This document shows positions 1 to 64,000 of a DNA stretch of 64,000 nt, piece after piece. The translations under genes and the position numbers were made by a program. Where the stretch lies: positions 101,879 through 165,878 of the forward strand of contig JBFMAK010000003.1 of the NCBI GenBank assembly GCA_040755695.1, in the 5' to 3' direction. A model generated the notes under the pieces. It had not been told where the DNA came from, searched no databases, and was given only the letters and a program-made list of their open reading frames with translations. This DNA comes from Candidatus Iainarchaeum sp. GTDB lineage: Archaea > Iainarchaeota > Iainarchaeia > Iainarchaeales > 1-14-0-10-31-34. Numbering within the stretch: position 1 is the stretch's first letter; each line of letters starts with the position of its first letter.

Positions 1-459
1 GCAACAAGAGAAGTGGCTGAGGAAATTGGATTTAAAGTCCCTGGAAAAATAAAACAATTCCCGTGGTTTAAAGTACAGAGCGCAGCAAAAGAGATTGGAA
101 TTGCAAAAAGAAAGTTCTCTTTTTACGGAGCCAAATTTAAGACTGTTCCAAAAGAAAAAGCGCCTGCTCTTGCAATAGTAAGGGATGTTGTCAATGGAAC
201 AATTGAACCATTATATGCGATTGATATAAAAACAAAAGAGCCAGACAAGCTTTTGAAAGAAAAATTTAGTGAGCTTCCAAACGGAATGCTAAGAGTAAAA
301 GAAGCAGAAGACGCGTGGGAAATGAAGTACGCCGCCAAAATTCCAAGAAATTCAAGAAGCATAAAAGAATTCATTGAAAAAAACAAAAAGAGCCTAACCC
401 AAACAGCACTCATATGCCTTTCAATCTATGCCGAAGAACTTGAAAAAACAGGAAAATAA
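1..459 (+). CDS. Hypothetical protein, 5' end truncated by window edge
   Basis: Frame 1 is open from nt 1 with no in-frame stop upstream of the GTG at 13. The product is Lys-rich. No family recognised. Confidence 0.45.
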   Translation, partial: ATREVAEEIGFKVPGKIKQFPWFKVQSAAKEIGIAKRKFSFYGAKFKTVPKEKAPALAIVRDVVNGTIEPLYAIDIKTKEPDKLLKEKFSELPNGMLRVKEAEDAWEMKYAAKIPRNSRSIKEFIEKNKKSLTQTALICLSIYAEELEKTGK

Positions 460-461
460 AA

Positions 462-1298
462 TTAATTCTTTTCCATCCAGTTTTCCACAAGCCTTTTTTC
501 TTTTAGTATTTCTTCTTCCTTCACGTTGCTGAAGTGCTCGAGGATAATTGGAATTTTCTTTATGCGCTTTATGCTTTTTAGTTTGGACAAAAATTTTGAA
601 TTTATTGGAGCGTGAACATCCTGGCCTTTCCTGTTTGAATGCAAGTGCACTTCAAAAATCTTTTCCTGCAATTTCAAAAGCCCACTTAAGGTGCCGTCGC
701 ACTGCGCGTGGCCAGTGTCAAAAAGCAGGCCTAATTCAGGGAATTCCTTAAAGACTTTTTTGAATCCCTGAAAGCCTGAAACTAATGCCCCGTCCTGGCT
801 CTTGATGTTCTCAATCGCAATCCTTGTTCCAGATGAATTTTTCTTGAAAAAGAAATCTATTACCTCAAACAAATTTTCAAATGACTCTGCTTTGTTTAAT
901 TCCCTCAATTTTACTGCTTCAGCATAACCTTCCTTCTTCCATTCAAGGCCCATTTCATACAAAAAGCCTGGGTGAAAGCCTATTGCTTCGGCTTCAACAA
1001 TCCTTGCTGCCTTAAGCATGTCCCCTGCAATCAATTTGTTTTCTTTTGTGAGGCCCAGAGAAGGATTAAACCACACCTGCTTTGCTAGGGGAGGAAAAAG
1101 GCCATGAATAGTGAAAGCTTTTTCAGGGAACCCCTTTCTAATTTTTTTAATTACTGCAAAAGGGCTTCCTTCGCTTACAGAATACTTGTGCGCTGCACCC
1201 AATTCAATTAAACTGAAACCCAATTCAGAGCAATTGATAATTGAATCCCTCAACCCAAAGCCTTTTGTGGCAAAATAACTAGAGCTCAATCCAATCAA
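462..1298 (-). CDS. Sugar phosphate isomerase/epimerase (xylose-isomerase-like TIM barrel)
   Basis: 278 aa. The LGLLFDTGHA motif and overall pattern fit TIM-barrel AP-endonuclease-2/xylose-isomerase-like enzymes. Confidence 0.55.
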   Translation of the reverse strand: MIGLSSSYFATKGFGLRDSIINCSELGFSLIELGAAHKYSVSEGSPFAVIKKIRKGFPEKAFTIHGLFPPLAKQVWFNPSLGLTKENKLIAGDMLKAARIVEAEAIGFHPGFLYEMGLEWKKEGYAEAVKLRELNKAESFENLFEVIDFFFKKNSSGTRIAIENIKSQDGALVSGFQGFKKVFKEFPELGLLFDTGHAQCDGTLSGLLKLQEKIFEVHLHSNRKGQDVHAPINSKFLSKLKSIKRIKKIPIILEHFSNVKEEEILKEKRLVENWMEKN

Positions 1299-1369
1299 TC
1301 AAAGCACCTGAGAAAGAAATACTTCATTAAATTTAAAAATTAATGCACTCAAAATATTTATGAAAAATT

Positions 1370-2212
1370 ATGAAAAAAGAGGAAAAGGAAAGGGTCACAG
1401 TAAACATTGACTCTGCACTGCTCTTAAGAGTGGATAAAATCATAAATGGGAGAGAGATAAGGAACAGGAGCCATGCATTCGAGTCCCTCATAACAAAGGC
1501 ATTGAACCTGAATTCCATTAATACTGCCTTCGTCCTTGCCGGAGGCAAGGGCACAAGGCTTAAGCCTTTTACTGATGAAATACCCAAACCCATGATTCCA
1601 GTGAAAGGCAGGCCCATAATAGATTACCTGGTTGAACTGCTCAGAAAACATGAAGTGAGAAACATAATATTCGCTTTGGGCCACAAGACCGACTCAATAA
1701 AAGAATATTTCGGCAATGGAACAAAATTCGGCGTAAAAATTACTTACATTGAAGAAGAAAAGCCTTTAGGCACAGGAGGACCGTTAAAATTAGCAAAAGA
1801 CCTGCTTAAAGAAGAATTTCTAATGTTTAATGGAGACAACCTCACAAACATCAATCTTGGGGAAATGATTTCATTCCACAAAAAGCACAATGCTCTCGCT
1901 ACAATTGCATTAAAGGCTGTTGAAGACCCGTCAAATTTCGGTGTAATGGAACTAGAGGGAGACAAAGTAATAGAATTTTTAGAGAAGCCAAAAAACCCTA
2001 AATCCAACTTAGTGAATGCTGGGGCCTATATACTCAAGCCTGAAATAATTGACATGCTGCCAAAAGGCTTTTCCCAGATAGAGAAAGCAGTCTTCCCAAA
2101 ACTTGCAGCTCAAGGAAAGCTTTATGGCTACATCTACAAAGGCCAATGGTTCCCCACAGACACCTTCGAAAGATACGAGAAAGCACTAAAGGAATGGAAA
2201 GGAATAAATTAG
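1370..2212 (+). CDS. Sugar-1-phosphate nucleotidyltransferase with N-terminal ribbon-helix-helix domain
   Basis: LAGGKGTRLKPFT (GxGTRL) NTP_transferase signature. The N-terminal ~45 aa (RVTVNIDSALLLRVDKII...NRSHAFESLITKAL) looks like a CopG/RHH fold. Confidence 0.75.
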   Translation: MKKEEKERVTVNIDSALLLRVDKIINGREIRNRSHAFESLITKALNLNSINTAFVLAGGKGTRLKPFTDEIPKPMIPVKGRPIIDYLVELLRKHEVRNIIFALGHKTDSIKEYFGNGTKFGVKITYIEEEKPLGTGGPLKLAKDLLKEEFLMFNGDNLTNINLGEMISFHKKHNALATIALKAVEDPSNFGVMELEGDKVIEFLEKPKNPKSNLVNAGAYILKPEIIDMLPKGFSQIEKAVFPKLAAQGKLYGYIYKGQWFPTDTFERYEKALKEWKGIN

Positions 2213-2223
2213 GAGGTAAAAAA

Positions 2224-3186
2224 ATGAAAAGAATTTTAATTACCGGGGTCAATGGTTTTGTTGGAAGCCATCTAAGCGAATTTTTATTGAACAACAATTT
2301 AGGAGAAGTGAATGGAGTTTTAAGAAACAAACATGAATCACTAAAAAATTTATCCAATATAAAAGAAAAAATTAAATTAATTGAAGCAGATATTAATGAT
2401 TTAAATGCAATCTCTGAAACAATAAAAGAAGTTCAGCCAGAGGTAATATTCCATCTTGCAGCACAGGCTTTTGTGCCAAGCTCATGGAATTCTCCTTTCG
2501 AGACATTAAACACAAACATCATGGGTTCACTGAACTTGTTTGAAGCAGTAAGGAAAAGCAATTCCAACCCGGTAATCCAAATAGCAGGAAGCAGCGAAGA
2601 ATACGGCCTGGTTAAAGAGGACGAAATCCCAATAAAAGAAAGCAACCCGCTAAGACCATTAAGCCCCTACGGAGTCAGCAAAGTAGCAATGGACATGCTC
2701 GGCTATCAATACTTCAAAAGCTACGGAATGAAAATTGTCAGGACAAGAGCATTCAACCACACGGGCCCAAGAAGAGGCGAAGTATACGCCACAAGCAATT
2801 TTGCGCACCAGATAGCAGAAATCGAAGCAAAAAAGAAAGAGCCAATATTATATGTTGGAAACCTTGAAGCAAAAAGAGACTTCACTGATGTTAGAGACAT
2901 GGTGAGGGCTTACTGGCTTGCAACGCAAAAATGCAAACCAGGAGAAGTATACAATATCTGTTCAGGCAAAAGCTACGCAATAAAGGAAATCATAGACAGA
3001 TTGATCAACCTGAGCAAAAACAAAAAAATCAAAATAGAGCAAGACCCAAAAAGAATGAGACCAAGCGATGTGCTAAATCTTCTGGGAGACAGCAACAAAT
3101 TCAGAAAAGAAACAGGCTGGAAGCCTGAAATAACATTCGAGCAAACCTTGAAAGACCTGCTTGACTACTGGAGAGCAAACATTTAG
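2224..3186 (+). CDS. NAD-dependent epimerase/dehydratase (GDP-mannose 4,6-dehydratase/reductase family)
   Basis: MKRILITGVNGFVGSHL Rossmann GxxGxxG, YGVSKV catalytic YxxxK, and FNHTGPRRGE motif. GGAGGT RBS lies 8 nt upstream of the ATG at 2224. The longer track ORF from 2146 overlaps the upstream gene. Confidence 0.75.
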   Translation: MKRILITGVNGFVGSHLSEFLLNNNLGEVNGVLRNKHESLKNLSNIKEKIKLIEADINDLNAISETIKEVQPEVIFHLAAQAFVPSSWNSPFETLNTNIMGSLNLFEAVRKSNSNPVIQIAGSSEEYGLVKEDEIPIKESNPLRPLSPYGVSKVAMDMLGYQYFKSYGMKIVRTRAFNHTGPRRGEVYATSNFAHQIAEIEAKKKEPILYVGNLEAKRDFTDVRDMVRAYWLATQKCKPGEVYNICSGKSYAIKEIIDRLINLSKNKKIKIEQDPKRMRPSDVLNLLGDSNKFRKETGWKPEITFEQTLKDLLDYWRANI

Positions 3187-4010
3187 GAAAGCCTTCTTTT
3201 CCTGAATTCCCTGAATGCCTCAATTGTTCCCTCAAACAATTTTCTTTTTGTTAAATGAATCCTTTTAATTTCTTTCATTTTCTCAGTTTTAATTTTGCTT
3301 TTATCCCCTACAAAATAGAATTCATAACTTAATTTCCTTTTCCTTAAAGGCTCAATCATTCTCAAGTCAGAAGGGCTGTCCCCGAAAAGCCTGTAAAACC
3401 TTACTCTCCTTCTTTGAGGCCCAAGCATTCCGAGAGCCTGGTCTGCAGCAAAAGCCTTGCTCACAGCAAAAGGCAAAAGGTCAACGGCATAAAGGCTTCT
3501 CACTACATGAAATCCTTTGTGTTTTAAAGAAATTTCTCTCATTAATTTTTCTGTTTTCTTAAGTCCTTGTTCAACAAGCACTGGATTCTTTCTTTTGATT
3601 TCATGAATGGCCTCAATTGTCACAACAGCTTGTTTTGTTTTATCATAAAACACGCCAGGAATTAATTTCACTTGCCTTCTAACCTTTTCCATTATATTTT
3701 TTGGAACACTAATTCTTCTGTTAATTTCCCTGATTAATTTTCCGCCAGAAATTCTTGCTGTAACAAGGCCGTGCTCGCCGACAAAAGAAATGTTATTCAC
3801 CGCATTAGGAAATTTTGCTTCAAAAGAATTGATTACCGGCAGCAGGTTTTTTTGAACCCAGTCAATCGAACGCCCTGAAACAAAGAAAACCTTGTGGCCC
3901 TCATTTGCTTTTTTCATGAACTCAAGTACTGCTTTTGGCTTTACATTGGCAAAGGCCCCAGTTACAGGCCCATCAATGTCAACCAGAAAACAGTCAATTC
4001 CATTTTGCAT
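3183..4010 (-). CDS. HAD-superfamily hydrolase (sugar-phosphate phosphatase-like, HAD-IIB)
   Basis: N-terminal FLVDIDGPV (DxD motif I), 275 aa. It sits in the sugar-nucleotide gene cluster. Confidence 0.6.
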   Translation of the reverse strand: MQNGIDCFLVDIDGPVTGAFANVKPKAVLEFMKKANEGHKVFFVSGRSIDWVQKNLLPVINSFEAKFPNAVNNISFVGEHGLVTARISGGKLIREINRRISVPKNIMEKVRRQVKLIPGVFYDKTKQAVVTIEAIHEIKRKNPVLVEQGLKKTEKLMREISLKHKGFHVVRSLYAVDLLPFAVSKAFAADQALGMLGPQRRRVRFYRLFGDSPSDLRMIEPLRKRKLSYEFYFVGDKSKIKTEKMKEIKRIHLTKRKLFEGTIEAFREFRKRRLS

Positions 4011-4079
4011 AACAGAAAACTAATTTATCTGAAAAGCTTTTTAATACATTCCTGGAACAAAAAATTACTGGAGCAGAGA

Positions 4080-4616
4080 ATGAAAGAAAAATTTCTGAAA
4101 GAGAAAATAAGGGCTGTGCCGGATTTCCCGAAAAAAGGAATAATGTTCAGGGACATTACCACCCTGCTGCAGGACGCGCAGGCATTCAGGACAGTAATAA
4201 ACGAATTTAAAGAGTATTACACCAAAAAAGGGATTGCTATAGACAAGGTTGCAAGCGCTGAATCAAGGGGCTTCATATTCGGAGCAGTGCTAGCGCATGA
4301 ACTTAACGCAGGATTCGTGCCGGTGAGAAAGCCAGGGAAACTTCCATGGAAGACAATAAAGCAGGAATTCAAGACAGAATACTCAACAGACGCATTCGAA
4401 CTGCACATGGACTCAATAAAAAAAGGCGACAGGGTGCTCATAGCAGATGATCTTCTTGCAACAGGAGGAACAATAGAGGCAATAATAAAATTAGTCGAAA
4501 AATTAGGGGGAAAAGTTGCAGGCATATGCTGCCTTGTAGAATTAAGCTTTCTTAAAGGCAGAAAAAAACTGAAGGGATACGATGTATTCTCTCTTGTAGA
4601 CTATGAAAGCGAATGA
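4080..4616 (+). CDS. apt: Adenine phosphoribosyltransferase
   Basis: VPDFPKKGIMFRDITTLLQD and VLIADDLLATGGT PRPP-binding motifs. Start was chosen at the internal ATG (MKEKFLKEK) to avoid overlap with the convergent HAD gene. Confidence 0.8.
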   Translation: MKEKFLKEKIRAVPDFPKKGIMFRDITTLLQDAQAFRTVINEFKEYYTKKGIAIDKVASAESRGFIFGAVLAHELNAGFVPVRKPGKLPWKTIKQEFKTEYSTDAFELHMDSIKKGDRVLIADDLLATGGTIEAIIKLVEKLGGKVAGICCLVELSFLKGRKKLKGYDVFSLVDYESE

Positions 4617-4640
4617 TTGATAAAAATAGGAGGAAAAAAA

Positions 4641-5417
4641 ATGATTGGATTGATTGGAGGCTCAGGATTTTATGACACGGCAATGCTCAAGAAAACAGAG
4701 CAGAAAAAAGTGCACACGCCATTCGGTGCGACAAGCGATTTGGTTACAACGGGAGAATTTGAAGAAAAAAAGATTGCATTCATTCCAAGGCACGGGGCAA
4801 AACACTCAATCAACCCATCGCAAGTGAATTACAGGGCGAATATCCAGGCAATGAAAGAATTAGGCGTCCAAAGAATAATTGCAGCAAACGCTGTAGGCTC
4901 ACTAAAAGAAGAAATGAAGCCAGGCGAGCTTGTAATAGTTGACCAATTCATTGATTTAACGAAAGGCAGAAAAAACACTTTCTATGAAGGCACGCAAGTA
5001 TGCCATATTTCTACTGCAGAGCCCTTCTGCAAAGAACTGAGAAAAATACTGATTGAATCAGCACAAAAACTAAGCCTGCCATTCCACGAGAAAGGAACAT
5101 GCATTGTAATTGAAGGCCCAAGGTTCTCAACAAAAGCAGAATCCATTCTCTTCAAATCATGGGGTGCAGACATAATAAACATGACCTTGTGCCCTGAAGC
5201 AGTCCTTGCAAGAGAAGCAGAAATATGCTATGCAGCAATAGCAATGGTAACAGACTACGACTGCTGGAAGGACAGCCATGCCACAGGAGCAGAAGTAGTG
5301 AAAATAATGAAAGAGAACGTCCACAAAATGCAAATGCTTGTAAAAGAAGCAATTCCACTTATCCCAGAGCAAAGGAAATGCGAATGCAAGGACGCATTAA
5401 AAAGCGCAATACAATAA
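4641..5417 (+). CDS. mtnP: 5'-methylthioadenosine / purine nucleoside phosphorylase
   Basis: MIGLIGGSGFYD start and overall PNP/MTAP family pattern. AGGAGG RBS before the ATG at 4641. Confidence 0.8.
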   Translation: MIGLIGGSGFYDTAMLKKTEQKKVHTPFGATSDLVTTGEFEEKKIAFIPRHGAKHSINPSQVNYRANIQAMKELGVQRIIAANAVGSLKEEMKPGELVIVDQFIDLTKGRKNTFYEGTQVCHISTAEPFCKELRKILIESAQKLSLPFHEKGTCIVIEGPRFSTKAESILFKSWGADIINMTLCPEAVLAREAEICYAAIAMVTDYDCWKDSHATGAEVVKIMKENVHKMQMLVKEAIPLIPEQRKCECKDALKSAIQ

Positions 5418-5436
5418 GGCATAAGTTTATATCATG

Positions 5437-5469
5437 TTATTAACATAATTATTTGATTAACATAATTAT
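5437..5469 (+). promoter_or_regulatory. Direct repeats (attaacataattat x2) plus TATA-like tttatat upstream of the TA operon; putative operator/promoter
   Basis: Two 14-nt direct repeats at 5439-5452 and 5456-5469, with tttatat at 5425-5431, immediately upstream of the RHH gene start at 5481. Confidence 0.4.
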
Positions 5470-5480
5470 GTGGTGGTCAG

Positions 5481-5786
5481 ATGAATGTGACTATGTCTGT
5501 TAGCGGTGTTTTGGAAAAAGAGATAAGAAGGAACCCGCAAATAAAATGGACTGAAATTGCAAGAAGGGCAATGATTGAAGAGGCGACTAAAATGAGAAAA
5601 CTTGAAATAATGCAAAAGTATATGGAAAAAAAAGAAATTGCTGACGAGGACTGGAAATGGATGGACTCCATTGATTGGCACCCAGTAGATGAAATGAATT
5701 ACAAGAAATCTTTTATTGAAAGAATAAAGAAAGCACAAAAAGAAAAAGCGATAAAAGTAGGTTCTGTTGATAAATTATTCAAGTGA
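5481..5786 (+). CDS. Putative RHH (CopG-like) antitoxin
   Basis: 101 aa. The N-terminal VSGVLEKEIRRNPQIKWTEIARRAMIEEA resembles a ribbon-helix-helix. It sits directly upstream of a RelE/ParE-like gene. Confidence 0.45.
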   Translation: MNVTMSVSGVLEKEIRRNPQIKWTEIARRAMIEEATKMRKLEIMQKYMEKKEIADEDWKWMDSIDWHPVDEMNYKKSFIERIKKAQKEKAIKVGSVDKLFK

Positions 5787-5790
5787 TTCA

Positions 5791-6060
5791 ATGGCTTATT
5801 CTCTTGAATCTGAGCCTTCATGCAAGAAAGCAATAAAGAAAGCATGCAAGAAAAACAAAGAACTGGAAAAAGCCTTAAAAAACAAGATTTCAGAAATCCT
5901 TGAAAACCCGCAGAGATTCAAGCCACTAAAATATAATCTTGCAGGCCAGCACAGAGTTCACATCCTTAAAAGCTTTGTTTTAACTTATGAAATCAATGAA
6001 AATTTAAAAACAGTAAAAATGCTTATTTTTGACCATCACGACAATATATATGAAAAATAA
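5791..6060 (+). CDS. RelE/ParE-family toxin
   Basis: C-terminal pattern NLAGQHRVHILKSFVLTYEINENLKTVKMLIFDHHDNIY is typical of RelE/ParE. The gene is small and sits 4 nt after the putative antitoxin. Confidence 0.55.
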   Translation: MAYSLESEPSCKKAIKKACKKNKELEKALKNKISEILENPQRFKPLKYNLAGQHRVHILKSFVLTYEINENLKTVKMLIFDHHDNIYEK

Positions 6061-6065
6061 TTTTT

Positions 6066-6962
6066 TTACATTGCTTCCAATGCCTTGATTCTTTCCTGTA
6101 TTGGCGGGTGAGTGCTGAACAGGTTGTCAAGCCAGCCGCCGTGGGCCTTTAACGGATTGGAGATGTACAAGTGCTCTGTTGCCTTGTTCGCTGCCTCTAA
6201 CGGTTCCTTGTCTGCATTAATCTTCTTTAATGCGTCAGCAAGGCCTTGAGGGTAACGCGTCAGCAAAGCGCCGTCAGCGTCCGCAAGGAACTCCCTCTTC
6301 CTGGAGATAGCGAACTTGACTAACTGGGCAATAATTGGAGTTAAAATTGCAAGCACAATTCCAATTATTACTAGAACAAACCAGCCTTTTTCTGCCTCCC
6401 TCCTTGAGCCTCTTGAACCCCAGAACATTGACCTTAAAATCAAGTCAGAGACAAGGGCAGCAATTCCCACAAGAACAACAACTATTGTCATGAACCTGAC
6501 ATCATAATTCTTTATGTGGCTCATCTCATGGGCTATAACTCCCTCTAATTCCAGTCTCTTGAGCCTCTGCACTGCGCCCGTGGTAACTACAATAACTGAA
6601 TGTTCTGGATCCCTTCCAGAAGCAAAGGCATTGATTGCTGTATCATCAATAACATAAATTTTAGGCATTGGAATTCCTGCTGCAATTGCAAGGCCTTCAA
6701 CGCTGTTGTAAAGGAAAGGAAACTCTTTTGGGTCAGCAGGCCTTGCCTTGCTTATTGCCAGAACAATTGAATCAGAATTATAGTAGGAAATCAAAACAAA
6801 AATTATTGAAACAACAATTGCAATTCCTGCTCCTAAAAATATGTCTCCCCACACTGCCCCGAGGACAACGCCAAGAAAAGCAATTAATACAACAAAGAGA
6901 ACGAAAAGGATTACTGAATTCCTCTTGTTTGAGGAAATCCTGCCGTAAACATTTTCTGCCAT
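6066..6962 (-). CDS. htpX: Zinc metalloprotease HtpX (M48)
   Basis: HEMSH (HExxH) motif, C-terminal STHPP motif and multiple TM segments. Start was set at the third ATG (MAENVYGR); the ORF could extend to 6998. Confidence 0.85.
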   Translation of the reverse strand: MAENVYGRISSNKRNSVILFVLFVVLIAFLGVVLGAVWGDIFLGAGIAIVVSIIFVLISYYNSDSIVLAISKARPADPKEFPFLYNSVEGLAIAAGIPMPKIYVIDDTAINAFASGRDPEHSVIVVTTGAVQRLKRLELEGVIAHEMSHIKNYDVRFMTIVVVLVGIAALVSDLILRSMFWGSRGSRREAEKGWFVLVIIGIVLAILTPIIAQLVKFAISRKREFLADADGALLTRYPQGLADALKKINADKEPLEAANKATEHLYISNPLKAHGGWLDNLFSTHPPIQERIKALEAM

Positions 6963-7038
6963 AAAAAAACACTTGAACTGCATTAAACCGTAATTCAATT
7001 AATAATTAAAAAACAAAAAAAAGAAAAAGGGAGAGGAA

Positions 7039-7608
7039 TTAAAATGAAACCTTGACTGGCTCCCTTGAACCTGCTTCGACCTCAAAGAATTCCTTTTGAG
7101 TGAACTGGAACATTCCTGCAACAATGTTTGAAGGAAAAGTCTGAATAGAATTATTGTAATCCAAAACTGAATCATTGTAGAACTGCCTTGCGTAAGCAAT
7201 CTTTGACTCAATGCCATCCAACTGCTCTTGAAGAAGCTTGAAGTTCTCGTTTGCCTTCAATTGAGGATAGGCTTCAGCCACAGCAAACAAAGTCTTCAAT
7301 GCCCCAGTAAGAAAGTTCTCTGCCGCAGCCTTGTCCTTCATTCCCTGGGCGTTAGCAACCTGAGACCTTGCCTGGGTCACCTTCTCAAATACTTCCCTTT
7401 CATGCTTTGCATAGCCCTTCACTGTTTCTACAAGATTAGGCACTAAATCAAACCTTTTCTTCAATTGGACGTCAATCTGGCTCCAGGAATTGTTCACCCT
7501 GTTCCTTTTCACTATAAGGCCGTTGAAGATTGCTATTAGCACTAGAACTACAATTACTATTATGACCAGTATTACAATTGAAATCAATGAAACAAAATCA
7601 AAAGCCAT
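7039..7608 (-). CDS. lemA: LemA family protein
   Basis: N-terminal TM then LemA-like helical domain ([20 protein letters not shown]...). HtpX-LemA adjacency is a recurrent pairing. Confidence 0.8.
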
Positions 7609-7681
7609 TAAACAAAACCTCCGTTATACCTATTGCTCACGAATATAATAAAAAGCTTTTCATAACCAGAAAATAAATCCA

Positions 7682-8314
7682 ATGAGCACAATAACAGCAT
7701 TCGCAGGAATAGGAATAGGCACATTCACAGAAATAATTGCAATGGCAGGATACTGGGGGGTATTCCTTTTAATGCTTTTAGAGAGCACTGCAGCACCAGT
7801 GCCATCAGAATTGGTCATGCCCTTTGCCGGATTCCTTGTGAGCGCAGGAAGAATGGACTTACTCACAGTAATACTAATTGCCTCTGCAGGGTCAATTATT
7901 GGCTCACTTATATCTTACTGGATTGGAAGAGAATTAGGAAAGCCCTTCATCAAAAAATACGGGAAATATGTACTGCTGAATTTGCACCATCTTGAGCTCA
8001 CAGAAAAATTCTTTTCCAGGCACGGCACAAAAACAATATTCTTCAGCAGATTCATTCCAGTAATAAGGCACCTCATATCAATTCCAGCAGGAGCAGCAAA
8101 AATGAATTTACTGAAATTCAGCTTCTACACATTCCTTGGCGCCCTCGGATGGAATTCAATCCTAGTGTTTGCAGGCATCAAACTTAAAGAGAATTGGGTG
8201 CAGTTAACCAAATTCACTGAAGCAGTGGACATGATAATAATAATAATCATAATTGCAGCAGCAACCGCCTTCTTCTGGAGCGCAAAAAAACACAGGCAAA
8301 GAAAACACAAATAG
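7682..8314 (+). CDS. DedA/SNARE-associated (VTT domain) membrane protein
   Basis: ESTAAPVPSELVMPFAGFLV and FFSRFIPVIRHLISIPAG motifs typical of the DedA family. Confidence 0.75.
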   Translation: MSTITAFAGIGIGTFTEIIAMAGYWGVFLLMLLESTAAPVPSELVMPFAGFLVSAGRMDLLTVILIASAGSIIGSLISYWIGRELGKPFIKKYGKYVLLNLHHLELTEKFFSRHGTKTIFFSRFIPVIRHLISIPAGAAKMNLLKFSFYTFLGALGWNSILVFAGIKLKENWVQLTKFTEAVDMIIIIIIIAAATAFFWSAKKHRQRKHK

Positions 8315-8387
8315 CCCAAGAATTGGCAACAAATAAAAAGCTTTCTTCACCTAAAATATAACATTTAATTCTCAAGCGTGAAAAAAA

Positions 8388-10622
8388 TTGAACAAAGTCT
8401 TCCTTGCACTATGCATTCTAACACTAACCCAATTAATAGGCACTGCAAGCGCCTTAAGCGTAACAATATCAATTAATTCAGGCGCACAATACACAAACAA
8501 CAACACAGTAACTTTAACCCTAACATCAGACGATCAAAGCGTAAACTGCGATTACGCAAACGACTCAAATTCAAATTACAGCGGAAGCCCAACGCCCTTC
8601 ACTGCAACAAAAAGCTGGACATTAAGCGCAGGAGACGGCGCAAAAACTGTTTATTATAAATGCACTGATGTGAACTTAAACACAGCAGAAGCAAACAATT
8701 CAATAACACTGGACACAAGCGCTCCAACAGTGAATATTTTGCAGCCAAATGGAGCTACAACCTCAAACACTGTGTCCTTTGACTTGAACGAAACAGGAAG
8801 CGAAATAAACTTAAGCACAGTAACAGTGCTGCTCAACGGAGCAGAATCATCCTTCAATTCCTCAAACTGCACCTTAGACGGAGGGCTTAACTACCACTGC
8901 TCTTACACCGAAACAAAAATAGACAAAAACGGAAATTACACAATTGACGTTAATGCCCAAGACAACGCAGGAAATTTGGGCACTGCAACATCCACTTTCA
9001 CTTACACTGACTCAACTCCTCCAAGTGCTCCCACAAATTTTACTGCAACAGGGGGACACCTTCAAATAAGCCTTAATTGGACTGCAAACACTGAATACGA
9101 CCTAAACGGATACAATATTTATTTCAGTACAACACAAAACTTTGACACTAATGCTCAAACACTTTTGATTTTTACAACCTCAAACTCTTATCCCCACATA
9201 TACCTTCAGGCAAGCACAACATACTACTACAAAATAAAAGCAAAAGACAAGACAGGCAATGAATCAACAGCAAGCAATGCAAACGCAACAACAAATGCTC
9301 CTGATGGAACGGCCCCAACAACAGCCTATTCAGGGCCTGATGACGCATGGCATAATTCAAATGCAAGCATCACATTAACATGCAGCGACACAGGAGGAGC
9401 AGGATGCAAATTAATCAGCTACAGAATTAATTCAGGTTCATGGAATTATGTAAGCGGCCCAAGCTCGGCCTTCACCATAAGCAATGAAGCAGACAACCTG
9501 CTTGAATTCTATTCAACAGACAATTCAGACAACAATGAATCAATGCAATCAAAGCACGTGAAAATAGACAAGACAGTTCCAAAGCCTTCACTTACAGCAA
9601 CAGGCTACAGCTCAAGAATAGAATTAACCTGGAGCGCTATAACGGACTCCCTTTCAGGGTTAAAAGAATATTTCGTGAAAAAGAATGATGAGGCATGGAT
9701 AAGCAATGCCAGAAGCACAACATACAATTTTGCTGGCTTAACAAACGGCACATTGTACAACTTCAAATTAAAGGTTGTAGACAACGCAGGAAATGAAACA
9801 GAAAGCGACCCTGTCTCTGCAACGCCAACTTCATCCTCAACTTCAGGCAGTTCAGGCGGGGGCTCAAGCGATACAACTGCCCCTAATTTAAGCTGGACCT
9901 TCCCAGCAGACGCAAACTATGAATTGAAAGATTATAATATTACATTAAAAGTCAATGCATCAGACTATGACAGCGGGCTAGCAATAATAATTTTATCATA
10001 CAGGAAGACAGACCAGAACACTTACACTAGAATCACAAATATTACTGAGCCAACAAACGGAACAAACTCCTATAAATGGGAGCTTTCCTCAGACATGAAT
10101 TCAGGAACACACGAATTAAAGGCCGTAGCAAGAGACGAGGCAGGAAACATTGCAACAAAAACAATTACAATAAAAATTACTTTGCCAGCAGCAGTAAATC
10201 CAGCAAAGCCAGCAGACCAAAATAAGGTTGAAGACAAAAACAAGACAACAGGAACAGAAGACAAAAATAAAAGCAAAGAAACAGTAGGCACAGCAGTGGG
10301 AACAGAAAACCAGCTTGAAGGCACTGCAGGGAAAGGAGAAGAAACAACAAATCCCTTCACAGGCCTTGCTTCAGGATTAATGAAAAACATAATCCCAGTA
10401 ATTGGAATAATTGTAGTGCTTGTAGTAATAGCATTCGTTGCAGTAAAAGCAAAGAACAGGGTAGGGCGCCTTGGAAGGGACGACTTGGTCGGAGTCAATG
10501 CAAGAATAGAAACAGGATTTCATGGAATAAGCTCAAAGCCAAGCCCGCCAGGAAGCAAGACATTAGAAATAATCAAGAGAGAAATAGAGGCAGAGCACAC
10601 AGGAAAATTCGCAAGAAAATAA
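8388..10622 (+). CDS. Secreted cell-surface protein with FN3/Ig-like repeats, N-glycosylation sequons and a C-terminal TM anchor
   Basis: Signal peptide MNKVFLALCILTLTQLIGTASALS. The protein is Thr/Ser/Asn-rich, with repeated DNAGN-type Ig-like motifs and an FN3-like segment. A TM helix (IIPVIGIIVVLVVIAFVAV) lies near the C-terminus. Confidence 0.7.
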   Translation: MNKVFLALCILTLTQLIGTASALSVTISINSGAQYTNNNTVTLTLTSDDQSVNCDYANDSNSNYSGSPTPFTATKSWTLSAGDGAKTVYYKCTDVNLNTAEANNSITLDTSAPTVNILQPNGATTSNTVSFDLNETGSEINLSTVTVLLNGAESSFNSSNCTLDGGLNYHCSYTETKIDKNGNYTIDVNAQDNAGNLGTATSTFTYTDSTPPSAPTNFTATGGHLQISLNWTANTEYDLNGYNIYFSTTQNFDTNAQTLLIFTTSNSYPHIYLQASTTYYYKIKAKDKTGNESTASNANATTNAPDGTAPTTAYSGPDDAWHNSNASITLTCSDTGGAGCKLISYRINSGSWNYVSGPSSAFTISNEADNLLEFYSTDNSDNNESMQSKHVKIDKTVPKPSLTATGYSSRIELTWSAITDSLSGLKEYFVKKNDEAWISNARSTTYNFAGLTNGTLYNFKLKVVDNAGNETESDPVSATPTSSSTSGSSGGGSSDTTAPNLSWTFPADANYELKDYNITLKVNASDYDSGLAIIILSYRKTDQNTYTRITNITEPTNGTNSYKWELSSDMNSGTHELKAVARDEAGNIATKTITIKITLPAAVNPAKPADQNKVEDKNKTTGTEDKNKSKETVGTAVGTENQLEGTAGKGEETTNPFTGLASGLMKNIIPVIGIIVVLVVIAFVAVKAKNRVGRLGRDDLVGVNARIETGFHGISSKPSPPGSKTLEIIKREIEAEHTGKFARK

Positions 10623-10652
10623 TTTTAATTAAAGCCCCTAATTTTATAGAAA

Positions 10653-10985
10653 TTATTTTTTAATGAAAGGCCTGAAAAAAATTATGTCTACCACTTCATC
10701 CTTTTTCATTTTCCTTATTCTGACCCAATAAACAATCAAGCCAATTATAATCAGGAAAAGCAGTGTGCCAAAAACTGAAGTGAAGTCAATTGGAATTGAA
10801 AGCAGAAGGTTTTCAATTAATATAAGCAAGGGAAGAAAGGCAATCGAGAAAACCATAGAGAAAGTGAACCTTTCAATTTCGTCTATTTCATTTTTCTTTG
10901 GAAAAAAAGCCAAGGAAAGGAAATAGCCAGGAATTGTAAGAACCAAAGCCAGAGAAATCAGTGGAATAATTAAATCATAAAGCAT
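10653..10985 (-). CDS. Small hypothetical membrane protein
   Basis: 110 aa with three predicted TM helices. No recognisable family. Confidence 0.4.
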   Translation of the reverse strand: MLYDLIIPLISLALVLTIPGYFLSLAFFPKKNEIDEIERFTFSMVFSIAFLPLLILIENLLLSIPIDFTSVFGTLLFLIIIGLIVYWVRIRKMKKDEVVDIIFFRPFIKK

Positions 10986-11061
10986 ACAATATTTTTTTGA
11001 AGCAAAAAGAATATTAAAAGAAACGCTTAAATTATTAACAGGAAAAAATTAAGGTGCAGGA

Positions 11062-13833
11062 ATGGCTTTGAATGCAATAACAATTATAGGCGCAGGACCT
11101 GTTGGGTTAAAGACAGCAATAGAGTTAAAGAAGGAAGGCTGGGACCCAAAAGTAATAGAAGAACACACTGAAATTGGGGTTCCAGAAAACTGTTCAGGCC
11201 TCATAAGCGTTTCAGGAGTAAAAGAAACAAAATTAGACGTAGAAGACATTACAGTCAACAAAGTCAAAGGCGCAATAATCAAAGCGCCTAATGGAATTGA
11301 ATTAAAAATAGAGAGAAGCAGACCAGTGGCATATGTTATAGAAAGAAAGAAGTTAGACAAAAAGTTTTATGCCGAAGCCCTCAAAAAAGGAATTGAGGTA
11401 AGGACAGAGACAAGGCTCATAGACCTAAGGAAAGACACCTTATTCCTGCAGTTCAGGCAGAGAGGCGAAATGATGAAAACAGAGCTTCTCATAGGAGCAG
11501 ACGGCGTGAACTCAAAAATAAGAAAATTAATGAATTTAGGCGCGAACCCAGAGCACTTTGTCCTCACAACGCAAGTGAGAGCAAAAGGCTCATTCAACAA
11601 AGACTTCGTGGAATTAAGTTTTGGAGAACAGTACAAAGGATTCTTTGCGTGGACAATTCCAGAGAGCAGTACAACAGCAAGGATTGGGGTTGGAGTAAAG
11701 CCAGGCATGAACCCAAAAACTGCCCTTCAGAAATACATGAATGGAATGAAAGTAGAAGTATTAAGCGAAAGCTCTTCACTGATTCCAATAGGAAAGCCCC
11801 TGAGAGAAATTTCAACAGAAAAAATTCTTTTACTGGGAGACGCTGCCTTTCAAACAAAAGCAACAAGCATTGACTATGAAGAGCCAATAATAATATTAGA
11901 AAACGGTCTGATTAAGACTGTTAGGATAGGAGAATTAATAAATAATGAAATGAAAAAAAACGAGAACAATATAAAAACTATCACTGGAAGCCCTGAAATA
12001 AAGCTATTGGAACTAAAAAAAGAAATTAATTCTTTTTCTCCAATGAAAAATGGCTCAGAACCCAAATTTAGAAAAATAGCAAACATTCTAAAACATTCAA
12101 TAAAAGAAGACTTGTATGAAATTATTCTCGAAAAAGGCTATAGAATAAAAGCAACTGAATCACACAGCATAATTACTTTGGGGCAAAAACAACTTGAAGA
12201 AAAGAAGGTTTCAGAACTAAAAGCAAACAAAGACCATTTATTAATGTGCACACGCCTGCCAAACAATGAAATACTAAAAGAAATAAACATCATTGAATTT
12301 ATTTTAAGAGAAAAACCAGAATTAATCCCCTTAATTAGAGTTAAAGGGGGAAGAAAATACATTTTTTCAAAACAAAGTGAAGTACCCAAAAATTTGTTGA
12401 CAGCTTACTGGTATGAAGATTCAATTCCATTAAAAGTTTTTGTTGAAAAAGGTATAATACCAAAAGATGCAAGAATAAGTTACTTAAAATCAGGTTTAAA
12501 AATAAAAAACGGGCTTCAAATCACGCCGGAATTATGTAGGCTGTTAGGGTATTATGTTGCAGAAGGCAGTTGTAAAAAAGGAAAAAATATTAGTTTGACT
12601 TTCGGCAAACAAGATATTGAGAACGGAATAGTAGAAGACACAATTAAATGTATTCAATATGTTTTTGAATTTAAACCAACAAAATATCAGTACAAAAAAA
12701 ACCCTTTAACCAAAAAGATTTCAGCTGTAACAATAACCTTTGGTGGTTCATTACTTTCAGAACTTTTCTCTAATATTTTGAAAGGCGGAAGAAGCGCCAA
12801 AACAAAAGAAGTACCTTTCATTATTTTTAATGTGCTAGAACACCTTAAAATTGAATTCTTAAAGGGTTATCTCAACGGCGATGGAACAATAAGAATAAGA
12901 GAATCAAGTAAAAGAAAGAACTGGAATGCAGAAATTTCTTGCAAGACGGTAAGCAGAAAACTTGCAAGTGACTTAATAACCCTTTCTCTTCAGATGGGAA
13001 TGCTTCCAAGTATAGAAGAGTTTTCTGCTAAAGAAAGAAAAATCTATGGCAAAAAAATTGTTGAAAGCAATGGTTACAAAGTGGCTTTCTCAAAAAAAGA
13101 GGACTTACTGAGACTTTCAGAAGTTTTCCCAAAAAAAACAAGTGAGTTAATTGGTTTTCTTAATGAAATTAAATCAAAATCAACTTCGGGCATACCAAAA
13201 GAATATTTTGCCTTCACTTCAAACCAAAAATATGCTACAGAACTAATAGAAGAATTTGGGCCATCAATATATACAGCTTACAATAAACTTGATTCTAAAA
13301 GAGTTTCCTTTGCAATGCAAAAAATGATAACAAAAAACGAAAGAATTCAATTAATACAAAATTTAATTCAATCAAATATTGCAGTATTTAAAATAAAAGA
13401 AATAAGAAAAGTTAAACCAACCAATAACGAAGTTTTTGATGTTCACATCCCAGAAACAAACATGTTTGTTGGAGGGCTTGGAGCAATACTCCTTCATAAT
13501 ACAGGCGGGGGCATTATTACAGGAATGATGGCAGCAGAAGCAGCAGTAAAGACAATAAGCAATTACTACAAGAAAAAAAAGCCTTTAACTGAATACAGCA
13601 AACACTTAAGCCATTTAAACAAGGAATTAGAATTGCACTGGAGGATAAGAAAATACTTGAATTCACTGAACGACAAGCAATTGAACGAACTGTTCATCAA
13701 ACTAAAGAAAGCAAGAATTGAAGAATTCCTTGCAGAGCACGGCGACATGGACAGGCCCTCAAAATTCATGGGCAAAATCCTTACAACCCCAAGGCTGTGG
13801 AGCCTGGCACCATTAGCATTAAAGCTCAGGTGA
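11062..13833 (+). CDS. Geranylgeranyl reductase (FAD-dependent, archaeal lipid saturation) interrupted by an intein
   Basis: IIGAGPVG FAD dinucleotide motif and ELLIGADGVNSKIR motif. The GGR signature GDAAxxxxPxTGGGI is split as GDAAFQTKAT | intein | TGGGI. Confidence 0.85.
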   Translation: MALNAITIIGAGPVGLKTAIELKKEGWDPKVIEEHTEIGVPENCSGLISVSGVKETKLDVEDITVNKVKGAIIKAPNGIELKIERSRPVAYVIERKKLDKKFYAEALKKGIEVRTETRLIDLRKDTLFLQFRQRGEMMKTELLIGADGVNSKIRKLMNLGANPEHFVLTTQVRAKGSFNKDFVELSFGEQYKGFFAWTIPESSTTARIGVGVKPGMNPKTALQKYMNGMKVEVLSESSSLIPIGKPLREISTEKILLLGDAAFQTKATSIDYEEPIIILENGLIKTVRIGELINNEMKKNENNIKTITGSPEIKLLELKKEINSFSPMKNGSEPKFRKIANILKHSIKEDLYEIILEKGYRIKATESHSIITLGQKQLEEKKVSELKANKDHLLMCTRLPNNEILKEINIIEFILREKPELIPLIRVKGGRKYIFSKQSEVPKNLLTAYWYEDSIPLKVFVEKGIIPKDARISYLKSGLKIKNGLQITPELCRLLGYYVAEGSCKKGKNISLTFGKQDIENGIVEDTIKCIQYVFEFKPTKYQYKKNPLTKKISAVTITFGGSLLSELFSNILKGGRSAKTKEVPFIIFNVLEHLKIEFLKGYLNGDGTIRIRESSKRKNWNAEISCKTVSRKLASDLITLSLQMGMLPSIEEFSAKERKIYGKKIVESNGYKVAFSKKEDLLRLSEVFPKKTSELIGFLNEIKSKSTSGIPKEYFAFTSNQKYATELIEEFGPSIYTAYNKLDSKRVSFAMQKMITKNERIQLIQNLIQSNIAVFKIKEIRKVKPTNNEVFDVHIPETNMFVGGLGAILLHNTGGGIITGMMAAEAAVKTISNYYKKKKPLTEYSKHLSHLNKELELHWRIRKYLNSLNDKQLNELFIKLKKARIEEFLAEHGDMDRPSKFMGKILTTPRLWSLAPLALKLR
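11866..13500 (+). other. Intein (545 aa) with LAGLIDADG homing-endonuclease domain, inserted in GGR
   Basis: Starts with Ser (SIDYEE...). Block B TESHSIIT, LAGLIDADG blocks LLGYYVAEGS and LKGYLNGDGT, and terminal ...VFDVHIPETNMFVGGLGAILLHN followed by +1 Thr (TGGGI). Confidence 0.8.
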
Positions 13834-13861
13834 AAAAGGAAATTTTTTAGTTACTTACAAT

Positions 13862-13945
13862 TGAATTTGCAGAGCAAATTCCTTTTTTTCTTTTAGTTAA
13901 ATTTTTCAAGCTTTGCTTGAAAATTTTCAAAGCCCTGCTTTGAAA
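13862..13945. terminator. Three consecutive hairpins plus T-runs between convergent GGR and tRNA genes
   Basis: gaatttgc-agag-gcaaattc followed by cttttttt; ttttcaagc-ttt-gcttgaaaa; tttcaaagc-cct-gctttgaaa followed by tattttctttttt. Confidence 0.4.
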
Positions 13946-13974
13946 TATTTTCTTTTTTGTAAAAAGAAAAAGTT

Positions 13975-14070
13975 AGCCCCGAGGAAATTTGAATCTGCGG
14001 ATTCAAAAACCTCGTGTCTGATAGCCCCGAGGAAATTTGAATCTGCGGATTCAAAAACCTCGTGTCTGAT
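13975..14070. repeat. Two tandem 48-bp direct repeats, each carrying a degenerate copy of the tRNA-Gln 3' end
   Basis: agccccgaggaaatttgaatctgcggattcaaaaacctcgtgtctgat occurs at 13975-14022 and 14023-14070. Its reverse complement ends ...TTCAAATTTCCTCGGGGCT, versus ...GTTCGAATCTCCTCGGGGCT in the tRNA. Confidence 0.8.
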
Positions 14071-14142
14071 AGCCCCGAGGAGATTCGAACTCCTGTCATC
14101 TCCTCCAGAGGGAGACATCCTTGACCGCTAGACTACGGGGCT
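14070..14142 (-). tRNA. tRNA-Gln (anticodon CUG)
   Basis: Minus-strand sequence AGCCCCG-TA-GTCT-AGCGGTCAA-GGAT-G-TCTCC-CTCTGGA-GGAGA-TGAC-AGGAG-TTCGAAT-CTCCT-CGGGGCT-A folds as a cloverleaf with all four stems paired. Anticodon loop is CT-CTG-GA. A1:U72 is typical of archaeal tRNA-Gln. CCA is not encoded. Confidence 0.85.
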
Positions 14143-14217
14143 GGATTAAAACAAATTAGTGGAAATAAAATTAAAAATTGTTGTTTAAGAAACACTGAAT
14201 AAATTAGTGACTAAATG

Positions 14218-14694
14218 TTAAGTGACAACGCATATGGCTCCATTTTTTTGTTTGTCACTGAATACTTGATTAGGCGTAAAATATTTAAGGCTTGAGTGCG
14301 GAGTGTTGTTGTACTCGCGCTGGAAGCGCGAGAGTAAGCGGTTAGCGTGTTTGAGGTTTTGAACCTCGAACTCATTCAAGAATCGTTTTATTTTTTTGAT
14401 GACTGCTTCTGCTTTTCCGTTGCATTTGGGATTGTGAATGCGTGTGTGAATGTGTTTGATGCCTAATAGACTGGCATCAAAGTTTTTGTGGTATTGTCTA
14501 CCATTGTCAGATAACAAGGCTTTGAATCCCCCCGTTTCTCGGATTGCTTGTTGTAGGTTGTCTATTGTGTTTGCAAGCGTTGCATGAGAATATGCTTGCA
14601 GTGCAAACAGTTTTCTGGATGCATCATCTTCATAGAATGAGAAGCAACAGTGTACTCCATCCAAAATGCGTTTTCTGCCCCAATCCGTATGCAT
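14218..14694 (-). CDS. Transposase C-terminal part (integrase core rve domain, DDE)
   Basis: HTDWG ... LLSDNGRQY ... NPKCNGKAEAVIKK match the D, D, E regions of rve transposases. The reading frame probably continues upstream of the first Met. Confidence 0.65.
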   Translation of the reverse strand: MHTDWGRKRILDGVHCCFSFYEDDASRKLFALQAYSHATLANTIDNLQQAIRETGGFKALLSDNGRQYHKNFDASLLGIKHIHTRIHNPKCNGKAEAVIKKIKRFLNEFEVQNLKHANRLLSRFQREYNNTPHSSLKYFTPNQVFSDKQKNGAICVVT

Positions 14695-14778
14695 TAATGA
14701 TAAAGCGTGCCTGCGCTCGTAACGCTTGCATTTTGTCTTTGGTTTGGGTTTTGGAGGAAACCAACGCTTCTTATAGCG

Positions 14779-15111
14779 TTATACTGTCCTCAAGCAAACC
14801 TTTCCCAAAGCTATCCATGCAAGCGTGCTGGACTTTCCTTGCACCAGCAAGGCTCTTAACCTGTTCAAGACAGGTTGCACTGTTTTGTTCCAGATTCTTT
14901 TGGCCTTTCTCTTAAACCTGATTGGTTGACCAGACAATGTGCGGTTCAACCAACGCGAAAGAGTCTTTCGCGGAATCCGCAAGACTCTATCTAACTCTCT
15001 CTGGCTAACCTGGCCAGAAACAAGTCTGGCGACTGCTTTTTCAACAATATCATTGCTATATTTTATAGTGGGAACCTCCATTCCGTTACTCAAAAAATGG
15101 AGTTCCCACAA
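14779..15111 (-). CDS. Transposase N-terminal HTH part (orfA)
   Basis: VSQRELDRVLRIPRKTLSRWLNR is a helix-turn-helix. It is in a different frame from the rve ORF, so a frameshift, programmed or pseudogenising, is implied. Confidence 0.5.
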   Translation of the reverse strand: MWELHFLSNGMEVPTIKYSNDIVEKAVARLVSGQVSQRELDRVLRIPRKTLSRWLNRTLSGQPIRFKRKAKRIWNKTVQPVLNRLRALLVQGKSSTLAWIALGKVCLRTV

Positions 15112-15222
15112 CTTTAAAACCCGCGTCTTAAAGTGGGGGCATATCCGCTGTCATGCAACAACTAAAGAGATTTATTAATAATTTGCTATCAATATAATTT
15201 AACAAGTGTAAAAAGGCTGTTT

Positions 15223-15681
15223 ATGGATAAATCAAAAATTGATGAACTTATACGCAAGGCAGGGTATGAGATTAAAGTAGACAAAATACCAGAAGGATAT
15301 ACGCCCGGAATTATTATTAGAATTCAAAAAGGAAAAACCCATGCTTTTATTGATATTCATATTGAAAATAATAAGGCGTATTTTGGAAAACTCCACATAG
15401 GAAATGTAGAAAAAGGAGTGTGGCACAAGCCTGGGCATATATCAGCTGCAAAAGCTATTGATCTCATGCTCTATACAACAGAAAGAGAACTAAAAAAAGA
15501 ACGGGTTAAAATAATTCAAGGATGGCCTGGCCCACAGCTTGAGAGATTGTTAAGGAGAAGAGGTTACAATTTAAAAAAACAAGAGTATTATGGTTTTGAT
15601 ATAAAAAAAAGGATTGGAAGAAAAAATCCGCTTCCACTTATATTACAGAGCAAAGTTAAAAAAGCGATTAAAAAAATTTAA
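15223..15681 (+). CDS. Hypothetical basic protein
   Basis: 152 aa, Lys/Arg-rich, no recognised family. Lies immediately beside the IS. Confidence 0.4.
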   Translation: MDKSKIDELIRKAGYEIKVDKIPEGYTPGIIIRIQKGKTHAFIDIHIENNKAYFGKLHIGNVEKGVWHKPGHISAAKAIDLMLYTTERELKKERVKIIQGWPGPQLERLLRRRGYNLKKQEYYGFDIKKRIGRKNPLPLILQSKVKKAIKKI

Positions 15682-15713
15682 TAATTAATTAATTCTCCGA
15701 AAATTTAGGTTTT

Positions 15714-16418
15714 TTATTTGCCGAACCTTCTCTGCCTGTCGTTGAATTCGTTTATTGCTGTCGCCAAGTCTTCTTCCGAGAATTCAGGCCAGTATTTTTC
15801 AATGAAGTAGAGTTCAGAGTAAGAGGACTGGTATGTCAGGAAACCGCTCAATCTTTTCGTGCCTGATGTTCTTATTATGAGGTCAGGGTCAGGGAAAGCC
15901 GAATAAAGATAGTTCTTGAATTTTTTTTCTGTGAGCGAAGCCAGGCTGATTGCGTTGTGCTTGAAGTCCCAGGCAAGCCTTTTTGCTGCGTCAATTATTT
16001 CTGCCTGGCCGTTGTAGCCTAAAGCCATGTTGATTACCTTCTTCCTGTAGTTTTCAGTGAACTCTTCTGCCCTCCTCATTTTATTCTGGAGTTTCTGCGG
16101 CAAGAGATGAGTCCTTCCAATGAACTTCAATCTTAACTGGTTTGCAGTGAACTTGTTTGTGCTCCACACCTTGTCTAATTCTTTCTCGAAGATCTTGAAC
16201 AAAATTTTTAGTTCAGCTTTATTTCTCTGCAAATTCTCCAGTGAAAGCGTGTAAAAAGTGCCTGCCTTGATTTTAGGGTAAGAATTAAGCCAGTCTAATA
16301 CATGCCATGCTTTTTCTGTTCCCATCCTGTAGGATTCAAGTAATGAAACTCCGGCCTTGATTGCGTAACGCCTGTTTCCGTCAGGAATAAAAGCAATAGA
16401 CTTCAATTGCATTAGCAC
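15714..16418 (-). CDS. uppS: Undecaprenyl/polyprenyl diphosphate synthase (cis-prenyltransferase)
   Basis: IPDGNRRYA, DLIIRTSGTKRLSGFL, YSELYF and WPEF ... RRFG signatures. Confidence 0.85.
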   Translation of the reverse strand: MLMQLKSIAFIPDGNRRYAIKAGVSLLESYRMGTEKAWHVLDWLNSYPKIKAGTFYTLSLENLQRNKAELKILFKIFEKELDKVWSTNKFTANQLRLKFIGRTHLLPQKLQNKMRRAEEFTENYRKKVINMALGYNGQAEIIDAAKRLAWDFKHNAISLASLTEKKFKNYLYSAFPDPDLIIRTSGTKRLSGFLTYQSSYSELYFIEKYWPEFSEEDLATAINEFNDRQRRFGK

Positions 16419-16537
16419 ACCAATTATTGTCCTTTTTTATTTATTTTTGCAGCTAAAAATATTTAAAATCAATTATAATCATACTATTTACATTAATTTA
16501 AACCTATGCCTTTAAATGCTTTAAAAACCAATTTTTA

Positions 16538-16738
16538 ATGGTGCAGGAAATGAAGGAAGAAATCAGGTTCATTAAGGCCCAGGAACTGATTCAGGGAATG
16601 CTTGAAAGAACAGAAAAAGAAATAATTGAATTAAAGGAAACAAGAATCAGGGAAGGCCAGGCGTCAAACCCGACAGAAAAGGCAAGAGCAAAAATAGAGG
16701 AACTTCTCGTGCCATCAATTGAGTCCTTGAGAGAATAA
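16538..16738 (+). CDS. Small hypothetical coiled-coil protein
   Basis: 66 aa, Glu/Lys-rich helical. Weak call. Confidence 0.3.
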   Translation: MVQEMKEEIRFIKAQELIQGMLERTEKEIIELKETRIREGQASNPTEKARAKIEELLVPSIESLRE

Positions 16739-16747
16739 AAAAAAGGC

Positions 16748-17116
16748 TTGAAAAGAATGCTTTACAATAAAACCAGAAGAAAAGAGATAATTGGAAGAAT
16801 AAAAAAAGCTGGTTCTTTCTGGGGGAAATTCAAAGGCCTGATGCTCGAAAGAAAAGAGAAGTTCAATTACGGCCTTGTCTTTGATTTCAGGGCAGAGAAG
16901 AGGATTGAGGCAAGCATCCACATGCTCTTTGTCTTCTTCCCAATAGACTTGGTTTACTTGAACAAGGAAAAGAAGGTAATTGAATTAAAACACGGAATAA
17001 AGCCCTGGAGCCTGAACTACACCCCAAAAAGAAAGGCTCATTACCTTATAGAACTGCCTGAAGGCACAATCAAAAAGAAGAAGATTGGCCTGAAAGACGA
17101 ATTGAAATGGAATTGA
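16748..17116 (+). CDS. DUF192-family protein (COG1430-like)
   Basis: Pattern HMLFVFFPIDLVYLNKEKKVIELKHGIKPW ... AHYLIELPEG resembles DUF192. Confidence 0.5.
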   Translation: MKRMLYNKTRRKEIIGRIKKAGSFWGKFKGLMLERKEKFNYGLVFDFRAEKRIEASIHMLFVFFPIDLVYLNKEKKVIELKHGIKPWSLNYTPKRKAHYLIELPEGTIKKKKIGLKDELKWN

Positions 17117-17123
17117 AAAGAAA

Positions 17124-17711
17124 TTAAATGAGCTCTTTCTCTAATTCAATTAAATTATATAATACGCCATATTTTCTGCCTTTGATTTTTTTTCCTGTTT
17201 CCTGCCATTTAAGGTATTTTAGTGCCTTAAGTTTTCTGGGGTCTGTTATGTTCACATATGTTTTGGCTTTTTTGTGGCCTAAGTTACTAAGAATTATTTC
17301 AGCAGTCTTTAGAGCATTGTTGGCGTCAAAAGCAGTTCTATGCTCAGGAAGAATTGAAAATCCCCCTATTTCTCCTGTGCTTGGGCGAATTGAAATTGTT
17401 CCAATCTTTTCCCCTGCTTTATTTATAACAAAATACCATCTTCTACTGTCTTTGATTAATTCTTTTGGGGTTCTCGGGATAGCAAGGAAGCGATTTTTTG
17501 ATTTCTTCATTAATTCAATGGCTTGAAATGCATCTCCTAATTGAAGCTTGAAACCCTTTCTCACAGGAATAAGATTATAAAAGCCGGTAATCTTTCTTTT
17601 CATAACAAAAAAGTAAAGGTTATAATTAATAAGCTTAATCACTATCCAAACAAAAAAGGGTTTATAGTAACTAATTTCTTTCCTGCCTTTTGCGAGCCAC
17701 TTGAGGGACAT
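17124..17711 (-). CDS. Hypothetical protein (possible acyl/acetyltransferase-like)
   Basis: 195 aa. Weak GNAT-like segment GTISIRPSTGEIGGFSILPEHR. Low confidence. Confidence 0.3.
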   Translation of the reverse strand: MSLKWLAKGRKEISYYKPFFVWIVIKLINYNLYFFVMKRKITGFYNLIPVRKGFKLQLGDAFQAIELMKKSKNRFLAIPRTPKELIKDSRRWYFVINKAGEKIGTISIRPSTGEIGGFSILPEHRTAFDANNALKTAEIILSNLGHKKAKTYVNITDPRKLKALKYLKWQETGKKIKGRKYGVLYNLIELEKELI

Positions 17712-17815
17712 TTTTGGTTATTGCGGGGCATTTACTAGGAAAGCATGCATATTTGAATCGTTAACCAATCGTTTAATTTTTCATTCAATCGTTTAATTAA
17801 ATAAAAAAAGTTTTT

Positions 17816-18829
17816 TTATTGTTTTAAGAAATAGTTGGTGGCTTTGCCTTTTCCGTTTCTCGCAATAAAATTGAGTTTAATTAATTCATTTAAATCAAAA
17901 GTAGCGGTTGCCTTCGTAACATTAAACATTTTACAGAATTGACTGGAATTAATTCTATTCATTTTCTGACTCAAGAAATTCAGCGCCTTAATCTGCCTTT
18001 CATTCAATCCTAGTTCTCTTAAATCAATTATTCTGGAGTCCTTAATTAAGTCCAAAATTTTTTCTTTCGGGCCAGGAAAGGTTACTTGAAAGGAAGCTCT
18101 TCTTGCTTCAAAGACAGGTTCTTTCAGTCCATGCTCTTTCATTAATTTTTTCATTTTGTTTAATCCTGAGCCAAGTCTTTCGACTTCATTTATTTTATTG
18201 AATAATTTAAGCAATAACTTGTTTCGAGGAAAACTCTTGTTCATTACTTCTTTTAGGGTTAAACCGAATGGAATGCTTCCGGGTGAAACAACCTCAATTC
18301 TGTCGTCAAAAATGTTAACGAAAACAAGAGTTGAATTAAAGTAGTAGTTTCTGTGGCATACTGCGTTAATGATTGCTTCTCTTATGGCAGTATAAGGATA
18401 TTCTTCTTTGTCAATTCTTTGAAATCCAATAAACTTTGAAGCAATCCTTGTATTCTTTTTAACAAATGTTTCGGCTTCGTTAACCAAATACAATAAATCG
18501 CCGGACAAGTCAGCTCTATCCAAAATATTGAATTTGTCTGTTCCTTGATAGCGAACGCAAGTAATGCAGGATTGCTCAACAAATTTTTCAGGTTCTAAAG
18601 CAAAAAATAAGACGCCAGCATTATTAACTGCCAAAACATTATCGGTCAATCTTGCAACACCAAGCTTCCATAAAGCATCTTCAATATTTAACTCTTCATT
18701 TATTCCTGCTTTATGCAAAAAATCATGCAATTTGTTTCTATCTAAATCTATTTCAATAGAAAAGTTTTCGCACAATAATTCGTCAAAGCCTTCCCCGTTA
18801 CTTAATTCCTCTCTTAAACCAACCGCCAA
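17816..18829 (-). CDS. COG2865-like putative transcriptional regulator (Schlafen/HATPase_c_4-like domain plus C-terminal HTH)
   Basis: YTAIREAIINAVCHRNY motif typical of HATPase_c_4/RecG-C-terminal-like regulators. C-terminal HTH-like LNERQIKALNFLSQKMNRINSSQFCKMFNVTKATATFDL. Confidence 0.5.
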   Translation of the reverse strand: MAVGLREELSNGEGFDELLCENFSIEIDLDRNKLHDFLHKAGINEELNIEDALWKLGVARLTDNVLAVNNAGVLFFALEPEKFVEQSCITCVRYQGTDKFNILDRADLSGDLLYLVNEAETFVKKNTRIASKFIGFQRIDKEEYPYTAIREAIINAVCHRNYYFNSTLVFVNIFDDRIEVVSPGSIPFGLTLKEVMNKSFPRNKLLLKLFNKINEVERLGSGLNKMKKLMKEHGLKEPVFEARRASFQVTFPGPKEKILDLIKDSRIIDLRELGLNERQIKALNFLSQKMNRINSSQFCKMFNVTKATATFDLNELIKLNFIARNGKGKATNYFLKQ

Positions 18830-18963
18830 AAAAACAATTCATGCAACATAAAGGAGGAGGAAACGAAAACAAATAAAAATCATTCCCTTCGTTATGGTAC
18901 GTTATCATACCAAAACAGAAGATTTAAATTTTGTTCTATTCAAGCATTGTTTTGGTGAAAGAA

Positions 18964-19320
18964 ATGAGGGAAAGCGTCTTCTTGGATTTCTTGGGAAACT
19001 CGCCTACAGCGCGGGTTTTGGACTTCCTTATTACTGGAAGAGAATTTGATTACTCTCTGACTGACATAGCCGAAAAATCTGAAATAGGCTGGACGACCTT
19101 GCACAGGATTCTACCATCACTGAAGAAAATGGAAATACTTGTCCCTACAAGGGCAGTAGGGAGGGCAAGGCTGTACAAGCTCAACCAAAAAAACGAGAAC
19201 GTGAAGAAGCTGATTGAATTGTACGACAGCCTGCTCAAAAGAGAGTTGGGCAAGGCAGAAGAAGAAAGCAGAGTGAAAGCAGTTGCAATTGAAAAGACAA
19301 GAAAAAGAACTAAAAACTAA
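18964..19320 (+). CDS. Winged-helix transcriptional regulator
   Basis: VLDFLITG ... LTDIAEKSEIGWTTLHRILPSLKKMEILVPTRAVGRARLYKLN is a wHTH. Start at internal ATG (MRESVFLDFL). Confidence 0.5.
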   Translation: MRESVFLDFLGNSPTARVLDFLITGREFDYSLTDIAEKSEIGWTTLHRILPSLKKMEILVPTRAVGRARLYKLNQKNENVKKLIELYDSLLKRELGKAEEESRVKAVAIEKTRKRTKN

Positions 19321-19334
19321 TTAAACAGAATTAA

Positions 19335-19502
19335 GGGAGGTATCAGAACCTGTTGGAGGGAGGTATCGGATCCTATCGAAGGGGGGTATCGGAACCGTGG
19401 GTTCTGATAAGTACTACCAAGCGAATGCGAAGGTAGTACTGTGATGTCAACTGGCACTGGCAGTTGTTAAAAATTAGAAGAAGGAAAGCATTGCGCTTTC
19501 CT
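19335..19502. repeat. GC-rich structured region: three direct repeats gGGAGGTATCrGAwCC at 23-nt spacing plus several inverted repeats
   Basis: Direct repeats at 19335-19350, 19358-19373 and 19381-19396. Inverted repeats: tatcagaacc (19341-50) with ggttctgata (19400-09); gtactacc...ggtagtac (19411-39); ggaaagc-attgc-gctttcc (19483-19501). Confidence 0.45.
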
Positions 19503-19712
19503 CCTTTGCCTTTTGTCTTCTTTTGCAGAATTCGGGGTGATATACCCGGTGTATTATTATAGGCGTTGAATTTATTAACCTTTTGGCATCTGAAAAGCTA
19601 ACCTTTGGGCAAGAAAAATTTTGGATTATTTACTTGAATTTATTGCCTTCTTTTAATTAAATATTTAAATTTTTTCTAATGGAGATTAATTTAGCTGAAA
19701 GAGGCAGAAAAA

Positions 19713-19886
19713 ATGGACTTAAGCCATTACATCAAGAAAAACAGGGTTAAAGCAGGAGACTTTGGGGCTCCAGCCAAGAGATGCCTTCAATGCGGCAAAG
19801 AATTAGAGAGAAACGAATCCCATTTATACTACCAAAGCTTCTGCTGCGAATTCTGCAAGCAAAAATACCTAAGCCCGAAATTATAA
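19713..19886 (+). CDS. Small zinc-ribbon protein (57 aa, CxxC...CCxxC)
   Basis: Translates to MDLSHYIKKNRVKAGDFGAPAKRCLQCGKELERNESHLYYQSFCCEFCKQKYLSPKL. Below the ORF-track length cutoff, so not listed there. Confidence 0.4.
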   Translation: MDLSHYIKKNRVKAGDFGAPAKRCLQCGKELERNESHLYYQSFCCEFCKQKYLSPKL

Positions 19887-19953
19887 TTTAAAGCAGGTTT
19901 GGAAAAGTTAAAGCGAAAAGCTTTTAAATAACTTAATTCTATGTTAATTCAAC

Positions 19954-21942
19954 ATGAAAAAAACCCAATACGCCCAAGGTCTTCCACACACCACTCTGAA
20001 GATGCTAGCATTCTCTTTATTCCTGATTTCAGGACTCACATTATTGTCTACCCTTCTTTCACCTTCAGAAGGCTGGAAAGTAAAAACGCCTTACACAATA
20101 TTATTAGAAGGAGAGGAAGGAGCACCACCCTCGCCTCCACCAGAAACAATTTCTCCTCCTCCAGAACAACAAGGGCCTCCACCTGAAGGAATGCCTCCCG
20201 AAGGAGCGCCACCACAAGGAGACCAAGGGCCTCCGCCAGAGGGAATGCCTCCACAAAGAGAACAGCCTCCTCAAATGACTGCAGAGCAGATGTACCAGCA
20301 ATTGCCTGCAGAGGTAATTAATGCTGGAGTCAGCTTATCAGACATTCAATCTTTATACAGCATGGGAATAACAGACCCTGCGACAATGCATGTCCAAATA
20401 GGAAATTTAATTGCAGAAAAAATGGCTCCGCAAGGAGTAAGCGAAGGAATGCAAGGAATGGGGCCTCCGTCAGGAGAGGGAGGGCAAGCGCCTCCATGTA
20501 ATAGCCCTGAAGAATGCCAGGCTTACTGTTCTGATCCAGCTCACGCGCAAGAATGCCAGGGAATGGGCCCAGGAGGACAACAAGGAGAACCATTTGGACA
20601 AGGAATGGAGCCACAGCAAGGAGAACAAGGAGGAGAAATGAGGGAAGGCCCAGGAGGCTGCAAGAGCATGAGCGAATGCATTGCTTATTGTAAAGATCCA
20701 GCGCACAGAGAGGAATGCGGAAGAAAAGGGCCACCTGAAAAGAAAAAAGGCGGGCCACCTGAAGGAATGATTCCAGACAGAGTGCCTCAAGAAGTAGTTG
20801 ACGCAGGAGCAACACAAGAATTCCTTGAAGTAATTTGCTCTAACATGAAATGGCACATGGAATGCGATTTTTTGGGCGCAGTGGATGCAGCAAAAGAAAA
20901 CTTCTCTCAGGCAGGAACAGAAATAGGAATGACCTTTGATTTCAGCAATTTAGAAGCATTAAAGGCATTGGTTAGAACAAGAATTGACGCCATGTGCAAT
21001 TCAACTCAAGACAATTTTGGAACAAACATGAAAACATTCATGGAGTTTGTTAACAGCGGTATAATGGACTCTGCAATGGAAGGGATTGGAGGGCAGGTTG
21101 AAGATTTCATGATGCAGAAAGCCCAAATCATTGAAAGCCAAATGGGCAATCCAGAAGAGATTGGAAGGCAAATGCAGGCTTTAGGCGACCAAATGAGGCA
21201 AACACAAGATCCAGTTCAACAGCAGGCACTGCAAGCACAAATGAATGAACTGCAGCAGAAAGCACAGCAAATGCAGAGCACTGGACAGGAAATGCAGGCT
21301 TTAGGAAACAAGATGGAGCAGATTTTCGGCAACATGGAGCAGAAAATGGAGGCATCAATGCAGGCAAACAAGTTAAAACCTGAATGCCAGGAGATGGAGA
21401 AGAGGGCAGTTGAAGCCGAATTGGCTCTTAACTATAAAATGTTGGATTTTGGTTTAAAGATGGTTGAAGAACAGGAAATAGAATTAAGAAAGTATGGCAT
21501 TGAAGTAGAAGAATTAGCTGAATTAAAGGCTTGGTTAATGCAACAGCGAGAGAAAATAAAGACTGTGTTTGCTGTTGGAGCGACAGATGAAGCAAAGTTT
21601 GCTTTCGTTAAAGAAATGCAGGATGGAATGGCTAAATGGGAGAGAGAAATACCTAAAGCAATAATAAAGGAGTTAGCTGGCACTTTTGTTCCAAGAGCAA
21701 AAGAAAACATTGAGAAGTACAGGCTGGCAGCAAAATACGCTAAATCAATTGGAAAGAATAATGAAGCAAAGCTATTGAATGAATTGGCAAACGAAATTGA
21801 AGATTATGTGGTGGCAGTGCAAGAAAAACTCAAGACAGCATTCACACAAAAAGACCTTGAAGACCTGAAATTATATTTCATAAAAATATTTAATGCAGAC
21901 AAGGAAGCAAGAGAAATCTATGACGCTTTAAAAGAAGCTTAA
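19954..21942 (+). CDS. Secreted/membrane-anchored protein with Pro-rich repeats, duplicated Cys motif and Gln-rich coiled-coil region
   Basis: N-terminal hydrophobic anchor (LAFSLFLISGLTLLSTLL). PPEGMPPEGAPPQG repeats. Two copies of CxxxEC(Q/I)AYC(S/K)DPAHxxEC. MQALGDQMRQ.../MQALGNKMEQ... heptad-like Q-rich repeats. Confidence 0.6.
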   Translation: MKKTQYAQGLPHTTLKMLAFSLFLISGLTLLSTLLSPSEGWKVKTPYTILLEGEEGAPPSPPPETISPPPEQQGPPPEGMPPEGAPPQGDQGPPPEGMPPQREQPPQMTAEQMYQQLPAEVINAGVSLSDIQSLYSMGITDPATMHVQIGNLIAEKMAPQGVSEGMQGMGPPSGEGGQAPPCNSPEECQAYCSDPAHAQECQGMGPGGQQGEPFGQGMEPQQGEQGGEMREGPGGCKSMSECIAYCKDPAHREECGRKGPPEKKKGGPPEGMIPDRVPQEVVDAGATQEFLEVICSNMKWHMECDFLGAVDAAKENFSQAGTEIGMTFDFSNLEALKALVRTRIDAMCNSTQDNFGTNMKTFMEFVNSGIMDSAMEGIGGQVEDFMMQKAQIIESQMGNPEEIGRQMQALGDQMRQTQDPVQQQALQAQMNELQQKAQQMQSTGQEMQALGNKMEQIFGNMEQKMEASMQANKLKPECQEMEKRAVEAELALNYKMLDFGLKMVEEQEIELRKYGIEVEELAELKAWLMQQREKIKTVFAVGATDEAKFAFVKEMQDGMAKWEREIPKAIIKELAGTFVPRAKENIEKYRLAAKYAKSIGKNNEAKLLNELANEIEDYVVAVQEKLKTAFTQKDLEDLKLYFIKIFNADKEAREIYDALKEA

Positions 21943-21957
21943 AAGAAGTGAATTGAA

Positions 21958-22221
21958 ATGAATAAATTAAAACAAAAAATTTTGGTTTTGGGATTAATTG
22001 CACTAATTCTGCTAATGATAGGTTGCACTCAACCAAGCGCTCAGGGCGGCACAGGAAAAACAACAGGAGAAACCCTGAAAAGCGGTGCAGAATTAGAGAA
22101 CTTAAGCGACTTGCCTAACCCTGCATTAGGGGAAACTGACTACTTGGACGCAATTGGGGCAGCAGGAGACACAACAAACGCAATTCCAACAAAGCCCAAG
22201 ACCCCAACAACAGGCAAGTAA
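21958..22221 (+). CDS. Small secreted/lipoprotein-like protein
   Basis: Signal-like N-terminus LVLGLIALILLMIGC followed by a Gly/Thr-rich tail. Confidence 0.45.
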   Translation: MNKLKQKILVLGLIALILLMIGCTQPSAQGGTGKTTGETLKSGAELENLSDLPNPALGETDYLDAIGAAGDTTNAIPTKPKTPTTGK

Positions 22222-22303
22222 AAAAAAAAAATTCTTTCGTTTTCTGTCGTATGAAAAAATTTTTAATTAGTGCCCTCTATTTTTTTGGTTAGAGGGAGCT
22301 GGA

Positions 22304-23779
22304 TTGCACGCAAAGGAAAGAATTGAAGAAAGAGAGAAAAGAGAAACTGAAAGGCTTTTAGGCTTCAGGACAAGAAAAATAAAGAAAGAATTAATCCGCA
22401 AATTTCTGCTTAAAACTGATTCTATTGAATTGATTGAATTAAAAAACAGGCAGAAAATATACTTCCTCAAAGAATTCCCGGAGCTCTCGCTCGAAGAAGC
22501 AGAACTAGTGAAAGAGACAGTGGAAGAATTCCAGGCAAAAGAAGGCAGAGGAGAAGAAAAGAACTTGGCAAAAGAATTCAATTCCTACTGCAGGAGAAAC
22601 CTAATTGAATTAGACAGGGAACAAAAGAACTACCTGTACAAGCTGATAGAATCAATTGCATTCGGTTTCGGGCCATTAAACGCAATTCTTGCAGACGACA
22701 GCATAGAAGAAGTAAGCCTGGCAGGCTTAAGCGCAAGAAATCCAGTGCGCGTGTTCGAGAAAAGCCAAGGATGGATTGAAACCAACTTATATTACTCATC
22801 AGAGCAGACAGTCAAGGACTTAGTGAACAAGATGGCTAGAAAGATAGGGAGAAGGCTTTCAATGCAGACACCAAAAATAAATGCTGTCCTGCCAGACGGC
22901 TCAAGATTGAATGCAACAATAAAGCCTGTATCTTTTACCGGTCCAAGCTTTACTATAAGAAAATTCAGGGAAGAGCCTTTCACCCCATTAGACCTCATAA
23001 GAAACAATACCTTTACAGCAGAATTAATGGCCTTTACCTGGCTGGCACTGGAATCAGATGCAAGCATTGTGGTTGCAGGAAACACAGGCTCAGGAAAAAC
23101 TACCACATTGAATTCCCTCTTCAGTTTTGTTCCAAAAAACGAGAGAATAATTGCAGTAGAAGAAACCCCAGAAATAAAACTGCCTCACAGGCACTTAATC
23201 AAATTAAATACAATTGAAAGCCTTGGAATAGGAATGCAGGAACTTATAACAGACACACTGAGAATGAGGCCTGACAGGATAATTGTAGGGGAAATAAGAA
23301 GCAGGGAAGAAATAAACGCATTCATTGACACAATGCTCGCAGGACAAGGAAAGGGAAGCTATGCAACATTTCACGCGCAAAGCTCGCAGGAAGCAGTAAC
23401 AAGAATGAAAAATTACGGGATAATAGACCTAGACCTCCAATCAATTGACCTCATGCTAATACAGAAGAGATGGACTCAAGTAAACCTGAAGAAAAAACAG
23501 AGAAAGGAGACAAGGAAAATAATTGAAGCAAGCGAAATTCTATTGCAGGAGGGCAAGCTGAAGCTCAACAAATTATACGAATTCAATTACAAGAAAAACG
23601 AATTAGAGAAAAAAAGCCACGGCATTAAAGCAATGCAGAAGATAATGAACTGCTTGGGCTTAAGCAAAAGGAAAGCAGAAAAAGAAATAAAAAGAAGGGA
23701 AAAAATGCTCAAAAAAATGCTTGCAGAAAAATACAGCTTGAAGGAATTCTTTGAAAGAATAAACCAAGAAATGCAGTGA
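22304..23779 (+). CDS. Type IV pilus/Tad-like secretion ATPase (FlaI/TadA/CpaF, VirB11 superfamily)
   Basis: Walker A VVAGNTGSGKTT, Asp box and His box (RIIVGEIRS...ATFHA). TTG start preceded by AGAGGGAG RBS. Confidence 0.85.
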   Translation: MHAKERIEEREKRETERLLGFRTRKIKKELIRKFLLKTDSIELIELKNRQKIYFLKEFPELSLEEAELVKETVEEFQAKEGRGEEKNLAKEFNSYCRRNLIELDREQKNYLYKLIESIAFGFGPLNAILADDSIEEVSLAGLSARNPVRVFEKSQGWIETNLYYSSEQTVKDLVNKMARKIGRRLSMQTPKINAVLPDGSRLNATIKPVSFTGPSFTIRKFREEPFTPLDLIRNNTFTAELMAFTWLALESDASIVVAGNTGSGKTTTLNSLFSFVPKNERIIAVEETPEIKLPHRHLIKLNTIESLGIGMQELITDTLRMRPDRIIVGEIRSREEINAFIDTMLAGQGKGSYATFHAQSSQEAVTRMKNYGIIDLDLQSIDLMLIQKRWTQVNLKKKQRKETRKIIEASEILLQEGKLKLNKLYEFNYKKNELEKKSHGIKAMQKIMNCLGLSKRKAEKEIKRREKMLKKMLAEKYSLKEFFERINQEMQ

Positions 23780-23785
23780 GAAAAA

Positions 23786-24601
23786 ATGAAAATTGAAGAA
23801 GAAAAAGAAAAAATTTTGCTTGAAACACAAAAAAACCTTGAGAAAGCAAGGATAAACAAAAACGCAGAAAAATACTGGAAGGAAATTATTGCTTATTCTT
23901 CAATTGCAACAATAATTGCCTGGATTACTGCAGCGCTTTTAACACAGGAAATAATATTGAGCGCAATCCTTGCATTCACGCTTCTTGTTCTCGGAATCGC
24001 CTTGGGATACTATTATCCCTTGCACAAAAAGAATTCGATTGCAGGAGAAATAGAGAAGGAACTGCCTTTCGCCTTAATGTCAATGGCTGTAGAATTGAAC
24101 ATGAACCTGCCCTTCGAGAAGGCATTGAAGAATGCATCAAAAAGGAATTATGGAATTCTTTCAAAAGAATTGGAGAGGGCAACAAGAGAGATTTCATTGA
24201 AAGGAGCAAGCATACAGGAAGCCTTACTGCACTTGAGCGAGAGAATTGACTCAAGAAACTTGAAGAGGAGCATTGCACACTTGGTGAGCGTGAACGAACA
24301 GGGAAGCAAGAACGAGAGAGGAGAGCCAATAAAAAGGATTGCAAAAGAGCTTCTCTCAAAGCAGAGGGCAGAAGCAAAAGAATTTTCTGGAAAATTGATA
24401 ATCCTCTCACTGCTCTTCATTGCAGTCTCAGCAATAATCCCTGCAATGTTCCTGGCATTTGTCTCAATAGGCTCAATGTTCCTTGCAATAGAATTCACTC
24501 CAATCCAGGTAATAATAATTTCAGTAGTAGTCTTCCCTGCAATAGACTTGGCAATACTCTACCTAGTAAAACTCAAGACTCCAGTCTTTCTGAGGGAATA
24601 A
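23786..24601 (+). CDS. T2SS-F domain membrane protein (TadB-like half of FlaJ)
   Basis: Polytopic membrane protein. The cytoplasmic helical domain ELPFALMSMAVELNMNLPFEKALKNA resembles T2SSF. Confidence 0.7.
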   Translation: MKIEEEKEKILLETQKNLEKARINKNAEKYWKEIIAYSSIATIIAWITAALLTQEIILSAILAFTLLVLGIALGYYYPLHKKNSIAGEIEKELPFALMSMAVELNMNLPFEKALKNASKRNYGILSKELERATREISLKGASIQEALLHLSERIDSRNLKRSIAHLVSVNEQGSKNERGEPIKRIAKELLSKQRAEAKEFSGKLIILSLLFIAVSAIIPAMFLAFVSIGSMFLAIEFTPIQVIIISVVVFPAIDLAILYLVKLKTPVFLRE

Positions 24602-24604
24602 AAA

Positions 24605-25540
24605 ATGAAAATCATTCCTTCATTCAATTCAATAATAGAATATTTTTTTGGGAAAAAAAGCAGGATAGAATTCGAGGAAATGCTGAAAGAGAATGAGTGC
24701 AAGAAAAATTTGGAAGGAATAATAAAAGAAAGCCTCTTGCACGGCGCAGTTGCAGCGACAATTCTTTTCTCAATTCTTATATTCCTTGAATTCCCTTTTT
24801 TTTACTCAATAATTTTCTCATTAACTGCATTCTTCGCGCCTTTAATCCTCCAATACTCTTTTCAACTGCTATTGTTTGAGAAAAGAAAAAGAGAAAAAGA
24901 AAGAATGGTTCCTGACCTGCTACTGCAGGCAAGCCTTTTTCCGAGAGGTACAGCAACAACAAAAATAATAAGCTACATGGCCAAAACAGAATTCGGCCTG
25001 CTCAGCAAGGAATTCAAAAAAGTCAATTCAGAGATAAGGAAAGGAGCATCAATAGAAAAAGCGCTTTCAAGGATGCAGCAGAGATGCAAGAGCAAGATCG
25101 TAGAGAGGGCAGCAGACCTTTTAATTCAAGGCCACTCAAGCGGGGCAGAAATGCACTCTGTGTTCAAGGAGACAGCAGAAGACGTCCTTGAAACGCAATC
25201 AATTATAAGGGAAAGGAATGCAACAACAACAATAGAAAAATACACTGTACTAATGGCAGCCGCAATAATAGTACCATTAATTTTAGGGTTGATTGTAGGG
25301 CTGATAGAAGGACTGAATTTCCAGGGCATTGCAGAGCTGAGCCTTGGATTGAGTTCAAAAGAGAGAAAGGCACTGCTTGAAGCAGCACTCACAGCAAACT
25401 TCTCATACATAATTGAATATTCCTTGATTGCCTCCATCTTCATTTCACACCATGAAGGCAACAAAAAGAAAGCAATAATTTACTCCCTTATACTAATCCC
25501 TGCAAGCATAATCACTTACACGATTGCAAGGGCATTGTGA
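24605..25540 (+). CDS. T2SS-F domain membrane protein (TadC-like half of FlaJ)
   Basis: Second T2SSF-like protein. It follows the first after a 4-nt gap, consistent with a split platform protein. Confidence 0.7.
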   Translation: MKIIPSFNSIIEYFFGKKSRIEFEEMLKENECKKNLEGIIKESLLHGAVAATILFSILIFLEFPFFYSIIFSLTAFFAPLILQYSFQLLLFEKRKREKERMVPDLLLQASLFPRGTATTKIISYMAKTEFGLLSKEFKKVNSEIRKGASIEKALSRMQQRCKSKIVERAADLLIQGHSSGAEMHSVFKETAEDVLETQSIIRERNATTTIEKYTVLMAAAIIVPLILGLIVGLIEGLNFQGIAELSLGLSSKERKALLEAALTANFSYIIEYSLIASIFISHHEGNKKKAIIYSLILIPASIITYTIARAL

Positions 25541-25595
25541 GAATAAAAGCAAAAAAATTTATTTTGTTCTATTATAAATATAAATGTGATAAAAA

Positions 25596-25760
25596 ATGAG
25601 CATGAAATGCATTCACTGCAATACGCCGACAAAAAAAGTTTCAGCAAAAAGGAAATACTTCAACAGATGCTTAATTGAAAATGTGCAGATACTAAAATGC
25701 ACTAAATGCGGAGAAAAATATTTAGATGAAAACGAATACGAAAAAATAAAAATAATTTGA
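25596..25760 (+). CDS. Small zinc-ribbon protein (54 aa, CxxC...CxxC; YgiT/MqsA-type zinc finger-like)
   Basis: MSMKCIHCNTPTKKVSAKRKYFNRCLIENVQILKCTKCGEKYLDENEYEKIKII. Unlisted in the ORF track because it is under 60 aa. Confidence 0.4.
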   Translation: MSMKCIHCNTPTKKVSAKRKYFNRCLIENVQILKCTKCGEKYLDENEYEKIKII

Positions 25761-25774
25761 GAGGTGGTAAAAAA

Positions 25775-26056
25775 ATGAACTGGCGGAAGGCATTGCTTGG
25801 GGATTCAACCAAATACAGCTGGTACAATAAAGACGAATTGGAGGACAACAGGTTCACGTATTACCTGATTGTAGCAAATTATTTCCTTGTATGGGTTTTT
25901 TTCGGCGCATTGTTCCTGATGAAATTTGAGTTCAAGTACTGGATGAGCTTCCTAATACTGGGCCATTTATACATAATTGCCTTGTTGTTGATGAAGCTGA
26001 ACAACTTCGCTTTCATTTACCTGAATTCCCAGCTCAAAAAAGAGAAAAGGAAATAA
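25775..26056 (+). CDS. Hypothetical membrane protein
   Basis: Start at internal ATG after GAGGTGG RBS. Two TM helices. Confidence 0.4.
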   Translation: MNWRKALLGDSTKYSWYNKDELEDNRFTYYLIVANYFLVWVFFGALFLMKFEFKYWMSFLILGHLYIIALLLMKLNNFAFIYLNSQLKKEKRK

Positions 26057-26134
26057 ATAAGGAAAAATAGCGCAAGAGTTTTAAATATTAAGGACATAAT
26101 GTTAATAGAAAAAATAAAAGGGGCGCAATAAAAA

Positions 26135-26884
26135 ATGCCTGAAGAAATAAAAGTGAATTTTATTGAATATGAAAAAATGGATTTCTCTGACTACACACTG
26201 ATCGAAGGATTCCCGGGAATGGGCCTTGTAGGCACAATAGGAGCAAAATACCTGGCTGAAAGAATGAACTTCAGGGAAATAGGCTACATTGATGCTAATG
26301 TATTCATCCCAATAATAAGAATTCATCAAGGCATTCCAGTAAACCCCTCAAGGATTTATGCAAACGATAAATTGAAGCTGGCAATAATAATCTCCGAGCA
26401 AATAATCCCAAGATATTATACGGACAAACTGGCAAAAGCCGTAGTTGAATGGATCAAAGAAAAGAAGTTCAAAAGGCTCATATCGCTTGAAGGAATTAAC
26501 GCCGACCCAACGCAAAGCAAGGAAACCATTTACGGCATTGCAGCAAACGAGAAATCAAAGAAACTCTTGGACCAGTACGGCATAAAAATTGTAAGCGAAG
26601 GAATAACAACAGGCATAACCTCCCTCATGCTGTTAGAACTAAAGAAAACCAACATGGAGGCATTCAGCATTCTGGGGAATGTCAATATCCAGGCAGACTA
26701 CAAGGCAGCAGCAGCTCTCCTGGAAAAACTAAACCTGATATTAGGCTTGAACATAAGCATTGAGCCTTTAATGAAAGAAGCAAAAGAAACAGAGAAAGAA
26801 TTATTGAAGCATTTGGAGAACATAAAGAGAACCCACGGCGCAGTACAGAAACTCGAAGAAGACCAACCTCCAATGTACACGTGA
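26135..26884 (+). CDS. PAC2-family proteasome assembly chaperone
   Basis: LIEGFPGMGLVGTIGAKYL is the hallmark N-terminal motif of the PAC2 family (archaeal PbaA/B-like). Confidence 0.7.
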   Translation: MPEEIKVNFIEYEKMDFSDYTLIEGFPGMGLVGTIGAKYLAERMNFREIGYIDANVFIPIIRIHQGIPVNPSRIYANDKLKLAIIISEQIIPRYYTDKLAKAVVEWIKEKKFKRLISLEGINADPTQSKETIYGIAANEKSKKLLDQYGIKIVSEGITTGITSLMLLELKKTNMEAFSILGNVNIQADYKAAAALLEKLNLILGLNISIEPLMKEAKETEKELLKHLENIKRTHGAVQKLEEDQPPMYT

Positions 26885-26958
26885 TTGCATCTTCGCGCAA
26901 AATTTATATACTGCCTTACACCTAATTCTATTAAAGAAAAAAACGGAGGTAAAAAATC

Positions 26959-27135
26959 ATGCCAGCAAAAAGACCGGCTCCAAAAATCAAAAAAAAGAAG
27001 CCAGCAAGTTGTAGGATAGTAAGAAGAAAAAGTGGCGCTAGAGACGTATATCCAAAAGGCGGTAAAAGAAGAACAATATTTCACGGGGCAGATGAAGAGA
27101 TTTCCTACAGAGAAGGCAAAGTCAGAGCAGTATAA
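26959..27135 (+). CDS. Small basic protein (58 aa), hypothetical
   Basis: Strong GGAGGT RBS 8 nt upstream. Product MPAKRPAPKIKKKKPASCRIVRRKSGARDVYPKGGKRRTIFHGADEEISYREGKVRAV. Unlisted in the ORF track. Confidence 0.4.
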   Translation: MPAKRPAPKIKKKKPASCRIVRRKSGARDVYPKGGKRRTIFHGADEEISYREGKVRAV

Positions 27136-27185
27136 TTTTTTAAGCAAAATTTATTGTTTGATTCACAAGTAATAGATTTAATTAA

Positions 27186-27800
27186 ATGAAAGCAGGTTTT
27201 TTGATGAGGCCAGGGCACCACCGCATTGGAAAAAAAAGCTGTAGAATAAAAAAGAGTAAAGACGGAAGAACAGTTACTGTAACCCCTATCCCCTCAAAAA
27301 GGAAAATAATATTCAAAGAAAGAGACCTTGATATAAGTGTTGAAAGAGGCAAAACAAAAACTGAAAAAGAAAAAAGGAGAGAAAATGAGAAAACCCCTGC
27401 CGAGTCTTTTGAGAAAGCAAGAGAAGAAGAAATAAAGAAAAGAACAGAAGAGCTTAAGAGGGCTTTGGAGGAGGCTGAAAAGACCTACGTAATCTTGTGG
27501 GTGCACAAGCAGAAGTACAGCCAAAAAAAGCTTTTGGAAATACAGAGAATGGATGTTAACTCAAGAGAATTCAAATATTTGCTTGGGCAGGTGAATGCAA
27601 GCCGGGAAATACACGGCAGAAAAGCAAAAGCAGAAGAAGACTTTAACAAAGAAGTTTTAGGCTTCTACAAAAACATTTCAGGTATTGTCACAATGTTTAA
27701 GAGGAGAGGAATGCCAAAATTCAAGCCTTATAACTATGAGCAAGTAATTAAAATAATACAGGACAAAATAAATAAATTAGAAGATAAAAAGAAAAAATAA
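27186..27800 (+). CDS. Hypothetical basic/charged protein
   Basis: 204 aa, Lys/Glu-rich. No family recognised. Confidence 0.4.
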   Translation: MKAGFLMRPGHHRIGKKSCRIKKSKDGRTVTVTPIPSKRKIIFKERDLDISVERGKTKTEKEKRRENEKTPAESFEKAREEEIKKRTEELKRALEEAEKTYVILWVHKQKYSQKKLLEIQRMDVNSREFKYLLGQVNASREIHGRKAKAEEDFNKEVLGFYKNISGIVTMFKRRGMPKFKPYNYEQVIKIIQDKINKLEDKKKK

Positions 27801-27802
27801 TT

Positions 27803-30800
27803 CTATTTCCTTTTTCTGTTTTTCCTGTAATGGCCATTAGAGAACTTCGATTGAATTAAAGAGAAAGAGAACAGTAAAAGGGAAATGAACAAAATTAACA
27901 TGATTGGGTTTTCTGGAAGCGAGGGCAGAGAGAAAGGCTGGTTCTGGCCTGTGCCAATGTTTACATTCATGTAATTTCCTCCTGCAGTGGATTTGACTTC
28001 CCCGTCAGGGCCAACCATTGTCTGTATGCCTTTCTGCCTGAATTCGTCGCTTAAAGGAAGCAGTTGAGCGTTCTCTGCATAATACAGTCCTTTTGTGGGG
28101 TCATACCAGAAAGCCCCATTCGCTCCCTGCATGCTGTTGAGCTGTTCTTTAGAGCCATTATATTCTAGGTAAGGCCTGCCATTCTCTGCACCGAAAGCAA
28201 AGTCGTGTGTTTTCCCGTCACTTGTTGCGACCTGGAATCCGTTAGGCGTAGACTTTATTGCATCAATTGGTTGGTCGTAAACCTTTCCTGTCTCCTTGTC
28301 AATTATTCTCATGTGTGGTATGCAGTCAGGAGGCAAGGCATAGAAAATATAACGCCTTTTGTCTGTGTCGAAAACCTGGTAAGGCCCGAATTTGGCCAGA
28401 GATTTATTGAATTGGGCTGCATCAAACTGCAGGGCAGGAGAATTAGGGTCTCCTAAAATATTTAGGTCAAATGCTGGCTCATCGCAGTCAGTCACAGGAT
28501 TCTTGTATGTTGTGGGCGTAACCTTTATTCCTTGAACGTCATTCTGGCTTAAAATGCCTTTCTCGTTGTGCTTGAGCCAGAAAATCAATTCATTTGTCTC
28601 AAGCTTGAATACTATTACCCCGTTCTTTAATTGAATGGATTCAAGCTTTCCTACATCAGGGTCGTTGTCAGCAGAGCCCAAAAGAAGAACCTGCCTGTTC
28701 GCGTAAATTTCAATTTTTGGGGCATTTTCTGAAACTTTTCTCGGAAGGCCGTCTGCAATAATTTTGTTTCCTGAAATAAAAATGTCCGGGTGAGAGTTAG
28801 TTATAACAGAAAGAACTGGTCCAAAAGCATCGCTCAAATTCTCTCCTGTCAATTCAATTCCTGTCTGCTCTTTTACTCCTTCCTTAATACAGTCTAATAC
28901 CTCATTGTTCTTTGCAATCAATTCGCTGTCCAATCCAATGCCAAAAATCAGAATGTTTGAATCATAAGGCAGCCCAAGCCTTGTGAGCGTGTTAGGAATT
29001 TCAATTGCAGGAATATTAGTGTTAATGGAAGAAAGCCTCACGTTATCCTCTGAGGTAATAACTGGCTGGCCGTTAGCTGAAAGCACTCCTGTTTCTTTAT
29101 TTAATTCAACTGAAAGATTCTTGTCCTTAACTACAGTCTTGCCTGAGGTAATATAGCTTGCAACAGAACTGTCTCCAGGGGCAATCCATAAATAGAAAAG
29201 CTTTGAGCCCGCAACAGCCCCATCATTATTTCCTGAAACATCCAATGTCGCCTGCACTAAATCATTATCTGCTGCACTCTTAGTTAATTGTCCGATTTGG
29301 TCTTTCACATTATTCATTGCATCCTGTGTTATGCCCCCAGCCCCATTAAAGAGAGCTTCAGCCTTGTCTTTAGCGCCTGCAACAAAGTCTGAAACCTTTT
29401 CAGTTGAAAGCTTCTGCACATCCTTGTCTGAAGCCTTCTGCTCTTCTTTGGGGGGAATAGAAAATTGGACGTAATAGCCTTCCTCTGTATCAATGCAGTC
29501 CTGAAGCCTTGAAGCAACCACAATCTGCTGCACTGCACTGGTGAAAATCCCTGTCATTCCAAATATAGCATAACTCAAGTTCTCAGTAATGCCTAATGCA
29601 GCGGCAGCGCCTGAAGGACCCAATTTTTTTGCCAAGCCAATACCAAAGAATGCTTCTTCTAATTTGTCAGTGCAGGTCGTCTTCTCTTTTATTGCTTTCT
29701 CCAAATCTACTGGCTCGGTTGTTGTGCTGTCCTCAGTCTTTCCATCCAAATTCATGTGATGGGCATAGCTTATAAGCATTGAGCCTTTCTTTTTTTCTTT
29801 TTCCGGGGTGTCCTCTAAAATGATTGATTTTTGGTCTCCAATAGACCTGAAGTTTGCATTAAAGAAGCCAGTCTTTGAGGTTACAGTTATACTGCAGGAG
29901 GCCCCGCAATCATCTTTTCCGTAAGAATAGAACGCAATGCTTCCAACTTTTGTCCTTAAACCTGCTTCTGGTTTTGTTAATTTATCGTAAGTTTCTTTTG
30001 CAGGATTGAATTTATCTGAAACAGTATTCAAAACCCATTTCCAGGGAAGACTGTTAATTATTCTGACAAACATGTCTCCTGTGTCTGATCCTTCATTGGC
30101 AAAAAAGTCAATGAAAGCGTCATCAAAGATTTTTCCTTCTTTTGTGCTGAACAGAACATAACGCCAGCTTGAAGGAAGCTGGTAAGCACTCAATTCCTTG
30201 AAGCCTGCTCCTTTTTTAGCCCACCAGTAAAGATAAGGATAGGCAGTCCATTTTAATGCCCCGCCCTTTGTAGAAAAATATGCCTTGAAGAGCTTTTCCT
30301 CTTCTTTCTGGAATTTGTCCAAAACAGAATAATATTTTTTGTTAGCCCAGTTATGCTCTATAAAGTCCTCGTAAAGCCAGTTAGTCATCTTGCTTGTCTT
30401 CTTTATCCTGTCCTGGATGTAGTCGCCTGAAATTTCCCCCATTCTCTTTGGCGTAAGGACGTCTTCAACCTCTCTCCCTGTTTCATCAAGATAGGTTGCA
30501 GGGCCCCATGTGCCGGACTTGTAAATCTTAATGTTTGCTGGATTCCTTGAAACAATGTAATCCACAGTGCTTTTGTCTACAGGAATGTACTTGTTGGGTT
30601 CAATTTCTGCTACAACCTGCCTTGAAAACTTTCCTTTCATCACAGACTCTTTTAACCCTGCACCATCCATTGTAACTTCAAGCGGACCAACATCTTTTAT
30701 CTGGTATAATTGAATGCCGTCTCCTTTCATCCTGTATCTCTTCCATCCCTGGAAACTTCCTGCAAAATCTTTTCCAAGACCACCATATTTTGGGTCTCCT

Positions 30801-32296
30801 TTAAAAGTGTACATTATGTTGTTGTAAACGCTTGGGTCTGAAGAAATCGGAATAAATGTTTTTGTTTCTTCATTGAAGACAGCCTTGTAAGTCATTCCTG
30901 TTCTCTCCTGGTTGGCTAAATAAACAGGAAAGTCAGAGCCTATAATGTCATCGTAATTCACTGCAAGCTTTGTAAGGCCTGTTCCCCTTTCAGCATAAGC
31001 CTGGGCAACCAGCTTTTCCTTCAATGCCCTCTGCTCTGCAGTGAGAGCTCCAGGAAATTGGTCGTCAATTTGCTTTAATGCATGCTTGAAGTCATCATCT
31101 ATTTGTTTTGCAGCGAACTCTTCGGCATTATTGAATCTTTTCAAGTACTTGAAGGTATTCATTGCGTGCTTTCTTTCTTCTAAGGTTTTCATTCTTTCAA
31201 ATAATCCTCCTGGAGCCCAGGCCTTGTTCCTGAAGTCAAAGGACCTGCTAGTGGAATACATTGACATGTCTCCTGTAGCCCACTTCCATTCTATTTCTCC
31301 TAAATCCCATCTCCTTATCTCTTTGGCAAAGGTGTATGCGTTTGCCTTGCCAAACCATTGCTCTGGGTCATAAAGCTTTCCCCTAATCTTTTTTGTTACA
31401 GCCCAGTTGTCCCAGTTGCCTCCTTCAGAGAGGAATGGAATCATGCCCCTTCTTCCGGCCATCCCAAAGAGTTTGAATGCCCTTCCAAGCAGGACAGGGC
31501 CTACATTGGAAATTACAATGTCCAAGGAAAACCAGGTGTTGAAGTGCTTGTCAAACATGGAGTAAACTGAAATGACGCAGGAAGAATTATTGCAGGTTGT
31601 GCCCATTGAAGCCTTTAAGGAATCAGTGGAAATATAATTGCTGATGAAGTTTCCTGGAATCCTTGAGGCAGTGACGAACTCAATTCCGTTCTGGTCTGCT
31701 TCAGGCGATTCAATGTAGTCCTTTAGCATCTGCTTTTTCTCTGCGTCCATGTTCAATTGCTGGTCGCCCTTGTTTGAAAACAATTCCTTCAGGTCATTCC
31801 AGGCGCTTTTTGTAGCGCCCTTAATGCCTTCGCCTGAATTCCTTAAGGAAAGCTTGTTTCCATTAAGGGCGCAGGAATTGGTGTCCTTGCATCTTGCAGC
31901 TCGCAGGGTGTCATCCAATAAAATTCCAATAGAAAATCCTCCGGTGTACCTGTAATCCATCAAATACTTTAATTCGGGTACATCCATTTTCTGGTTCGGC
32001 AATTCAATTTTTGCTGCCTGGTTAGAGTCAAGGTCTGTGAGCACAGCAGTATTATTATCCAGTTTATCCCTGTCAGCGATTGGAGGCATGCCAGAGCTTA
32101 ATTCTTGTCCTTGGAAGCCCTCCTTTAAAATCTTGTCCTTGAATAAGGCGACCTCCTCTGGAGTCAAAGAAGAGGTATTACAGGAAAAGCCTGTCATTCC
32201 CTCTTCAGGCGCAGCTGCCTCCTGCGCGTAAGAATAATAAGAGAACTGGGTTGAAAGCAGGAGAATTACAACCATCAAAACAAATTCTTTTTTCAT
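27803..32296 (-). CDS. Large secreted surface protein (1497 aa) with C-terminal TM anchor and basic tail
   Basis: Signal peptide MKKEFVLMVVILLLSTQFSYYSYA|QE. C-terminus ...PSLPENPIMLILFISLLLFSFSLIQSKFSNGHYRKNRKRK (motif, TM, then basic tail). Confidence 0.7.
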   Translation of the reverse strand: MKKEFVLMVVILLLSTQFSYYSYAQEAAAPEEGMTGFSCNTSSLTPEEVALFKDKILKEGFQGQELSSGMPPIADRDKLDNNTAVLTDLDSNQAAKIELPNQKMDVPELKYLMDYRYTGGFSIGILLDDTLRAARCKDTNSCALNGNKLSLRNSGEGIKGATKSAWNDLKELFSNKGDQQLNMDAEKKQMLKDYIESPEADQNGIEFVTASRIPGNFISNYISTDSLKASMGTTCNNSSCVISVYSMFDKHFNTWFSLDIVISNVGPVLLGRAFKLFGMAGRRGMIPFLSEGGNWDNWAVTKKIRGKLYDPEQWFGKANAYTFAKEIRRWDLGEIEWKWATGDMSMYSTSRSFDFRNKAWAPGGLFERMKTLEERKHAMNTFKYLKRFNNAEEFAAKQIDDDFKHALKQIDDQFPGALTAEQRALKEKLVAQAYAERGTGLTKLAVNYDDIIGSDFPVYLANQERTGMTYKAVFNEETKTFIPISSDPSVYNNIMYTFKGDPKYGGLGKDFAGSFQGWKRYRMKGDGIQLYQIKDVGPLEVTMDGAGLKESVMKGKFSRQVVAEIEPNKYIPVDKSTVDYIVSRNPANIKIYKSGTWGPATYLDETGREVEDVLTPKRMGEISGDYIQDRIKKTSKMTNWLYEDFIEHNWANKKYYSVLDKFQKEEEKLFKAYFSTKGGALKWTAYPYLYWWAKKGAGFKELSAYQLPSSWRYVLFSTKEGKIFDDAFIDFFANEGSDTGDMFVRIINSLPWKWVLNTVSDKFNPAKETYDKLTKPEAGLRTKVGSIAFYSYGKDDCGASCSITVTSKTGFFNANFRSIGDQKSIILEDTPEKEKKKGSMLISYAHHMNLDGKTEDSTTTEPVDLEKAIKEKTTCTDKLEEAFFGIGLAKKLGPSGAAAALGITENLSYAIFGMTGIFTSAVQQIVVASRLQDCIDTEEGYYVQFSIPPKEEQKASDKDVQKLSTEKVSDFVAGAKDKAEALFNGAGGITQDAMNNVKDQIGQLTKSAADNDLVQATLDVSGNNDGAVAGSKLFYLWIAPGDSSVASYITSGKTVVKDKNLSVELNKETGVLSANGQPVITSEDNVRLSSINTNIPAIEIPNTLTRLGLPYDSNILIFGIGLDSELIAKNNEVLDCIKEGVKEQTGIELTGENLSDAFGPVLSVITNSHPDIFISGNKIIADGLPRKVSENAPKIEIYANRQVLLLGSADNDPDVGKLESIQLKNGVIVFKLETNELIFWLKHNEKGILSQNDVQGIKVTPTTYKNPVTDCDEPAFDLNILGDPNSPALQFDAAQFNKSLAKFGPYQVFDTDKRRYIFYALPPDCIPHMRIIDKETGKVYDQPIDAIKSTPNGFQVATSDGKTHDFAFGAENGRPYLEYNGSKEQLNSMQGANGAFWYDPTKGLYYAENAQLLPLSDEFRQKGIQTMVGPDGEVKSTAGGNYMNVNIGTGQNQPFSLPSLPENPIMLILFISLLLFSFSLIQSKFSNGHYRKNRKRK

Positions 32297-32305
32297 TCAA
32301 TCATC

Positions 32306-32839
32306 TCATGCAAAATAAATCAAGTAAATCAATCCAGTCAAGGTCCAAGGAAAGAGGAACAATAACACAATCACTGCAACCAGTGAAGCTGAAAAAACCC
32401 CTAAAAACAATTCAGCGAAATAATTAAACTTGTATTTTTTTTGAATCCATTCAAAAACATACAATCCAACAAATTCCAGCGGAATTAAAAGCACTGCAAT
32501 CACAAAAGCCGAAAAAACTACCTTAACAACAGACCAGAAGAAAGCAATAATTGAGTCTGCCAGAGTAGGATTCAGCTCTTCAGGAACTCCTGCAGTATCA
32601 ACCTCCCCCAAAGCGCTCATCAAAGGAAACACATACAAGAAGGCAACAATTATAAGGCAAAAAACATAAGTCACAATAAAAGAATTCCTGAGCCAGGAGC
32701 CCTTGAATTTTTCTTCCAGCATTTCCTTTAATTTCTTTCCGAGAATTACTGCAATAAAAGCTGGAATGCTTGCAAAGAAAGCTATCTTAATTAAGTCAAT
32801 AACTGAAAGAAAGGCATTGGAAGCCAAATCTAAAACCAT
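32306..32839 (-). CDS. Hypothetical polytopic membrane protein
   Basis: Start placed at internal Met (MVLDLASN) to leave a divergent promoter region. Four or more TM helices. Confidence 0.4.
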   Translation of the reverse strand: MVLDLASNAFLSVIDLIKIAFFASIPAFIAVILGKKLKEMLEEKFKGSWLRNSFIVTYVFCLIIVAFLYVFPLMSALGEVDTAGVPEELNPTLADSIIAFFWSVVKVVFSAFVIAVLLIPLEFVGLYVFEWIQKKYKFNYFAELFLGVFSASLVAVIVLLFLFPWTLTGLIYLIYFA

Positions 32840-32917
32840 GCAAAAAATAAGAGGGCAACTAATATAAATAACTTTATGGAACAAATATATGGTAATACAA
32901 TAAAACGGCGAAAAAAA

Positions 32918-33643
32918 ATGGGAGAAGAAATCCCGAGGAGAATGAGAAGGTTCCACAGGGAAAAAAAAGGGGAGAAGAAGATTTCAGGCACTGGAAGCGC
33001 AGAAATAGAAAAAGAGAAAAGAAAGTTAATGGAAAGCGCAAAAAAACTGACTGAAGAAATCAAGGAAGACGAAACAGAAGCATTAGTCGAAGCAGCGCCA
33101 AAAGAAGAAACAGAAGAAAAAGGGGAAAGGCCAAGGCAGATACCTGAAAAAAGAGAAGAGGGGAAAGAGCCTCACATGACGCTTTACAGGAGAATGAGGG
33201 AAGAAAAAACAGAAGAGAAGAAAGAGGAACCAGAAAAAAGCAGACTGGAATTAAGAAGGGAAAAAGCTGGAATCCCAAAAGAAGAATTCAAAGAAGAAAA
33301 AAAAGGCCTTGACGTAAAAGAAGAACTAAAGAAGGCTTTCCTTGAAGAAGAAAAAGAAAAGAAGACAGAAGAAGAATTAGACTTAAGCAAGGAATTCAGC
33401 CTTGAAGAAGAAACCGAAGGCAAAGAAGAAGGGAAAGAAGCTGAACCTGAATTGGAAGAAGAATTAGGTGAAGAAGAAATTGAAGAAGAAAAATGCCCTA
33501 ACTGCAAAAAAGAGGCAACACAAATAATCTTCTGCCCTGAATGCGGCAATGCTTACTGCCAGAAATGCGCTAGGTCAGTCAAAACATTTGAGGGCAAAAA
33601 GAAAACAGTCTGCCCTAAATGCGGAAAAGAAAATACCATATAA
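32918..33643 (+). CDS. Glu/Lys-rich protein with C-terminal double zinc ribbon
   Basis: Highly charged KEE repeats. C-terminal CPNCKKE...CPECGNAYCQKCA...CPKCGKE. Confidence 0.45.
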   Translation: MGEEIPRRMRRFHREKKGEKKISGTGSAEIEKEKRKLMESAKKLTEEIKEDETEALVEAAPKEETEEKGERPRQIPEKREEGKEPHMTLYRRMREEKTEEKKEEPEKSRLELRREKAGIPKEEFKEEKKGLDVKEELKKAFLEEEKEKKTEEELDLSKEFSLEEETEGKEEGKEAEPELEEELGEEEIEEEKCPNCKKEATQIIFCPECGNAYCQKCARSVKTFEGKKKTVCPKCGKENTI

Positions 33644-34309
33644 TTAAGCACAATTCAAATATTCCTGGCTGGCCAGAAAGCTTTTGTAGTCTGGGCTCGG
33701 CGTCCACATTATCAAGCCGACGACTGCCTCCACTGTTTCTAACGAGTCATCTTCCTTGATTTTAATTAATTTTATTTTAGAAAAAGAATTTGCGTTGGCG
33801 GAAACAGCCAGGGCAAAATCATTTATTCTACCCCTTGACTCAGGGCTGCAGGAATACTGAATTTTTTTCTTTTGGTCGAAATCAGTTGCATAAACAAAAA
33901 CAAAAGGAACTGAGGTAAGACCTTCCTCTTCAGGGGAAATAAAAAACAAGTAATCATAAGATTTTTCGACAGGCTTCATTGCAAACAATATATTCTTCTC
34001 TAACTGCTCTCTAGTGAAATCAAACTCCATGTCATCGGCATAATCCTCTTTCACTTCAGCCATAAGGAAATCAACCTCCTTTGAGGTAGAAAGGTCCTCT
34101 GCAGGATTTCTTGGAATGCTGCTGAAGAGGATTGACTTCATTGCAGCAGAAGCATAATCTGAAGTATAAGCAGAAGCAGCATAAGCGCTCACAGTCCTGC
34201 CGTACTGGCCTGAAAAATAGAATAGAAAAGTAACCAGCCCAGTCACAATAAGCAGGAAATACAATGCATCAGTAATTGCGGCCTGGCCTTTCCTGTTTCT
34301 TAACTCCAT
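33644..34309 (-). CDS. Pilin-like protein with class III signal peptide
   Basis: N-terminus MELRNRKGQ|AAITDALYFLLIVTGLVTFLFYF: a charged head, KGQ cleavage-like motif, then a hydrophobic helix. Confidence 0.55.
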   Translation of the reverse strand: MELRNRKGQAAITDALYFLLIVTGLVTFLFYFSGQYGRTVSAYAASAYTSDYASAAMKSILFSSIPRNPAEDLSTSKEVDFLMAEVKEDYADDMEFDFTREQLEKNILFAMKPVEKSYDYLFFISPEEEGLTSVPFVFVYATDFDQKKKIQYSCSPESRGRINDFALAVSANANSFSKIKLIKIKEDDSLETVEAVVGLIMWTPSPDYKSFLASQEYLNCA

Positions 34310-34821
34310 GCAATCACCACAAGAAACTTTTGCTCAATGACAGAGTCCTTGTCCAATGCAATGGGAAAAACCCTTGAAACAATCCTTGCAGAAGGGCTCT
34401 CTGACTCTTTTTTTAATTCAGAAATGCTCTCGCTCAAGCTCTTTGAAGTATTAGAGCACTCGAACTTGTTTGAAGGACCGGAAGAATTTTCTTCTGATTC
34501 AATGCTTGGTTCCAGTTCACCCAAATCAAGGTTGGCGTCCTTTATTATCAATGCAATATATTTAGGCGTCTTTACGTTAAGTGAAGCGCATAATTCCCTG
34601 AGAGAGGAATGACCTGACACAAGGCCTGTGCCCCTCAATGCATTGCTTATCTGCACTACAGCAACATCATTGTCGAAAGAGTCTGCCTTATTTGTGAATT
34701 CAGTCAAGGCAAAATAGAATACAGAAAAGAAGATTGTGAGGGCGAAAAGCAGTGGGATCAATGAAGGAAGGTCGTCCCCTATTGGCCCAAGAAAGCCTTT
34801 CTGCATTCTGTTTTTTTTCAT
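34300..34821 (-). CDS. Pilin-like protein (atypical class III signal)
   Basis: MKKNRMQKGF|LGPIGDDLPSLIPLLFALTIFFSVFYF. Confidence 0.4.
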   Translation of the reverse strand: MKKNRMQKGFLGPIGDDLPSLIPLLFALTIFFSVFYFALTEFTNKADSFDNDVAVVQISNALRGTGLVSGHSSLRELCASLNVKTPKYIALIIKDANLDLGELEPSIESEENSSGPSNKFECSNTSKSLSESISELKKESESPSARIVSRVFPIALDKDSVIEQKFLVVIAWS

Positions 34822-34828
34822 TTCAACA

Positions 34829-35437
34829 TCAGCTCACGGAATATAATTCGCAGTTAAAAGGCCCTGCCTTTCCGAAATTTGCAAGGCAGACTTTTCCTTG
34901 TGTACTGCAAGGAATAAAGTAAAGGATTTTCTTTCCTCCCACAACCTCTTTCACTAAAACAAAAGCATTAATGCGATGATTTTCTGAATCAATGTCTTGG
35001 GGGTCCAGTTTAATTTGGCTTGCCTCTGAGCAAGTGCCTGTAGTGCAGTCAAAAAATCTTATTTCTGCATTAACATCAAAAGAGTCCGCTGCAATCAAGT
35101 GAGTTAAATCAGTTCGAGGAAAGATCTGGAATATAATCCTGTTCAATCCAGAATCCAGGGGAAGGCTTTTGATTACCATTGCATAATACAGGCCCCTGCT
35201 GAATGCATTGGAGGGATTGGTTTCAATTGAATTCTGCAAGTAAAAAGTGTTTGTTTCGCATAAAGACTGGCTTACTACGGCAATATTGTATACGTCCTTT
35301 TCCTTCTGCTTGATGTAGCTTGAGGCAACGCTTTCAAGCATTACATTGCTCAAGCTTATCATGAAGAAAGATATAATTACGAATACAGCCGAAACAAGAA
35401 TCAATAAATTCATTTTGCTTAAAGTAAAGCCCAACAT
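34829..35437 (-). CDS. Putative pilin-like/membrane-anchored protein
   Basis: N-terminal hydrophobic anchor MNLLILVSAVFVIISFFMI. Located inside the pilin gene array. Confidence 0.35.
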   Translation of the reverse strand: MLGFTLSKMNLLILVSAVFVIISFFMISLSNVMLESVASSYIKQKEKDVYNIAVVSQSLCETNTFYLQNSIETNPSNAFSRGLYYAMVIKSLPLDSGLNRIIFQIFPRTDLTHLIAADSFDVNAEIRFFDCTTGTCSEASQIKLDPQDIDSENHRINAFVLVKEVVGGKKILYFIPCSTQGKVCLANFGKAGPFNCELYSVS

Positions 35438-35446
35438 TAAAAAAAC

Positions 35447-35986
35447 TCACCCTTTCTTGTAGTAAGCGCAAATTACCGGAAAGTTTTCTGTCGACTTCTG
35501 GTTGAATTCCAATTTATACAGGCCTCTCTCAATCTCATTCTCCGGATTCAAGTCAACCAAATCATAATCGCCAATTTTTGCAGGGCAGCCTTTATCCCCT
35601 GAATCAAAATATGTTGCCTGGCTTATGTTCAAGCACTTGTTTTCAATGTATCCTGCATCGCTCCTGTAATTCAATAGCAAGCATGACTTTAATGAGCCAG
35701 GGCAGACCCTGCATTGTATGGCCTCAATTGAACTGATGATTTTGATTTCTTCATTTTTTCCGCACTGGGACGCAATAAAAGAGAGTGGAGCAGCAGCAAT
35801 GGTTTCATTGTTTGCTACCTCCTGGATTTTCGCTGCAAGGTTGTCCAAGTCCTTGTTTTTCTCTTGCAGGCACTTCCTGTTTGATGCTTCAGTCATTGCA
35901 TACAATCCAATCAATATAACAAAAGTCATGAGGATTACTGCAACAAGAAGTTCAAAAGGGGCTTCCTCCTGCCCACTGCAATTCAT
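35447..35986 (-). CDS. Pilin-like protein with class III signal peptide
   Basis: MNCSGQ|EEAPFELLVAVILMTFVILIGL. The ATG overlaps the stop of the upstream small ORF as ATGA. Confidence 0.55.
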   Translation of the reverse strand: MNCSGQEEAPFELLVAVILMTFVILIGLYAMTEASNRKCLQEKNKDLDNLAAKIQEVANNETIAAAPLSFIASQCGKNEEIKIISSIEAIQCRVCPGSLKSCLLLNYRSDAGYIENKCLNISQATYFDSGDKGCPAKIGDYDLVDLNPENEIERGLYKLEFNQKSTENFPVICAYYKKG

Positions 35987-35988
35987 TT

Positions 35989-36150
35989 CACGTTCCCCCA
36001 AGAGTCTTCCTTGAAGTATTCATTGCGTTCTGGAACATTGGCTTAATTACTGCGATCAGCAAAAGGGCAGCAATAATAAGGATTACAAGCATGTAAACAG
36101 AATTCCACTCGCTCTGCGCTCTCTCCTCAGAAAAAAATTTTGATTCCATT
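35989..36150 (-). CDS. Small membrane protein (53 aa), possible minor pilin
   Basis: MESKFFSEERAQSEWNSVYMLVILIIAALLLIAVIKPMFQNAMNTSRKTLGGT. Stop/start ATGA overlap with the next pilin gene. Not in the ORF track because it is under 60 aa. Confidence 0.35.
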
Positions 36151-36227
36151 CAAAACATCACTAAAATAAGAACAGAAGAAATATATAAAACATTAGGCAA
36201 AAAAAGAGAAAAAGAGAGGGAAAGAAA

Positions 36228-36752
36228 TTATTTAACTAATCCCACAATGCAGCAGGTATCAGTATTATCTGGAGTAGCGCAATTGCAACCTGATACATCA
36301 ACGTCTTTTAGGAATGAGGTGTCTTCAAGGGAAGTTGATAATGCGTTGCCTTTGTCACAGTATGCTGCAAGGTATGCCTGCTTCTGGCCGCCGCCTGTAT
36401 ACATTATTGATTTTGCTGTTATAGTCCAATTAGGGGGCCCAAATGAACTTTCCCCAACCATACATAATTGGTCGGCAGTAATTAAACCTGATGCCTCTGC
36501 AGTTGCTTTTACATTTATTTGATCATTATTTGAAAACGTTACAGCCTTTGTCCTGTAATCATTATACCTGTTATTGTAAGCCTGCTTTAGTATTTCAACT
36601 GACTCCTTTTTCGGGTCGCCCTGACCTATAGGGCCAATCAATCCAAGGATGTTTAAAAGCAGGGTGAGAATTACGACTGCAATTACTGCAGAAATCAATA
36701 ACTTAAATACAGAGAATTCCTGCCCTTTAGAATTCATTTTTGATTTCACCAT
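36228..36752 (-). CDS. Pilin-like protein with class III signal peptide
   Basis: MNSKGQ|EFSVFKLLISAVIAVVILTLLLNILG. Confidence 0.6.
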   Translation of the reverse strand: MVKSKMNSKGQEFSVFKLLISAVIAVVILTLLLNILGLIGPIGQGDPKKESVEILKQAYNNRYNDYRTKAVTFSNNDQINVKATAEASGLITADQLCMVGESSFGPPNWTITAKSIMYTGGGQKQAYLAAYCDKGNALSTSLEDTSFLKDVDVSGCNCATPDNTDTCCIVGLVK

Positions 36753-36789
36753 TAATTAGAATGCTGTTATAATATTTAAATATATAAGT

Positions 36790-37239
36790 TTAGTCCTTGG
36801 GGAAGTCCATGCCGTACAATGCAATGCAGCAGAATTCAGGGCAGGCACTGCTCTCGCAGGAGACAGAGCCCTGGGAGTAGGCGCTGTAAGAGAAACTGAT
36901 TGCACTAATTATGTCTGGGTCATCGCATTTCACGAAGACATTTGTTTTGATTGCCTGGTTTATTTGAATTGACGAAACTTCACTGGAATTGCTTACAGTG
37001 AATGCACTGCTTTTAGAGGAATTGAATTTAATGCATTTCTCGTCAATGTTTGCTTTTGAGCCTAACTGCTTTGAATTGAAAGAACCTTTAGGAATTGAAA
37101 TTCCTGCGATTGCTTTTGTTGTGCCGTCAGGGCTCTTTGATGCGTGCCCTATTCCTTCAGTGATCCTCTGAAGGCTTATATCATAGTTCACTTGTTCGAG
37201 GTAATTAATGATTCCGACAATAATGAAGAGCACAGCCAA
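36790..37239 (-). CDS. Pilin-like protein; the class III signal peptide is encoded upstream of the annotated TTG start with no canonical start codon
   Basis: The in-frame upstream extension (to 37311) reads FRIKINSSGQ|EFEVFKVLIWGIIALAVLFIIVG, which sits immediately after the TGA stop of the platform gene in the same frame. Confidence 0.5.
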   Translation of the reverse strand: MAVLFIIVGIINYLEQVNYDISLQRITEGIGHASKSPDGTTKAIAGISIPKGSFNSKQLGSKANIDEKCIKFNSSKSSAFTVSNSSEVSSIQINQAIKTNVFVKCDDPDIISAISFSYSAYSQGSVSCESSACPEFCCIALYGMDFPKD

Positions 37240-37311
37240 AGCTATAATACCCCAAATAAGGACTTTGAAGACCTCGAATTCCTGGCCACTTGAATTAATC
37301 TTAATTCTAAA

Positions 37312-39687
37312 TCACCCTGTGAAAGTTCCTACAACGCTGTTCGCAACAATGATTGAGACAACAAAGATTACTGTGGCAATAGGCAGGGCTTTTCCAATAT
37401 TAATTTTTGCCAGAAGCCAGTTGTCCTCCTCGATTTTTGTGGTATAATAAGTCAAAATAATTACAATTTCAATGATGTATACTGCAACAATCAAGGTGAA
37501 CTGCGCTGGAGTTACAAGCTGGGCGAAAGACTCTGCAGTGAACTTCAAGGAAGAAAGCCCTGCAGTGAAATTGCCTACGCCTGAAGCAGTAACACCCGGA
37601 GAGGTAACAGAAGGCATTTCAGAAAACCTCTCGAAAGTGCCTTGCGAAATAATTGACCCTAAAGTCATTATCACAATCTTCTGGAGTGCAGTGGTAATCC
37701 CCAAAACAATTGGCGCAACAAATACAGCCATTGTCTTCATTGTTGAGGTTATCTCCTGCACTAAAATTGAAAGCATCTTGCTGACCTTCTCTGAATTATT
37801 CAATTGAAGGGAAAGGGAGATCAAAGTCCGAGCAGAAACCTCTGCGCCTAATTGAACAGAATCAACCAACAGCCTCATGGAAGAACGAATTATGGCAGAA
37901 GGATTATTCTTGAGTGAACCGTAATTCGGGTCAAATACAGCTAATTCCAAAGGCATTCCAAGCATGTTAATATTATCTATCGTCCTCCCAAACAAGGTGT
38001 TGGAAATCTTGTATGAAGGAAGGAATTCCTTTGCATGCCTCAAGGCTTCCTCTACAGGCTTGTTTTCTCCAAGCCTTGAAGCAAGAACATACAATGAGTC
38101 CTTGAACTCTGACTCCATTTGAATTGCATCCAACTGCACCTTCCTCTTATAGATATTGCTGTAATACAAGAAAACAAAACAGAGCAAACTGAAAGTAATC
38201 AATGAACCGAAAATTAAATTGTAGGGTGTAACATCATTCTTGGGCTCGCTGAAAAACTGTGTTCTCTCCAATGCAACCCTTGCAGAAGCCTTTTCACTGG
38301 ACTCACCTGAATTAATTAATTGCTGGTATAAAACCCCATTTTCGCCATAGTAATTGTTTTCCTTTCCTGCCTCTAAGTAAACGCACTCTTCGGTCTTGTC
38401 CAGGGCAAGGAAAACCATTATCCCCTCAGATTTAATATTTACAGTCTTGCAGTCATAGGAAATGACAGGGCCCCAGAAGCCTGTGCCGGCATTCTTCTGA
38501 ATTACAATCCCGTTCAAGTGAAGAAAGAAACTTGTTCCAGCGCCTAATAAAAGAACCAAAAACAGTACTGCCCTTACGTCCAAAAAAGAATTACCTAATT
38601 TCATCTTCCATTTAGGTGGCACAAGAGGGCTTCCTTCAGGAATAATTGGAGGCTCATAAGTAGGGGGCCTGCTCTTCAACACATTCCTGGCGAAAATGAA
38701 TGCAGCAGCAGGAATTATGATATTGTAAATCAAAATAATTATCTCAGGCCTTGCAAGGGCCTGCCCAGAAAAAGCACTTCCAACAGGAAGAATAATAATT
38801 AAAGTTAAAGGGAGAAGGACGCCCAAATAGAACAACATTACAGTAGGCTGGCTTAATTCGCGGGCATACTGCTCCATCTTGTTCCTGATTGATTCAAGAG
38901 TATTATCCATTGTCTTGTCAAGCAACTGATACCTTTTTGCCTCTGTGTCCTCTAACACTGAAGCCCTAATCATCATCAAAGATGTCTTGAATTCCTCGCT
39001 GAACTTACCCCACTTGTAAGCCATGTCATCCAATGCCTCGCTCAAGGTATTAAAGATGCCTAACTGGACATCCCAGATGATCTTCTTAAAGTCTTCTGCT
39101 ATTTTCCCCCTTCCGTGCTCTGCAGCAAACTCAACGCTCTTCTCCAGGTTGGGGACAAGCTTCATTGACATTATCATGTAGCCCATTATTTCAGGCACAT
39201 AAGTCAAAGCCTTCACCTGTTCTGTCTTTGCTACATTCAAAGCATACTTCTGCATGAAATTCACTATAGCGTAAACCATGAGAATTATTGGAATGAAAAT
39301 ATAAGCAATAGCCAGCTCCTGCATTCCAGTGAAAGAAGCAACATAAGAAGGCAAAGGAGACATCAATGCAACCACAATTAAAATGAAGCCAAAAATTATT
39401 GCTGCAAGTAATGTGAGCTTGAATGCAGCAGCCAGTTCCTCTGCACTCAAATTCCATCCCAAAAAATCGATTGCCTCCTTGTACTTCTGAGAGAATTTAG
39501 CTCCCTTTCCAAGAGAAGGAAAACTCTTATGGCAGGACTTGCAGAACCTCACATATCCAGGGTCAACCTTCCTTACAAGCCTTGTCTCCCCTCTTTCGCC
39601 GAACTCCTTTGAATAAGTTATGCCCTTATACAATTCCCCTGGAGAGACATCCTTTCCTTGCGCCTCATAAACAAATTTTCTTGGCAT
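37312..39687 (-). CDS. Type IV pilus/archaellum-like platform membrane protein (FlaJ/TadC/PilC family, two T2SSF-like repeats) with N-terminal zinc ribbon
   Basis: 791 aa, many TM helices, two T2SSF-like cytoplasmic domains and an N-terminal CKSCHKSF Cys cluster. Confidence 0.7.
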   Translation of the reverse strand: MPRKFVYEAQGKDVSPGELYKGITYSKEFGERGETRLVRKVDPGYVRFCKSCHKSFPSLGKGAKFSQKYKEAIDFLGWNLSAEELAAAFKLTLLAAIIFGFILIVVALMSPLPSYVASFTGMQELAIAYIFIPIILMVYAIVNFMQKYALNVAKTEQVKALTYVPEIMGYMIMSMKLVPNLEKSVEFAAEHGRGKIAEDFKKIIWDVQLGIFNTLSEALDDMAYKWGKFSEEFKTSLMMIRASVLEDTEAKRYQLLDKTMDNTLESIRNKMEQYARELSQPTVMLFYLGVLLPLTLIIILPVGSAFSGQALARPEIIILIYNIIIPAAAFIFARNVLKSRPPTYEPPIIPEGSPLVPPKWKMKLGNSFLDVRAVLFLVLLLGAGTSFFLHLNGIVIQKNAGTGFWGPVISYDCKTVNIKSEGIMVFLALDKTEECVYLEAGKENNYYGENGVLYQQLINSGESSEKASARVALERTQFFSEPKNDVTPYNLIFGSLITFSLLCFVFLYYSNIYKRKVQLDAIQMESEFKDSLYVLASRLGENKPVEEALRHAKEFLPSYKISNTLFGRTIDNINMLGMPLELAVFDPNYGSLKNNPSAIIRSSMRLLVDSVQLGAEVSARTLISLSLQLNNSEKVSKMLSILVQEITSTMKTMAVFVAPIVLGITTALQKIVIMTLGSIISQGTFERFSEMPSVTSPGVTASGVGNFTAGLSSLKFTAESFAQLVTPAQFTLIVAVYIIEIVIILTYYTTKIEEDNWLLAKINIGKALPIATVIFVVSIIVANSVVGTFTG

Positions 39688-39732
39688 GCAATTACCGTTC
39701 CCAAACTTTTTACAATTACCCCAAAATTCAAA

Positions 39733-42018
39733 TTATTTCTTTTTTCTTGCAAGCAGTCTCTTCAGGAAGTCGTTCTGCATCCAGTACTTCCATTTCCCTA
39801 AAACCTCATTATAGTCAACGCTTCCATGTTCTTCCAATTGCTCTTCCTTGAGCAGTAAGAGTTTATTGTTTGCTGCAACAGAATTCTCTGCCTCAAGCAA
39901 TTCCTTCAAGCCCAATTTATTTTTTGCTTCAACAAGGAAGGCTTTGGCGTTAGCATTCATTTTAATGTTATCCCAAATAGAATTCATTGACATTCCAGTA
40001 TTCCTTTGAATCCTGTCAAAGAGCTCTGAGTCCTTCAAGTTGTCTTCAAGCAATTCCATTTTATCCTTTTTTGCGTCAAACACCATTAAATCCAGGAGGC
40101 CTCCTTCCCTTTCAGGGTCTTCAACCCAATGCTTTTTCACTTCAGTTATCTGGGTAACCCTCCTGTGCTTTTGGAGCGAGCCGCCAAACCTTATGGGCCT
40201 AGCAACCACAATAATGTCTGTTGCCTTGAACGAGGTAGTAGGAACCTGCAGGTCATTCACCACCCTGTCCCAGACACTGTAAGCTGAGTCCCCATGAATT
40301 GTTCCAATAACAATGTTTCCTGCTGCACCAACCCTCATTGCCTCATACAATGTTTTGGCTTCCAATGATCTAACCTCCCCTATCACTAAAGCGCTGTCAC
40401 CCAACCTCAATGCAGTCCTCAAGGACTCTTCTGGGGCAACCTCTGTTTCAGTCTTGCTCACGCTGATTGGAGACCTTGTTTTCAGCCTTTGAATATTGAA
40501 GCCTATCTCCTTCATGTAAGGCACAGGGATTTCCAATGTATCTTCCTGCACTATAATCCTAATGTTCTGGAGGATTTCCAGCATTAAAGCTCCAATAAGG
40601 GAAGTCTTGCCTGAACCCCTTGAGCCTGTAACAAGCATTGTTGATTGAGTGTCAATAAAAAAAGAAAGCATGCCTGCTGCGAGAGGATTCAAGAATTTCA
40701 CGTCAATGAATTGAGCCAGAGTCCAAGGAGTAACCTTATGCAGCCTGAAAGCAAAGGCTGTACCGTCTGCAGCCAAAGGCTTTCCGATTACAGCAACCCT
40801 TGTCTCCAATTCCTCCAAGTCAAAGTCCAGCACAGGATGCATTTCATCGAATGGACGGCCTGACATTGCCCTCATCTTTGAAACTAGGGCTGAAGCCTCC
40901 TCTTCAGTGTAAATAATGTTTGTCTGGCATTGACCATAATCCGAATGAACAACATATAATGCCTTCATTCCGATTGGCGAGTCAAGAAAAATGTCTGTGA
41001 GCTTCCTGTCATTCAATAAAATTTCTAGGATGCCATATCCGACTGTGTATCTTGCAACAATTTCAGCTAATTCCTTTACCTCATCTTTATCCAATTTAAT
41101 GTTGTTGTGCTGTGCTATCTCCATTATAGTGCTCTCATAGACTCTCTCAAAGTATTTCCTTGACTTTGCAATTGTTGTGAGGGATGTTCTACCCGGCTTG
41201 TAGGAGGCAACAATCTCTTTTGTCTTAGACAAAACAAAATATTTTTCTGGAGGCAGGGAATATTCCGGTGGATTAATGAAGTACAATTTTTCTGCCTTGC
41301 TAGGGTGCTTGAATATCTGCACATTGGACTTAAGGACATTGTATTCATCCAATAACTCCAGTGCCTCGGGCCTCTCGAACATTAGCCTTGAGGCAATGAA
41401 TGAAGGCTTTACTTCAGCCTCAAAGAAGGCATGATATAATTCCAGGGTGTCAGGCACTTTGTCCAATTTTACTACAATGTCCCTGACCTTTGAAATCAAT
41501 TGAGTTGAATCAAATATTTCTTTTATTTTCAGGAGGGTTCCCAAATAAACTTTTGTTGATTCTGCTGTCTTTGCTTCAAGGCCTGGAACCAAATTTTTTA
41601 TTCTGTTGATTTCCTGTATTAATTCTAAGTACGCTGCAATAGGGTCAAAGGAAATGCCTTCTCTTGTAACCCTGAGGACAAGGTCATGCCTTACCCCGAA
41701 ATCCTTTTCATCTAATGCCCCAGGCTTTCCCAAATGGCTGTAACCCCAAATGTTCTCCAGCTCAAATTTTGGAATTAAGGCAGCAATCTCTGCAAGCATT
41801 TTAGTCTGCGCTTCATTGTAGACCCTTTCATATATTTCCCCGCAGACAATAATTTGCGCTTCAAGCTCTTGAAGCAGAGAAATGGCGTGGAACCTGCAGT
41901 GCAGGTCATCAGACATGGATGCTCCATACACACAATTCCTGCAGTCAAAGATGAGGTGCCTTTTGCCTCCCTCCTCTTTTACTACGTAATCCCCAACCTC
42001 AAAATTCCCTATCTTCAA
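39733..42018 (-). CDS. Type II/IV secretion-family ATPase (FlaI/PilB/GspE-like) with extended N-terminal domain
   Basis: Walker A MLVTGSRGSGKTS, Asp/His boxes (ALVIGEVRS...IGTIHGDSA) and an N-terminal Cys cluster (CRNCVYG...HCRFH). Confidence 0.85.
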   Translation of the reverse strand: MKIGNFEVGDYVVKEEGGKRHLIFDCRNCVYGASMSDDLHCRFHAISLLQELEAQIIVCGEIYERVYNEAQTKMLAEIAALIPKFELENIWGYSHLGKPGALDEKDFGVRHDLVLRVTREGISFDPIAAYLELIQEINRIKNLVPGLEAKTAESTKVYLGTLLKIKEIFDSTQLISKVRDIVVKLDKVPDTLELYHAFFEAEVKPSFIASRLMFERPEALELLDEYNVLKSNVQIFKHPSKAEKLYFINPPEYSLPPEKYFVLSKTKEIVASYKPGRTSLTTIAKSRKYFERVYESTIMEIAQHNNIKLDKDEVKELAEIVARYTVGYGILEILLNDRKLTDIFLDSPIGMKALYVVHSDYGQCQTNIIYTEEEASALVSKMRAMSGRPFDEMHPVLDFDLEELETRVAVIGKPLAADGTAFAFRLHKVTPWTLAQFIDVKFLNPLAAGMLSFFIDTQSTMLVTGSRGSGKTSLIGALMLEILQNIRIIVQEDTLEIPVPYMKEIGFNIQRLKTRSPISVSKTETEVAPEESLRTALRLGDSALVIGEVRSLEAKTLYEAMRVGAAGNIVIGTIHGDSAYSVWDRVVNDLQVPTTSFKATDIIVVARPIRFGGSLQKHRRVTQITEVKKHWVEDPEREGGLLDLMVFDAKKDKMELLEDNLKDSELFDRIQRNTGMSMNSIWDNIKMNANAKAFLVEAKNKLGLKELLEAENSVAANNKLLLLKEEQLEEHGSVDYNEVLGKWKYWMQNDFLKRLLARKKK

Positions 42019-42109
42019 TTAAACGCCACCTTTCTGGAATTCTATAGAAAAAGAATAAAACTTCTTAATAATGTTTATCTTTTTTAGAATAAGTTTTCAA
42101 AGAATAACA

Positions 42110-42631
42110 TCACATAATGTAATGTCTTCTTTTCAATTCCGACTTAATTATTCTATATTTATCCGATGCTTTCTCAAGTCTTGCCTCCAATCTGTATTCT
42201 GACAGTCCGCTGACATGAGAAGGGTCCTCTCGAAACTTGCTAATATTACGGAAAGCATGTCTCAAATAATCGTCTGCAAATAACAATAATTCTTTTAGTT
42301 CAGTGCCTTTCATTTTCTTAACCTTTTCAGCTAAACGCTCTTCAGGCAAACTAAGTATCCTTGATTTAGGCATTTCTTCGGGCTCAACTTTCTCCCTCAC
42401 TATTTTTTTAATTTCCTTGGATATGGCTTCATCCATCATCTTTTTTTGTTTTTCTCTGGGCAAATTCAAATAGGCAGGGTCATACGCAAATCTATCTAAT
42501 AATTTATTTCTTATATTGCTTAACACAAAGTCATCTATTCCATGCATTTTCATCAAAGCAAAAAATTTTCTACTCTTACGTTGGTTTACCCTTCTTGCTC
42601 TTACCCTTACTGATTTTAGTGGCATAATCAA
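42110..42631 (-). CDS. Hypothetical basic protein
   Basis: 173 aa. N-terminus MPLKSVRVRARRVNQRKSRK. Confidence 0.4.
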   Translation of the reverse strand: MIMPLKSVRVRARRVNQRKSRKFFALMKMHGIDDFVLSNIRNKLLDRFAYDPAYLNLPREKQKKMMDEAISKEIKKIVREKVEPEEMPKSRILSLPEERLAEKVKKMKGTELKELLLFADDYLRHAFRNISKFREDPSHVSGLSEYRLEARLEKASDKYRIIKSELKRRHYIM

Positions 42632-42657
42632 ACAATTAGGGTAAGTTATTATTAATT

Positions 42658-43218
42658 TTACTTGTTAGAGGAAGTTCTGCTGAAAGCTTTTGGAAGAATA
42701 TATATCCTTTTTTGTTTCAGGGCTTCCCTTCTCTTGGCGAGCTCCCCCTCAAAGAAAAAGCGCTCAAGCAGCAAGTGCTCTATTATTGTATTCTTTTCTG
42801 CATTAAATTTAGCCATAAGCCTTTTGGCTTCCTTGTTTGAGATAGCGCCTTTAGTCTGCTTGCCCCACAAAATTTTTTCTGCAGTCCTCTTTTCTTTTTC
42901 TGCATTGCGGATGCCTAAATTAATTTTCTTTATTGCAGAAAAAAGCGGCGGGGTAGGCATAGAAGAAATTTTTGAGTAAAAATACTCCGGCTCTTTAAGT
43001 TTTCCCCTGCGCTCCTTCAAAACCTCTTTTTCTGTGAGGCCTGCAATCAATTTATGCTTTAATTCTTTTTTCAATTCAGGAAGTAAAGCATCAACCAATT
43101 CAGCGCTTGACTCAAAAATCCTGTTTGTTTTATTAAAGGACAGTTCAGGCAAGAGCTTACTTTTTTGTTTTGCCCTTCTTGCCCTTGGAGTGCTCATTTT
43201 TCTTTTCGCAAAAGGCAT
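42658..43218 (-). CDS. Hypothetical basic protein (possible paralogue of 42110..42631)
   Basis: 186 aa. N-terminus MPFAKRKMSTPRARRAKQKSK, with similar architecture to its neighbour. Confidence 0.4.
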   Translation of the reverse strand: MPFAKRKMSTPRARRAKQKSKLLPELSFNKTNRIFESSAELVDALLPELKKELKHKLIAGLTEKEVLKERRGKLKEPEYFYSKISSMPTPPLFSAIKKINLGIRNAEKEKRTAEKILWGKQTKGAISNKEAKRLMAKFNAEKNTIIEHLLLERFFFEGELAKRREALKQKRIYILPKAFSRTSSNK

Positions 43219-43223
43219 AAAAA

Positions 43224-44219
43224 CTATTTTCTGGCTTTAGGCCTTGCCTTTCTTTTCACTGGCTTTTTTGCAGGCTTTAAGGCAGGCTTTTTTGCGCTTG
43301 AATCAAAGGCATAGACATTCAAAAAGAACAGGCTTCCATAGCCTTGGGCCCAGACGCCGAATAATACATTTATTATGAACCTGATGATGGCAGCGATGGC
43401 AACTGCCAGTAAAAAGAACGAGAAAACAAAAGAAACCAAATTCAGGATGCCCCCCACTATTAAGAGAACAATTACTGCAGCAAGGCTGAAGATGAAATAA
43501 GCTACTGCAAAAAAGTAATTCTTGAAGTAATTCTTTCTTCCAAGCCAGTAAGCCCTCTTGAAGGAATCAATTATTCCAATGTCCTCAAAGTACGGAACAG
43601 CATTCAGTACGATGAGGAAAGGAAGCAGAACAAGATAAATTACCCCGAAAATTATTGCCCCAAGCAAGAGCCAGGCAAAAACCTTAAGGAAGAGAAGCAA
43701 AAATGCAGGGAAAAGAACCGAGAGAGCAAAAGCAGTCTGGGCAGAAGTGAATGGGAGAGCAGAAAACAAAAAAGAGAATTCCTTTATTGCATTAAGGAAG
43801 TATATTGCAACAGGAATCAGCCATAAGATAACTGCAATTGCAACAACAAGGTTCACAACCAATTTTACGCCGAAGGCAGTTACAAGCCTTGGCTTCAATG
43901 CCTTCCATGCGCTTCCCAATTCAATTTTTTTTCCTGAGGCAAGGGCCCTAGAAAAATTCAGCTTGAAGCCCAAGAAAAGGGCTTCAGCGAAAGCCATTAT
44001 CACAATGAAAACAAAGAAAAGCAGGAGATAAATCCAGAGGGCTGCAACCGAAAACTTAAAGGAAAGAAAGGTTGCCACCGCAGGAAGCACAACAAAAACC
44101 GCAATCAAAAAAATTGAAAGGACAGAAACAATAATTCCTGCCAGGAAATTATAGCCAAGGAACCTTGGACTAAAAGAGCGCCTGAAATTGTTCAATGCAT
44201 AATCAATATAGAAGCCCAT
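43224..44219 (-). CDS. Polytopic membrane protein with Lys/Pro-rich C-terminal tail
   Basis: Eight or more TM helices. C-terminus KKPALKPAKKPVKRKARPKARK. Confidence 0.5.
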   Translation of the reverse strand: MGFYIDYALNNFRRSFSPRFLGYNFLAGIIVSVLSIFLIAVFVVLPAVATFLSFKFSVAALWIYLLLFFVFIVIMAFAEALFLGFKLNFSRALASGKKIELGSAWKALKPRLVTAFGVKLVVNLVVAIAVILWLIPVAIYFLNAIKEFSFLFSALPFTSAQTAFALSVLFPAFLLLFLKVFAWLLLGAIIFGVIYLVLLPFLIVLNAVPYFEDIGIIDSFKRAYWLGRKNYFKNYFFAVAYFIFSLAAVIVLLIVGGILNLVSFVFSFFLLAVAIAAIIRFIINVLFGVWAQGYGSLFFLNVYAFDSSAKKPALKPAKKPVKRKARPKARK

Positions 44220-44283
44220 TGCCCCTCACAAAATAAAGAGAGTGTAAAGTAATATAAAAGCCTTTGCATTAATTCTCTTTTAT

Positions 44284-44853
44284 ATGCCCAAAAAAATCAA
44301 AATTAAAAAGGAAAAAAAAAGGGGAAAAAAGAAAGGTTTTTTCAGCATTGAAAGAGAGGACGCACTCAAGGGCGGAAAATTTGTTTTACGAATCCTGCTC
44401 TTTTATTTGATACTGCTCGCGCTCTCATATTTTCTTGTTCCATTAGGTTTACTGGAAGAAACAATTGCTTCTCACACTAATTATTTTTTGGGCCTTGCAG
44501 GAATCAAAGGCGAAGTAATAAAAGCAGTGAATGAAAGCCCTGCTGGAATTGAATTCCAGAAATTCAATGTAGAAATAAATTACCTGTGCACTGGCCTCCT
44601 CGAGCTCACAGTGCTCTTGGCTGCAATAATTGCAACGCCTTACATAAGTTCAAGGAAAAAAATTTTTGGTGTGATGGGAGCCATAATTGTCTCCTATATA
44701 TTCAATTTAGCCAGAATTGTCTTCACGATAACTGCAATAAGCTCTTACAGCATAAAGACAGCAGAACTGACCCATGACGTGCTTTTCAGGATTTCGCTCT
44801 TCATTATAGTGGCAGGCTACTATTTCGTTTGGCTCAAAATTGTCTCACATTGA
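44284..44853 (+). CDS. Small polytopic membrane protein, possibly exosortase/archaeosortase-family
   Basis: Conserved Cys in YLCTG and Arg residues in NLARIV and FRISLF at a spacing reminiscent of exosortase/archaeosortase catalytic residues. Weak. Confidence 0.3.
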   Translation: MPKKIKIKKEKKRGKKKGFFSIEREDALKGGKFVLRILLFYLILLALSYFLVPLGLLEETIASHTNYFLGLAGIKGEVIKAVNESPAGIEFQKFNVEINYLCTGLLELTVLLAAIIATPYISSRKKIFGVMGAIIVSYIFNLARIVFTITAISSYSIKTAELTHDVLFRISLFIIVAGYYFVWLKIVSH

Positions 44854-44858
44854 AAAGA

Positions 44859-45467
44859 TTATTTCTGCAGCAACAGGAAGGCCTTGGCATTGTATAAAAT
44901 AATCCTTTCCTTTTGAACTTGCACAGCAAAAGAGGCGGCTTTAATTAATTGCCTTTTGAATTCGTTTTCTTCGATAATTAAAGGGGTTGCCTCCCTTCCA
45001 ATATTCAAGCTGATTGTCTGAAACAACCTGATTATTCTGTTTTTTTGGGTTGAATCTGCTTTTTTGACAATAAATAAAATATCAATGTCCGATGCTCTGG
45101 TTAAATGCCCTCTCGCAATTGACCCAAACAAAACAATTGAAACAAGATTGCTTCCAAAAATTTTTTTGAAGGAGTCAATTCTATCAATCAATTCTTTAAC
45201 TACTGCAAACTTTGAGGTAGCAGATAATTTTTCCTGCTCTTCAACCAACTCAAAAGCAGATATACTCAAAGGATTGTCTAGCACTGGAAAAAGCTGCCTA
45301 ATGTTCCCAACCTGCTTTGAATAAATAAGGTTTGCTTCCTCCAATTCATTCAAGATGCCTTTAATATCTCTAAGTGAACCAACCAATTTCATTAAAGCGT
45401 TAACGTGAATTTCGGGGTTCCTGGCAACCTCCGCAAGAATTCTTTGCCTTGACTTTAAAATCAACAT
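44859..45467 (-). CDS. Minimal nucleotidyltransferase (MNT) with N-terminal wHTH, HEPN-MNT module component
   Basis: LFGSIARGHLTRASDIDILFIV is a pol-beta-type NTase motif (GS...DxD). Confidence 0.7.
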   Translation of the reverse strand: MLILKSRQRILAEVARNPEIHVNALMKLVGSLRDIKGILNELEEANLIYSKQVGNIRQLFPVLDNPLSISAFELVEEQEKLSATSKFAVVKELIDRIDSFKKIFGSNLVSIVLFGSIARGHLTRASDIDILFIVKKADSTQKNRIIRLFQTISLNIGREATPLIIEENEFKRQLIKAASFAVQVQKERIILYNAKAFLLLQK

Positions 45468-45473
45468 ATTTAA

Positions 45474-46055
45474 TCACTTCAACAATTCATCAATTTCTTT
45501 AACGAAATTAAAAGCATTTCTCCCAATTGTTCTGACATCATCTTCCTTGACCTTAGTCACAGTATACAAAACACTGTTCCTGAACTGCCTGACTTTTCCA
45601 AGCAGATCTATTTCTTCATCAAAACTTTTTCTTGCGCTGCCAAACCCTTTAACAAACCTTTCGCCATGCAGTATCTCAAGCATCAAGGCAATAGTACAGA
45701 CGTGGTCCTTGGCGGCTTGACCCAAAAAATGAGAAGTAAAAGCCTTGGCTGCCATGTACATGCCAGCATAATAAGCGATAATTGCCCAATCAAGAAAATT
45801 GTCTGATTCAAAAGATTCTGCAGTCTGCAAATGATAATGCGCTTTAGCCAAAAAGGTTTTAGCGTCTTCCTTGGTGAATCTCTGAATTCTCTTTCTTTTA
45901 AAACATTCACTCAAAACCCTTTTCACTGCCCTTAAAGATTTAGGAATCTTTGAGTCCACGTCAACAAAACCCATAAAAACAACACCGCCTGCAAAAATAC
46001 ATATAATCATATGCAAAAATACATATAAAAGATTTTCGGGTGCCTTAAAAAGCAT
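45474..46055 (-). CDS. HEPN-domain protein (partner of MNT)
   Basis: All-helical protein next to the MNT gene, with a C-terminal RQFRNSVLYT-type segment. The pairing is typical of HEPN/MNT toxin-antitoxin-like modules. Confidence 0.55.
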   Translation of the reverse strand: MLFKAPENLLYVFLHMIICIFAGGVVFMGFVDVDSKIPKSLRAVKRVLSECFKRKRIQRFTKEDAKTFLAKAHYHLQTAESFESDNFLDWAIIAYYAGMYMAAKAFTSHFLGQAAKDHVCTIALMLEILHGERFVKGFGSARKSFDEEIDLLGKVRQFRNSVLYTVTKVKEDDVRTIGRNAFNFVKEIDELLK

Positions 46056-46154
46056 AAACCGGCTTAGTGTACTACGGGAAAAACAAAAACAGTGAAAACC
46101 TTTAAATAAACGTAAAACAATTATTTAATTGAAATTTGAATTTTTCGGGGTTGA

Positions 46155-49100
46155 ATGCAATTGATTGCAGAAAAGCTTGGGGCAATCTACGGTAAAGTAG
46201 AGAATGCCTTTTACGGGGTATTAGACTTCCTTGACTCAAAAGGCATTCCAGTTTACGCACTCGTAGACCCGCTGGAAGAGAGGGGCATTCCGTTCTTCCC
46301 GCTCTTTATTGCATTAATTGTAATTCTGATTGGAGGATTTGCTGCATTCACATTAATTGGAACAGGCATTGAGACAACCCTCCAGTTAAGCATTCACGAC
46401 ATACAAAACAAGCCATTGAATGAAGTGAACCTTACAGTGTATGACGACCAAGGGAACACGCTCTTAAGCCAGCCTAACGCAGAAGACAGCACTTCAATAA
46501 AACTTCCAAAAGTAAAGCCTGGAGCAAAGATAAGCCTTTCTGCCTCAAAGCAAGGCTATGAGACAGTGCAGCAGGAGCTTGAAGTGAAAGGCAACCTAAT
46601 TGACGTTTCAATTGCAATGCAGGAAGCGGCTTCAACTATAACCCCAAAAATAAGGTTCATTGATGCCCAAACAAAAACTGCTGTGCCTTATGTTCAGGCT
46701 CACTGGAGCTTCAATGACAACTCACAGGAGGGAAGCTCGGACGAAAATGGTCTAATAGAATTAACAGGAATTCCATTGAATGAAGACATCCTCCTTGAAG
46801 CAATAGCAGACGGATACGAGGATTACTCTGATACAATACAATTCACTTCAGATACAACAAAAGTAATTGAATTAATTCCAGTTGAAGGCTCGCTCACAGG
46901 CCAAAGCACACTAATAGTAAAAGTGATTGACGCAGAAACAAAACAGCCTTTGGACAAAGCAATAGTGCAGGTGTTCGACGAAGACAGTGGCTCCAAGTTA
47001 TATGAAATAATAACAGAACAAGGCGTATTCTCGGAGAAAATAGACAAAGGAACAGTTGTGAGGGTGACAGCAGAAAAAGACGGGTATGTTAAATATGATT
47101 CAAGCGAGGAAAAAAAATTCCTTACCCTGAGAAATGACACAGAAGACTTTGGAACCATAGAATTAGAGAAAGGGGGCAGCAGGATTCAAGTGAATGTATA
47201 CGACAAAGACTCAAAAATGCTTGTAATTGACGCTCAGGTAGCATTATTCAATGACAAAGGAGAAATCATTGACTTCAATGCAACAGAATTCGGGGGCTTT
47301 GTAGAATTCAAGAACCTGGACCCGAATTCCACTTACTACATTGGAACAAGCGCAGAAAACTATCTGACAGACAGAACCAAGCTCATACCAAAAGCACTGC
47401 AGTCAATAAACATTGAATTAGAGAAGATTACAGCAGACAATTCAGGCAAACTGAATGTGTACGTAAACAATTCCCTTGGAAAGCCTGCGGGAAACGCAAT
47501 CCTGAACTTCTATGAAGAAAAAGAAGGAGAAATGCTTTTATTGGGAATTCCAGCACAAAAAACAAGCTCTGATGGAGCCTACAGCACGACAGTAAAAATG
47601 AACCAAAACATTACAGTGAGAGCAACAAAAGAAGGAGAGGAAGGCCAAGCCCAAATAACAATAGAAAAGAAATCAAACGATGTCCTCATAGAAATGCAGA
47701 AAGCAAAGACAGCAAAGACAATAAAATTCTTTGACGAAAAAGGAATTCCAATAATTGAAGGATTGCTTACAATAAAAAGCCAGGCTGGCGAAGTTCTGTA
47801 TGACGGAAATTTGAATGCAGAAGTAATATTTGACACAGCAGGAAATGATTTTGTTTTAGTTCAAGCGCAAACCCCGGACGGAAAAACATTTGAGGAATTG
47901 GTTGACACAAGAAACAAGGATGAACTGTCAATAGAATTCAATAAGGCCCCAATGAACGAATTAGCTCCAAAAATAGAATTCTTGGGCATATTCGACTTAG
48001 AGGAGAATGAAATTGAAGGCCTGACAAAAGGAGAAGAAGCAATACTGAAATTTGAAACCCAATGGATTAAAGGAAACTATTCAGGCGGAGTGCACATTAG
48101 GGTAGGGCCAGACAACATCAAATACATTGACTCGCAGTATGCAGGAATAACAGGCTTTGAGGCCCCAACACAAAAATACTTTTTGGGCAGAACCTACAGC
48201 CCAACCCCTGCTCCAGGAGCAGAAGGCCTAGATTACAGCAACAGAGGCCAAACAGGAGCAATGAACAAATTCTTGGAGTTATATTTCAACAACCCTGAAG
48301 GAACAAAAATAATCAAAGTGAAAGTCCAGGCAAGAGAAACAATAAAAGAAGACAAAATTAATTTAAGTTACAGGGCATGGAGCAAAATTAATGGGCAATA
48401 CAACAGGAATCCAGCTGACACAATATTAAACGAAGAGGAATTCAATGAATCAAAGCAAGGCTTATACGCAGAAACAACAAGCAAAGAAATAAAAGTATTC
48501 ACCACAAAACCTTCATGCTCTGAAGACCTCTGCGCAAACTACTTATTTTACGACGCAAGCGGCAGGTCCTACAGCACAAAAGAATTCATTGCACTCAAAG
48601 ACAATGCTTATGCACTGGAAATAGAATTGAATGCAAGAAAAACAGTCAATGCAATAATCAAGGCTTCAACCAATCCTTCAGCGCCAAAGATTGCATTCAC
48701 AGGAAAAGAGGAAGGAGAATTCACTGAAATAGCAGACAACAATAACTCAGACACCTCAATTGAAACAACAGAAAATGTCACGAGAGCAGAAGCAAAAAAG
48801 ATAAGATTCTACTTTAAGGCAAAAGAGTTAGGAACTTCTTCTATAAAAGTCCAAGCAATAGCAGGAAGCTCTTCAACTGAAGAAGACTTATACTTCAAGG
48901 TGTTCCAAGAAAAAGAAATGAGCCTGACAACAATCCCCTCAGAGCTCAGCTTCGGGAAAGACTTTGAAATACAATTAAAAGGAAAGAATGAAAACGAGCC
49001 CGTAAAGGACGCAGAAATAAAAATCTTTAATTCAGAAGAAAAATTGGTTGAACACATAGTTGGAGACGGAAAAAATGGAACGGGAGCAAACGGAAGATAT

Positions 49101-52100
49101 AAAGTAAATAATAATTTGGGATTAGGAAGCTACAGGATTGAAGCAACTTCCCCTTATTATACCCCAATAAGCTCTGAAATCACAATAGGAAAAGAAGACG
49201 CATTCACTTTAGCAGAAAAAATTTCCTTGTTTATTCCAGCGCAGGAGACAAGCACTGCAGCAACAGAATCTTTGAGTAATAATTCAGGCGAAGACATAGA
49301 TAATATCTCAATTGAAATCATTAAAGAAAAGAATTTCCCTTCAACGCTTGAGGTTACAGCAGAAACAAACCCTTTCATGAATAAGGGAGAGAAAGCAGGC
49401 ATTGAATTGAAAGCAGACTATTCAGGCGACCCAGCAGTAACCGTGCACGGGGAAGCAGACTTAATAATAACAGGAGAAATTAAAGGAAAATTTACTGCAA
49501 AGGCAAAATCCAAAATCATAATAGAATACAACAAGAAATTAGATGGAAGCTGCCTGCAATTAGACAAAACAGAATTAAAGGAATACCTGATAGGCCAAGA
49601 AGGAAACTCAAAAGACTTAGAGCTCACAATAAAAAACAACTGCGGAATGCCCTTAACACTAAAAAGCGAAATAACACCAAAAACAACAAGAGAAGAAAGC
49701 ATTGAATTCATCCTGCCTGAAGTAAGGCTGAAAAAAGATGAAACACAAACAATAAAGATTGGAGTACAGAACAGGATAAGAAGGACATTTGACGCGCAGG
49801 AAAACAAGGACTACACCTTCTTCCTGAAATCCTTCCAGATAACCAAAAGCCTCCCACTCACAATAATTTTATGGGACGAAAAATTCTCTTTAAGCGCCCC
49901 AGCACAGTTAGTATTCTTCCTCACTCAATCAAAAGCAAACCAGAAAGCAGTAAGCTTCCCGCAATTTGTCTATGTAAGAAACACAGGCTTTGCAGACATA
50001 AAAAATTTAACATTAGGAATTGACAGGGTTGACTGGCAGAATGTAGGCATAAGAATCCTGCCAGAACAGGCAGTGCCCTTACTGGCAAAAAGCCAAAACC
50101 TAAACCCCCCTTACATCTTAGTGGCAGAAGGGGACTCAGCAAAAAACAAGTTCGTGAAAGGAAGGCTGCTCTTAAACGGATTCATTGAAGGAAAAAGCTA
50201 TTTGCTCAGAACAATCGATGTATTCGTTTACGTGAGCGCAGGAATGAGCTGCCTTGAAGCATGGAGCGATGAGGACTTACTCTTTATTTCAAGCGAAACA
50301 GGCCCTGTAGTAATACAGAAGCCAATAAAAATATTCAATCATTGTCTTGAGCCAGTGCAGATAACAGGCTTAATGGCTCCAGGGGGAAGCATCCCGAACA
50401 CAGGGAACAATCAATTGTACACTAATGCAAGCAATACAACCTTAATGCCTGACACCCTGGGCGAATTCACTCTCACTTTATCTGCTGACAGGGACTGGCA
50501 GGGAGAATCAACAGTAATACTTAAAGGATTCGGGGTTAACAGCCTGCAGGAGATTGACTCCAGCCCATTAAAGATTTCAATAAAGAAAGGAGAGAATGTA
50601 AGCACGTGCAATGCAGGAGCTGATCAGCCGTGCCTTTCATCTGACTCACAGACCATAGACGTGTGCGGTGAAGGCGAAGGCTCAAAAACAATATTCTGGC
50701 CTAAAATATCACAGAACAACGACTGCACCCAAGGCTACTGCGACGCAAAACAATTATCTGTATTCCTTGCAGAAAAACTGCAGCAGAAAATAAAAGAAGC
50801 AAAATCAAGAATCCTCACTCTAAGCAGTTCATCCCTCAATTTAGGAGGGAAATGCATTGAAGGATACTGCACTTTCGGAGCCTTAGGAGTAAAGCCTGAA
50901 TCATTTGAATTCTACTTCCAGGGAGACAGGCTTGGCACAGGAATATTCGAGAACGAGATAAGGCAAGGGAAATACGATGAATTATTGAATCCTTACATAA
51001 GGGAAAGCGACGAAGACATTACAGACATTGCAAGGTCAGGCTTTACTGGAAGAACAATAATAATTCCAATGCAATTGAAAGGCTGTGGAAGATATACAAC
51101 AAAAATTCTTGGGGCAGTGCAGGAATACAATACAGAATTAAAGCCAGAGAACATTGCAATCCAAGTAAAATTGGACGGGAGAAGGGAGACAACACCAGAA
51201 TGCAATAACAGGATACAGAATGTAATGAACTTCCTTCCAGTAGACAAAGGCTATGATGCAGGAACAAAAGATGCAAGCTGGGCTGCCCTCATAAGAAGCA
51301 ATTCAGACCTGAAAGACATAGCAGAAGACTTCGGGAAAGCATTGTTTGAAACAGAAAAAGGAAGGGTTGTAAGCAGTCCATCAGACAACTACATTGAATT
51401 CGCAGTTGCAGACTTAGGGCAATACATACTCAAAATAGAAATTGAAAGGAAAGGCGCAGCAGACGAGCCAAAAAAAGTTTTAGTAACAATTAATTCAAAT
51501 TACAATGAAGCAAGCGATGAAGTCACAAGAAAAAGCATTGCAACAGAAGCAGGAAACATTATAAGAAGGTTAAAGAACAACAAGATAGACAAGGGCTGCA
51601 TCTCAAAAAACGAAGACTACTTCCTCATAAGCTCAGTGAAAGACTTCAAGGAAGAGGCTGCATTGAAATTAGAAGGACCAAAGGAACTGAAATTATACAT
51701 CAACAAGGAAAGCTGCATTGACCTGAATATTACAACAAAAATTAAGACTGCATTAGACATTGCATTCAATTCCTCTGACTTCAAAAGCAAGGCAGGCATT
51801 ACAAGCATTGGCCTCAAAAAAGAAAAAAAGGATTCAATTGAAGAAAAAATAAGCTTTGAGGCAGGGCAATTGAAATTAAAAGGAAAAGACGAGAAGAATA
51901 AAATTTATTCTGCTTCCTTCCAGTTGTGCGCCACAGCAGACAATGAAGTGCAATACGCAGACTTAAGCGAGGTAACAGTGAACATAGAAGGAATAGACAT
52001 TGAAGACCACAAAATTACACTAAAAATCTGCGGCATAACACCGCAAGACTTGTACGCAGAAGTAAGAAACAACATCAATAACAATGCCTTCAAAGTCGGA

Positions 52101-54050
52101 GAAAAACCTTATTTTGCCACAGTAGGCTGGAACGACAATGGAGATACTTTGAGTCTGGCTGACATAGAGAAAGACTACTACGACAAGCACAAAGACCAAG
52201 ACCCGCAGAATGTGCTAAAGAAAGAAATCAAAACAAAGAGATTAACTGGGATAGGCGCTTATACGGCGGGTTGTGTTGCTGGCGTTTTTGCAACCAATGC
52301 TGCATATACAGTAGTTGGGTTAGGATTTGGAAAAATTTTTTGGGATCTTATATTTGATTGCGGATTGCCCGCAGGAGTGGGAGCGGCAAATGAGTTTGGC
52401 GCATTTGAAGGCAACAGCCCATTAAAGCCTCTGAAAGGAATAATAAACTTTATTGGAGGCGGCATGAACATTGCAGGAAAAGTTGCAGGGGTTGGAGGCA
52501 CAGAAACACCCCCAACCTCTTCAGGGTATAACTTGGAAAACCAGAAATTGGATGACGGCACAGGAACAGAAAACTTAAGTGAACAAGATTTAAGCCTAAT
52601 ATATGGAACAACAGCTATAGATCTATTAGGGAGAGGAATAGCCGGTGGAGCAAAGAAATTAGTAACAAAAGCAGAAGTACCCCAGGCTCCAGCACCAGCA
52701 GTACAAGATTTTGCTAGTCTGGAGAAAAAAATAAACGACTTAGGTTTCTCTATACAAAAGCACAACAATGCAGTAATAAGTGCAAGAAAAGATTATGGAA
52801 AAACTTTATCCAGTAGTCTCCGCCCAGAAGAAGCTGTTGAAATAAGAAAAGCATCTAATCATTTCATAGAAGGAATTTTGAAAGAAGGGCAGGAAATTGA
52901 CGGCATGTTCAGCAAGATGGATAGAACAACGCTTGCAGCACATCAAAACGATTTATTAAAGTTTAAGAAAATGCTGGCTAACATAGAAATTGAGGAAGCA
53001 AAAGGTGGCTCAATAAGAATAATAAGCAAAAGTTCAATAACCAGAGTTCAGACAAGTGTATTAAGTGACCCTGCAGTCGTATCAGACATAGAAAATATAA
53101 TTAAAGCAGGGGGAAAACCCAAAGTCACAGCACTCAAAGAAGTATTATCTGTAATTAAAAGCCCTATTACAAGAGGGATCCTAAAATTTTTAGGTGGGCA
53201 GTTAGGAGGAAAGATTGTGTGGAACTGGTACTGGAAATCGCAAGGCCCAGTTTCTCCTTATGAAGTTACATCTGGAATAGTGAAGACTGAAAGAGGGGTA
53301 ACCTCAAATGTGGATGGAGGCGTTTTCGAGAAAAACCAGACATACAAAGTGTCTTTAAAGAAAGACGAGAAAACAGGCAAACCATTAATGCAATTCGAGA
53401 AAGTGGTAGACTTAAAAGATGTTGACAATGAAAGAAGGCTTGATGACTGCGACGGAAAGTTCCTGGAGCAAAAGCCCCCTGAAGCTAAGACTGCTTTATC
53501 ACAGGCATGTAATATCACAAAAGAAAGTGTAACACCCCAAAGCCTGAGCAGATGCGAGCCATTAAAGACGCCAATAGAAACATTTTCCAGTTCATTCACT
53601 GTTGACCCGCTAATGATGACATCAATTTACTGGCAGGAATCAAAATGCAATCCAAATGAAGCAGACGGAGGGCTATGCCAGCTTACATCAGAAAACAGGC
53701 AAGGGATTACAACAACAGAACAGCAAATACGGCAGTGCACTAAACTTTATTCTGATTGCCTGCAGAATGCCCGAGGCAAGGGCCTTTCAGGGGAAGAAGC
53801 AACGCAATACGCTTTATTCTGCTTCAACAGAGGCCAGGGAACACAGAATCTGGCACTTGACCTGAAATACAATCAAGGGAAAGACAATTATACTGCAATG
53901 GCTGAAGCGTGTTATACTTATTTCAAGAATGGCTGCGGCAAGCTATCAGCAAAAGACTGCTGTGAAGGGGAAGGATTTGGCGCAAGATATCCTGAAAAAG
54001 TTTTAGGAATTTATAATAAGGCGTGCAGCGAGATTGGAACTCCTGCATAA
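46155..54050 (+). CDS. Giant membrane-anchored surface protein (2631 aa) with repeated prealbumin/Ig-like domains, a Gly-rich hydrophobic segment and a C-terminal lytic-transglycosylase (SLT)-like domain
   Basis: N-terminal conserved motif plus TM (…GIPVYALVDPLEERGIPFFPLFIALIVILIGGFAAF). Repeated CarbopepD_reg-like units (VKVIDAETKQPLDKAIVQVFDEDSG...). C-terminal YWQESKCNPNEADGGLCQLT resembles the ES..NP.A...G.GLMQ motif of family-23 lytic transglycosylases. Confidence 0.8.
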   Translation: MQLIAEKLGAIYGKVENAFYGVLDFLDSKGIPVYALVDPLEERGIPFFPLFIALIVILIGGFAAFTLIGTGIETTLQLSIHDIQNKPLNEVNLTVYDDQGNTLLSQPNAEDSTSIKLPKVKPGAKISLSASKQGYETVQQELEVKGNLIDVSIAMQEAASTITPKIRFIDAQTKTAVPYVQAHWSFNDNSQEGSSDENGLIELTGIPLNEDILLEAIADGYEDYSDTIQFTSDTTKVIELIPVEGSLTGQSTLIVKVIDAETKQPLDKAIVQVFDEDSGSKLYEIITEQGVFSEKIDKGTVVRVTAEKDGYVKYDSSEEKKFLTLRNDTEDFGTIELEKGGSRIQVNVYDKDSKMLVIDAQVALFNDKGEIIDFNATEFGGFVEFKNLDPNSTYYIGTSAENYLTDRTKLIPKALQSINIELEKITADNSGKLNVYVNNSLGKPAGNAILNFYEEKEGEMLLLGIPAQKTSSDGAYSTTVKMNQNITVRATKEGEEGQAQITIEKKSNDVLIEMQKAKTAKTIKFFDEKGIPIIEGLLTIKSQAGEVLYDGNLNAEVIFDTAGNDFVLVQAQTPDGKTFEELVDTRNKDELSIEFNKAPMNELAPKIEFLGIFDLEENEIEGLTKGEEAILKFETQWIKGNYSGGVHIRVGPDNIKYIDSQYAGITGFEAPTQKYFLGRTYSPTPAPGAEGLDYSNRGQTGAMNKFLELYFNNPEGTKIIKVKVQARETIKEDKINLSYRAWSKINGQYNRNPADTILNEEEFNESKQGLYAETTSKEIKVFTTKPSCSEDLCANYLFYDASGRSYSTKEFIALKDNAYALEIELNARKTVNAIIKASTNPSAPKIAFTGKEEGEFTEIADNNNSDTSIETTENVTRAEAKKIRFYFKAKELGTSSIKVQAIAGSSSTEEDLYFKVFQEKEMSLTTIPSELSFGKDFEIQLKGKNENEPVKDAEIKIFNSEEKLVEHIVGDGKNGTGANGRYKVNNNLGLGSYRIEATSPYYTPISSEITIGKEDAFTLAEKISLFIPAQETSTAATESLSNNSGEDIDNISIEIIKEKNFPSTLEVTAETNPFMNKGEKAGIELKADYSGDPAVTVHGEADLIITGEIKGKFTAKAKSKIIIEYNKKLDGSCLQLDKTELKEYLIGQEGNSKDLELTIKNNCGMPLTLKSEITPKTTREESIEFILPEVRLKKDETQTIKIGVQNRIRRTFDAQENKDYTFFLKSFQITKSLPLTIILWDEKFSLSAPAQLVFFLTQSKANQKAVSFPQFVYVRNTGFADIKNLTLGIDRVDWQNVGIRILPEQAVPLLAKSQNLNPPYILVAEGDSAKNKFVKGRLLLNGFIEGKSYLLRTIDVFVYVSAGMSCLEAWSDEDLLFISSETGPVVIQKPIKIFNHCLEPVQITGLMAPGGSIPNTGNNQLYTNASNTTLMPDTLGEFTLTLSADRDWQGESTVILKGFGVNSLQEIDSSPLKISIKKGENVSTCNAGADQPCLSSDSQTIDVCGEGEGSKTIFWPKISQNNDCTQGYCDAKQLSVFLAEKLQQKIKEAKSRILTLSSSSLNLGGKCIEGYCTFGALGVKPESFEFYFQGDRLGTGIFENEIRQGKYDELLNPYIRESDEDITDIARSGFTGRTIIIPMQLKGCGRYTTKILGAVQEYNTELKPENIAIQVKLDGRRETTPECNNRIQNVMNFLPVDKGYDAGTKDASWAALIRSNSDLKDIAEDFGKALFETEKGRVVSSPSDNYIEFAVADLGQYILKIEIERKGAADEPKKVLVTINSNYNEASDEVTRKSIATEAGNIIRRLKNNKIDKGCISKNEDYFLISSVKDFKEEAALKLEGPKELKLYINKESCIDLNITTKIKTALDIAFNSSDFKSKAGITSIGLKKEKKDSIEEKISFEAGQLKLKGKDEKNKIYSASFQLCATADNEVQYADLSEVTVNIEGIDIEDHKITLKICGITPQDLYAEVRNNINNNAFKVGEKPYFATVGWNDNGDTLSLADIEKDYYDKHKDQDPQNVLKKEIKTKRLTGIGAYTAGCVAGVFATNAAYTVVGLGFGKIFWDLIFDCGLPAGVGAANEFGAFEGNSPLKPLKGIINFIGGGMNIAGKVAGVGGTETPPTSSGYNLENQKLDDGTGTENLSEQDLSLIYGTTAIDLLGRGIAGGAKKLVTKAEVPQAPAPAVQDFASLEKKINDLGFSIQKHNNAVISARKDYGKTLSSSLRPEEAVEIRKASNHFIEGILKEGQEIDGMFSKMDRTTLAAHQNDLLKFKKMLANIEIEEAKGGSIRIISKSSITRVQTSVLSDPAVVSDIENIIKAGGKPKVTALKEVLSVIKSPITRGILKFLGGQLGGKIVWNWYWKSQGPVSPYEVTSGIVKTERGVTSNVDGGVFEKNQTYKVSLKKDEKTGKPLMQFEKVVDLKDVDNERRLDDCDGKFLEQKPPEAKTALSQACNITKESVTPQSLSRCEPLKTPIETFSSSFTVDPLMMTSIYWQESKCNPNEADGGLCQLTSENRQGITTTEQQIRQCTKLYSDCLQNARGKGLSGEEATQYALFCFNRGQGTQNLALDLKYNQGKDNYTAMAEACYTYFKNGCGKLSAKDCCEGEGFGARYPEKVLGIYNKACSEIGTPA

Positions 54051-54071
54051 ATTTTGTTTTGGTGTTATTCA

Positions 54072-55721
54072 ATGAAAAGCAAAGGCTTTACATTATTCAC
54101 TGCTCTGGTTTCTTTTGTGCTGATTGTGCTAAGCATTCTTTTAGTGCAGGGAATGATTAATGCAGAGAGGGCGAGAATTGACACTATAACTGCAATAGAA
54201 GAGCAGGCTAAAATGCAGGAGATCGCAGACCATGAAAGAAACGATGCGCTGCAATTGCTTGTGTACGACATCAGGTTTGAGCTGGAGGACTACTTCAACA
54301 GGGAAGACAAGATAGGCCCTTTATGCTATAATTGCAGCTTTGATGAATTAGTCCAGCAGTTTGCTGAAAGCAAGTTCGGCGCCTGCTCCAGAGAAATGCC
54401 TGCAGAAGAATGCAACAGGACAGGGGGGGAACAATTAGCGAATTTTGTTGCAGCAACCTTGTACGGGCAATTAAGCTCGACAAAAACAATAGGCTCTTAT
54501 TACATTAAAACTGACCTGGGAGATGAAACAGAGCTCAAGTCAAGCCTGAAAAACTTGATTAATAAAAGTGCAGGGCAAGGATCTTTTTTTAAAGTAATTG
54601 AATGCGAGAACGGAGACCCTAAAAACTGCACTGGAACATTCTATCTTTCCTTGAGGGTAGGAGACCTTTCAAACGAAGAATACGAGAAGCTGCCCAGAAT
54701 TTCAGTCACAAACACGCAGACAGGCAGAGTGCTTCAAGTTGCAGTCCTTCCAAGAAGCAACTTCCAGATTTATGTGCCTTTAAGATTCTTCAAGGCAGTG
54801 GCAGAAGCAAGGGCACTAGTAATGGAGTACGATAAAGAGGATTCTGGAAGCTGGAGCAGTAACATGGGGTTATTCAGCCCGAGAATACACAACGAATTAG
54901 AAGAATTGAAATTAGGAATGTGCGACAAAGACATTTGCAATTATAGAACAAATCCCTATAAGCCCCCAGACAGTGAAACAATGAGCACGGCATGGTGCCC
55001 TAATGAATTGGCCCCCCCGCCACTAGATCAAAGCATAAATTGCGATAGTCTATTATTTTCTTTAGGGTTTTGCGATGGCAGAATTACAAAATATAACCCA
55101 TCGAAAAAGAAAGACATAGAAGATGCAGTAATAGAATTGACAAAAAAGAGGTTGTATAATTTAATTGACAATAAACTTAACATTTACCTAAATAATGACC
55201 CTAATTTTAAATATGTTGGTAGCGAAATTACCCCTGCTGTCGAAGTAAAAAATTCAAAGATTATTTTTTCGAGCGGAAGCTTAGCATCAGTATCTGGAAA
55301 TAAAGATTGGTCTTACAGGGACCCTTGCTCTTACACTAATACTGGAGTTTGGCTTGAAAATAATAAAATAAAAGGAGAAAAAATTTCTGGTGAATGCGAA
55401 GGAGATCAATCAGGCACTTTAGGTCACGGTTTTTGCGGGGAACTCTCATCAATTGATGTTGTATTTAAGTTCAATGAATTAAATCCGCTTTATGCAGTAA
55501 ACAAAAAAAAACCTGAACACAAATATTCAATCTGGTTTGAAGACAATCTTTATTCATCTTTTACAGCAAAATATGAAAGAAAAGCAACAAACAGTGACTG
55601 TGCACTTAATGGAGAACCTCAGCCTATTTCAGGCGGATGCAATTATGTTGCTGGGTGGAGTTGTTTTGTTGAAATTCCAATGAGTGGCTCATACGAAGGA
55701 TGCCAACCAAAAGCCCCTTAA
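54072..55721 (+). CDS. Cys-rich pilin-like secreted protein (550 aa) with class III/type IV-pilin-type signal peptide
   Basis: MKSKG|FTLFTALVSFVLIVLSILL (a G|FTL-type prepilin motif). Many Cys residues. GGTG RBS upstream of the ATG at 54072. Confidence 0.6.
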   Translation: MKSKGFTLFTALVSFVLIVLSILLVQGMINAERARIDTITAIEEQAKMQEIADHERNDALQLLVYDIRFELEDYFNREDKIGPLCYNCSFDELVQQFAESKFGACSREMPAEECNRTGGEQLANFVAATLYGQLSSTKTIGSYYIKTDLGDETELKSSLKNLINKSAGQGSFFKVIECENGDPKNCTGTFYLSLRVGDLSNEEYEKLPRISVTNTQTGRVLQVAVLPRSNFQIYVPLRFFKAVAEARALVMEYDKEDSGSWSSNMGLFSPRIHNELEELKLGMCDKDICNYRTNPYKPPDSETMSTAWCPNELAPPPLDQSINCDSLLFSLGFCDGRITKYNPSKKKDIEDAVIELTKKRLYNLIDNKLNIYLNNDPNFKYVGSEITPAVEVKNSKIIFSSGSLASVSGNKDWSYRDPCSYTNTGVWLENNKIKGEKISGECEGDQSGTLGHGFCGELSSIDVVFKFNELNPLYAVNKKKPEHKYSIWFEDNLYSSFTAKYERKATNSDCALNGEPQPISGGCNYVAGWSCFVEIPMSGSYEGCQPKAP

Positions 55722-55817
55722 AAATAAATTAAACTAAAATTTATGCAATTGCCTTTGTTCTTTTGCTAATTGACTTTTTTTGGTTGTTTTTAAGGTTTTT
55801 GCGCCTGGACTGGAGTT

Positions 55818-55828
55818 AATTATATAAA
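55818..55828 (+). promoter_or_regulatory. TATA-box-like element upstream of giant gene 2
   Basis: aattatataaa lies ~80 nt upstream of the ATG at 55907. A similar ctttaaataaac lies upstream of giant gene 1 (around 46095). Confidence 0.3.
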
Positions 55829-55906
55829 GAAATAAATACATTATTTCAATTGGAAATTAATTTATTCAGGAATTAATGCAGTTTTCGGGAATGTGAGGAA
55901 TAAGCA

Positions 55907-58900
55907 ATGGGGTTGAAGGAATTCTACCACAGCATTGAAGACGCTTACTATGGGTTAATGGACCAACTGGACAGGGCGGGAATTCCAGTATACAAAATAA
56001 TTGACGCAATCGAAGCAAAAAACATTCCGTCATTTCCGTTCTTCTTATTGTTTGTAATAATAGTGCTGTGCGGCCTCTACTTCTTTGTTGCAGTCCCAAT
56101 GCTTGGGCCTTCAATGAATTCTTTTTCCTTGGTTGTGGCAAGCGACAAAGGCCCAATAGAAAATGCTGTAGTGAAACTCCAGGTTGACGACAACATTACA
56201 ACCTATGTTACTGACGACAAAGGAAAGGTCTCCCTCACAATAACCAAAGGCAAAGGATTCCAGCTGACAATATCAAAAGAAGGATTTGAAGAAAAAACGC
56301 AGACCTTCAGCGCAAACGAATCAGGAGCAACAATCACATTAAAGGGCCAGACAAAAACAGTTACTGTAAGGCTGCTCAAGGCAGGGACAAGCGAAATAAT
56401 AAGCCAGGACGTAAGCGTTTCATTCTATTGTTCAGGCAACTCCGATTATTATAAAACTGAAACATCAAGCGACGGAGTAATAGAATTAGCTGATGTTCCA
56501 TATGACTGCGGGACAATCACAGCAGACTCAAGGGAGTTAAGCTGTACAGACTGCAGTTTTGACTCAAGTGACAGCAGTTCCTCAATCTACTTGCAAGAGG
56601 AAGAGCAAGGAAAAGGCACTGTAACATTAAGCGTGCAGGACGAAAACCTGGAGCCAATAGCAGGAATTATTGCAAGGATTATTCCAAACAATGGGAGCAC
56701 AACAGAGGAAACGAGGTGTACAACAACAGGAACAGGCGCGTGCACTGCAAGCAATGTGCCTTTCGGGGAATACTATTTCACTCTGACAGACAGCAGCGAA
56801 AAATATGAGTTCTATGATTCTTCTCTGAAAAACAATTTCATTACAGTCAATTCTTCAAACACTAACGCTTACTTAAGCACCATAACATTAGGCGAAAAGG
56901 TTGTAGGCCAAATAAAAGTAAAAATAATTGATGATTCAACAAAAGAAGCAGTTAATGGAGCTGAAGTGAAATTATTCAAGGACGGAAAAGAGCTGTACAC
57001 AAAAAATTCAGGTGAAGACGGGATTGTAGTATTTAATGTAAGCGAAAATGTTTCCTACTTCCTTACAGTGAATCATGTTGATTACTTGATTCCTGGCCCG
57101 TTGGCAGGAATAAAGCCGAGCGATGAAACAAGAGAAATAGAATTAAGCAGGGCTGACTCAACAAACAGCCAGCGGATTGAAGTTCAAGTATTGGACGAAA
57201 AAGAAGAGCCAGTAGAGAACGCAAAAGTATTCCTGAAGGACGCTGACAGGCCTTCAGTGATAATAGGCCAAATGCTTGTAACAGGGGTAGATGGAAGAAC
57301 CCAATTCGAGAGAGTGAAAGAAGGAAGGTATTTAGTTTACGCGGAAAAAACAGGGTTCAAAGGAAAAAATTCCGATGAAATAGTTACAGTAAAACCAAGG
57401 CAGCCTGCCTCTACAATAGTTAACTTGACAATAGGCCAGGGCACAATAGAATTAAAGGTATTGAACGAAGAACAGCAGGGCATTCAGGGGGCAACAATCA
57501 AAGTAATGGACTACTTTACAGGCACAGAAATTGCAACAGAGCTTACAGACACGCAGGGAGAAAAAACATTGACTTTAAGGGCAGACAAGAAAGTTTACTT
57601 GATTGCAAGCGAAAGCACCAAAGCAGATTATACTACAACCCCAATCCAGTTATTCCAGGGCGCCCAAAGCAATACGATAACCATGGTGGACCAAAGCAAT
57701 GCAAAAAACTTCAAGGTATTATTGAACGGAATTTATGGTATGGATGAACAGGCAGTAAGCGAAGGACAGGGAGAAACAGCAACAGTGCTTGACTCAGGCC
57801 AAAGCTTTAAAGTGAAATTGCAATTAATCCTGCCTAATGCATCCTACTCAAGCGCTGGAATACATTTAAGGACTGGAGCAGACACAGAAAACCAGGATAA
57901 CATAATGGAGCAGGACGACTTATACTTAAAGGATATTACTGCACCAAATGCAAGGATAATTAAAGGAACTTCCTTCAATCCTTCAAACGGTTACTCGATA
58001 GACTCGCAGCATTTAACTTCAGGGAACTCTAAATGGGCTAATGTAATTTTTTCTAATCCGAGAGCAGGCGTAATTGAAGCAGAAGGCGTAATTCAATTAA
58101 GGGGAAGCCCTGCAAGCACTCAAATGAATCTGGCTTACAGGGGCTGGGCAGTATCAGGCGGAACATACTTAAGGGACCCTTACGATTCAGAACTAAAAGA
58201 ATCTGAAAGCACTGCAACAAAACAGTCCTTGTACGCAAAAGCAAAATACGAGCCAATAAGAACTGGAAGCTCTTCACTCTGCACTGAGAAGTTCTGCTAC
58301 TGGTTCAGGATAACAGACCAGAGCACTGGAGTGCAGACAACTGTATCGGACAGCATGCCTGCAGAAATGTCCAATTCCTATCAACTTGAATTCAATTTAA
58401 TAAGCTTGAGCGAACAGAAATTCTATGAAGTCTCATTAAGCATTGCAAATGACAGCCAAGGAATTGAGTTTAAGAATTTTAATATCGCGGGAGAAAACAA
58501 GAATTTAAAGGCATCAAAGATTTTGAAGCCTTTGGGTGAAATAAGCAAAGGAGAAAAGATTTCAGGGACAATAGAATTCACTACAAAAAAAGAAGGGGTA
58601 AACAAGATAGACTTCGGCTTGAGCGCCAAAACCTCTCTTGGAACAGAAAAAGCATTCTTTAAGTCAATCAAAATTGACGTGCAGGCAGCAGGGGAATTCG
58701 AATTACAGGTTGTGCCTGCAGTACTAGTTTCATTAATACAGAATGATATAATAGTGAAGGCAGTTGATTTGTTAGACGGAAGCCCTGTAAGCGATGCCAC
58801 CATAAAAGTAATGAAAAACAATAATAATTTGTTTTCAGGGACAACAAATTCGGATGGAATTTACTCTTTCTCTCTTGAGCCAATGAGCACGGGAACAAAG

Positions 58901-61900
58901 GTTTCAATAACTGGAAACAAGATAGGATTCAAGGAAGCGGAAAAAGAGCTTACGACAACAGAACAGGTCCTGCTTGTAAGCCCTGAAAGCATTAGCGAGA
59001 GCTTCAATGCAGCAAAAGATGTAACCATAAAAAGAGACCTTATATTAAGGAACACAACTGAAGTGCCTTTGACTGTAAGGGCAATTGAATTCAGCGACGA
59101 CTTCAGGAAAATGGTGAACTTAAATTTAAGCGACGGAATAATAGGCCAGGAAATGACAAGCAGCGTGGATTACAACACATTGCTCTCAATGAGGATGACC
59201 CCTGCAGGAAGAAATATTGAAGAATTAACTGAATTGAACGGAAAAATAATTATCACGCTGGAAAGCATCCAGATTGGAAGGCAGTGGGCGCAGGAAATCC
59301 CATTAAACATTACAATAGGATTAGGGAATGAAGTAGATGACCCTTCATGTTTAAGCATAAGCCCTAATGAATGGAGCATTTCAATTGAAGGAGGAAAAAT
59401 TAAAACAAAATCTTTTGCCCTGGCAAACAACTGCAAGGTTGAAGGAAAACCCCTTGAATTAAAGAGGCTGCAGGCAAGGATTGCATGGGAGAACGGCAAT
59501 GAGACAGGAACATTCACTTCAAAGCTTGAGGGAAGCTCACTGCAGTTAGGCACAAGCTGGAAACAAATTTCAGGAACATTAAAGCCTTCAAGAGGGGACG
59601 GAACAGGAATAGAAATCCAGTTCAAGGCAGACGACATAAGCTCTGGAACTGGAGAACCAAAAATTGAATTCAAGGCAGAGAACAGGACACAGCAAGGCAT
59701 TGAAGAATTAAGCACTTCAATTAAAACAAGCCTTAACGTAAGCAAATTAACAGAATGCGTGCAGGTAATTCCCACAGGGCAGCTGAGAGTAGAATTAGGG
59801 CCATACAATTTAGGTTACGGCCTTTACCCGCAGCAATTCGGGTACAATCCTTATCAGCAAGCACCATACTATTACCAGCAATACAATTCATTTTATCCGG
59901 GCACATCATACGGAGGATACGGAAACAACCCTAATGTAGTAATGTACCCAGAGCAATTAAACCAAAGATATCCTTACTCTTATTTCTCAGAGCCATTAAC
60001 CAATTCATTCTATTACGACAACCAGTACAATTATGCTTTCCTGCCGCCGAATTCTGGAAGAAACAATTTCAGAGTGCAGAACAACTGCTCTAATACAGTG
60101 CAGGTAAGCATTGAGCCAGACCAGGCACTAGGAGTATCAAAGAATACCTTGACATTAGAGCCAGGCAAAGACGAGCAAATAAATGTTTACTCGACATTAT
60201 ACGCAGGAAATTACGGCATAATAGTAAGAGCGCAATTAAAGGATTCAACAGAAGGCAAAGCAGACATCACAAGAATTCCAGTACTGGTGGAATCAGAATA
60301 CTTCAGGGATTACAGGGATTGCATCTTCCTCAACAAAAGAACATTCCAATTCAATGACTTCATAGCAAAGCCCGACACAGGAATAATATTCAACAAATGC
60401 TATGACGTGGGAGTAAGGCTGAATTATGACTCAATTGGAATCACTTGGGGCTGGAACTACAGCAATACTCCAGGCAACACTGGCAGCAACCAGCCATCGC
60501 AGCAATCAATATCTGTAACGCCAGGAATAATAAAAGACATAAGAGTGCTTGAACTCCTTGAAAAGCCAGGGCCAGACAACAAGATAATACAGCAATTAGA
60601 ATTCGAAATGATTAAAGACATAGAAAAAAGCTACAGGAATGACATACTGGAAAAATTCAAGGCAATAGATGCAACAAAAACGCCTATTACAGAAATAGGA
60701 ATATACAGGGCAAAAATAACAGCAGGATACTATGAGGTTGAAGCACCTGCCAATCTCTCAGTGAAATTCATCAACAGGGTAGGCGCAAGCGATTCATTAA
60801 ATTTTAACATAACAATAGAAGACAAGTGGGCTGCCCTTCCATTGATATCAGAAGAAATTAATTTCGGTGACCCAGCCATAACAAAATTCCAGAGCTGCAT
60901 TAACGGCGATGCCTTAAATGTAAAAAATTACTGGGCGGGAAGAGGAAACGAAGGCTGCCTTGAAGAAAACCAATTCATTAATGATATTTACGAGCACGAA
61001 TCGGACACTAAAGTAATGAAAATTGCCAAGCAAGGAGGCTGCGGGAGCGTTGACAGTTTAAGCCAGATAAGCCCGCAGACCTACACCGACTCTGCAAGCG
61101 GGCTAAAATTAACATTCCAGACAGTAGACGGAGGCCACAACATAAAGCTTAGAGTGGACAAAAGCAATATGACAACACAAGAAGCAACAATTAACACTAC
61201 AATCTACGCAAACCTTACAAGAATGACCCCTTCAGGAAACCAGAAAGTATATATTCCAGTCAACGTGTGCGTGAAATTGAAGGAAGCCCCTCCAATTGCC
61301 TTGACGCCTGAAGAAAAGATATGCAAGGCAAAAATAGTGAGCCCGGAAGGGCTTTCATTGGAAGAATTGAAAAAGAAGATAGAGGAATTGTGCGCCAGCC
61401 TTCCGGCAGAAGGAAAGCAGAAAGTGGAGGACGCATTGAAAGCACTCTTATCCAAAGAAGAGAAATGCGATGAAGGCACTACAGGAAAAGGCGCTTCAAT
61501 AAAATACGGTTTCGACAAATTAAGCTTTACGTGGAATCCGGAAAAGATAGACGGGCAGTTCTGTTACGGCAGCTTCTGCGATGCAGCGCAGAACTCCATT
61601 GCCTCAGTGAAGAAACTAGAGGAAATCAAGAAATTCATTTCAGGAAAAGAAACAGAATTAACTGCAGCATGCGAAAAAGAAAAAACGTTCTTGCCAATTG
61701 GGGGAACTATTCATATTGAAAGCACGGCATGCAATAATAAGGATGCAGCCAATCTTTACAGGTTCGCAGTAAGCCAGGCAAGAGTTGTTGATAAAATCAC
61801 GGCAAACGAATTGGTGTTCTTTACAGGAGAAGACGGAATAATTGAGGGAAGCAAAATTGATTCCTCCGACGAGTACATCAAGACAATGGCAAGCAATGTA

Positions 61901-63544
61901 CTTAAATTTGACACTATGGCAAATGTCATTGAATCAACGCAGAATATCCTGAACGTCCTAAAAGATAAAACTGGCGGAAAAACGGACAGCATTGTAATGG
62001 AAATAAATTATAACGATGCAACAAAGCAGTACTACGCCAGCCACTTCGTGCCATTGGGAATAGAAGACCTGCAAGGGTTCACGCAAAAGAAGTATGTGAT
62101 GACATTCAATGAATTCTCTGCATTCCACAAGGCATTAAAGGCAGTAATTGACGGAAAAATAGCGTGCAACAGCACAACAACCACAAACTGCTACAGTCCA
62201 GACAAAAAGAATTATTATATTTCAGGTCTGACAGCGCCAGTAACAGCAGAATTCCTGAGGTCATTGTACAACAACCTTTCATTCAAGAACGGAATAAGGA
62301 ATGCGCCTGAATTAAGCAGTGAAGAAATACAGACAATACTGAAGGAAGGAAAATTGAAGGTCACAACAAGCGAAATTAATTCAATTGACAAGTTTGAAAA
62401 AATGTACAAAGAAAACATTGACTCAAATGTCCTGCTGATGAAGGACTCTTACACCAATGACTTCAAGGAAGACTTCTTGATTTCTTACTCAAAAATTGGG
62501 ACAGAAAAATTAGACCAGTTCGACAGCGATTGGAGCTTTATTTTAGGGAACAACATGCAGGCAAGCGTTGAAGCAGGAAGATACGAGCAGGTGATAAATT
62601 ATAATTGGGAGACAAAGAAAGTGAGTGTAAAACTTACTCAGCAAGAAAATCTTGAACAGATGGATAAGAGGACAGGAAACAGCTACAAAGACAATTACTT
62701 CTTCTCATTGCCATTCGACGGAAAACTTGGGTTAGTAAACACCACTTACTCAAGAGACGGCTACGGAGTAGGCTATGGCACATTGAATGCCTCATTCTAT
62801 GTAAACAAAGATGAGGGCAATGTGAACACCTACAATGTAACAGCAGAAAAAACAACAGGAAGCAGCAATGGATTAATGAAGTTTAATGCGGATTTAAGGC
62901 AGAAATTCGAGCAGACAAGAAATGGAACAGTGCTTTCAGTTGACGGCACTGCAGGCAAATTTGAATTCACTCCCTCTACTCCAATCATTGTTTCAGCAGA
63001 ATTAAATGCTTCAACAGCAGAAAAGAGGGGAATGCTGTATGAATTGGAAATGAATTCAAAGGAATTAGGCATAGCAGACGAAACTAATCTGACAAACATT
63101 TTCAGCTGGACTTCATGCTCCGGAAGTCCAAAGAATGACTCAAAAACAAAAATGAATGCACTGGAATCAAAAGCAGGCACTGTAGAGCATTACGGCTTGA
63201 TTGAAAACCCGGGCAGTGCAATAACTTATGCTTCTTTATCATTCATGCCTTCAAGCTCGAATTACTTCATGGTGTACCAGTTGTTCAAGAACGTGAAGAA
63301 CTTCACTGTATTCCACTCCTATAATGAAAGCACTGGGAAATTCACTGAATCTGTTTTAAGCGAGTCAAGCAAGAGGGTTGGAAAAAGCGATGTAACAGGC
63401 GCTACAATCCAGGGAGAAAACATAAAAGAATGGGTTAACAGAATAGAAAAAAGCCATGTGTGCGTCAAGCCTTTGAGCCAAGGAATTGAATTAAGCTGGA
63501 ATAAAGCAAAACTGCTGGAGGAAGCAGGAACACAGTGCAAGTGA
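55907..63544 (+). CDS. Giant membrane-anchored surface protein (2545 aa), paralogue of 46155..54050
   Basis: N-terminus MGLKEFYHSIEDAYYGLMDQLDRAGIPVYKIIDAIEAKNIPSFPFFLLFVIIVLCGLYFFVA matches the N-termini of the other two giants. Repeated prealbumin-like domains. Internal Q/Y/N-rich low-complexity segment. Confidence 0.8.
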   Translation: MGLKEFYHSIEDAYYGLMDQLDRAGIPVYKIIDAIEAKNIPSFPFFLLFVIIVLCGLYFFVAVPMLGPSMNSFSLVVASDKGPIENAVVKLQVDDNITTYVTDDKGKVSLTITKGKGFQLTISKEGFEEKTQTFSANESGATITLKGQTKTVTVRLLKAGTSEIISQDVSVSFYCSGNSDYYKTETSSDGVIELADVPYDCGTITADSRELSCTDCSFDSSDSSSSIYLQEEEQGKGTVTLSVQDENLEPIAGIIARIIPNNGSTTEETRCTTTGTGACTASNVPFGEYYFTLTDSSEKYEFYDSSLKNNFITVNSSNTNAYLSTITLGEKVVGQIKVKIIDDSTKEAVNGAEVKLFKDGKELYTKNSGEDGIVVFNVSENVSYFLTVNHVDYLIPGPLAGIKPSDETREIELSRADSTNSQRIEVQVLDEKEEPVENAKVFLKDADRPSVIIGQMLVTGVDGRTQFERVKEGRYLVYAEKTGFKGKNSDEIVTVKPRQPASTIVNLTIGQGTIELKVLNEEQQGIQGATIKVMDYFTGTEIATELTDTQGEKTLTLRADKKVYLIASESTKADYTTTPIQLFQGAQSNTITMVDQSNAKNFKVLLNGIYGMDEQAVSEGQGETATVLDSGQSFKVKLQLILPNASYSSAGIHLRTGADTENQDNIMEQDDLYLKDITAPNARIIKGTSFNPSNGYSIDSQHLTSGNSKWANVIFSNPRAGVIEAEGVIQLRGSPASTQMNLAYRGWAVSGGTYLRDPYDSELKESESTATKQSLYAKAKYEPIRTGSSSLCTEKFCYWFRITDQSTGVQTTVSDSMPAEMSNSYQLEFNLISLSEQKFYEVSLSIANDSQGIEFKNFNIAGENKNLKASKILKPLGEISKGEKISGTIEFTTKKEGVNKIDFGLSAKTSLGTEKAFFKSIKIDVQAAGEFELQVVPAVLVSLIQNDIIVKAVDLLDGSPVSDATIKVMKNNNNLFSGTTNSDGIYSFSLEPMSTGTKVSITGNKIGFKEAEKELTTTEQVLLVSPESISESFNAAKDVTIKRDLILRNTTEVPLTVRAIEFSDDFRKMVNLNLSDGIIGQEMTSSVDYNTLLSMRMTPAGRNIEELTELNGKIIITLESIQIGRQWAQEIPLNITIGLGNEVDDPSCLSISPNEWSISIEGGKIKTKSFALANNCKVEGKPLELKRLQARIAWENGNETGTFTSKLEGSSLQLGTSWKQISGTLKPSRGDGTGIEIQFKADDISSGTGEPKIEFKAENRTQQGIEELSTSIKTSLNVSKLTECVQVIPTGQLRVELGPYNLGYGLYPQQFGYNPYQQAPYYYQQYNSFYPGTSYGGYGNNPNVVMYPEQLNQRYPYSYFSEPLTNSFYYDNQYNYAFLPPNSGRNNFRVQNNCSNTVQVSIEPDQALGVSKNTLTLEPGKDEQINVYSTLYAGNYGIIVRAQLKDSTEGKADITRIPVLVESEYFRDYRDCIFLNKRTFQFNDFIAKPDTGIIFNKCYDVGVRLNYDSIGITWGWNYSNTPGNTGSNQPSQQSISVTPGIIKDIRVLELLEKPGPDNKIIQQLEFEMIKDIEKSYRNDILEKFKAIDATKTPITEIGIYRAKITAGYYEVEAPANLSVKFINRVGASDSLNFNITIEDKWAALPLISEEINFGDPAITKFQSCINGDALNVKNYWAGRGNEGCLEENQFINDIYEHESDTKVMKIAKQGGCGSVDSLSQISPQTYTDSASGLKLTFQTVDGGHNIKLRVDKSNMTTQEATINTTIYANLTRMTPSGNQKVYIPVNVCVKLKEAPPIALTPEEKICKAKIVSPEGLSLEELKKKIEELCASLPAEGKQKVEDALKALLSKEEKCDEGTTGKGASIKYGFDKLSFTWNPEKIDGQFCYGSFCDAAQNSIASVKKLEEIKKFISGKETELTAACEKEKTFLPIGGTIHIESTACNNKDAANLYRFAVSQARVVDKITANELVFFTGEDGIIEGSKIDSSDEYIKTMASNVLKFDTMANVIESTQNILNVLKDKTGGKTDSIVMEINYNDATKQYYASHFVPLGIEDLQGFTQKKYVMTFNEFSAFHKALKAVIDGKIACNSTTTTNCYSPDKKNYYISGLTAPVTAEFLRSLYNNLSFKNGIRNAPELSSEEIQTILKEGKLKVTTSEINSIDKFEKMYKENIDSNVLLMKDSYTNDFKEDFLISYSKIGTEKLDQFDSDWSFILGNNMQASVEAGRYEQVINYNWETKKVSVKLTQQENLEQMDKRTGNSYKDNYFFSLPFDGKLGLVNTTYSRDGYGVGYGTLNASFYVNKDEGNVNTYNVTAEKTTGSSNGLMKFNADLRQKFEQTRNGTVLSVDGTAGKFEFTPSTPIIVSAELNASTAEKRGMLYELEMNSKELGIADETNLTNIFSWTSCSGSPKNDSKTKMNALESKAGTVEHYGLIENPGSAITYASLSFMPSSSNYFMVYQLFKNVKNFTVFHSYNESTGKFTESVLSESSKRVGKSDVTGATIQGENIKEWVNRIEKSHVCVKPLSQGIELSWNKAKLLEEAGTQCK

Positions 63545-63558
63545 ACGGTGAAAGAAAA

Positions 63559-64000
63559 TGGGAGTAACAGACTTTTATTACGCGCTCGAAGACAAATACT
63601 ATGATTTAATGGACAGGATTGACCGGGTCATCCCAATACACAAGATAATTGAGCCAATAGACAAGGTCTTCCCCTCATTCATTCTGTTCATTATAATTAT
63701 CCTGCTTCTCATAGGCTCAGGGATTTACTTGGCATTAGGAGGACTGCCAGGAAAAGACGTGCAATTAACATTCCATGTAACAGACCAGAGCAGAAGCAGC
63801 CTGAACGCAATAAGCATTAGCGCAACACATGATTCAAAAACCGAAAGCCTTACAACAGACATGACAGGAAAAACAATGCCCTTGACAGTGAAAGCAGACA
63901 CAATTGTTTCATACGAGATAGATGAAAGCTCCTACGAAAAATTAAGCGATTCAATTAAAGTCGAAGAAAACAAGACATTAACGCTCACCCTTTCGCCGAA
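63559..64000 (+). CDS. Third giant-protein paralogue, 3' truncated by window edge
   Basis: MGVTDFYYALEDKYYDLMDRIDRVIPIHKIIEPIDKVFPSFILFIIIILLLIGSGIYLALGG has the same N-terminal motif plus TM. A prealbumin-like domain starts (LTFHVTDQSRSS...). Confidence 0.6.

Follow-up and report, generated by a model that had tools for sequence, protein, structure and literature searches.

A conserved N-terminal motif heads an array of giant predicted surface proteins in an Iainarchaeota archaeon

What does a tiny-genome DPANN archaeon (Iainarchaeota/Diapherotrites) use a row of giant genes for, and what might the short sequence with which each of them begins contribute? The original prediction, made from the window (the whole 64,000-nucleotide stretch of DNA analysed), described three successive plus-strand giants of a small-genome archaeon, with a pilin-like gene between the first two. 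The assignment to a small-genome DPANN archaeon is supported, and the three genes are annotated in an NCBI MAG named 'Candidatus Diapherotrites archaeon'. All three giant reading frames are intact and the pilin-like gene is real:

46155..54050, plus strand: giant 1 (g1), 2631 aa, intact ORF (AB1467_05960 / MEW6295803.1, NCBI protein match 100%)
54072..55721, plus strand: large pilin-like protein, 549 aa, Cys-rich, with a class III-type signal and hydrophobic helix (N-terminus MKSKG/FTLFTALVSFVLIVL, i.e. MKSKG/FTLF)
55907..63544, plus strand: giant 2 (g2), 2545 aa, intact ORF (AB1467_05970 / MEW6295805.1, NCBI protein match 100%)
63558..64000, plus strand: giant 3 (g3), first 147 of 2206 aa (AB1467_05975 / MEW6295806.1)

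The g3 start codon (ATG, 63558) lies 14 nt past the g2 stop, and the reading frame leaves the window after 147 codons. The number of giants had to be revised, as the same MAG encodes a fourth (MEW6295807.1, 2467 aa) with the same N-terminal motif after g3 and outside the window. The cluster consists of four giant surface-protein paralogues and one large pilin-like protein and spans about 30-31 kb, of which the window covers the first three giants. Assembly chimeras and frameshifts are excluded, because the genes are annotated in the MAG and orthologues in independent assemblies are collinear and of near-equal length (2649, 2535, and 2232 aa). Orthologues of g1 in the same synteny share 28-75% identity. 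Arrays of two to four motif-bearing giants plus the pilin-like gene are kept from 75% down to ~29% identity, with the order giant, pilin-like, giant, giant, giant preserved to the lower end of this range; a fourth giant is likewise present in relatives L080 and L081. Identity between the paralogues at the DNA level is found mostly at codon positions 1-2, indicating purifying selection on the protein, and no long DNA repeats between paralogues were found.

The giants are paralogues with a common motif followed by a single transmembrane (TM) helix, as had been proposed:

46155..46298, plus strand: g1 motif, long variant, aa 1-48 (...LGAIYGKVENAFYGVLDFLDSKGIPVYALVDPLEERGIPFF), profile score 85 bits at residues 1-64
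46299..46370, plus strand: g1 membrane helix, aa ~49-72, Kyte-Doolittle 2.85 over 19 aa
55907..56038, plus strand: g2 motif, aa 1-44 (...FYHSIEDAYYGLMDQLDRAGIPVYKIIDAIEAKNIPSFP), found by BLASTP and followed by the TM helix
56039-56110, plus strand: g2 membrane helix, aa 45-68, from a hydrophobicity scan
63558..63680, plus strand: g3 motif, short variant ending in DPIDKVFPSF, aa 1-41, found by BLASTP

Alignment of the first 75 aa by BLASTP showed that the N-terminal similarity is statistically significant (g1/g2 E = 2e-18, g2/g3 E = 7e-13, g1/g3 E = 0.008). The consensus, …YY.LEDKYY..LDK…IPVYK.IDPIDK.FPSF, comprises 42 residues and adjoins the membrane anchor. An example peptide from the motif is EFYHSIEDAYYGLMDQLDR. 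A profile of 62 positions, the kind of search that the original prediction had suggested, matched 913 cluster representatives at E <= 1e-3 (clusters at 50% identity, among 1.84 billion). Among the 150 best matches, 141 begin within the first 20 residues. Members of the family are mostly 1000-3250 aa long, with the motif at the N-terminus. Genomic matches were confirmed in 221 cases, and the named records are almost all Iainarchaeum/Diapherotrites, including the complete AR10 genome. Across the family, P (100%), S (93%), and F (93%) stand immediately ahead of an uncharged run of 24-32 aa (median 28 aa). No Pfam match to the motif was obtained in the 69 members scanned, nor any NCBIfam or PDB match, and no description of the motif, the four-gene array or their distribution in Iainarchaeota was found in the literature searched. 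As judged from sequence comparison, the motif defines a large, previously undescribed family that lacks a database model.

In g1 and g2 a strongly hydrophobic segment comes straight after the motif, and a type II topology, with the N-terminus inside and the C-terminus outside, is most likely. The motif would then be cytoplasmic, a placement made solely because the remainder of the protein appears to be extracellular. With a net charge of -2.3, the N-terminal module is acidic; the two flanks of the helix are nearly neutral to acidic and differ little in charge. An acidic tail together with a long helix might in principle even promote the reverse orientation.

The part beyond the helix had been described as built from prealbumin/Ig-like repeats, which overstates their share, as only about 25-40% of it is repeat. 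In every paralogue the repeats are limited to aa ~70-595 plus one at ~935-1020, in a layout identical in all four. For g1 the following features were recognized:

46374..47696, plus strand: stalk of five tandem ~85-aa prealbumin-like (CarboxypepD_reg-type) repeats, aa 74-514, from an iterated family profile search and Pfam
48954-49223, plus strand: sixth repeat, aa 934-1023, from the iterated family profile search
52272..52361, plus strand: Gly/Ala-rich hydrophobic loop closed by C2040 and C2069, both invariant in seven orthologues
53553..54047, plus strand: predicted SLT-like (GH23-type) lytic transglycosylase-like domain, aa ~2467-2631, WQES...NPN...GGLCQL, from Pfam and Foldseek

The Pfam model PF13620 (CarboxypepD_reg) scored 61.4 bits in g1 (cut-off 32.3) and 88.7 bits in g2, which has seven repeats (aa 75-594 and 945-1021) and also matched SpaA (42.4) and bMG3 (39.5). 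The distal 60% of the giants is cysteine-rich and matched no known family. By BLAST, g1 and g2 can be aligned only over aa 1-970 (24% identity, E = 1.6e-39), and g2 and g3 over aa 1-1286 and again in a block at the C-terminus. Giants 2-4 have heads with a common conserved, unrecognised end (…VC…WWNPK). Cysteines occur in close pairs in g1 (34), g2 (31), and g3 (18). In split operons, stalk and head are encoded separately. A ~1245-aa motif protein matches only the first ~1000 aa of the giants (stalk E 1e-33 to 1e-36), and a separate gene product, homologous to the head (E 1e-15 to 1e-31), bears a classical secretion signal.

The SLT match is the sole Pfam match in the g1 C-terminus and lies below threshold (13.1 vs 21.3 bits, E = 0.07). 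A 75%-identical orthologue scored 16 bits (E = 0.009) and orthologue P0009 scored a clear 55 bits at the same position, and a profile-profile comparison of the g1 end with the SLT domain of the orthologue was not significant (E = 0.39). Both structure models made have low confidence (pLDDT 42 and 52). For the g2 head, no fold match was obtained; in the g1 query model, in which the SLT-like domain is the only confident part, the best Foldseek hits in the PDB were MltE, MltC and the phi6 lysin (probability 0.91-0.99, E 0.17-1.4). Sequence and model together suggest that g1 probably ends in a divergent SLT-like lytic transglycosylase domain. The paired cysteines, the Ig-like domains, this SLT-like end and the secreted head homologue of the split operons would all fit an ectodomain outside the cell and, together with pilus-like neighbours, agree with the surface or host-interaction role originally proposed.

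We therefore favour, with a probability of roughly 0.55, that the giants are anchored stalk-plus-head surface proteins, N-in/C-out, for cell-cell contact, and that the motif is a juxtamembrane assembly or sorting module. The acidic module of ~42 residues would start with an amphipathic helix that presents a heptad face of Tyr/Leu, followed by a Pro-punctuated linker closing in the almost invariant P-S-F. One ~28-residue membrane helix would lead to a stalk in which five or six beta-sandwich repeats of prealbumin-like type follow one another, then to a non-repeat core with one further repeat, and outermost to a disulphide-rich head of ~1500 residues. Such heads would act far from the cell. The lysozyme-like (SLT/GH23-type) end of the g1 head would cut peptidoglycan, and for that reason the cells contacted would be bacterial, either as hosts or as prey; we know of no host for Iainarchaeota. 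The family-specific motif would hold the N-terminus inside and would assemble or sort the giants, through oligomerisation via the heptad helix, through docking to a partner in the cytoplasm or membrane, or through both.

The genes around the array bear on several other explanations:

27803..32296, minus strand: 1497-aa secreted protein with a C-terminal LPSLPENP, TM helix and basic tail (TM scan and sequence)
32306-32956: partner membrane protein of the 1497-aa protein
33644..36752, minus strand: five small proteins with one N-terminal hydrophobic helix each (N-terminal sequences, TM scan), candidate pilins; the two scanned, at 35447-36001 and 36228-36752, matched no Pfam family
37312..42018, minus strand: enlarged type IV pilus-like platform (T2SSF, 791 aa; PF00482, 27.0 bits, cut-off 25.2) and ATPase (T2SSE, 761 aa; PF00437, 60.2 bits, cut-off 24.9)
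44284..44853, plus strand: exosortase/archaeosortase-family protein, 189 aa, just upstream of the array (TIGR04178, 47.5 bits, cut-off 23; PF09721, 27.1 bits, cut-off 25.7)
44859..46055, minus strand: nucleotidyltransferase (MNT) and HEPN pair (PF01909, PF05168), between the archaeosortase gene and g1

The array usually adjoins both the pilus-like ATPase and platform genes and an archaeosortase gene. The archaeosortase-family protein has the C-T-G cysteine, Arg, and His, and occurs in an equivalent position in relatives L001, L003, and L082; the MNT/HEPN pair is equally placed in L001 and L082. The 1497-aa protein is, by its C-terminal sequence, a likely archaeosortase substrate, and in L083 an orthologue (32% identity) that shares this C-terminal signal adjoins the giant array. 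Such a neighbourhood, an archaeosortase together with a protein bearing a C-terminal sorting signal, is typical of envelope biogenesis, and the giants themselves could be structural envelope components rather than equipment dedicated to host contact, as S-layer-like or stalked wall proteins, possibly a hetero-oligomer, with the motif serving lattice or bundle assembly. The conserved, multi-copy and lineage-wide cluster, the identical repeat layout and the heptad-like hydrophobic face of the first helix are consistent with this. However, the heads differ among the paralogues and the C-terminal ~550 aa are highly variable even among g1 orthologues (7-20% identity), which fits interaction modules better than a lattice. 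An SLT-like domain would moreover have no role in an archaeal wall, and the separate 1497-aa protein is the better S-layer candidate. We consider a structural role unlikely.

It is a recurring theme in bacteria that very large exported proteins carry conserved N-terminal extensions on their signal peptides, as in ESPR and YSIRK. ESPR (autotransporters and two-partner secretion exoproteins) and YSIRK-G/S (Gram-positive) resemble the present motif in being short conserved sequences at the extreme N-terminus of very large surface proteins, ahead of a hydrophobic export segment. By analogy with this established precedent, motif and hydrophobic stretch might be an archaeal extended signal, cleaved off once it had paced or directed export, the giants being released or otherwise held; that the motif is confined to the very start of exported proteins of very large size would agree. 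The archaeal motif is, however, unrelated in sequence, and the ESPR and YSIRK Pfam models did not match it. It is 42 aa long, Tyr-rich, and acidic where a basic n-region would be expected, and it precedes a run of anchor-like length, in contrast to the 7-15-aa core of cleaved signals, with no conserved small-residue cleavage motif behind it. Cleavage is thus quite unlikely, and a retained anchor is preferred.

Another reading, similarly improbable in our view, has the motif direct the giants to the enlarged pilus-type ATPase and platform as a docking signal. This machinery would extrude or assemble them, along with the pilin-like protein, into a complex forming a pilus tip or a fibre. T2SSE/T2SSF genes lie less than 10 kb upstream of g1 or its orthologues in the window, L001, L082, and L083, and a pilin-like gene is inside the array in every relative. 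The N-terminus of the pilin-like protein weakly matched the ComGF pilin model, and positional homologues of the protein (475-624 aa) at nine loci share a conserved [KRH]G-F-[NT]-[LM]-F N-terminus. For other archaeal loci, large adhesins have been predicted to sit at the tips of pili (PMC4858521), and known pilus gene clusters likewise contain or adjoin genes for large surface proteins, with minor-pilin-like proteins. In contrast to those surface proteins, the giants use their own N-terminal anchor without a class III signal, and DUF2341 and PilY1 domains are absent from them. No prepilin peptidase was found among the scanned ORFs of the window. Not all members of the motif family are linked to pilus genes: the motif genes of the split operons have none within 10 kb, so that any mechanistic link between the motif and that machinery is weak.

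That the P-S-F and helix are an N-terminal mirror image of PGF-, PEF- or PEP-CTERM signals, read by the adjacent archaeosortase, is highly improbable: P-S-F just ahead of the helix is the most conserved element and four of the five relatives' loci with a visible upstream region carry an archaeosortase-family gene directly before g1, but L083 has none there, a conserved conventional candidate substrate (LPSLPxxP, TM helix, basic tail) is nearby, and the motif would sit on the cytoplasmic face, whereas all archaeosortase-type substrates known to us carry a C-terminal signal with its motif on the outer face.

The SPEARE proteins of Nanohaloarchaeota are reportedly another case of giant proteins on the surface of a DPANN episymbiont with a proposed role in host contact. 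They are said to be defined by protease, adhesion and endonuclease domains; no such domains were found in the giants described here and no homology was detected. Very large archaeal proteins with a GH23/SLT-type domain are also known as DPANN 'large lytic murein transglycosylases' (Woesearchaeota and others), which have been interpreted as weapons against bacteria that break through their walls (PMC9723730, PMC10936187). In the present cluster, by comparison, the SLT-like domain is a variable C-terminal module of one of the four paralogues, below threshold in this genome. Consecutive paralogous genes for 2000-8000-aa extracellular proteins also occur in Apilactobacillus kunkeei (Giant1-5; PMC12863079). 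As in the archaeon, they take up several per cent of a small symbiont genome and encode elongated proteins with a binding domain at one end. They differ in being bacterial and unrelated in sequence, in lacking a common cytoplasmic motif with anchor, a pilin-like gene and pilus machinery, and in carrying their functional beta-solenoid at the N-terminus.

The original prediction described a tandem array of three giant genes. Consecutive giant genes are present, with four plus-strand genes from position 46155 to the end of the window (G+C about 40%), but the giants number four instead of three, as a further one (g4) follows on the same 192-kb contig. The array is composed as follows:

46155-54050, plus strand, first giant (g1), 2631 aa
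54072-55721, plus strand, pilin-like gene, 549 aa
55907-63544, plus strand, second giant (g2), 2545 aa
63558 (14 nt past the g2 stop) to beyond the window end, plus strand, third giant (g3), full length 2206 aa (MEW6295806.1)
Next gene on the contig, outside the window, fourth giant (g4), 2467 aa (MEW6295807.1)

The first 147 aa of MEW6295806.1 are identical to the g3 sequence in the window, and g4 was established from the loci of relatives and from the consecutive NCBI accessions on one contig. The four giants sum to 9849 aa. By eye, g1 and g2 are preceded by TATA-like boxes and purine-rich ribosome-binding sites, and short gaps separate the pilin-like gene and g3 from their upstream genes, which suggests that the array forms two transcription units. 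The gene order archaeosortase, g1 type, pilin-like gene, g2 type, optional membrane protein, g3 type and g4 type is kept in relatives from 75% down to about 29% identity. At about 31 kb, or about 2.5% of a genome sized like the complete AR10 genome (about 1.24 Mb), the lineage-wide cluster is a large investment for a small genome. The optional gene between the g2-type and g3-type giants encodes a four-helix membrane protein of about 155-170 aa in many relatives (17708-18187 in locus L080, 9457-9921 in L005, 7731-8231 in L019 and 9434-9907 in L056); it is absent from the window and from the window's closest relative.

All four giants start with a module of about 42 residues (the N-motif), which is followed by a single transmembrane helix. 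The similarity of the giants' N-termini, initially noticed by inspection, is significant under alignment statistics: with their first 75 residues compared in pairs, BLASTP gave E values of 2e-18 (g1/g2), 7e-13 (g2/g3) and 0.008 (g1/g3). A profile search (62 positions, against 1.84 billion cluster representatives) matched 913 representatives at E ≤ 1e-3, of which 358 reach E ≤ 1e-10. Of the 150 best matches, 141 start no later than residue 20 of the protein, and the proteins are mostly 1000-3250 aa long, the shorter ones probably being fragments from short contigs. The consensus reads (M)G..D.LK.FYY.LEDKYY..LDK[IL][DN]EK(G)IPVYK[VI][IV]DPIDK[VI][FV]PSF, with the P-S-F triplet conserved at 100/93/93% and directly followed by an uncharged run (median 28 residues). 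The g1- and g2-type giants carry a variant longer by four residues (...D.[IL]E..[NG]IP[SF]FP) and the g3- and g4-type giants the short one. The module is acidic (net charge -2.3), and hydrophobic residues in its first half (Y, L, Y, L, I) are spaced 4-3-4-3; we read this half of the consensus as an amphipathic helix whose back is acidic. No Pfam family matched the first 60 residues of the 69 members searched (E ≤ 1, scattered noise aside), and no NCBIfam model or PDB sequence match was found for the N-motif. DNA repeats between the paralogues are short and of chance length, which rules out recent gene conversion as the origin of the shared motif; together with the location of the invariant columns, mostly at codon positions 1-2, the lack of long repeats indicates selection on the peptide.

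When each GTDB species was scanned through one genome, 221 occurrences of the N-motif were confirmed, a distribution biased to consensus-like copies by the two peptide patterns used, which were derived from 12 closer sequences; divergent copies may occur elsewhere. The 76 best loci are in records named Iainarchaeum, Diapherotrites or 'archaeon', including the complete genome of archaeon GW2011_AR10, apart from six MAG contigs labelled 'Micrarchaeota' (three), 'Chloroflexi' (two) and 'Thaumarchaeota' (one), where binning or labelling probably went wrong. As a compact signature of at least 913 clusters without a database model, the N-motif could become a family model for metagenomes and proteomes, and it is a defined peptide that can be used in interaction and localisation work.

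The N-motif was compared with known classes of signals. Giant bacterial exoproteins can carry conserved extensions at their N-termini, ESPR (PF13018) and YSIRK (PF04650); neither model matched the full giants or the N-terminal 60 aa of the 69 members. N-motif and helix might together form an extended signal that is cleaved; the basic n-region, the 7-15-aa core and the small residues at -3/-1 of a cleavable Sec signal are not found, given the acidic charge of the module and the length of the uncharged run. The giants also have no class III signal peptide, as their 42-aa leader is acidic and no [KR]-[GA] site precedes the helix.

Several neighbouring genes lie upstream of the array:

27803-32296, minus strand, 1497-aa secreted protein, no family match
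32306-32956, minus strand, 216-aa polytopic membrane protein, paired with the 1497-aa protein
37312-39687, minus strand, enlarged T2SSF platform protein, 791 aa (PF00482, 27.0 bits; threshold 25.2)
39733-42018, minus strand, enlarged T2SSE ATPase, 761 aa (PF00437, 60.2 bits; threshold 24.9)
44284-44853, plus strand, exosortase/archaeosortase-family protein, 189 aa, just before the array (TIGR04178, 47.5 bits; threshold 23)
44859-46055, minus strand, nucleotidyltransferase/HEPN pair, between the archaeosortase and g1

The archaeosortase-family protein contains the catalytic residues (C in 'LCTG', R in 'NLARIVF' and H in 'LTHD') and reached the cut-off of no named subfamily. The giants were rejected as its substrates, as they have no C-terminal tripartite signal (motif, transmembrane helix, basic tail); the C-termini of g1, g2 and g3 are soluble, contain cysteines and have no terminal helix. 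The 1497-aa protein ends in a PEP-CTERM-like arrangement of LPSLPENP, a helix and a KNRKRK tail. Together with the 216-aa protein it is conserved beside the giant array in the relative's locus L083 (32% and 26% identity), where the orthologue keeps the signal. The 1497-aa protein is the likely archaeosortase substrate, or an S-layer candidate. In a less probable alternative reading, the giants themselves would be envelope (S-layer-like) proteins. The 1497-aa protein is the better explanation for the archaeosortase; an alternative in which the N-motif would be an inverted archaeosortase signal is improbable. The nucleotidyltransferase/HEPN pair recalls the DPANN-wide MNT-HEPN family (PMC6393860) and keeps its position in the distant relatives L001 and L082, which is unusual for a toxin-antitoxin-like module.

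The original prediction held that the extracellular part is built from prealbumin/Ig-like repeats. This applies to residues of about 70-1020, while the remaining approximately 60% gave no family match. PF13620 (CarboxypepD_reg, threshold 32.3 bits) matched g1 (61.4 bits), g2 (88.7), g3 (46.6) and g4 (64.8), and SpaA (PF17802) matched g2 with 42.4 bits (threshold 23.1). Self-BLAST detected no internal repeats; an iterated profile revealed the same layout in all four giants, with five or six prealbumin-like repeats of about 85 aa between residues of about 70 and 595, a non-repeat stretch, and one repeat at about 935-1020, giving 6-7 repeats per giant and none further on. We refer to this N-terminal part as the stalk and to the Cys-rich distal part as the head. 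By BLAST, g1 can be aligned to g2 and g3 only across the first 800-970 aa, and g2 to g3 across residues 1-1286 and again near the C-terminus. By eye, an internal block (W.W...C...YCD[AS]TQ[FL][SA]I.L.KK) is common to all giant types and a terminal block (...VC...WWNPK...) to g2-g4, and the cysteines of the giants occur in close pairs. An alpha-2-macroglobulin-like thioester protein was ruled out, as g1-g4 contain no CxEQ; the MG-domain matches in the giants are single beta-sandwich repeats and not a full MG series. Sequence and profile searches of PDB sequences with g1, g2, two C-terminal alignments and the motif gave no match, nor did Foldseek searches of the PDB give a meaningful one with the AlphaFold2 model of g2 residues 1650-2545 (8 sequences), which has a pLDDT of 52.

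In four relatives' loci (L028, L033, L037 and L063, at about 10000-19900 in each) stalk and head are encoded separately in an operon of four proteins. The first, a motif protein of about 1245 aa, matches only the first approximately 1000 aa of the giants (E 1e-33 to 1e-36). The second (about 590 aa) has a signal and a C-terminal helix. The third (about 1100-1147 aa) has an ordinary secretion signal, ends in WWNE.KF...C and matches the C-terminal approximately 500 aa of g2-g4 (E 1e-15 to 1e-31), and the fourth is a membrane protein of about 335 aa. Sequence comparison thus identifies the giants as fusions in which a secreted head is joined to an anchored stalk, or the split forms as fissions. 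As the separate head carries a secretion signal, the bulk of the giants is expected outside the cell and the N-motif inside, for which the split operons are the best evidence here. The fused and split forms also supply natural domain boundaries for expression. By eye, the split operon is located downstream of a conserved block resembling glycosyltransferases and a deacetylase.

The last approximately 165 aa of g1 contain WQES...NPN...GGLCQL. The sole Pfam match at this end is SLT (PF01464), which stays below its threshold of 21.3 bits in g1 (13.1 bits, E 0.07) and reaches 16.0 bits (E 0.009) in a 75%-identical orthologue; in the orthologue P0009 (34% identical overall) the SLT domain at the same position is clear (55.4 bits). 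The predicted catalytic Glu (E-S) and, after it, a G-L-x-Q-type motif are present in g1 and in the homologue P0005 (LQES...GGICQL) and align with IETES...GLMQI of P0009. Profile-profile comparison (hhalign) of the g1 C-terminus with the SLT domain of P0009 was not significant (E 0.39). An AlphaFold2 model of g1 residues 1990-2631 (7 sequences) has a pLDDT of 42 overall and 60-82 in the last domain, for which alone it is usable; the best Foldseek PDB matches of this domain were the lytic transglycosylases MltE and MltC and the phi6 lysin (probability 0.91-0.99, with weak E values of 0.17-1.4). We therefore regard the end of g1 as a probable, divergent lysozyme-like domain. The C-terminal approximately 550 aa are by far the most variable part among g1 orthologues, and upstream of them two invariant cysteines close a hydrophobic loop rich in Gly and Ala. 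In g4-type giants a basic cluster (KDKKKRK) precedes a strongly hydrophobic 23-aa segment (residues of about 1490-1530 in P0060, the fourth giant; also in P0128 and P0171), which looks like an internal signal-anchor. Both hydrophobic elements may be relics of the signal peptide of the head protein.

As originally predicted, a pilin-like gene lies between g1 and g2: its N-terminus (MKSKG, then FTLFTALVSFVLIVLSILLV) shows the class III pattern of a short basic leader, a [KR]-G site and about 20 hydrophobic residues. Positional homologues whose N-termini are intact (L003, L045 and L056) show the pattern too, and pilin-like homologues were found in nine loci. A ComGF model matches the N-terminus only (18.4 bits, cut-off 80). 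Besides the enlarged ATPase and platform proteins, the minus strand upstream of the array encodes five small candidate pilins, two helical proteins of basic character (42110-43218) and a membrane protein of 331 aa (43224-44219). When the neighbours at 76 loci were searched with iterated profiles, archaeosortase and pilus genes turned up at only a few of them; in most loci, giants fill the 10-kb flank. In a 75%-identical relative (L001, 2431-6252, minus strand) the pilus-type ATPase has 1273 aa and contains an intein with a LAGLIDADG domain; its counterpart in the window is intein-free. Another type IV pilus-like set, of more conventional make-up, is encoded at 22304-25540 (plus strand): a 491-aa T2SSE ATPase (129 bits) and, after it, two membrane proteins with T2SSF domains. 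The window thus contains two distinct pilus-type machineries.

We propose that each giant would be anchored N-in/C-out by its single helix, with a beta-sandwich stalk projecting and bearing a large head rich in disulphides. Heads would differ among the four paralogues, and the one on g1 could cut peptidoglycan. The N-motif is proposed to sit next to the membrane, where it would set the topology of the giants and direct their assembly or sorting. It could do so through its amphipathic helix, by self- or hetero-association, or through contact with a partner. Given the pilin-like protein within the array and the machinery beside it, the giants could co-assemble with a pilus-like structure, and the N-motif might even dock to the pilus machinery itself; the motif proteins of the split operons have no pilus-type neighbours, which makes co-assembly the weakest step. 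A bolder reading, to which we give a probability of only about 15%, is that the N-motif is a new archaeal sorting and assembly signal bundling the four giants and the pilin-like protein into a membrane-rooted hetero-oligomeric organelle, whose tips would carry a peptidoglycan-cutting enzyme and Cys-closed hydrophobic loops; Iainarchaeota would use it for attaching to and breaching bacterial cells. If true, Iainarchaeota would be archaea that live on bacteria as episymbionts or prey on them, using a machine for attachment and penetration that was not known before. We know of no cultured member of the Iainarchaeota. With one of the four anchored giants probably ending in a predicted peptidoglycan-cleaving domain, the array offers a concrete, testable handle on their cell contacts and on whether the partners are bacteria.

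SPEARE proteins are giant surface proteins of a small-genome symbiont. Giant surface proteins in a small-genome symbiont are likewise encoded by the Giant1-5 cluster of A. kunkeei (PMC12863079), and 'large lytic murein transglycosylases' have been described in DPANN (PMC9723730, PMC10936187). The Iainarchaeota giants are functionally like these proteins and the ESPR/YSIRK proteins, and the membership tests assigned them to none of these groups. The searchable literature contained no description of the N-motif family, of the four-gene array with a pilin-like gene or of its restriction to Iainarchaeota.

Elsewhere in the window, an intein (Intein_splicing, 65 bits, residues 277-813) carrying a LAGLIDADG homing-endonuclease domain interrupts a 923-aa FAD-dependent geranylgeranyl-reductase-like protein (11062-13833, plus strand). 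An RNA element was rejected, as the Rfam matches in the window are tRNA only; the single tRNA gene is a tRNA-Gln (CTG) at 14070-14142 (minus strand). It is adjoined by a 158-aa ORF (14218-14694, minus strand) that by eye resembles a DDE transposase/integrase core fragment.

Follow-up and report, generated by a model that had tools for sequence, protein, structure and literature searches.

The C-terminus of giant protein 1, a protein of 2,631 residues encoded at positions 46155–54050 (+ strand) of the window (the whole 64-kb stretch of DNA that was analysed), is a true GH23 domain with a lysozyme-like/lytic-transglycosylase fold. We consider it probable that giant protein 1 is a membrane-anchored DPANN surface protein and that its terminal domain, ∼ 170 residues long and disulfide-rich, cuts foreign murein. 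The NCBI entry with the identical sequence is 'MAG: hypothetical protein AB1467_05960 [Candidatus Diapherotrites archaeon]'. This label and a geranylgeranyl-reductase-type gene within the window confirm the archaeal source assumed in the original prediction.

Domain organization of giant protein 1

The protein begins with a motif of ∼ 45 residues (Y.K.E..FYG.LD.LD.KGIPVY...D.LE.RGIP.FP), common to all giant paralogues and orthologues, and a strongly hydrophobic helix (residues ∼ 48–70), presumed to be a membrane anchor; together they occupy positions 46155–46364 (+). The CarboxypepD_reg, prealbumin-like and Ig-like β-sandwich region that follows (positions 46365–52241, +) is presumed to be extracellular, and the first ∼ 1,000 residues of the protein are paralogous to giant protein 2. 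Next comes a Gly/Ala-rich hydrophobic element (residues 2030–2115, positions 52242–52499, +), predicted to form two to three helices. A mostly helical linker (residues 2116–2336, positions 52500–53162, +), which is poorly conserved, differs in length between orthologues and is modelled with low confidence, leads to a third conserved helix, hydrophobic or amphipathic, that is preceded by a Lys-rich flank (GILKFLGGQLGGKIVWNWYW; residues 2337–2363, positions 53163–53243, +). A small conserved β-sandwich ('KNQTYKVSL'; residues 2372–2416, positions 53268–53402, +; pLDDT about 82) and, after it, the near-invariant C2432 precede the Cys-rich GH23 domain (SLT/goose-type-lysozyme fold; residues 2460–2631, positions 53532–54047, +), which contains 11 Cys. 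Both sequence strings quoted in the original prediction are found in this reading frame where it had placed them.

The C-terminal domain is a divergent member of GH23

The original prediction read a lytic-transglycosylase-like domain from the C-terminal motifs and expected a significant profile match and a conserved catalytic Glu in a structural model. The domain and the Glu are borne out by homologues, fold and alignment; the profile match is obtained only through homologues, the sequence alone remaining below the threshold of Pfam SLT (PF01464; 12.4 bits, E = 0.12, against a gathering cut-off of 21.3 bits). When scanned alone, the last 192 residues matched no Pfam family at E ≤ 0.01, the C-terminus matched no NCBIfam model, and the only phmmer match among PDB sequences was a designed repeat, which is spurious. 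A word-indexed search with residues 2030–2631 found no homologue, whereas the whole-protein query did succeed. An exhaustive HMMER search with the C-terminal domain yielded 59 homologues at E ≤ 1e-3, 23 of them at E ≤ 1e-10. A leave-one-out profile built from 42 homologues, with the protein's own sequence excluded, gives the domain 135 bits (E = 2e-34 after scaling to 1.8 billion proteins); the ES...GLxQ...NRG motif is therefore not a chance occurrence. Pfam SLT is matched by 34 of the 43 aligned homologues (best E-value 6.1e-13) and Lysozyme_like by eight. Against PDB sequences, the family profile finds cod g-type lysozyme (3gxk, 3.3e-7) as well as goose lysozyme, MltC, MltE and MltF.

The AlphaFold model of the domain (pLDDT 91, pTM 0.85) has the lysozyme-like α-helical fold with its substrate groove, and the top 50 Foldseek matches in the PDB are nearly all GH23 enzymes (probability 1.0). 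The one exception among these 50 is a Staphylococcus aureus lipoprotein named as NlpC/P60. A six-frame translation of the window contains no second GH23 copy.

Catalytic residues and mechanism

The GH23 domain contains the motifs QES (E2495–S2496), GGLCQ, FNRG, CC and GFGARYPEK, the first two lying within the string YWQESKCNPNEADGGLCQLT (residues 2492–2511, positions 53628–53687). Nine alignment columns are invariant: E56 (= E2495), C59, G67, N119, R120, G121, C147, C164 and Y173. Glu2495 (codon at positions 53637–53639, +), the predicted general acid, is thus found in 43 of 43 aligned sequences, and Ser2496 is conserved in at least 90% of the aligned subfamily. Cod and goose lysozyme have their ES at the aligned positions, and in the model the Glu (E56) is the last residue of helix 46–57. 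GGLCQ (residues 2505–2509) and FCFNRGQG (residues 2554–2561), which bear the GLxQ and NRG motifs of the substrate groove, follow downstream of the Glu in the right order and with the right spacing.

Two consensus residues are replaced in giant protein 1, GLCQ standing for GLMQ (Met to Cys) and FNRG for YNRG (Tyr to Phe), the Tyr being at least 90% conserved in the subfamily. Taken together with the score under the Pfam cut-off, these changes could mean that the domain has lost its catalytic activity and does no more than bind carbohydrate or mediate adhesion. We regard this as most improbable: the Glu–Ser pair and all invariant subfamily columns are kept, both substitutions are conservative, and both are also present in the orthologue P0002 (75% identical), so they have been maintained and carry no signs of decay.

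As an active enzyme, the domain would use Glu2495 as the general acid in backbone cleavage. The goose-type lysozymes (goose, cod, salmon) resemble it in size and in their ES and GLMQ motifs and provide its best PDB profile match. They differ in that GLMQV is immediately followed by an Asp (Asp97 in the goose enzyme), which aids hydrolysis; an equivalent is absent from giant protein 1, which reads GGLCQLTSE and shows a gap or Thr at the consensus 'qvd' position of the profile alignment. MQVD (GGIMQVD) is present in many members of the subfamily. Because the second g-type acidic residue is missing at the equivalent position, the alignment suggests a transglycosylase-type or otherwise altered mechanism, and the reaction is probably lytic-transglycosylase-like rather than hydrolytic. 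Glu2513, two residues further on, might conceivably act as a substitute acidic residue. From the Family 1 lytic transglycosylases (Slt70, MltC, MltE, MltF; PF01464, GH23) the domain is set apart by low identity (13–18%), by its 11 Cys, by a C-terminal extension typical of the DPANN subfamily (CC...GxGAxYPEK...AC) and by its carrier, a giant archaeal surface protein, whereas the Family 1 scaffold is periplasmic or a lipoprotein.

Relatives and the likely substrate

All named relatives of the GH23 domain come from DPANN archaea (Woesearchaeota, Pacearchaeota, Micrarchaeota/Micrarchaeia, Diapherotrites and Nanoarchaeota). A scan of a genome collection with a six-sequence alignment gave five loci, all in archaeal MAGs; the same scan with the single protein gave no relatives. 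Most homologues start with a signal peptide, a membrane anchor or a pilin-like N-terminus, and fusions of the same domain to pilin-like N-termini occur in other DPANN genomes. P0017 and P0030 carry Amidase_3 (N-acetylmuramoyl-l-alanine amidase) alongside the GH23 domain. Among the giant orthologues, P0002 and P0027 have the same GH23 domain, the syntenic P0006 has a canonical Pfam SLT domain at the same position, and P0004, P0008, P0009 and P0011 end in other, unrecognized domains. That a syntenic orthologue has a GH23 domain of another lineage in this place suggests selection for wall-cutting activity at the C-terminal end.

Since the archaeon makes no murein, the substrate would have to be foreign, from a bacterial partner, prey or debris. 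We envisage that the GH23 domain lies outside the cell and would cleave the MurNAc–GlcNAc backbone of bacterial peptidoglycan, with the long β-sandwich region presenting the enzyme in the manner of a spacer or adhesin. The bacterial cell wall is the most plausible target, given that in relatives the same domain is fused to Amidase_3. A non-murein glycan such as chitin or chito-oligosaccharides, archaeal pseudomurein or the surface glycan of an archaeal host is a decidedly improbable substrate. According to PMC8204110, the DPANN that have been cultivated live as episymbionts on other archaea, in line with a target of this kind. However, Amidase_3, with which relatives pair the domain, cuts the murein-specific MurNAc–l-Ala bond, and it is murein lytic transglycosylases and g-type lysozymes that the domain matches best. 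Pseudomurein in particular, with its β-1,3 links to N-acetyltalosaminuronic acid, is resistant to lysozyme-type enzymes. The murein target suggested in the original prediction is in this respect supported; its comparison with a tape-measure protein is an analogy only.

The same prediction called a murein-directed enzyme unexpected in an archaeon and suggested horizontal acquisition. The first statement is out of date in view of the DPANN precedents in PMC8204110 and PMC9723730. For the second there is no sign of recent transfer: the G+C content is 0.41 here and 0.37–0.43 nearby, and the subfamily extends across several DPANN lineages. We therefore reject recent horizontal transfer (no compositional break, conserved synteny) and, on the same grounds and with no phage genes among the ORFs scanned, a prophage origin.

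The Gly-rich hydrophobic element

The element begins with LTGIGAYTAGC at residue 2030 (position 52242), and IGGGMNIAGKVAGVGG ends at residue 2115 (position 52499). The original description of a Gly-rich hydrophobic stretch is accurate. Gly makes up 23% of the 86 residues against 7.9% of the whole protein, more than in any other 86-residue window of giant protein 1, and charged residues account for 9% against 26% overall; only 0.08% of 86-residue windows are equally hydrophobic, and these all lie near the membrane helix at the N-terminus. In 10 of 10 aligned orthologues the element is likewise hydrophobic and has the same two Cys (C2040 and C2069), so it is not a chance feature. P2072 is nearly invariant ('DCGxP'), and the N-terminal flank is positively charged.

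The orthologues that carry the element are 28–75% identical to giant protein 1 and some lack a lytic domain. Since P0005, P0007 and P0010 have the element alone, the two parts do not form an obligate module. As judged from these sequences, the element is a feature of the giant-protein family as a whole and independent of the enzyme. Neither a PDB search with a profile of residues 1985–2436 nor a word-indexed search based on the aligned hydrophobic region gave any match, and the AlphaFold model of residues 1985–2436 (10 sequences, pLDDT 48) is unreliable for topology. The helices are moderately hydrophobic (KD about 1.5, compared with 2.85 for the N-terminal anchor), Gly/Ala-rich and show small-xxx-small spacing.

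The element looks membrane-active: it may anchor the protein a second time in the membrane of the producer, or it may insert into that of a partner. In the former case the element, alone or together with the helix at residues 2337–2363, would hold the enzyme at the cell's own surface, where it would scavenge peptidoglycan fragments or debris. We regard this as possible, if somewhat unlikely. Nearly all orthologues are hydrophobic at both positions, positive flanks precede both helices, and two crossings would keep the Cys-rich GH23 domain outside (with an odd number of C-terminal helices crossing the producer's membrane it would be cytoplasmic); papers on DPANN also stress their limited metabolism and nucleotide scavenging. 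Against a second anchor, the helices are weak as membrane spans, with Asp, Asn and Lys inside, the Lys-rich stretch in front of the first helix would lie on the outer side, contrary to the positive-inside trend, and the model of the region is unreliable. Nor does a second anchor give a reason for a spacer of ∼ 2,000 residues that loops back to the membrane.

The element was also considered as a target of the neighbouring archaeosortase-family enzyme. This was rejected: ∼ 520 residues separate it from the C-terminus, and another protein of the window, the product of an ORF of 1,497 residues, bears a canonical C-terminal sorting tail. The tripartite C-terminal signal of archaeosortase/exosortase substrates is absent from giant protein 1, whose last residues (...ACSEIGTPA) belong to the soluble GH23 domain, and residues 2030–2439 matched none of the NCBIfam sorting-signal models.

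Comparison with tape-measure and penetration devices

T5 Pb2 is a phage tape-measure/ejection protein that combines hydrophobic segments with a muralytic domain, and for some proteins of this class such C-terminal parts have been proposed to penetrate the target cell. A second ejection protein with a muralytic domain, T7 gp16, came up in the GH23 comparison. By analogy, the enzyme of giant protein 1 might open the peptidoglycan of a partner on contact and the Gly-rich helices might then enter its membrane. The order of parts fits, with an N-terminal anchor, a spacer of ∼ 2,000 residues and, at the far end, hydrophobic helices (residues 2030–2115 and 2337–2363) and the muralytic domain. The moderate hydrophobicity of the helices sets them apart from the strong N-terminal anchor, virion-associated lysins (among them internal virion proteins and one tape-measure protein) use the GH23 fold, and a type-IV-filament machine is encoded in the same cluster. 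Nevertheless, we consider such a device unlikely. Giant protein 1 as a whole matches no Pfam tape-measure family, and its first 2,000 residues contain CarboxypepD_reg/Ig-like β-sandwich domains, a different spacer architecture. In PHROGs, residues 2030–2439 have no match at E ≤ 1 and the last 192 residues match only two weak families of unknown function (E = 0.11 and 0.44). The ORFs scanned include no phage genes, and the locus has no tail-gene module. P0005, P0007 and P0010 do without the lytic domain, and four further orthologues end in unrecognized domains. The term tape-measure-like, used in the original prediction, thus describes an analogy of architecture, with no homology beyond the GH23 fold; giant protein 1 is a cellular gene whose synteny is kept across DPANN MAGs.

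We further speculate that the conserved C-terminal block (Cys-bearing Gly-rich hairpin, helical linker, third helix, β-sandwich and exchangeable end domain) might be an envelope-breaching head, linked to the type-IV filament, that would attach to a bacterial host, cut its wall and enter its membrane. The end domain varies (Cys-rich GH23 in giant protein 1, canonical SLT in P0006, unrecognized domains in other orthologues). We rate such a head as quite unlikely; if real, it would be a device for cross-domain episymbiosis or predation.

Large lytic-transglycosylase-domain proteins in DPANN

To our knowledge, DPANN archaea are mostly uncultivated and their partners unknown. A giant surface protein that carries a murein-cutting enzyme would be among the few sequence-level hints that some of them interact with bacteria rather than with other archaea. 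PMC8204110 (2021) describes large lytic-transglycosylase-domain proteins of DPANN that are predicted to be extracellular (fam00969, up to ∼ 3,000 residues), and Vigneron et al. (2022, PMC9723730) describe a GH23 'large lytic murein transglycosylase' in Woesearchaeota MAGs; the role proposed in both is binding or degrading bacterial cell walls. By the description of that family, giant protein 1 resembles the fam00969 type in its DPANN origin, its length of 2,631 residues, its N-terminal anchor and its GH23 domain, and it adds to these published proteins. It differs in being labelled Diapherotrites at NCBI and annotated only as hypothetical, because its domain has diverged too far to be recognized by Pfam SLT. 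The excerpted accounts make no mention of a hydrophobic Cys-bearing element, a swappable C-terminal domain or synteny with type-IV-pilus and archaeosortase genes. What is added here is a GH23 subfamily that is rich in disulfides, has only DPANN archaea among its named members and is missed by standard annotation in giant protein 1, and the location of the gene within a conserved cluster with type-IV-pilus-like genes.

Gene neighbourhood

Directly downstream lies an ORF of 555 residues with a type-IV-pilin-like N-terminus (MKSKGFTLFTALVSFVLIV; positions 54054–55721, +; probable start at position 54072), and then giant protein 2 (2,545 residues, positions 55907–63544, +), a paralogue of giant protein 1 over the N-terminal ∼ 1,000 residues that lacks both the hydrophobic element and a GH23 domain. 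Upstream are an archaeosortase/exosortase-family protein (positions 44284–44853, +), whose position is kept in related loci, and the core of a type-IV-filament machine (positions 37312–42018, −), which consists of a T2SSF-like platform protein (37312–39687) and a FlaI/TadA-like ATPase (39733–42018). Pilins, an NTase/HEPN pair and paralogous giants are further neighbours. The gene order is conserved in two other MAG contigs (L001 and L002), both with an ORF of similar size at the place of the 555-residue ORF.

Specialized lytic transglycosylases are also encoded in type IV pilus and secretion loci (VirB1, EtgA, BfpH and R64 PilT). They open the producer's own murein for assembly of the machine; the target of giant protein 1 would instead be foreign, because the archaeon makes no murein. 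Elsewhere in the window, an ORF of 1,497 residues (positions 27803–32296, −) ends in LPENP, a helix and RKNRKRK.

The C-terminal domain of giant protein 1

Giant protein 1 (2,631 aa) is encoded by an uninterrupted ORF (46155..54050, +, window translation). The original prediction named two strings, and both are found exactly at the positions it gave: a Gly-rich hydrophobic stretch at aa 2030-2115 (nt 52242-52499, +) and the catalytic-motif string YWQESKCNPNEADGGLCQLT at aa 2492-2511 (nt 53628-53687, +). An identical NCBI protein ('MAG: hypothetical protein AB1467_05960 [Candidatus Diapherotrites archaeon]') and a geranylgeranyl-reductase-type gene in the window (11062-13833, +), split by an intein that bears a LAGLIDADG endonuclease, support an archaeal (DPANN) origin. 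G+C around these segments is 0.41, no different from that of the surroundings.

Taken alone, the last 196 aa match Pfam SLT only below threshold (E = 0.12, 12.4 bits, cut-off 21.3) and have no match in NCBIfam or among PDB sequences; a PHROG scan of the C-terminus returned only two weak hits, to families of unknown function. A significant SLT match is thus absent for the giant 1 sequence by itself, but is obtained through its homologues. Searched exhaustively with HMMER against 1.84 billion representatives, aa 2440-2631 retrieve 59 homologues at E <= 1e-3, of which 23 reach E <= 1e-10. Nine columns are invariant in an alignment of 43 sequences (A1): E56 (Glu2495), C59, G67, N119, R120, G121, C147, C164 and Y173; S57 and Q70 are almost so. 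The consensus (...QESSCNpn...GIMQV...LFGYNRGxG...AMxxAC...CC...GLGAxYPEKI...AC) comprises the three classic GH23 motifs and a Cys-rich C-terminal extension. With the window sequence left out of the profile, the giant 1 domain still scores 135 bits (E = 2e-34 at full library size), and Pfam SLT is matched individually by 34 of the 43 members (best 6.1e-13), Lysozyme_like by eight. Among PDB sequences the A1 profile matches cod g-type lysozyme (3.3e-7), the goose, swan and ostrich lysozymes, MltC, MltE and MltF, with the conserved Glu aligned to that of their ES motif. In the AlphaFold model (input A1; pLDDT 91, pTM 0.85) this residue, Glu56, is placed where helix 46-57 ends. Giant 1 departs from the consensus at two residues, GLCQ for GLMQ and FNRG for YNRG; both changes are conservative and recur in P0002, an orthologue at 75% identity. 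The putative catalytic dyad is present in the sequence. Homologues, PDB profile matches and the model together leave little doubt that the lytic-transglycosylase-like end is a genuine GH23 fold.

Mechanism, substrate and location

The g-type lysozymes carry an Asp directly after GLMQV. Many members of the Cys-rich subfamily keep it; in giant 1 it is missing (GGLCQLTSE), so that the sequence leans towards a lytic-transglycosylase-type rather than a lysozyme-type mechanism.

At the N-terminus nearly all GH23-domain homologues have a signal peptide or membrane anchor, and several have an archaeal pilin-like sequence. The 11 Cys within 172 aa of the giant 1 domain fit an extracellular location with disulfide bonds. 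Amidase_3, an N-acetylmuramoyl-L-alanine amidase domain specific for murein, is joined to the same GH23 domain in two of ten relatives scanned (P0017, P0030). All organism-named relatives are DPANN (Woesearchaeota, Pacearchaeota, Micrarchaeota/Micrarchaeia, Diapherotrites, Nanoarchaeota). Extracellular bacterial murein is the probable target of the enzyme.

Relatives from other DPANN genomes (P0028, P0030, P0038, P0039) join the Cys-rich GH23 domain to N-termini such as MEFSVFRLAIYAVIAV, which closely resemble that of a pilin-like ORF of the window (36228-36752, -; SKGQEFSVFKLLISAVIAV). Judging from these fusions, pilin-like proteins may serve as a display platform for the lytic domain. In P0014 the GH23 domain is directly preceded by thrombospondin-type repeats and a sub-threshold 'T4SS_pilin' (PF18895) two-helix segment (aa 237-288).

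The hydrophobic element and the giant-protein family

Gly makes up 23% of aa 2030-2115 (7.9% of the whole protein), the highest content of all 86-aa windows of giant 1; charged residues account for 9% (26% overall), and only windows near the N-terminal membrane helix are more hydrophobic. Full-length homologues at 28-75% identity (P0002, P0004-P0011), with P0027 added from the domain search, share one architecture: a conserved ~45-aa N-terminal motif and a strong membrane helix; a ~2,000-aa region of CarboxypepD_reg/Ig-like domains; the Gly/Ala-rich hydrophobic element with invariant C2040 and C2069 and a 'DCGxP' motif; a variable helical linker; a third hydrophobic helix (aa 2337-2363); and a small beta-sandwich (aa 2372-2416) followed by the near-invariant C2432. 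The N-terminal motif (Y.K.E..FYG.LD.LD.KGIPVY...D.LE.(K/R)GIP.FP) immediately precedes the membrane helix in all giant paralogues and orthologues, and occurs in the window at 46155-46364, 55907-56140 and ~63558-64000; the last copy belongs to a third giant that starts at ~nt 63558 and extends past the window end. Its 'RG|IP' plus hydrophobic helix is like a class III (prepilin) cleavage site, although one with an unusually long leader.

Beyond C2432 the family diverges. P0001, P0002 and P0027 carry the Cys-rich GH23 domain, P0006 a canonical Pfam SLT domain that the Cys-rich profile does not recognise, and P0005, P0007 and P0010 simply stop. P0004, P0008, P0009 and P0011 end in other domains, ~150-200 aa long and unmatched in Pfam (for example ...ALLVAVGILKSGLGT...GC... 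and ...VAFLTVDPERIEGC...); these could be alternative effectors that escape recognition, or lysozyme-like domains that have diverged strongly. Since orthologues sharing the hydrophobic element differ in or lack the end domain, the element is a feature of the giant family rather than of the enzyme, and the end domain is exchangeable. The presence of two different GH23 lineages in one position argues for selection of wall-cutting activity at this end of the protein.

The original prediction read element and enzyme as a single, tape-measure-like penetration module. The GH23 half is well supported; the two parts, a family element and an exchangeable end domain, are not an obligate module. The hydrophobic helices are only moderately hydrophobic, with a basic flank before both, and the predicted model of the region is unreliable (pLDDT 48). 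They may cross the producer's own membrane or be able to insert into a different one; an extracellular GH23 domain requires that crossings number zero or two. Among the ORFs scanned there were no phage genes, no tape-measure similarity was found by PHROG or Pfam, and the GH23 fold, which also matches virion lysins, resembles them no more closely than bacterial enzymes; the likeness to a tape measure is therefore one of layout and not of kinship. We consider it unlikely that hydrophobic block and enzyme form a true host-penetration device. The observation itself is confirmed, its interpretation partly supported.

Comparison with published DPANN proteins

Giant 1 matches the descriptions of large DPANN lytic-transglycosylase-domain proteins in two papers. 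Castelle et al. 2021 (PMC8204110; family fam00969) suggest that such proteins bind or degrade bacterial walls, and cite three DPANN genomes in which they had been seen earlier. For Woesearchaeota MAGs, Vigneron et al. 2022 (PMC9723730) describe genes for a 'large lytic murein transglycosylase' (GH23) and consider predation. The present analysis adds a domain established in a copy missed by annotation, a defined Cys-rich GH23 subfamily, the conserved hydrophobic block with its exchangeable end domain, and synteny with type-IV-pilus-like genes.

Gene neighbourhood

Giant 1 lies in a conserved cluster (33644-64000) whose core recurs in two other DPANN contigs, L001 and L002. Upstream are several small ORFs with class-III-type pilin N-termini, a T2SSF-like platform protein, a FlaI/TadA-like ATPase, an archaeosortase/exosortase-family gene and an NTase/HEPN pair; downstream are a 555-aa pilin-like ORF, giant 2 (paralogous over ~1,000 aa, without the C-terminal block) and the start of the third giant. 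The core order is almost unchanged in both contigs, although the P0006 giant is just 34% identical: around P0006 and P0002 the ATPase is followed, with little rearrangement, by the archaeosortase-family gene, the NTase pair, giant 1, an ORF of 500-620 aa and giant 2. The nucleotidyltransferase/HEPN pair, a toxin-antitoxin-like module (44859-46055, -) between the archaeosortase-family gene and giant 1, is at the same place in L001 and partly in L002. The T2SSE ATPase of L002 (2431-6252) has an intein that the window's copy lacks. A 1,497-aa protein (27803-32296, -) without Pfam domains has a Sec-type signal peptide and a tripartite tail (LPENP, a hydrophobic helix and RKNRKRK); the product of the archaeosortase-family gene (44284-44853) is a plausible processing enzyme for it.

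Follow-up and report, generated by a model that had tools for sequence, protein, structure and literature searches.

The gene that lies between two giant genes in the stretch of DNA analyzed here (64,000 nt of an Iainarchaeota (Diapherotrites, DPANN) archaeon, hereafter the window) probably encodes a minor or tip pilin of the GspK/PilX-like kind, which would link the giant proteins to a pilus-like device, as judged from its sequence, its gene order and structure prediction. It is very likely that the encoded protein (the target) is a pilin-fold protein with a class III signal. For the whole chain, i.e., a minor or tip pilin coupling the giants to a T4P-type machine, the chances are about even. 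Direct results of the computation are the ORF and its conserved signal motif, a fold predicted to be that of a pilin, the restricted distribution of the family and the synteny. The coordinates are collected in Table 1.

Table 1. Features of the target gene and its surroundings (positions in the window).
Feature	Position	Strand	Basis or remark
Distal end of T4P-like locus: 216-aa multi-TM protein, 1497-aa secreted protein	27803..32956	-	Kept after pilin-like genes in L091, L116
Six small ORFs, 149-221 aa, putative pilins	33644..37239	-	Translations, Cys content, conserved order
T4P platform protein, 791 aa, single gene, TadC/T2SSF-like	37312..39687	-	Pfam T2SSF 4.8e-6; syntenic in relatives
T4P-type secretion ATPase, 761 aa, long N-terminal extension	39733..42018	-	Pfam T2SSE 1.8e-16; NCBIfam FlaI/TadA-like
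331-aa multi-TM protein between archaeosortase-like gene and T4P-like locus	43224..44219	-	No family match
Archaeosortase/exosortase-family membrane protein	44284..44853	+	Pfam Exosortase_EpsH; head of giant cluster
Giant A, 2631 aa	46155..54050	+	N-terminal cytoplasmic motif and one TM, then Ig-like/CarboxypepD_reg domains
Target gene, pilin-like and Cys-rich	54072..55721	+	ORF and sequence; NCBI match; homologue set
Class III signal leader MKSKG	54072..54086	+	Predicted cleavage after G5, from motif in 63/69 homologues
Hydrophobic α1-N segment FTLFTALVSFVLIVLSILLVQG, residues 6-27	54087..54152	+	Conservation, AF2 helix, sub-threshold ComGF match
Pilin-fold domain (predicted), residues 1-262	54072..54857	+	Long α1 helix, β-sheet, three inserted helices; invariant C178/C186
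C-terminal Cys-rich β-rich domain, residues 263-549	54858..55718	+	Length and sequence variable
Giant B, 2545 aa	55907..63544	+	Paralogue of giant A; Pfam CarboxypepD_reg, SpaA, bMG3
Giant C, 5' end only, runs off window	63558..64000	+	Shared N-terminal motif MGVTDFYYALEDKYYDLMD...

The target gene and its protein family

The first-pass annotation had described a Cys-rich, pilin-like ORF of 550 aa between the giants; the ORF, its cysteines and its position were retained, with the length corrected to 549 aa (start ATG at 54072, stop codon at 55719-55721). The NCBI call (P0001, 'hypothetical protein AB1467_05965, Candidatus Diapherotrites archaeon') is likewise 549 aa long, agrees at 100% identity and coverage and uses the same ATG, 7 nt upstream of which ends a Shine-Dalgarno-like tetramer, GGTG. 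The protein starts with MKSKG↓FTLFTALVSFVLIVL (the arrow marks the predicted cleavage site), residues 1-20 being exactly MKSKGFTLFTALVSFVLIVL. An alternative in-frame TTG at 54054 would merely lengthen the leader by six residues. The earlier concern that a later start codon might remove the signal is dispelled by the alignment: the next Met is residue 28, yet few parts of the family are as well conserved as residues 6-30 (majority-residue fraction averaging 0.74 vs 0.27-0.59 elsewhere), which are therefore translated.

The target contains 18 cysteine residues (3.28% vs a mean of 1.05% for 40 window genes), and C178, C186, C284, C289, C309 and C455 are invariant among 31 aligned members. This enrichment is of the extracellular type and is common to four of the six small pilin-like ORFs. 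The C-terminus (...SYEGCQPKAP) has no hydrophobic segment, and the C-terminal signature of an archaeosortase substrate (TM helix and basic tail after a sorting motif) is absent from the target.

Beyond the NCBI-identical protein, 68 homologues were found; the family comprises 258 representatives in a 50%-identity library, and relatives occur in 112 species genomes, nearly all of them Iainarchaeota. Pfam, NCBIfam and PDB sequence-profile searches returned no family above threshold for the target, and no arCOG, Pfam or NCBIfam assignment of its family was found. A literature search retrieved no description of the family or of the gene cluster. Going by these searches, the target represents a new protein family, currently annotated as 'hypothetical'.

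The class III signal

The prepilin-type (class III) signal postulated earlier is corroborated by the homologues. The target has a short positive leader with G at -1 followed by a hydrophobic segment, and the motif [KR][GA]↓F[TN]LFTALV with ~22 hydrophobic residues recurs in 63 of 69 homologues, in which the leader is mostly 5 residues long. In these 63 proteins, position -2 is K (48) or R (15), position -1 is G (46) or A (17) and position +1 is invariably F. On the strength of the alignment, this conservation cannot be due to chance. The mean Kyte-Doolittle value of the hydrophobic stretch is about 2.2-2.5 in the family and 2.4 for target residues 6-27; as in TFF subunits, ~20 hydrophobic residues form the N-terminal half of a long predicted α1. 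The acidic residue that bacterial pilins carry at +5 is absent from every motif-bearing homologue (T in 60, S in 3, D or E in none), and the T2SS pseudopilin GspK also lacks Glu5. Among archaeal pilins, a negatively charged +5 residue is optional (PMC4371748).

The Pfam pilin N-terminal models (N_methyl and Class_IIIsignal) did not match the isolated N-terminus even at E<=10, and no NCBIfam prepilin model exceeded its threshold for the target. An A24 prepilin peptidase was found neither among the membrane proteins of the window nor in about 2 Mb of related loci. Multi-TM ORFs with GxGD in the fetched related loci gave eight candidates, all beside more distant ATPase homologues; seven were rejected as presenilin-like (YD/GGGD/PAL), and the eighth was discarded for want of A24 features.

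Predicted fold

Two AF2 models of the target (pLDDT 84 and 89) contain a continuous helix spanning residues 3-76 and, as expected of a pilin fold, a predicted globular head with a β-sheet packed on α1-C. The best structural match of the predicted fold was the tip pseudopilin GspK, and the top matches were minor or tip pilins. In the models, the head (residues ~28-260) most resembles those of GspK and PilX, which are large (pseudo)pilins of the tip; like GspK/PilX-type proteins, the target combines a predicted pilin fold that is enlarged by an insertion or extra domain with the absence of Glu5. There was no Pfam match to T2SSK/GspK, and the family profile gave nothing at E<=1 against PDB sequences; hence, the target is GspK-like in architecture only and not a member of that family. 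A solute-binding (periplasmic-binding-protein) fold was not detected behind the class III signal. For the C-terminal domain, which is putatively disulfide-rich, no sequence relative was found, nor a structural one among experimental structures. The first-pass idea of a pilus-tip adhesin fits three results, namely the structural match to GspK, a +5 position that is never acidic and the variable C-terminal domain.

Genomic organization of the giant cluster

The target gene begins 21 nt after giant A, with which it is probably co-transcribed given this short gap, and ends 185 nt before giant B. A TATA-like TTTAAATA is located ~45 nt 5' of the giant A ATG, and the 185-nt gap contains T-runs and a TATA-like box. 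Giants A and B match each other over their first ~1000 aa (BLASTP E 2e-39), and a third giant is also present in the related loci L001 and L003-L006. Co-occurrence of the target with giant paralogues, which the first-pass annotation had proposed as a check, was observed as linkage in essentially every related genome examined. A giant A homologue lies upstream of the target in 79 of 86 loci and a giant B homologue downstream in 80 of 86; at loci with enough flank, a same-strand gene of at least 2000 aa was present upstream in 49 of 50 and downstream in 47 of 49. The near-universal order is archaeosortase-like gene, giant A, target, giant B and giant C.

Class III signals on the giants themselves were considered and rejected, the motif being unconserved (ERG↓IPFFPLF in giant A, KN↓IP in B and KV↓FP in C). 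The C-terminus of giant A matched Pfam SLT at E 0.13 and had no PDB sequence match, and a possible lytic transglycosylase domain in this protein is an unproven lead.

The archaeosortase-like protein scored 47.5 bits against NCBIfam TIGR04178 (cutoff 23), and its gene precedes giant A in 26 related loci. As the target has no sorting C-terminus, this neighbor must act elsewhere, e.g., on the 1497-aa secreted protein (27803-32296), which ends in a C-terminal TM and a basic tail. The position of the 331-aa multi-TM gene is conserved in L006, L012, L018, L052, L055, L089 and L096.

The neighboring T4P-like locus

A locus for a T4P-type ATPase, platform and putative pilins is situated 12 kb upstream of the target on the opposite strand. 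In five of its six small ORFs, a hydrophobic stretch comes after a G close to the N-terminus (KGQ↓EFSVF.., SGQ↓EEAPFELL.., LG↓FTLSK.., KG↓FLGP.. and KGQ↓AAIT..); the Cys content is 3-4.9% in four of the six and 0.9% and 1.2% in the other two, and the order is conserved in L091, L094, L096, L097 and L116. Family scans of the six gave no match, so that the designation 'pilin' derives from N-terminal motifs and context.

The divergent T4P locus adjoins the archaeosortase-giant cluster in at least 12 related loci (L087-L089, L096, L097, L012, L035, L040, L047, L050, L058 and L010), and in the complete GW2011_AR10 genome the two lie within about 20 kb of each other. In L091, no archaeosortase or giant gene occurs within 10 kb upstream of the ATPase, and ATPase homologues at 50-58% identity show no giant-cluster linkage, except for weak archaeosortase-like matches beside L115 and L118. 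The earlier proposal that the target belongs with a pilus machinery, which would export it together with the giants, is upheld as to the association, which recurs in relatives; joint export is not required, since the giants have N-terminal TM anchors of their own.

Proposed role and alternatives

In the proposed mechanism, the target would insert into the membrane through its hydrophobic N-terminus, as follows from the sequence, and an archaeal prepilin peptidase of the PibD/FlaK type would cut the leader after G5, as the motif suggests. The neighboring T4P-type ATPase and platform would then take up the target into a short pilus or pseudopilus, composed of the small Cys-rich pilin-like proteins encoded beside this machine, in which it would be a minor subunit, probably at the tip; the fold, the synteny and the absence of an acidic residue at +5 point to this step. 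Finally, the C-terminal domain may dock at least one of the three giant, N-terminally anchored Ig-domain proteins and so couple the giants to the filament. We infer this physical contact only from gene order, which is near-obligatory, with bacterial GspK/PilX-type minor pilins, which carry the non-pilin adhesin PilY1, as a parallel. Several findings count against the chain: no prepilin peptidase gene was found, nor a significant match to the Pfam pilin N-terminal models or the GspK family; the target gene lies inside the giant operon, apart from the small pilin genes, and its KG↓FTLFT motif is unlike their KGQ-type motifs; the giants, with their own anchors, need no pilus to reach the surface; and cluster linkage was not seen within 10 kb upstream of the ATPase in L091 nor, apart from the weak archaeosortase-like matches, among the 50-58% ATPase homologues.

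Alternatively, the target could be derived from a pilin but serve the giant complex as a membrane anchor or assembly factor, organizing, stabilizing or chaperoning the giants independently of any filament, a possibility that we consider real if somewhat unlikely. Its N-terminal helix, processed or not, would keep it in the membrane, as in FlaF/FlaG, the pilin-like monotopic proteins of the archaellum, or in the Sulfolobus bindosome proteins. The position of the gene immediately behind giant A and outside the T4P locus is consistent with such a role, as are the TM anchors of the giants and the near-universal giant linkage, compared with ATPase linkage in only part of the checkable loci. Large PibD substrates outside filaments are also on record (PMC4371748; see also PMC4425475). 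An anchor fits less well with the best structural matches, which are filament tip or minor pilins and not β-sandwich FlaF-like or solute-binding folds, with an α1-N conserved as strongly as in filament-forming pilins, and with the T4P-type machine and small pilin-like gene set that are frequent direct neighbors.

It is quite improbable that the target is a major structural pilin polymerizing into a thick pilus shaft with the C-terminal domain decorating its surface. The class III signal, the long α1 helix and the predicted pilin fold would suit a shaft subunit, and relatively large pilins have been reported from Haloferax volcanii (PMC4371748), but 549 aa with a 290-residue extra domain is far above known shaft pilins. 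One copy of the gene was seen per locus, the C-terminal half is variable, with some lineages having a shorter ORF of about 355-400 aa, the top structural matches are minor or tip pilins, and the five to six small pilin-like genes by the ATPase are better shaft candidates. An ordinary Sec-dependent secreted or signal-anchored protein that resembles a class III substrate by chance is the least credible reading and already largely refuted: no curated pilin model exceeds threshold, the window and the related loci yielded no prepilin peptidase and a FlaFind-style rule would reject Phe at +4, but K/R at -2, G/A at -1 and F at +1 occur in 63 of 69 members, the ~22-residue hydrophobic stretch is too long for a Sec h-region and among the most conserved parts, and the predicted fold behind it is that of a pilin.

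Significance

Little is known of the ways in which DPANN archaea contact, grip or consume other cells, and to our knowledge no member of Iainarchaeota has been cultivated. A cluster that is found in 112 species-level genomes and takes up ~25 kb where the whole genome is only about 1.2 Mb must be important to the cell, and a conserved pilin-fold protein between the giants suggests a concrete and testable route by which the giants could be tied to a type IV pilus-like motor. Extending the tip-pilin reading, we tentatively suggest that the target might be the linchpin of an undescribed surface apparatus widespread in Iainarchaeota, in which a T4P machine would extend or retract giant, possibly lytic, adhesins via a tip pilin. 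Such an apparatus, itself conjectural, might comprise the archaeosortase-like gene, three Ig-domain giants (2300-2900 aa), a GspK-like pilin whose Cys-rich head is novel, and a divergent T4P machine with an oversized ATPase and platform. If true, it would be a DPANN organelle for cell attachment or predation and an independent analogue of bacterial minor-pilin/PilY1 tips.

Comparison with known systems

The sole sequence-profile matches of the target family are to ComGF and ComGE, minor pilins of the Gram-positive competence pseudopilus: residues 4-39 of the target matched NF041002 pilin_ComGF in the NCBIfam scan (E 0.0019), and one homologue matched Pfam ComGE (E 0.043). Both matches are sub-threshold, lying far under curated cut-offs, and cover the N-terminal helix only; ComGF and ComGE are bacterial and 3-6 times smaller than the target.

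The substrate-binding proteins of the Sulfolobus bindosome are likewise large (~500 aa), extracellular and equipped with a class III signal, and depend on a dedicated T4P-like assembly system (PMC4371748). In contrast, the target has no detected solute-binding fold but a predicted pilin fold behind the signal, and its genomic partners are giant Ig-domain proteins instead of ABC transporters.

The T4P-like locus near the target resembles the archaeal T4P 'system 2' loci in gene content: the ATPase is extended at its N-terminus, one large gene encodes the platform, and several small SPIII pilins are accompanied by large proteins of adhesin-like character (bioRxiv 10.64898/2026.04.22.720090; PMC4858521, Makarova et al. 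2016). The SPIII minor pilins and large pilin-like proteins of these system 2/clade 2 loci share with the target the [K/R][G/A]↓ motif, the hydrophobic helix and the dispensability of Glu5. The fixed position amid three giant paralogues and the archaeosortase-like head are not described in these surveys, whose main texts make no mention of Iainarchaeota/Diapherotrites.

GspK of the T2SS and the large minor pilins of the PilX/PilK type cap (pseudo)pili and, with other minor pilins, present PilY1 in bacteria. The target resembles them in its prepilin-type signal without an acidic +5 residue, in a predicted pilin fold enlarged by inserted helices, and in its genomic setting, with genes for very large surface proteins that are not pilins next to it and a T4P-type ATPase and platform nearby. 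It differs in having no detectable sequence homology to them and no Pfam T2SSK match, in the additional 290-residue Cys-rich C-terminal domain and in its archaeal host, which has no outer membrane or secretin. Equivalents of GspI and GspJ were not identified, the small ORFs of the T4P-like locus being the candidates for the two or three small minor pilins of a tip complex, and the putative partners are TM-anchored giants of 2500-2900 aa as against ~1100 aa for PilY1. The target would represent the counterpart in archaea, unrelated in sequence, of the tip-pilin/adhesin arrangement known from bacteria.

Reading Frame and Class III Signal of the Cys-Rich Protein

A Cys-rich ORF between two giant genes had been claimed in the first-pass annotation, and such an ORF is present: it runs from the ATG at 54072 to the TAA at 55719–55721 (549 codons; N-terminus MKSKGFTLFTALVSFVLIVL), with a 2631-aa gene (giant A) before it and a 2545-aa gene (giant B) after it. 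The protein contains 18 Cys (3.28%, compared to 1.05% over the 40 genes of the window), a content matched by four of the six small pilin-like ORFs in the neighboring type IV pilus (T4P)-like locus. Six Cys are invariant in 31 aligned members (C178/C186, C284/C289, C309, and C455), a pattern that fits a disulfide-stabilized extracellular protein. Upstream, a GGTG tetramer ends 7 nt from the ATG, and the alternative in-frame start TTG at 54054 lengthens the leader by MFWCYS only. The NCBI record of the identical protein (P0001, "hypothetical protein AB1467_05965," Candidatus Diapherotrites archaeon, 192-kb contig) is also 549 aa long.

The prepilin-type signal proposed for this protein was found to be kept in 63 of 69 homologues, as the pattern [KR][GA]↓F[TN]LF(T/S)ALV followed by ∼22 hydrophobic residues. 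Among these 63, the residue at −2 is K in 48 and R in 15, that at −1 is G in 46 and A in 17, every +1 residue is F, and +5 is occupied by T (60) or S (3); the remaining six either carry N, S, or Q at −2 or are truncated gene calls. This is in agreement with published archaeal processing sites, where the cut falls between K/R/D followed by G/A on one side and a hydrophobic residue or Gln on the other, and a negative +5 residue is not needed in archaea (PMC4371748). Residues 6–30 and 225–250 are the best conserved 25-residue stretches of the family. Such N-terminal conservation is seen in pilins, unlike ordinary signal anchors, and hence the signal cannot be dismissed in favor of a better-supported start elsewhere; it stands, consistent with the NCBI gene call.

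Family Distribution and Predicted Fold

The 69 homologues came from a word-indexed search; none is named, and each originates from a DPANN MAG. When a 50%-identity library was scanned in full with an HMM, 258 representatives (191 with E ≤ 1e-30) and no outlying families were obtained, and scanning one genome per GTDB species revealed relatives in 112 genomes, nearly all labeled Iainarchaeum, Diapherotrites, or "archaeon," among them that of Ca. Iainarchaeum andersonii and the complete genome GW2011_AR10. No curated model or published description of the family was found. Four family contigs (L015, L025, L026, and L028; L numbers denote related loci from other genomes) are recorded as Thaumarchaeota, Falkowbacteria, or Chloroflexi/Chloroflexota. 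Giant synteny is full in L015 and L025, L028 carries a giant B homologue, and L026 is too short to show synteny; they are probably mis-binned or mislabeled Iainarchaeota contigs.

AlphaFold2 modeling of the whole protein (31 sequences; pLDDT 84, pTM 0.80) showed one helix at residues 3–75, an α/β region up to about residue 260, and a β-rich C-terminal half. Fold-comparison scores for the N-terminal half were modest, but structural matches this exclusive would not be expected by chance. On this basis, the N-terminal half is predicted to have a pilin fold with additional, inserted helices, resembling most closely the large tip pseudopilin GspK, which corrects the earlier description of the rest of the protein as "not filament-like." Sequence profiles agreed only faintly: the model of the minor pilin ComGF was matched by residues 4–39 (E 0.0019), with a score that falls far short of the cut-off. 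Neither the Pfam pilin models nor a Foldseek search of the PDB gave a match. No relative of residues 263–549 was detected. This part is less conserved and is shortened or replaced in some lineages, with shortened ORFs of ∼355–400 aa, e.g., in Ca. Iainarchaeum andersonii (L051).

Organization of the Giant Cluster

Features of the window
Feature	Position	Strand	Remark
Geranylgeranyl-reductase-like gene	11062–13833	+	FAD-dependent; split by intein
tRNA-Gln(CTG) and integrase fragment	14070–14694	−	158 aa, rve-type
662-aa protein	19954–21942	+	Pro/Gln/Gly/Glu-rich
Second T4P-like locus	22304–25540	+	491-aa T2SSE ATPase, then two T2SSF/TadC-like platform genes (271, 311 aa)
1497-aa secreted protein	27803–32296	−	T4P-like locus; no Pfam match; C-terminus ...PSLPENPIMLILFISLLLFSFSLIQSKF...RKNRKRK (TM + basic tail)
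761-aa T2SSE/FlaI-like ATPase		−	T4P-like locus
791-aa T2SSF-like platform protein		−	T4P-like locus
Six small ORFs		−	T4P-like locus; 5/6 with G then hydrophobic stretch near N-terminus
Multi-TM protein		−	T4P-like locus
Archaeosortase-like gene	44284–44853	+	Head of giant cluster
MNT/HEPN pair	44859–46055	−	Minimal nucleotidyltransferase + HEPN
Giant A	46155–54050	+	Cytoplasmic motif and TM helix 46155–46370; C-terminal module 53440–54050 (∼200 aa)
Cys-rich pilin-like gene	54072–55721	+	21 nt after giant A, 185 nt before giant B
Giant B	55907–63544	+	Cytoplasmic motif and TM helix 55907–56100
Giant C	63558→	+	Cytoplasmic motif and TM helix 63558–63740

Exact look-up located five relatives, in which the genes run from the archaeosortase-like gene through giant A, the Cys-rich gene, giant B, and in some a 4-TM protein to giant C; this order persists to ∼30% identity. 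Where the flanks of a locus are long enough, an ORF of at least 2000 aa on the same strand was present in 49/50 cases upstream and in 47/49 downstream; the exceptions have ORFs of 1450–1960 aa, probably split giants. Co-occurrence with giant paralogues, which had been proposed as a check, was borne out by tblastn: homologues of giants A and B flank the gene in 79–80 of 86 loci, and 26 loci have the archaeosortase-like gene ahead of giant A. Over ∼1000 residues, giant A is a paralogue of giant B (E 2e-39); both have an N-terminal cytoplasmic motif and a single TM helix, behind which come CarboxypepD_reg, SpaA, and macroglobulin-type Ig domains. The TATA-like box ahead of giant A, the 21-nt gap, and the T-runs and new TATA-like box after the Cys-rich gene suggest that these two genes form one transcription unit.

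The ∼45-residue cytoplasmic motif with which all three giants begin (..YY.L.D.LD..GIPVY..ID..E..IP.FP) precedes the single TM helix; it is without annotation and is kept in the flanking giants of related loci. The Cys-rich C-terminal module of giant A, for which no PDB sequence match was found, contains ...IYWQESKCNPNEADGGLCQLT..., which recalls the catalytic Glu-Ser and GLxQ motifs of lytic transglycosylases (Pfam SLT, E 0.13 only); if real, the giants would bring wall-degrading activity. The MNT/HEPN pair, a module listed as unusually conserved in DPANN (PMC6393860), separates the archaeosortase-like gene from giant A and occupies the same place in L001.

T4P-Like Loci and Other Features

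The T4P-like locus lies 12 kb upstream of the Cys-rich gene on the opposite strand. A metagenome scan with the ATPase followed by tblastn showed that the order around it is repeated in close relatives. In L087–L089, L096, and L097, the ATPase locus has the archaeosortase-like gene and giant A as divergent neighbors; approached from the Cys-rich gene, the edge of the locus holds the ATPase or platform gene next to the archaeosortase-like gene in L010, L012, L035, L040, L047, L050, and L058, and in GW2011_AR10 the two loci are ∼20 kb apart. Linkage is absent within 10 kb of the ATPase in L091 and at ATPase homologues of 50–58% identity, except for weak archaeosortase-like matches beside L115 and L118. 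It is frequent, not universal. The layout corresponds to that of archaeal T4P system 2, i.e., an extended ATPase, a single platform gene, several SPIII pilins, and large adhesin-like proteins (bioRxiv 10.64898/2026.04.22.720090; PMC4858521).

Neither the window nor the related loci retrieved yielded an A24 prepilin peptidase. Beside distant homologues (55–58% identity) of the 761-aa ATPase in L101, L102, L103, L107, L110, L112, and L113, a 276–287-aa membrane protein (7–10 predicted TM helices; YD, LGGGD, and PALP motifs) lies ∼6–8 kb from the ATPase match; its features resemble those of presenilin/SPP-like GxGD proteases more than those of prepilin peptidases. The 1497-aa secreted protein, plausibly a substrate of the archaeosortase-like enzyme, also ends the T4P-like locus in L091.

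The second, separate T4P-like locus has the split-platform layout described for archaeal "system 1/4A," and no pilin genes were identified beside it. Directly upstream, the 662-aa protein has an N-terminal hydrophobic segment, two copies of C-x5-C-x3-C-x-DPAH-x2-EC, and no Pfam match. The intein carries a LAGLIDADG homing-endonuclease domain (Intein_splicing 9e-18, LAGLIDADG_3 2e-7, Pfam). The integrase fragment directly adjoins the tRNA and is possibly what is left of an element that had inserted there.

Proposed Role

The motif, predicted fold, family distribution, and synteny were computed here, and their most economical reading is that the Cys-rich protein is a large minor or tip pilin. 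Its five-residue leader would be removed, the adjacent T4P-type machine would then take it up and assemble it, presumably at the tip, and the giant surface proteins could be bound by the variable Cys-rich C-terminal domain, in parallel with the presentation of PilY1 by minor pilins of the GspK/PilX type in bacteria. The main rival is a lesser but real possibility: a protein that derives from a pilin but stays outside any filament and serves the giant complex as its membrane anchor or assembly factor. A major shaft pilin is unlikely, and so is a Sec protein with a chance resemblance to a class III signal, the N-terminus being conserved as in pilins.

More broadly, there may be a dedicated pilus-coupled giant-adhesin apparatus of Iainarchaeota, to our knowledge a phylum without a cultivated member; this is a tentative proposal which, if true, would be of considerably greater interest. 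Large class-III-signal proteins and archaeal T4P loci rich in adhesins are already known. What is new is the predicted combination of a GspK-like pilin fold with a novel Cys-rich domain, and the gene's fixed, phylum-wide place among three giant paralogues with an archaeosortase-like gene at the head.
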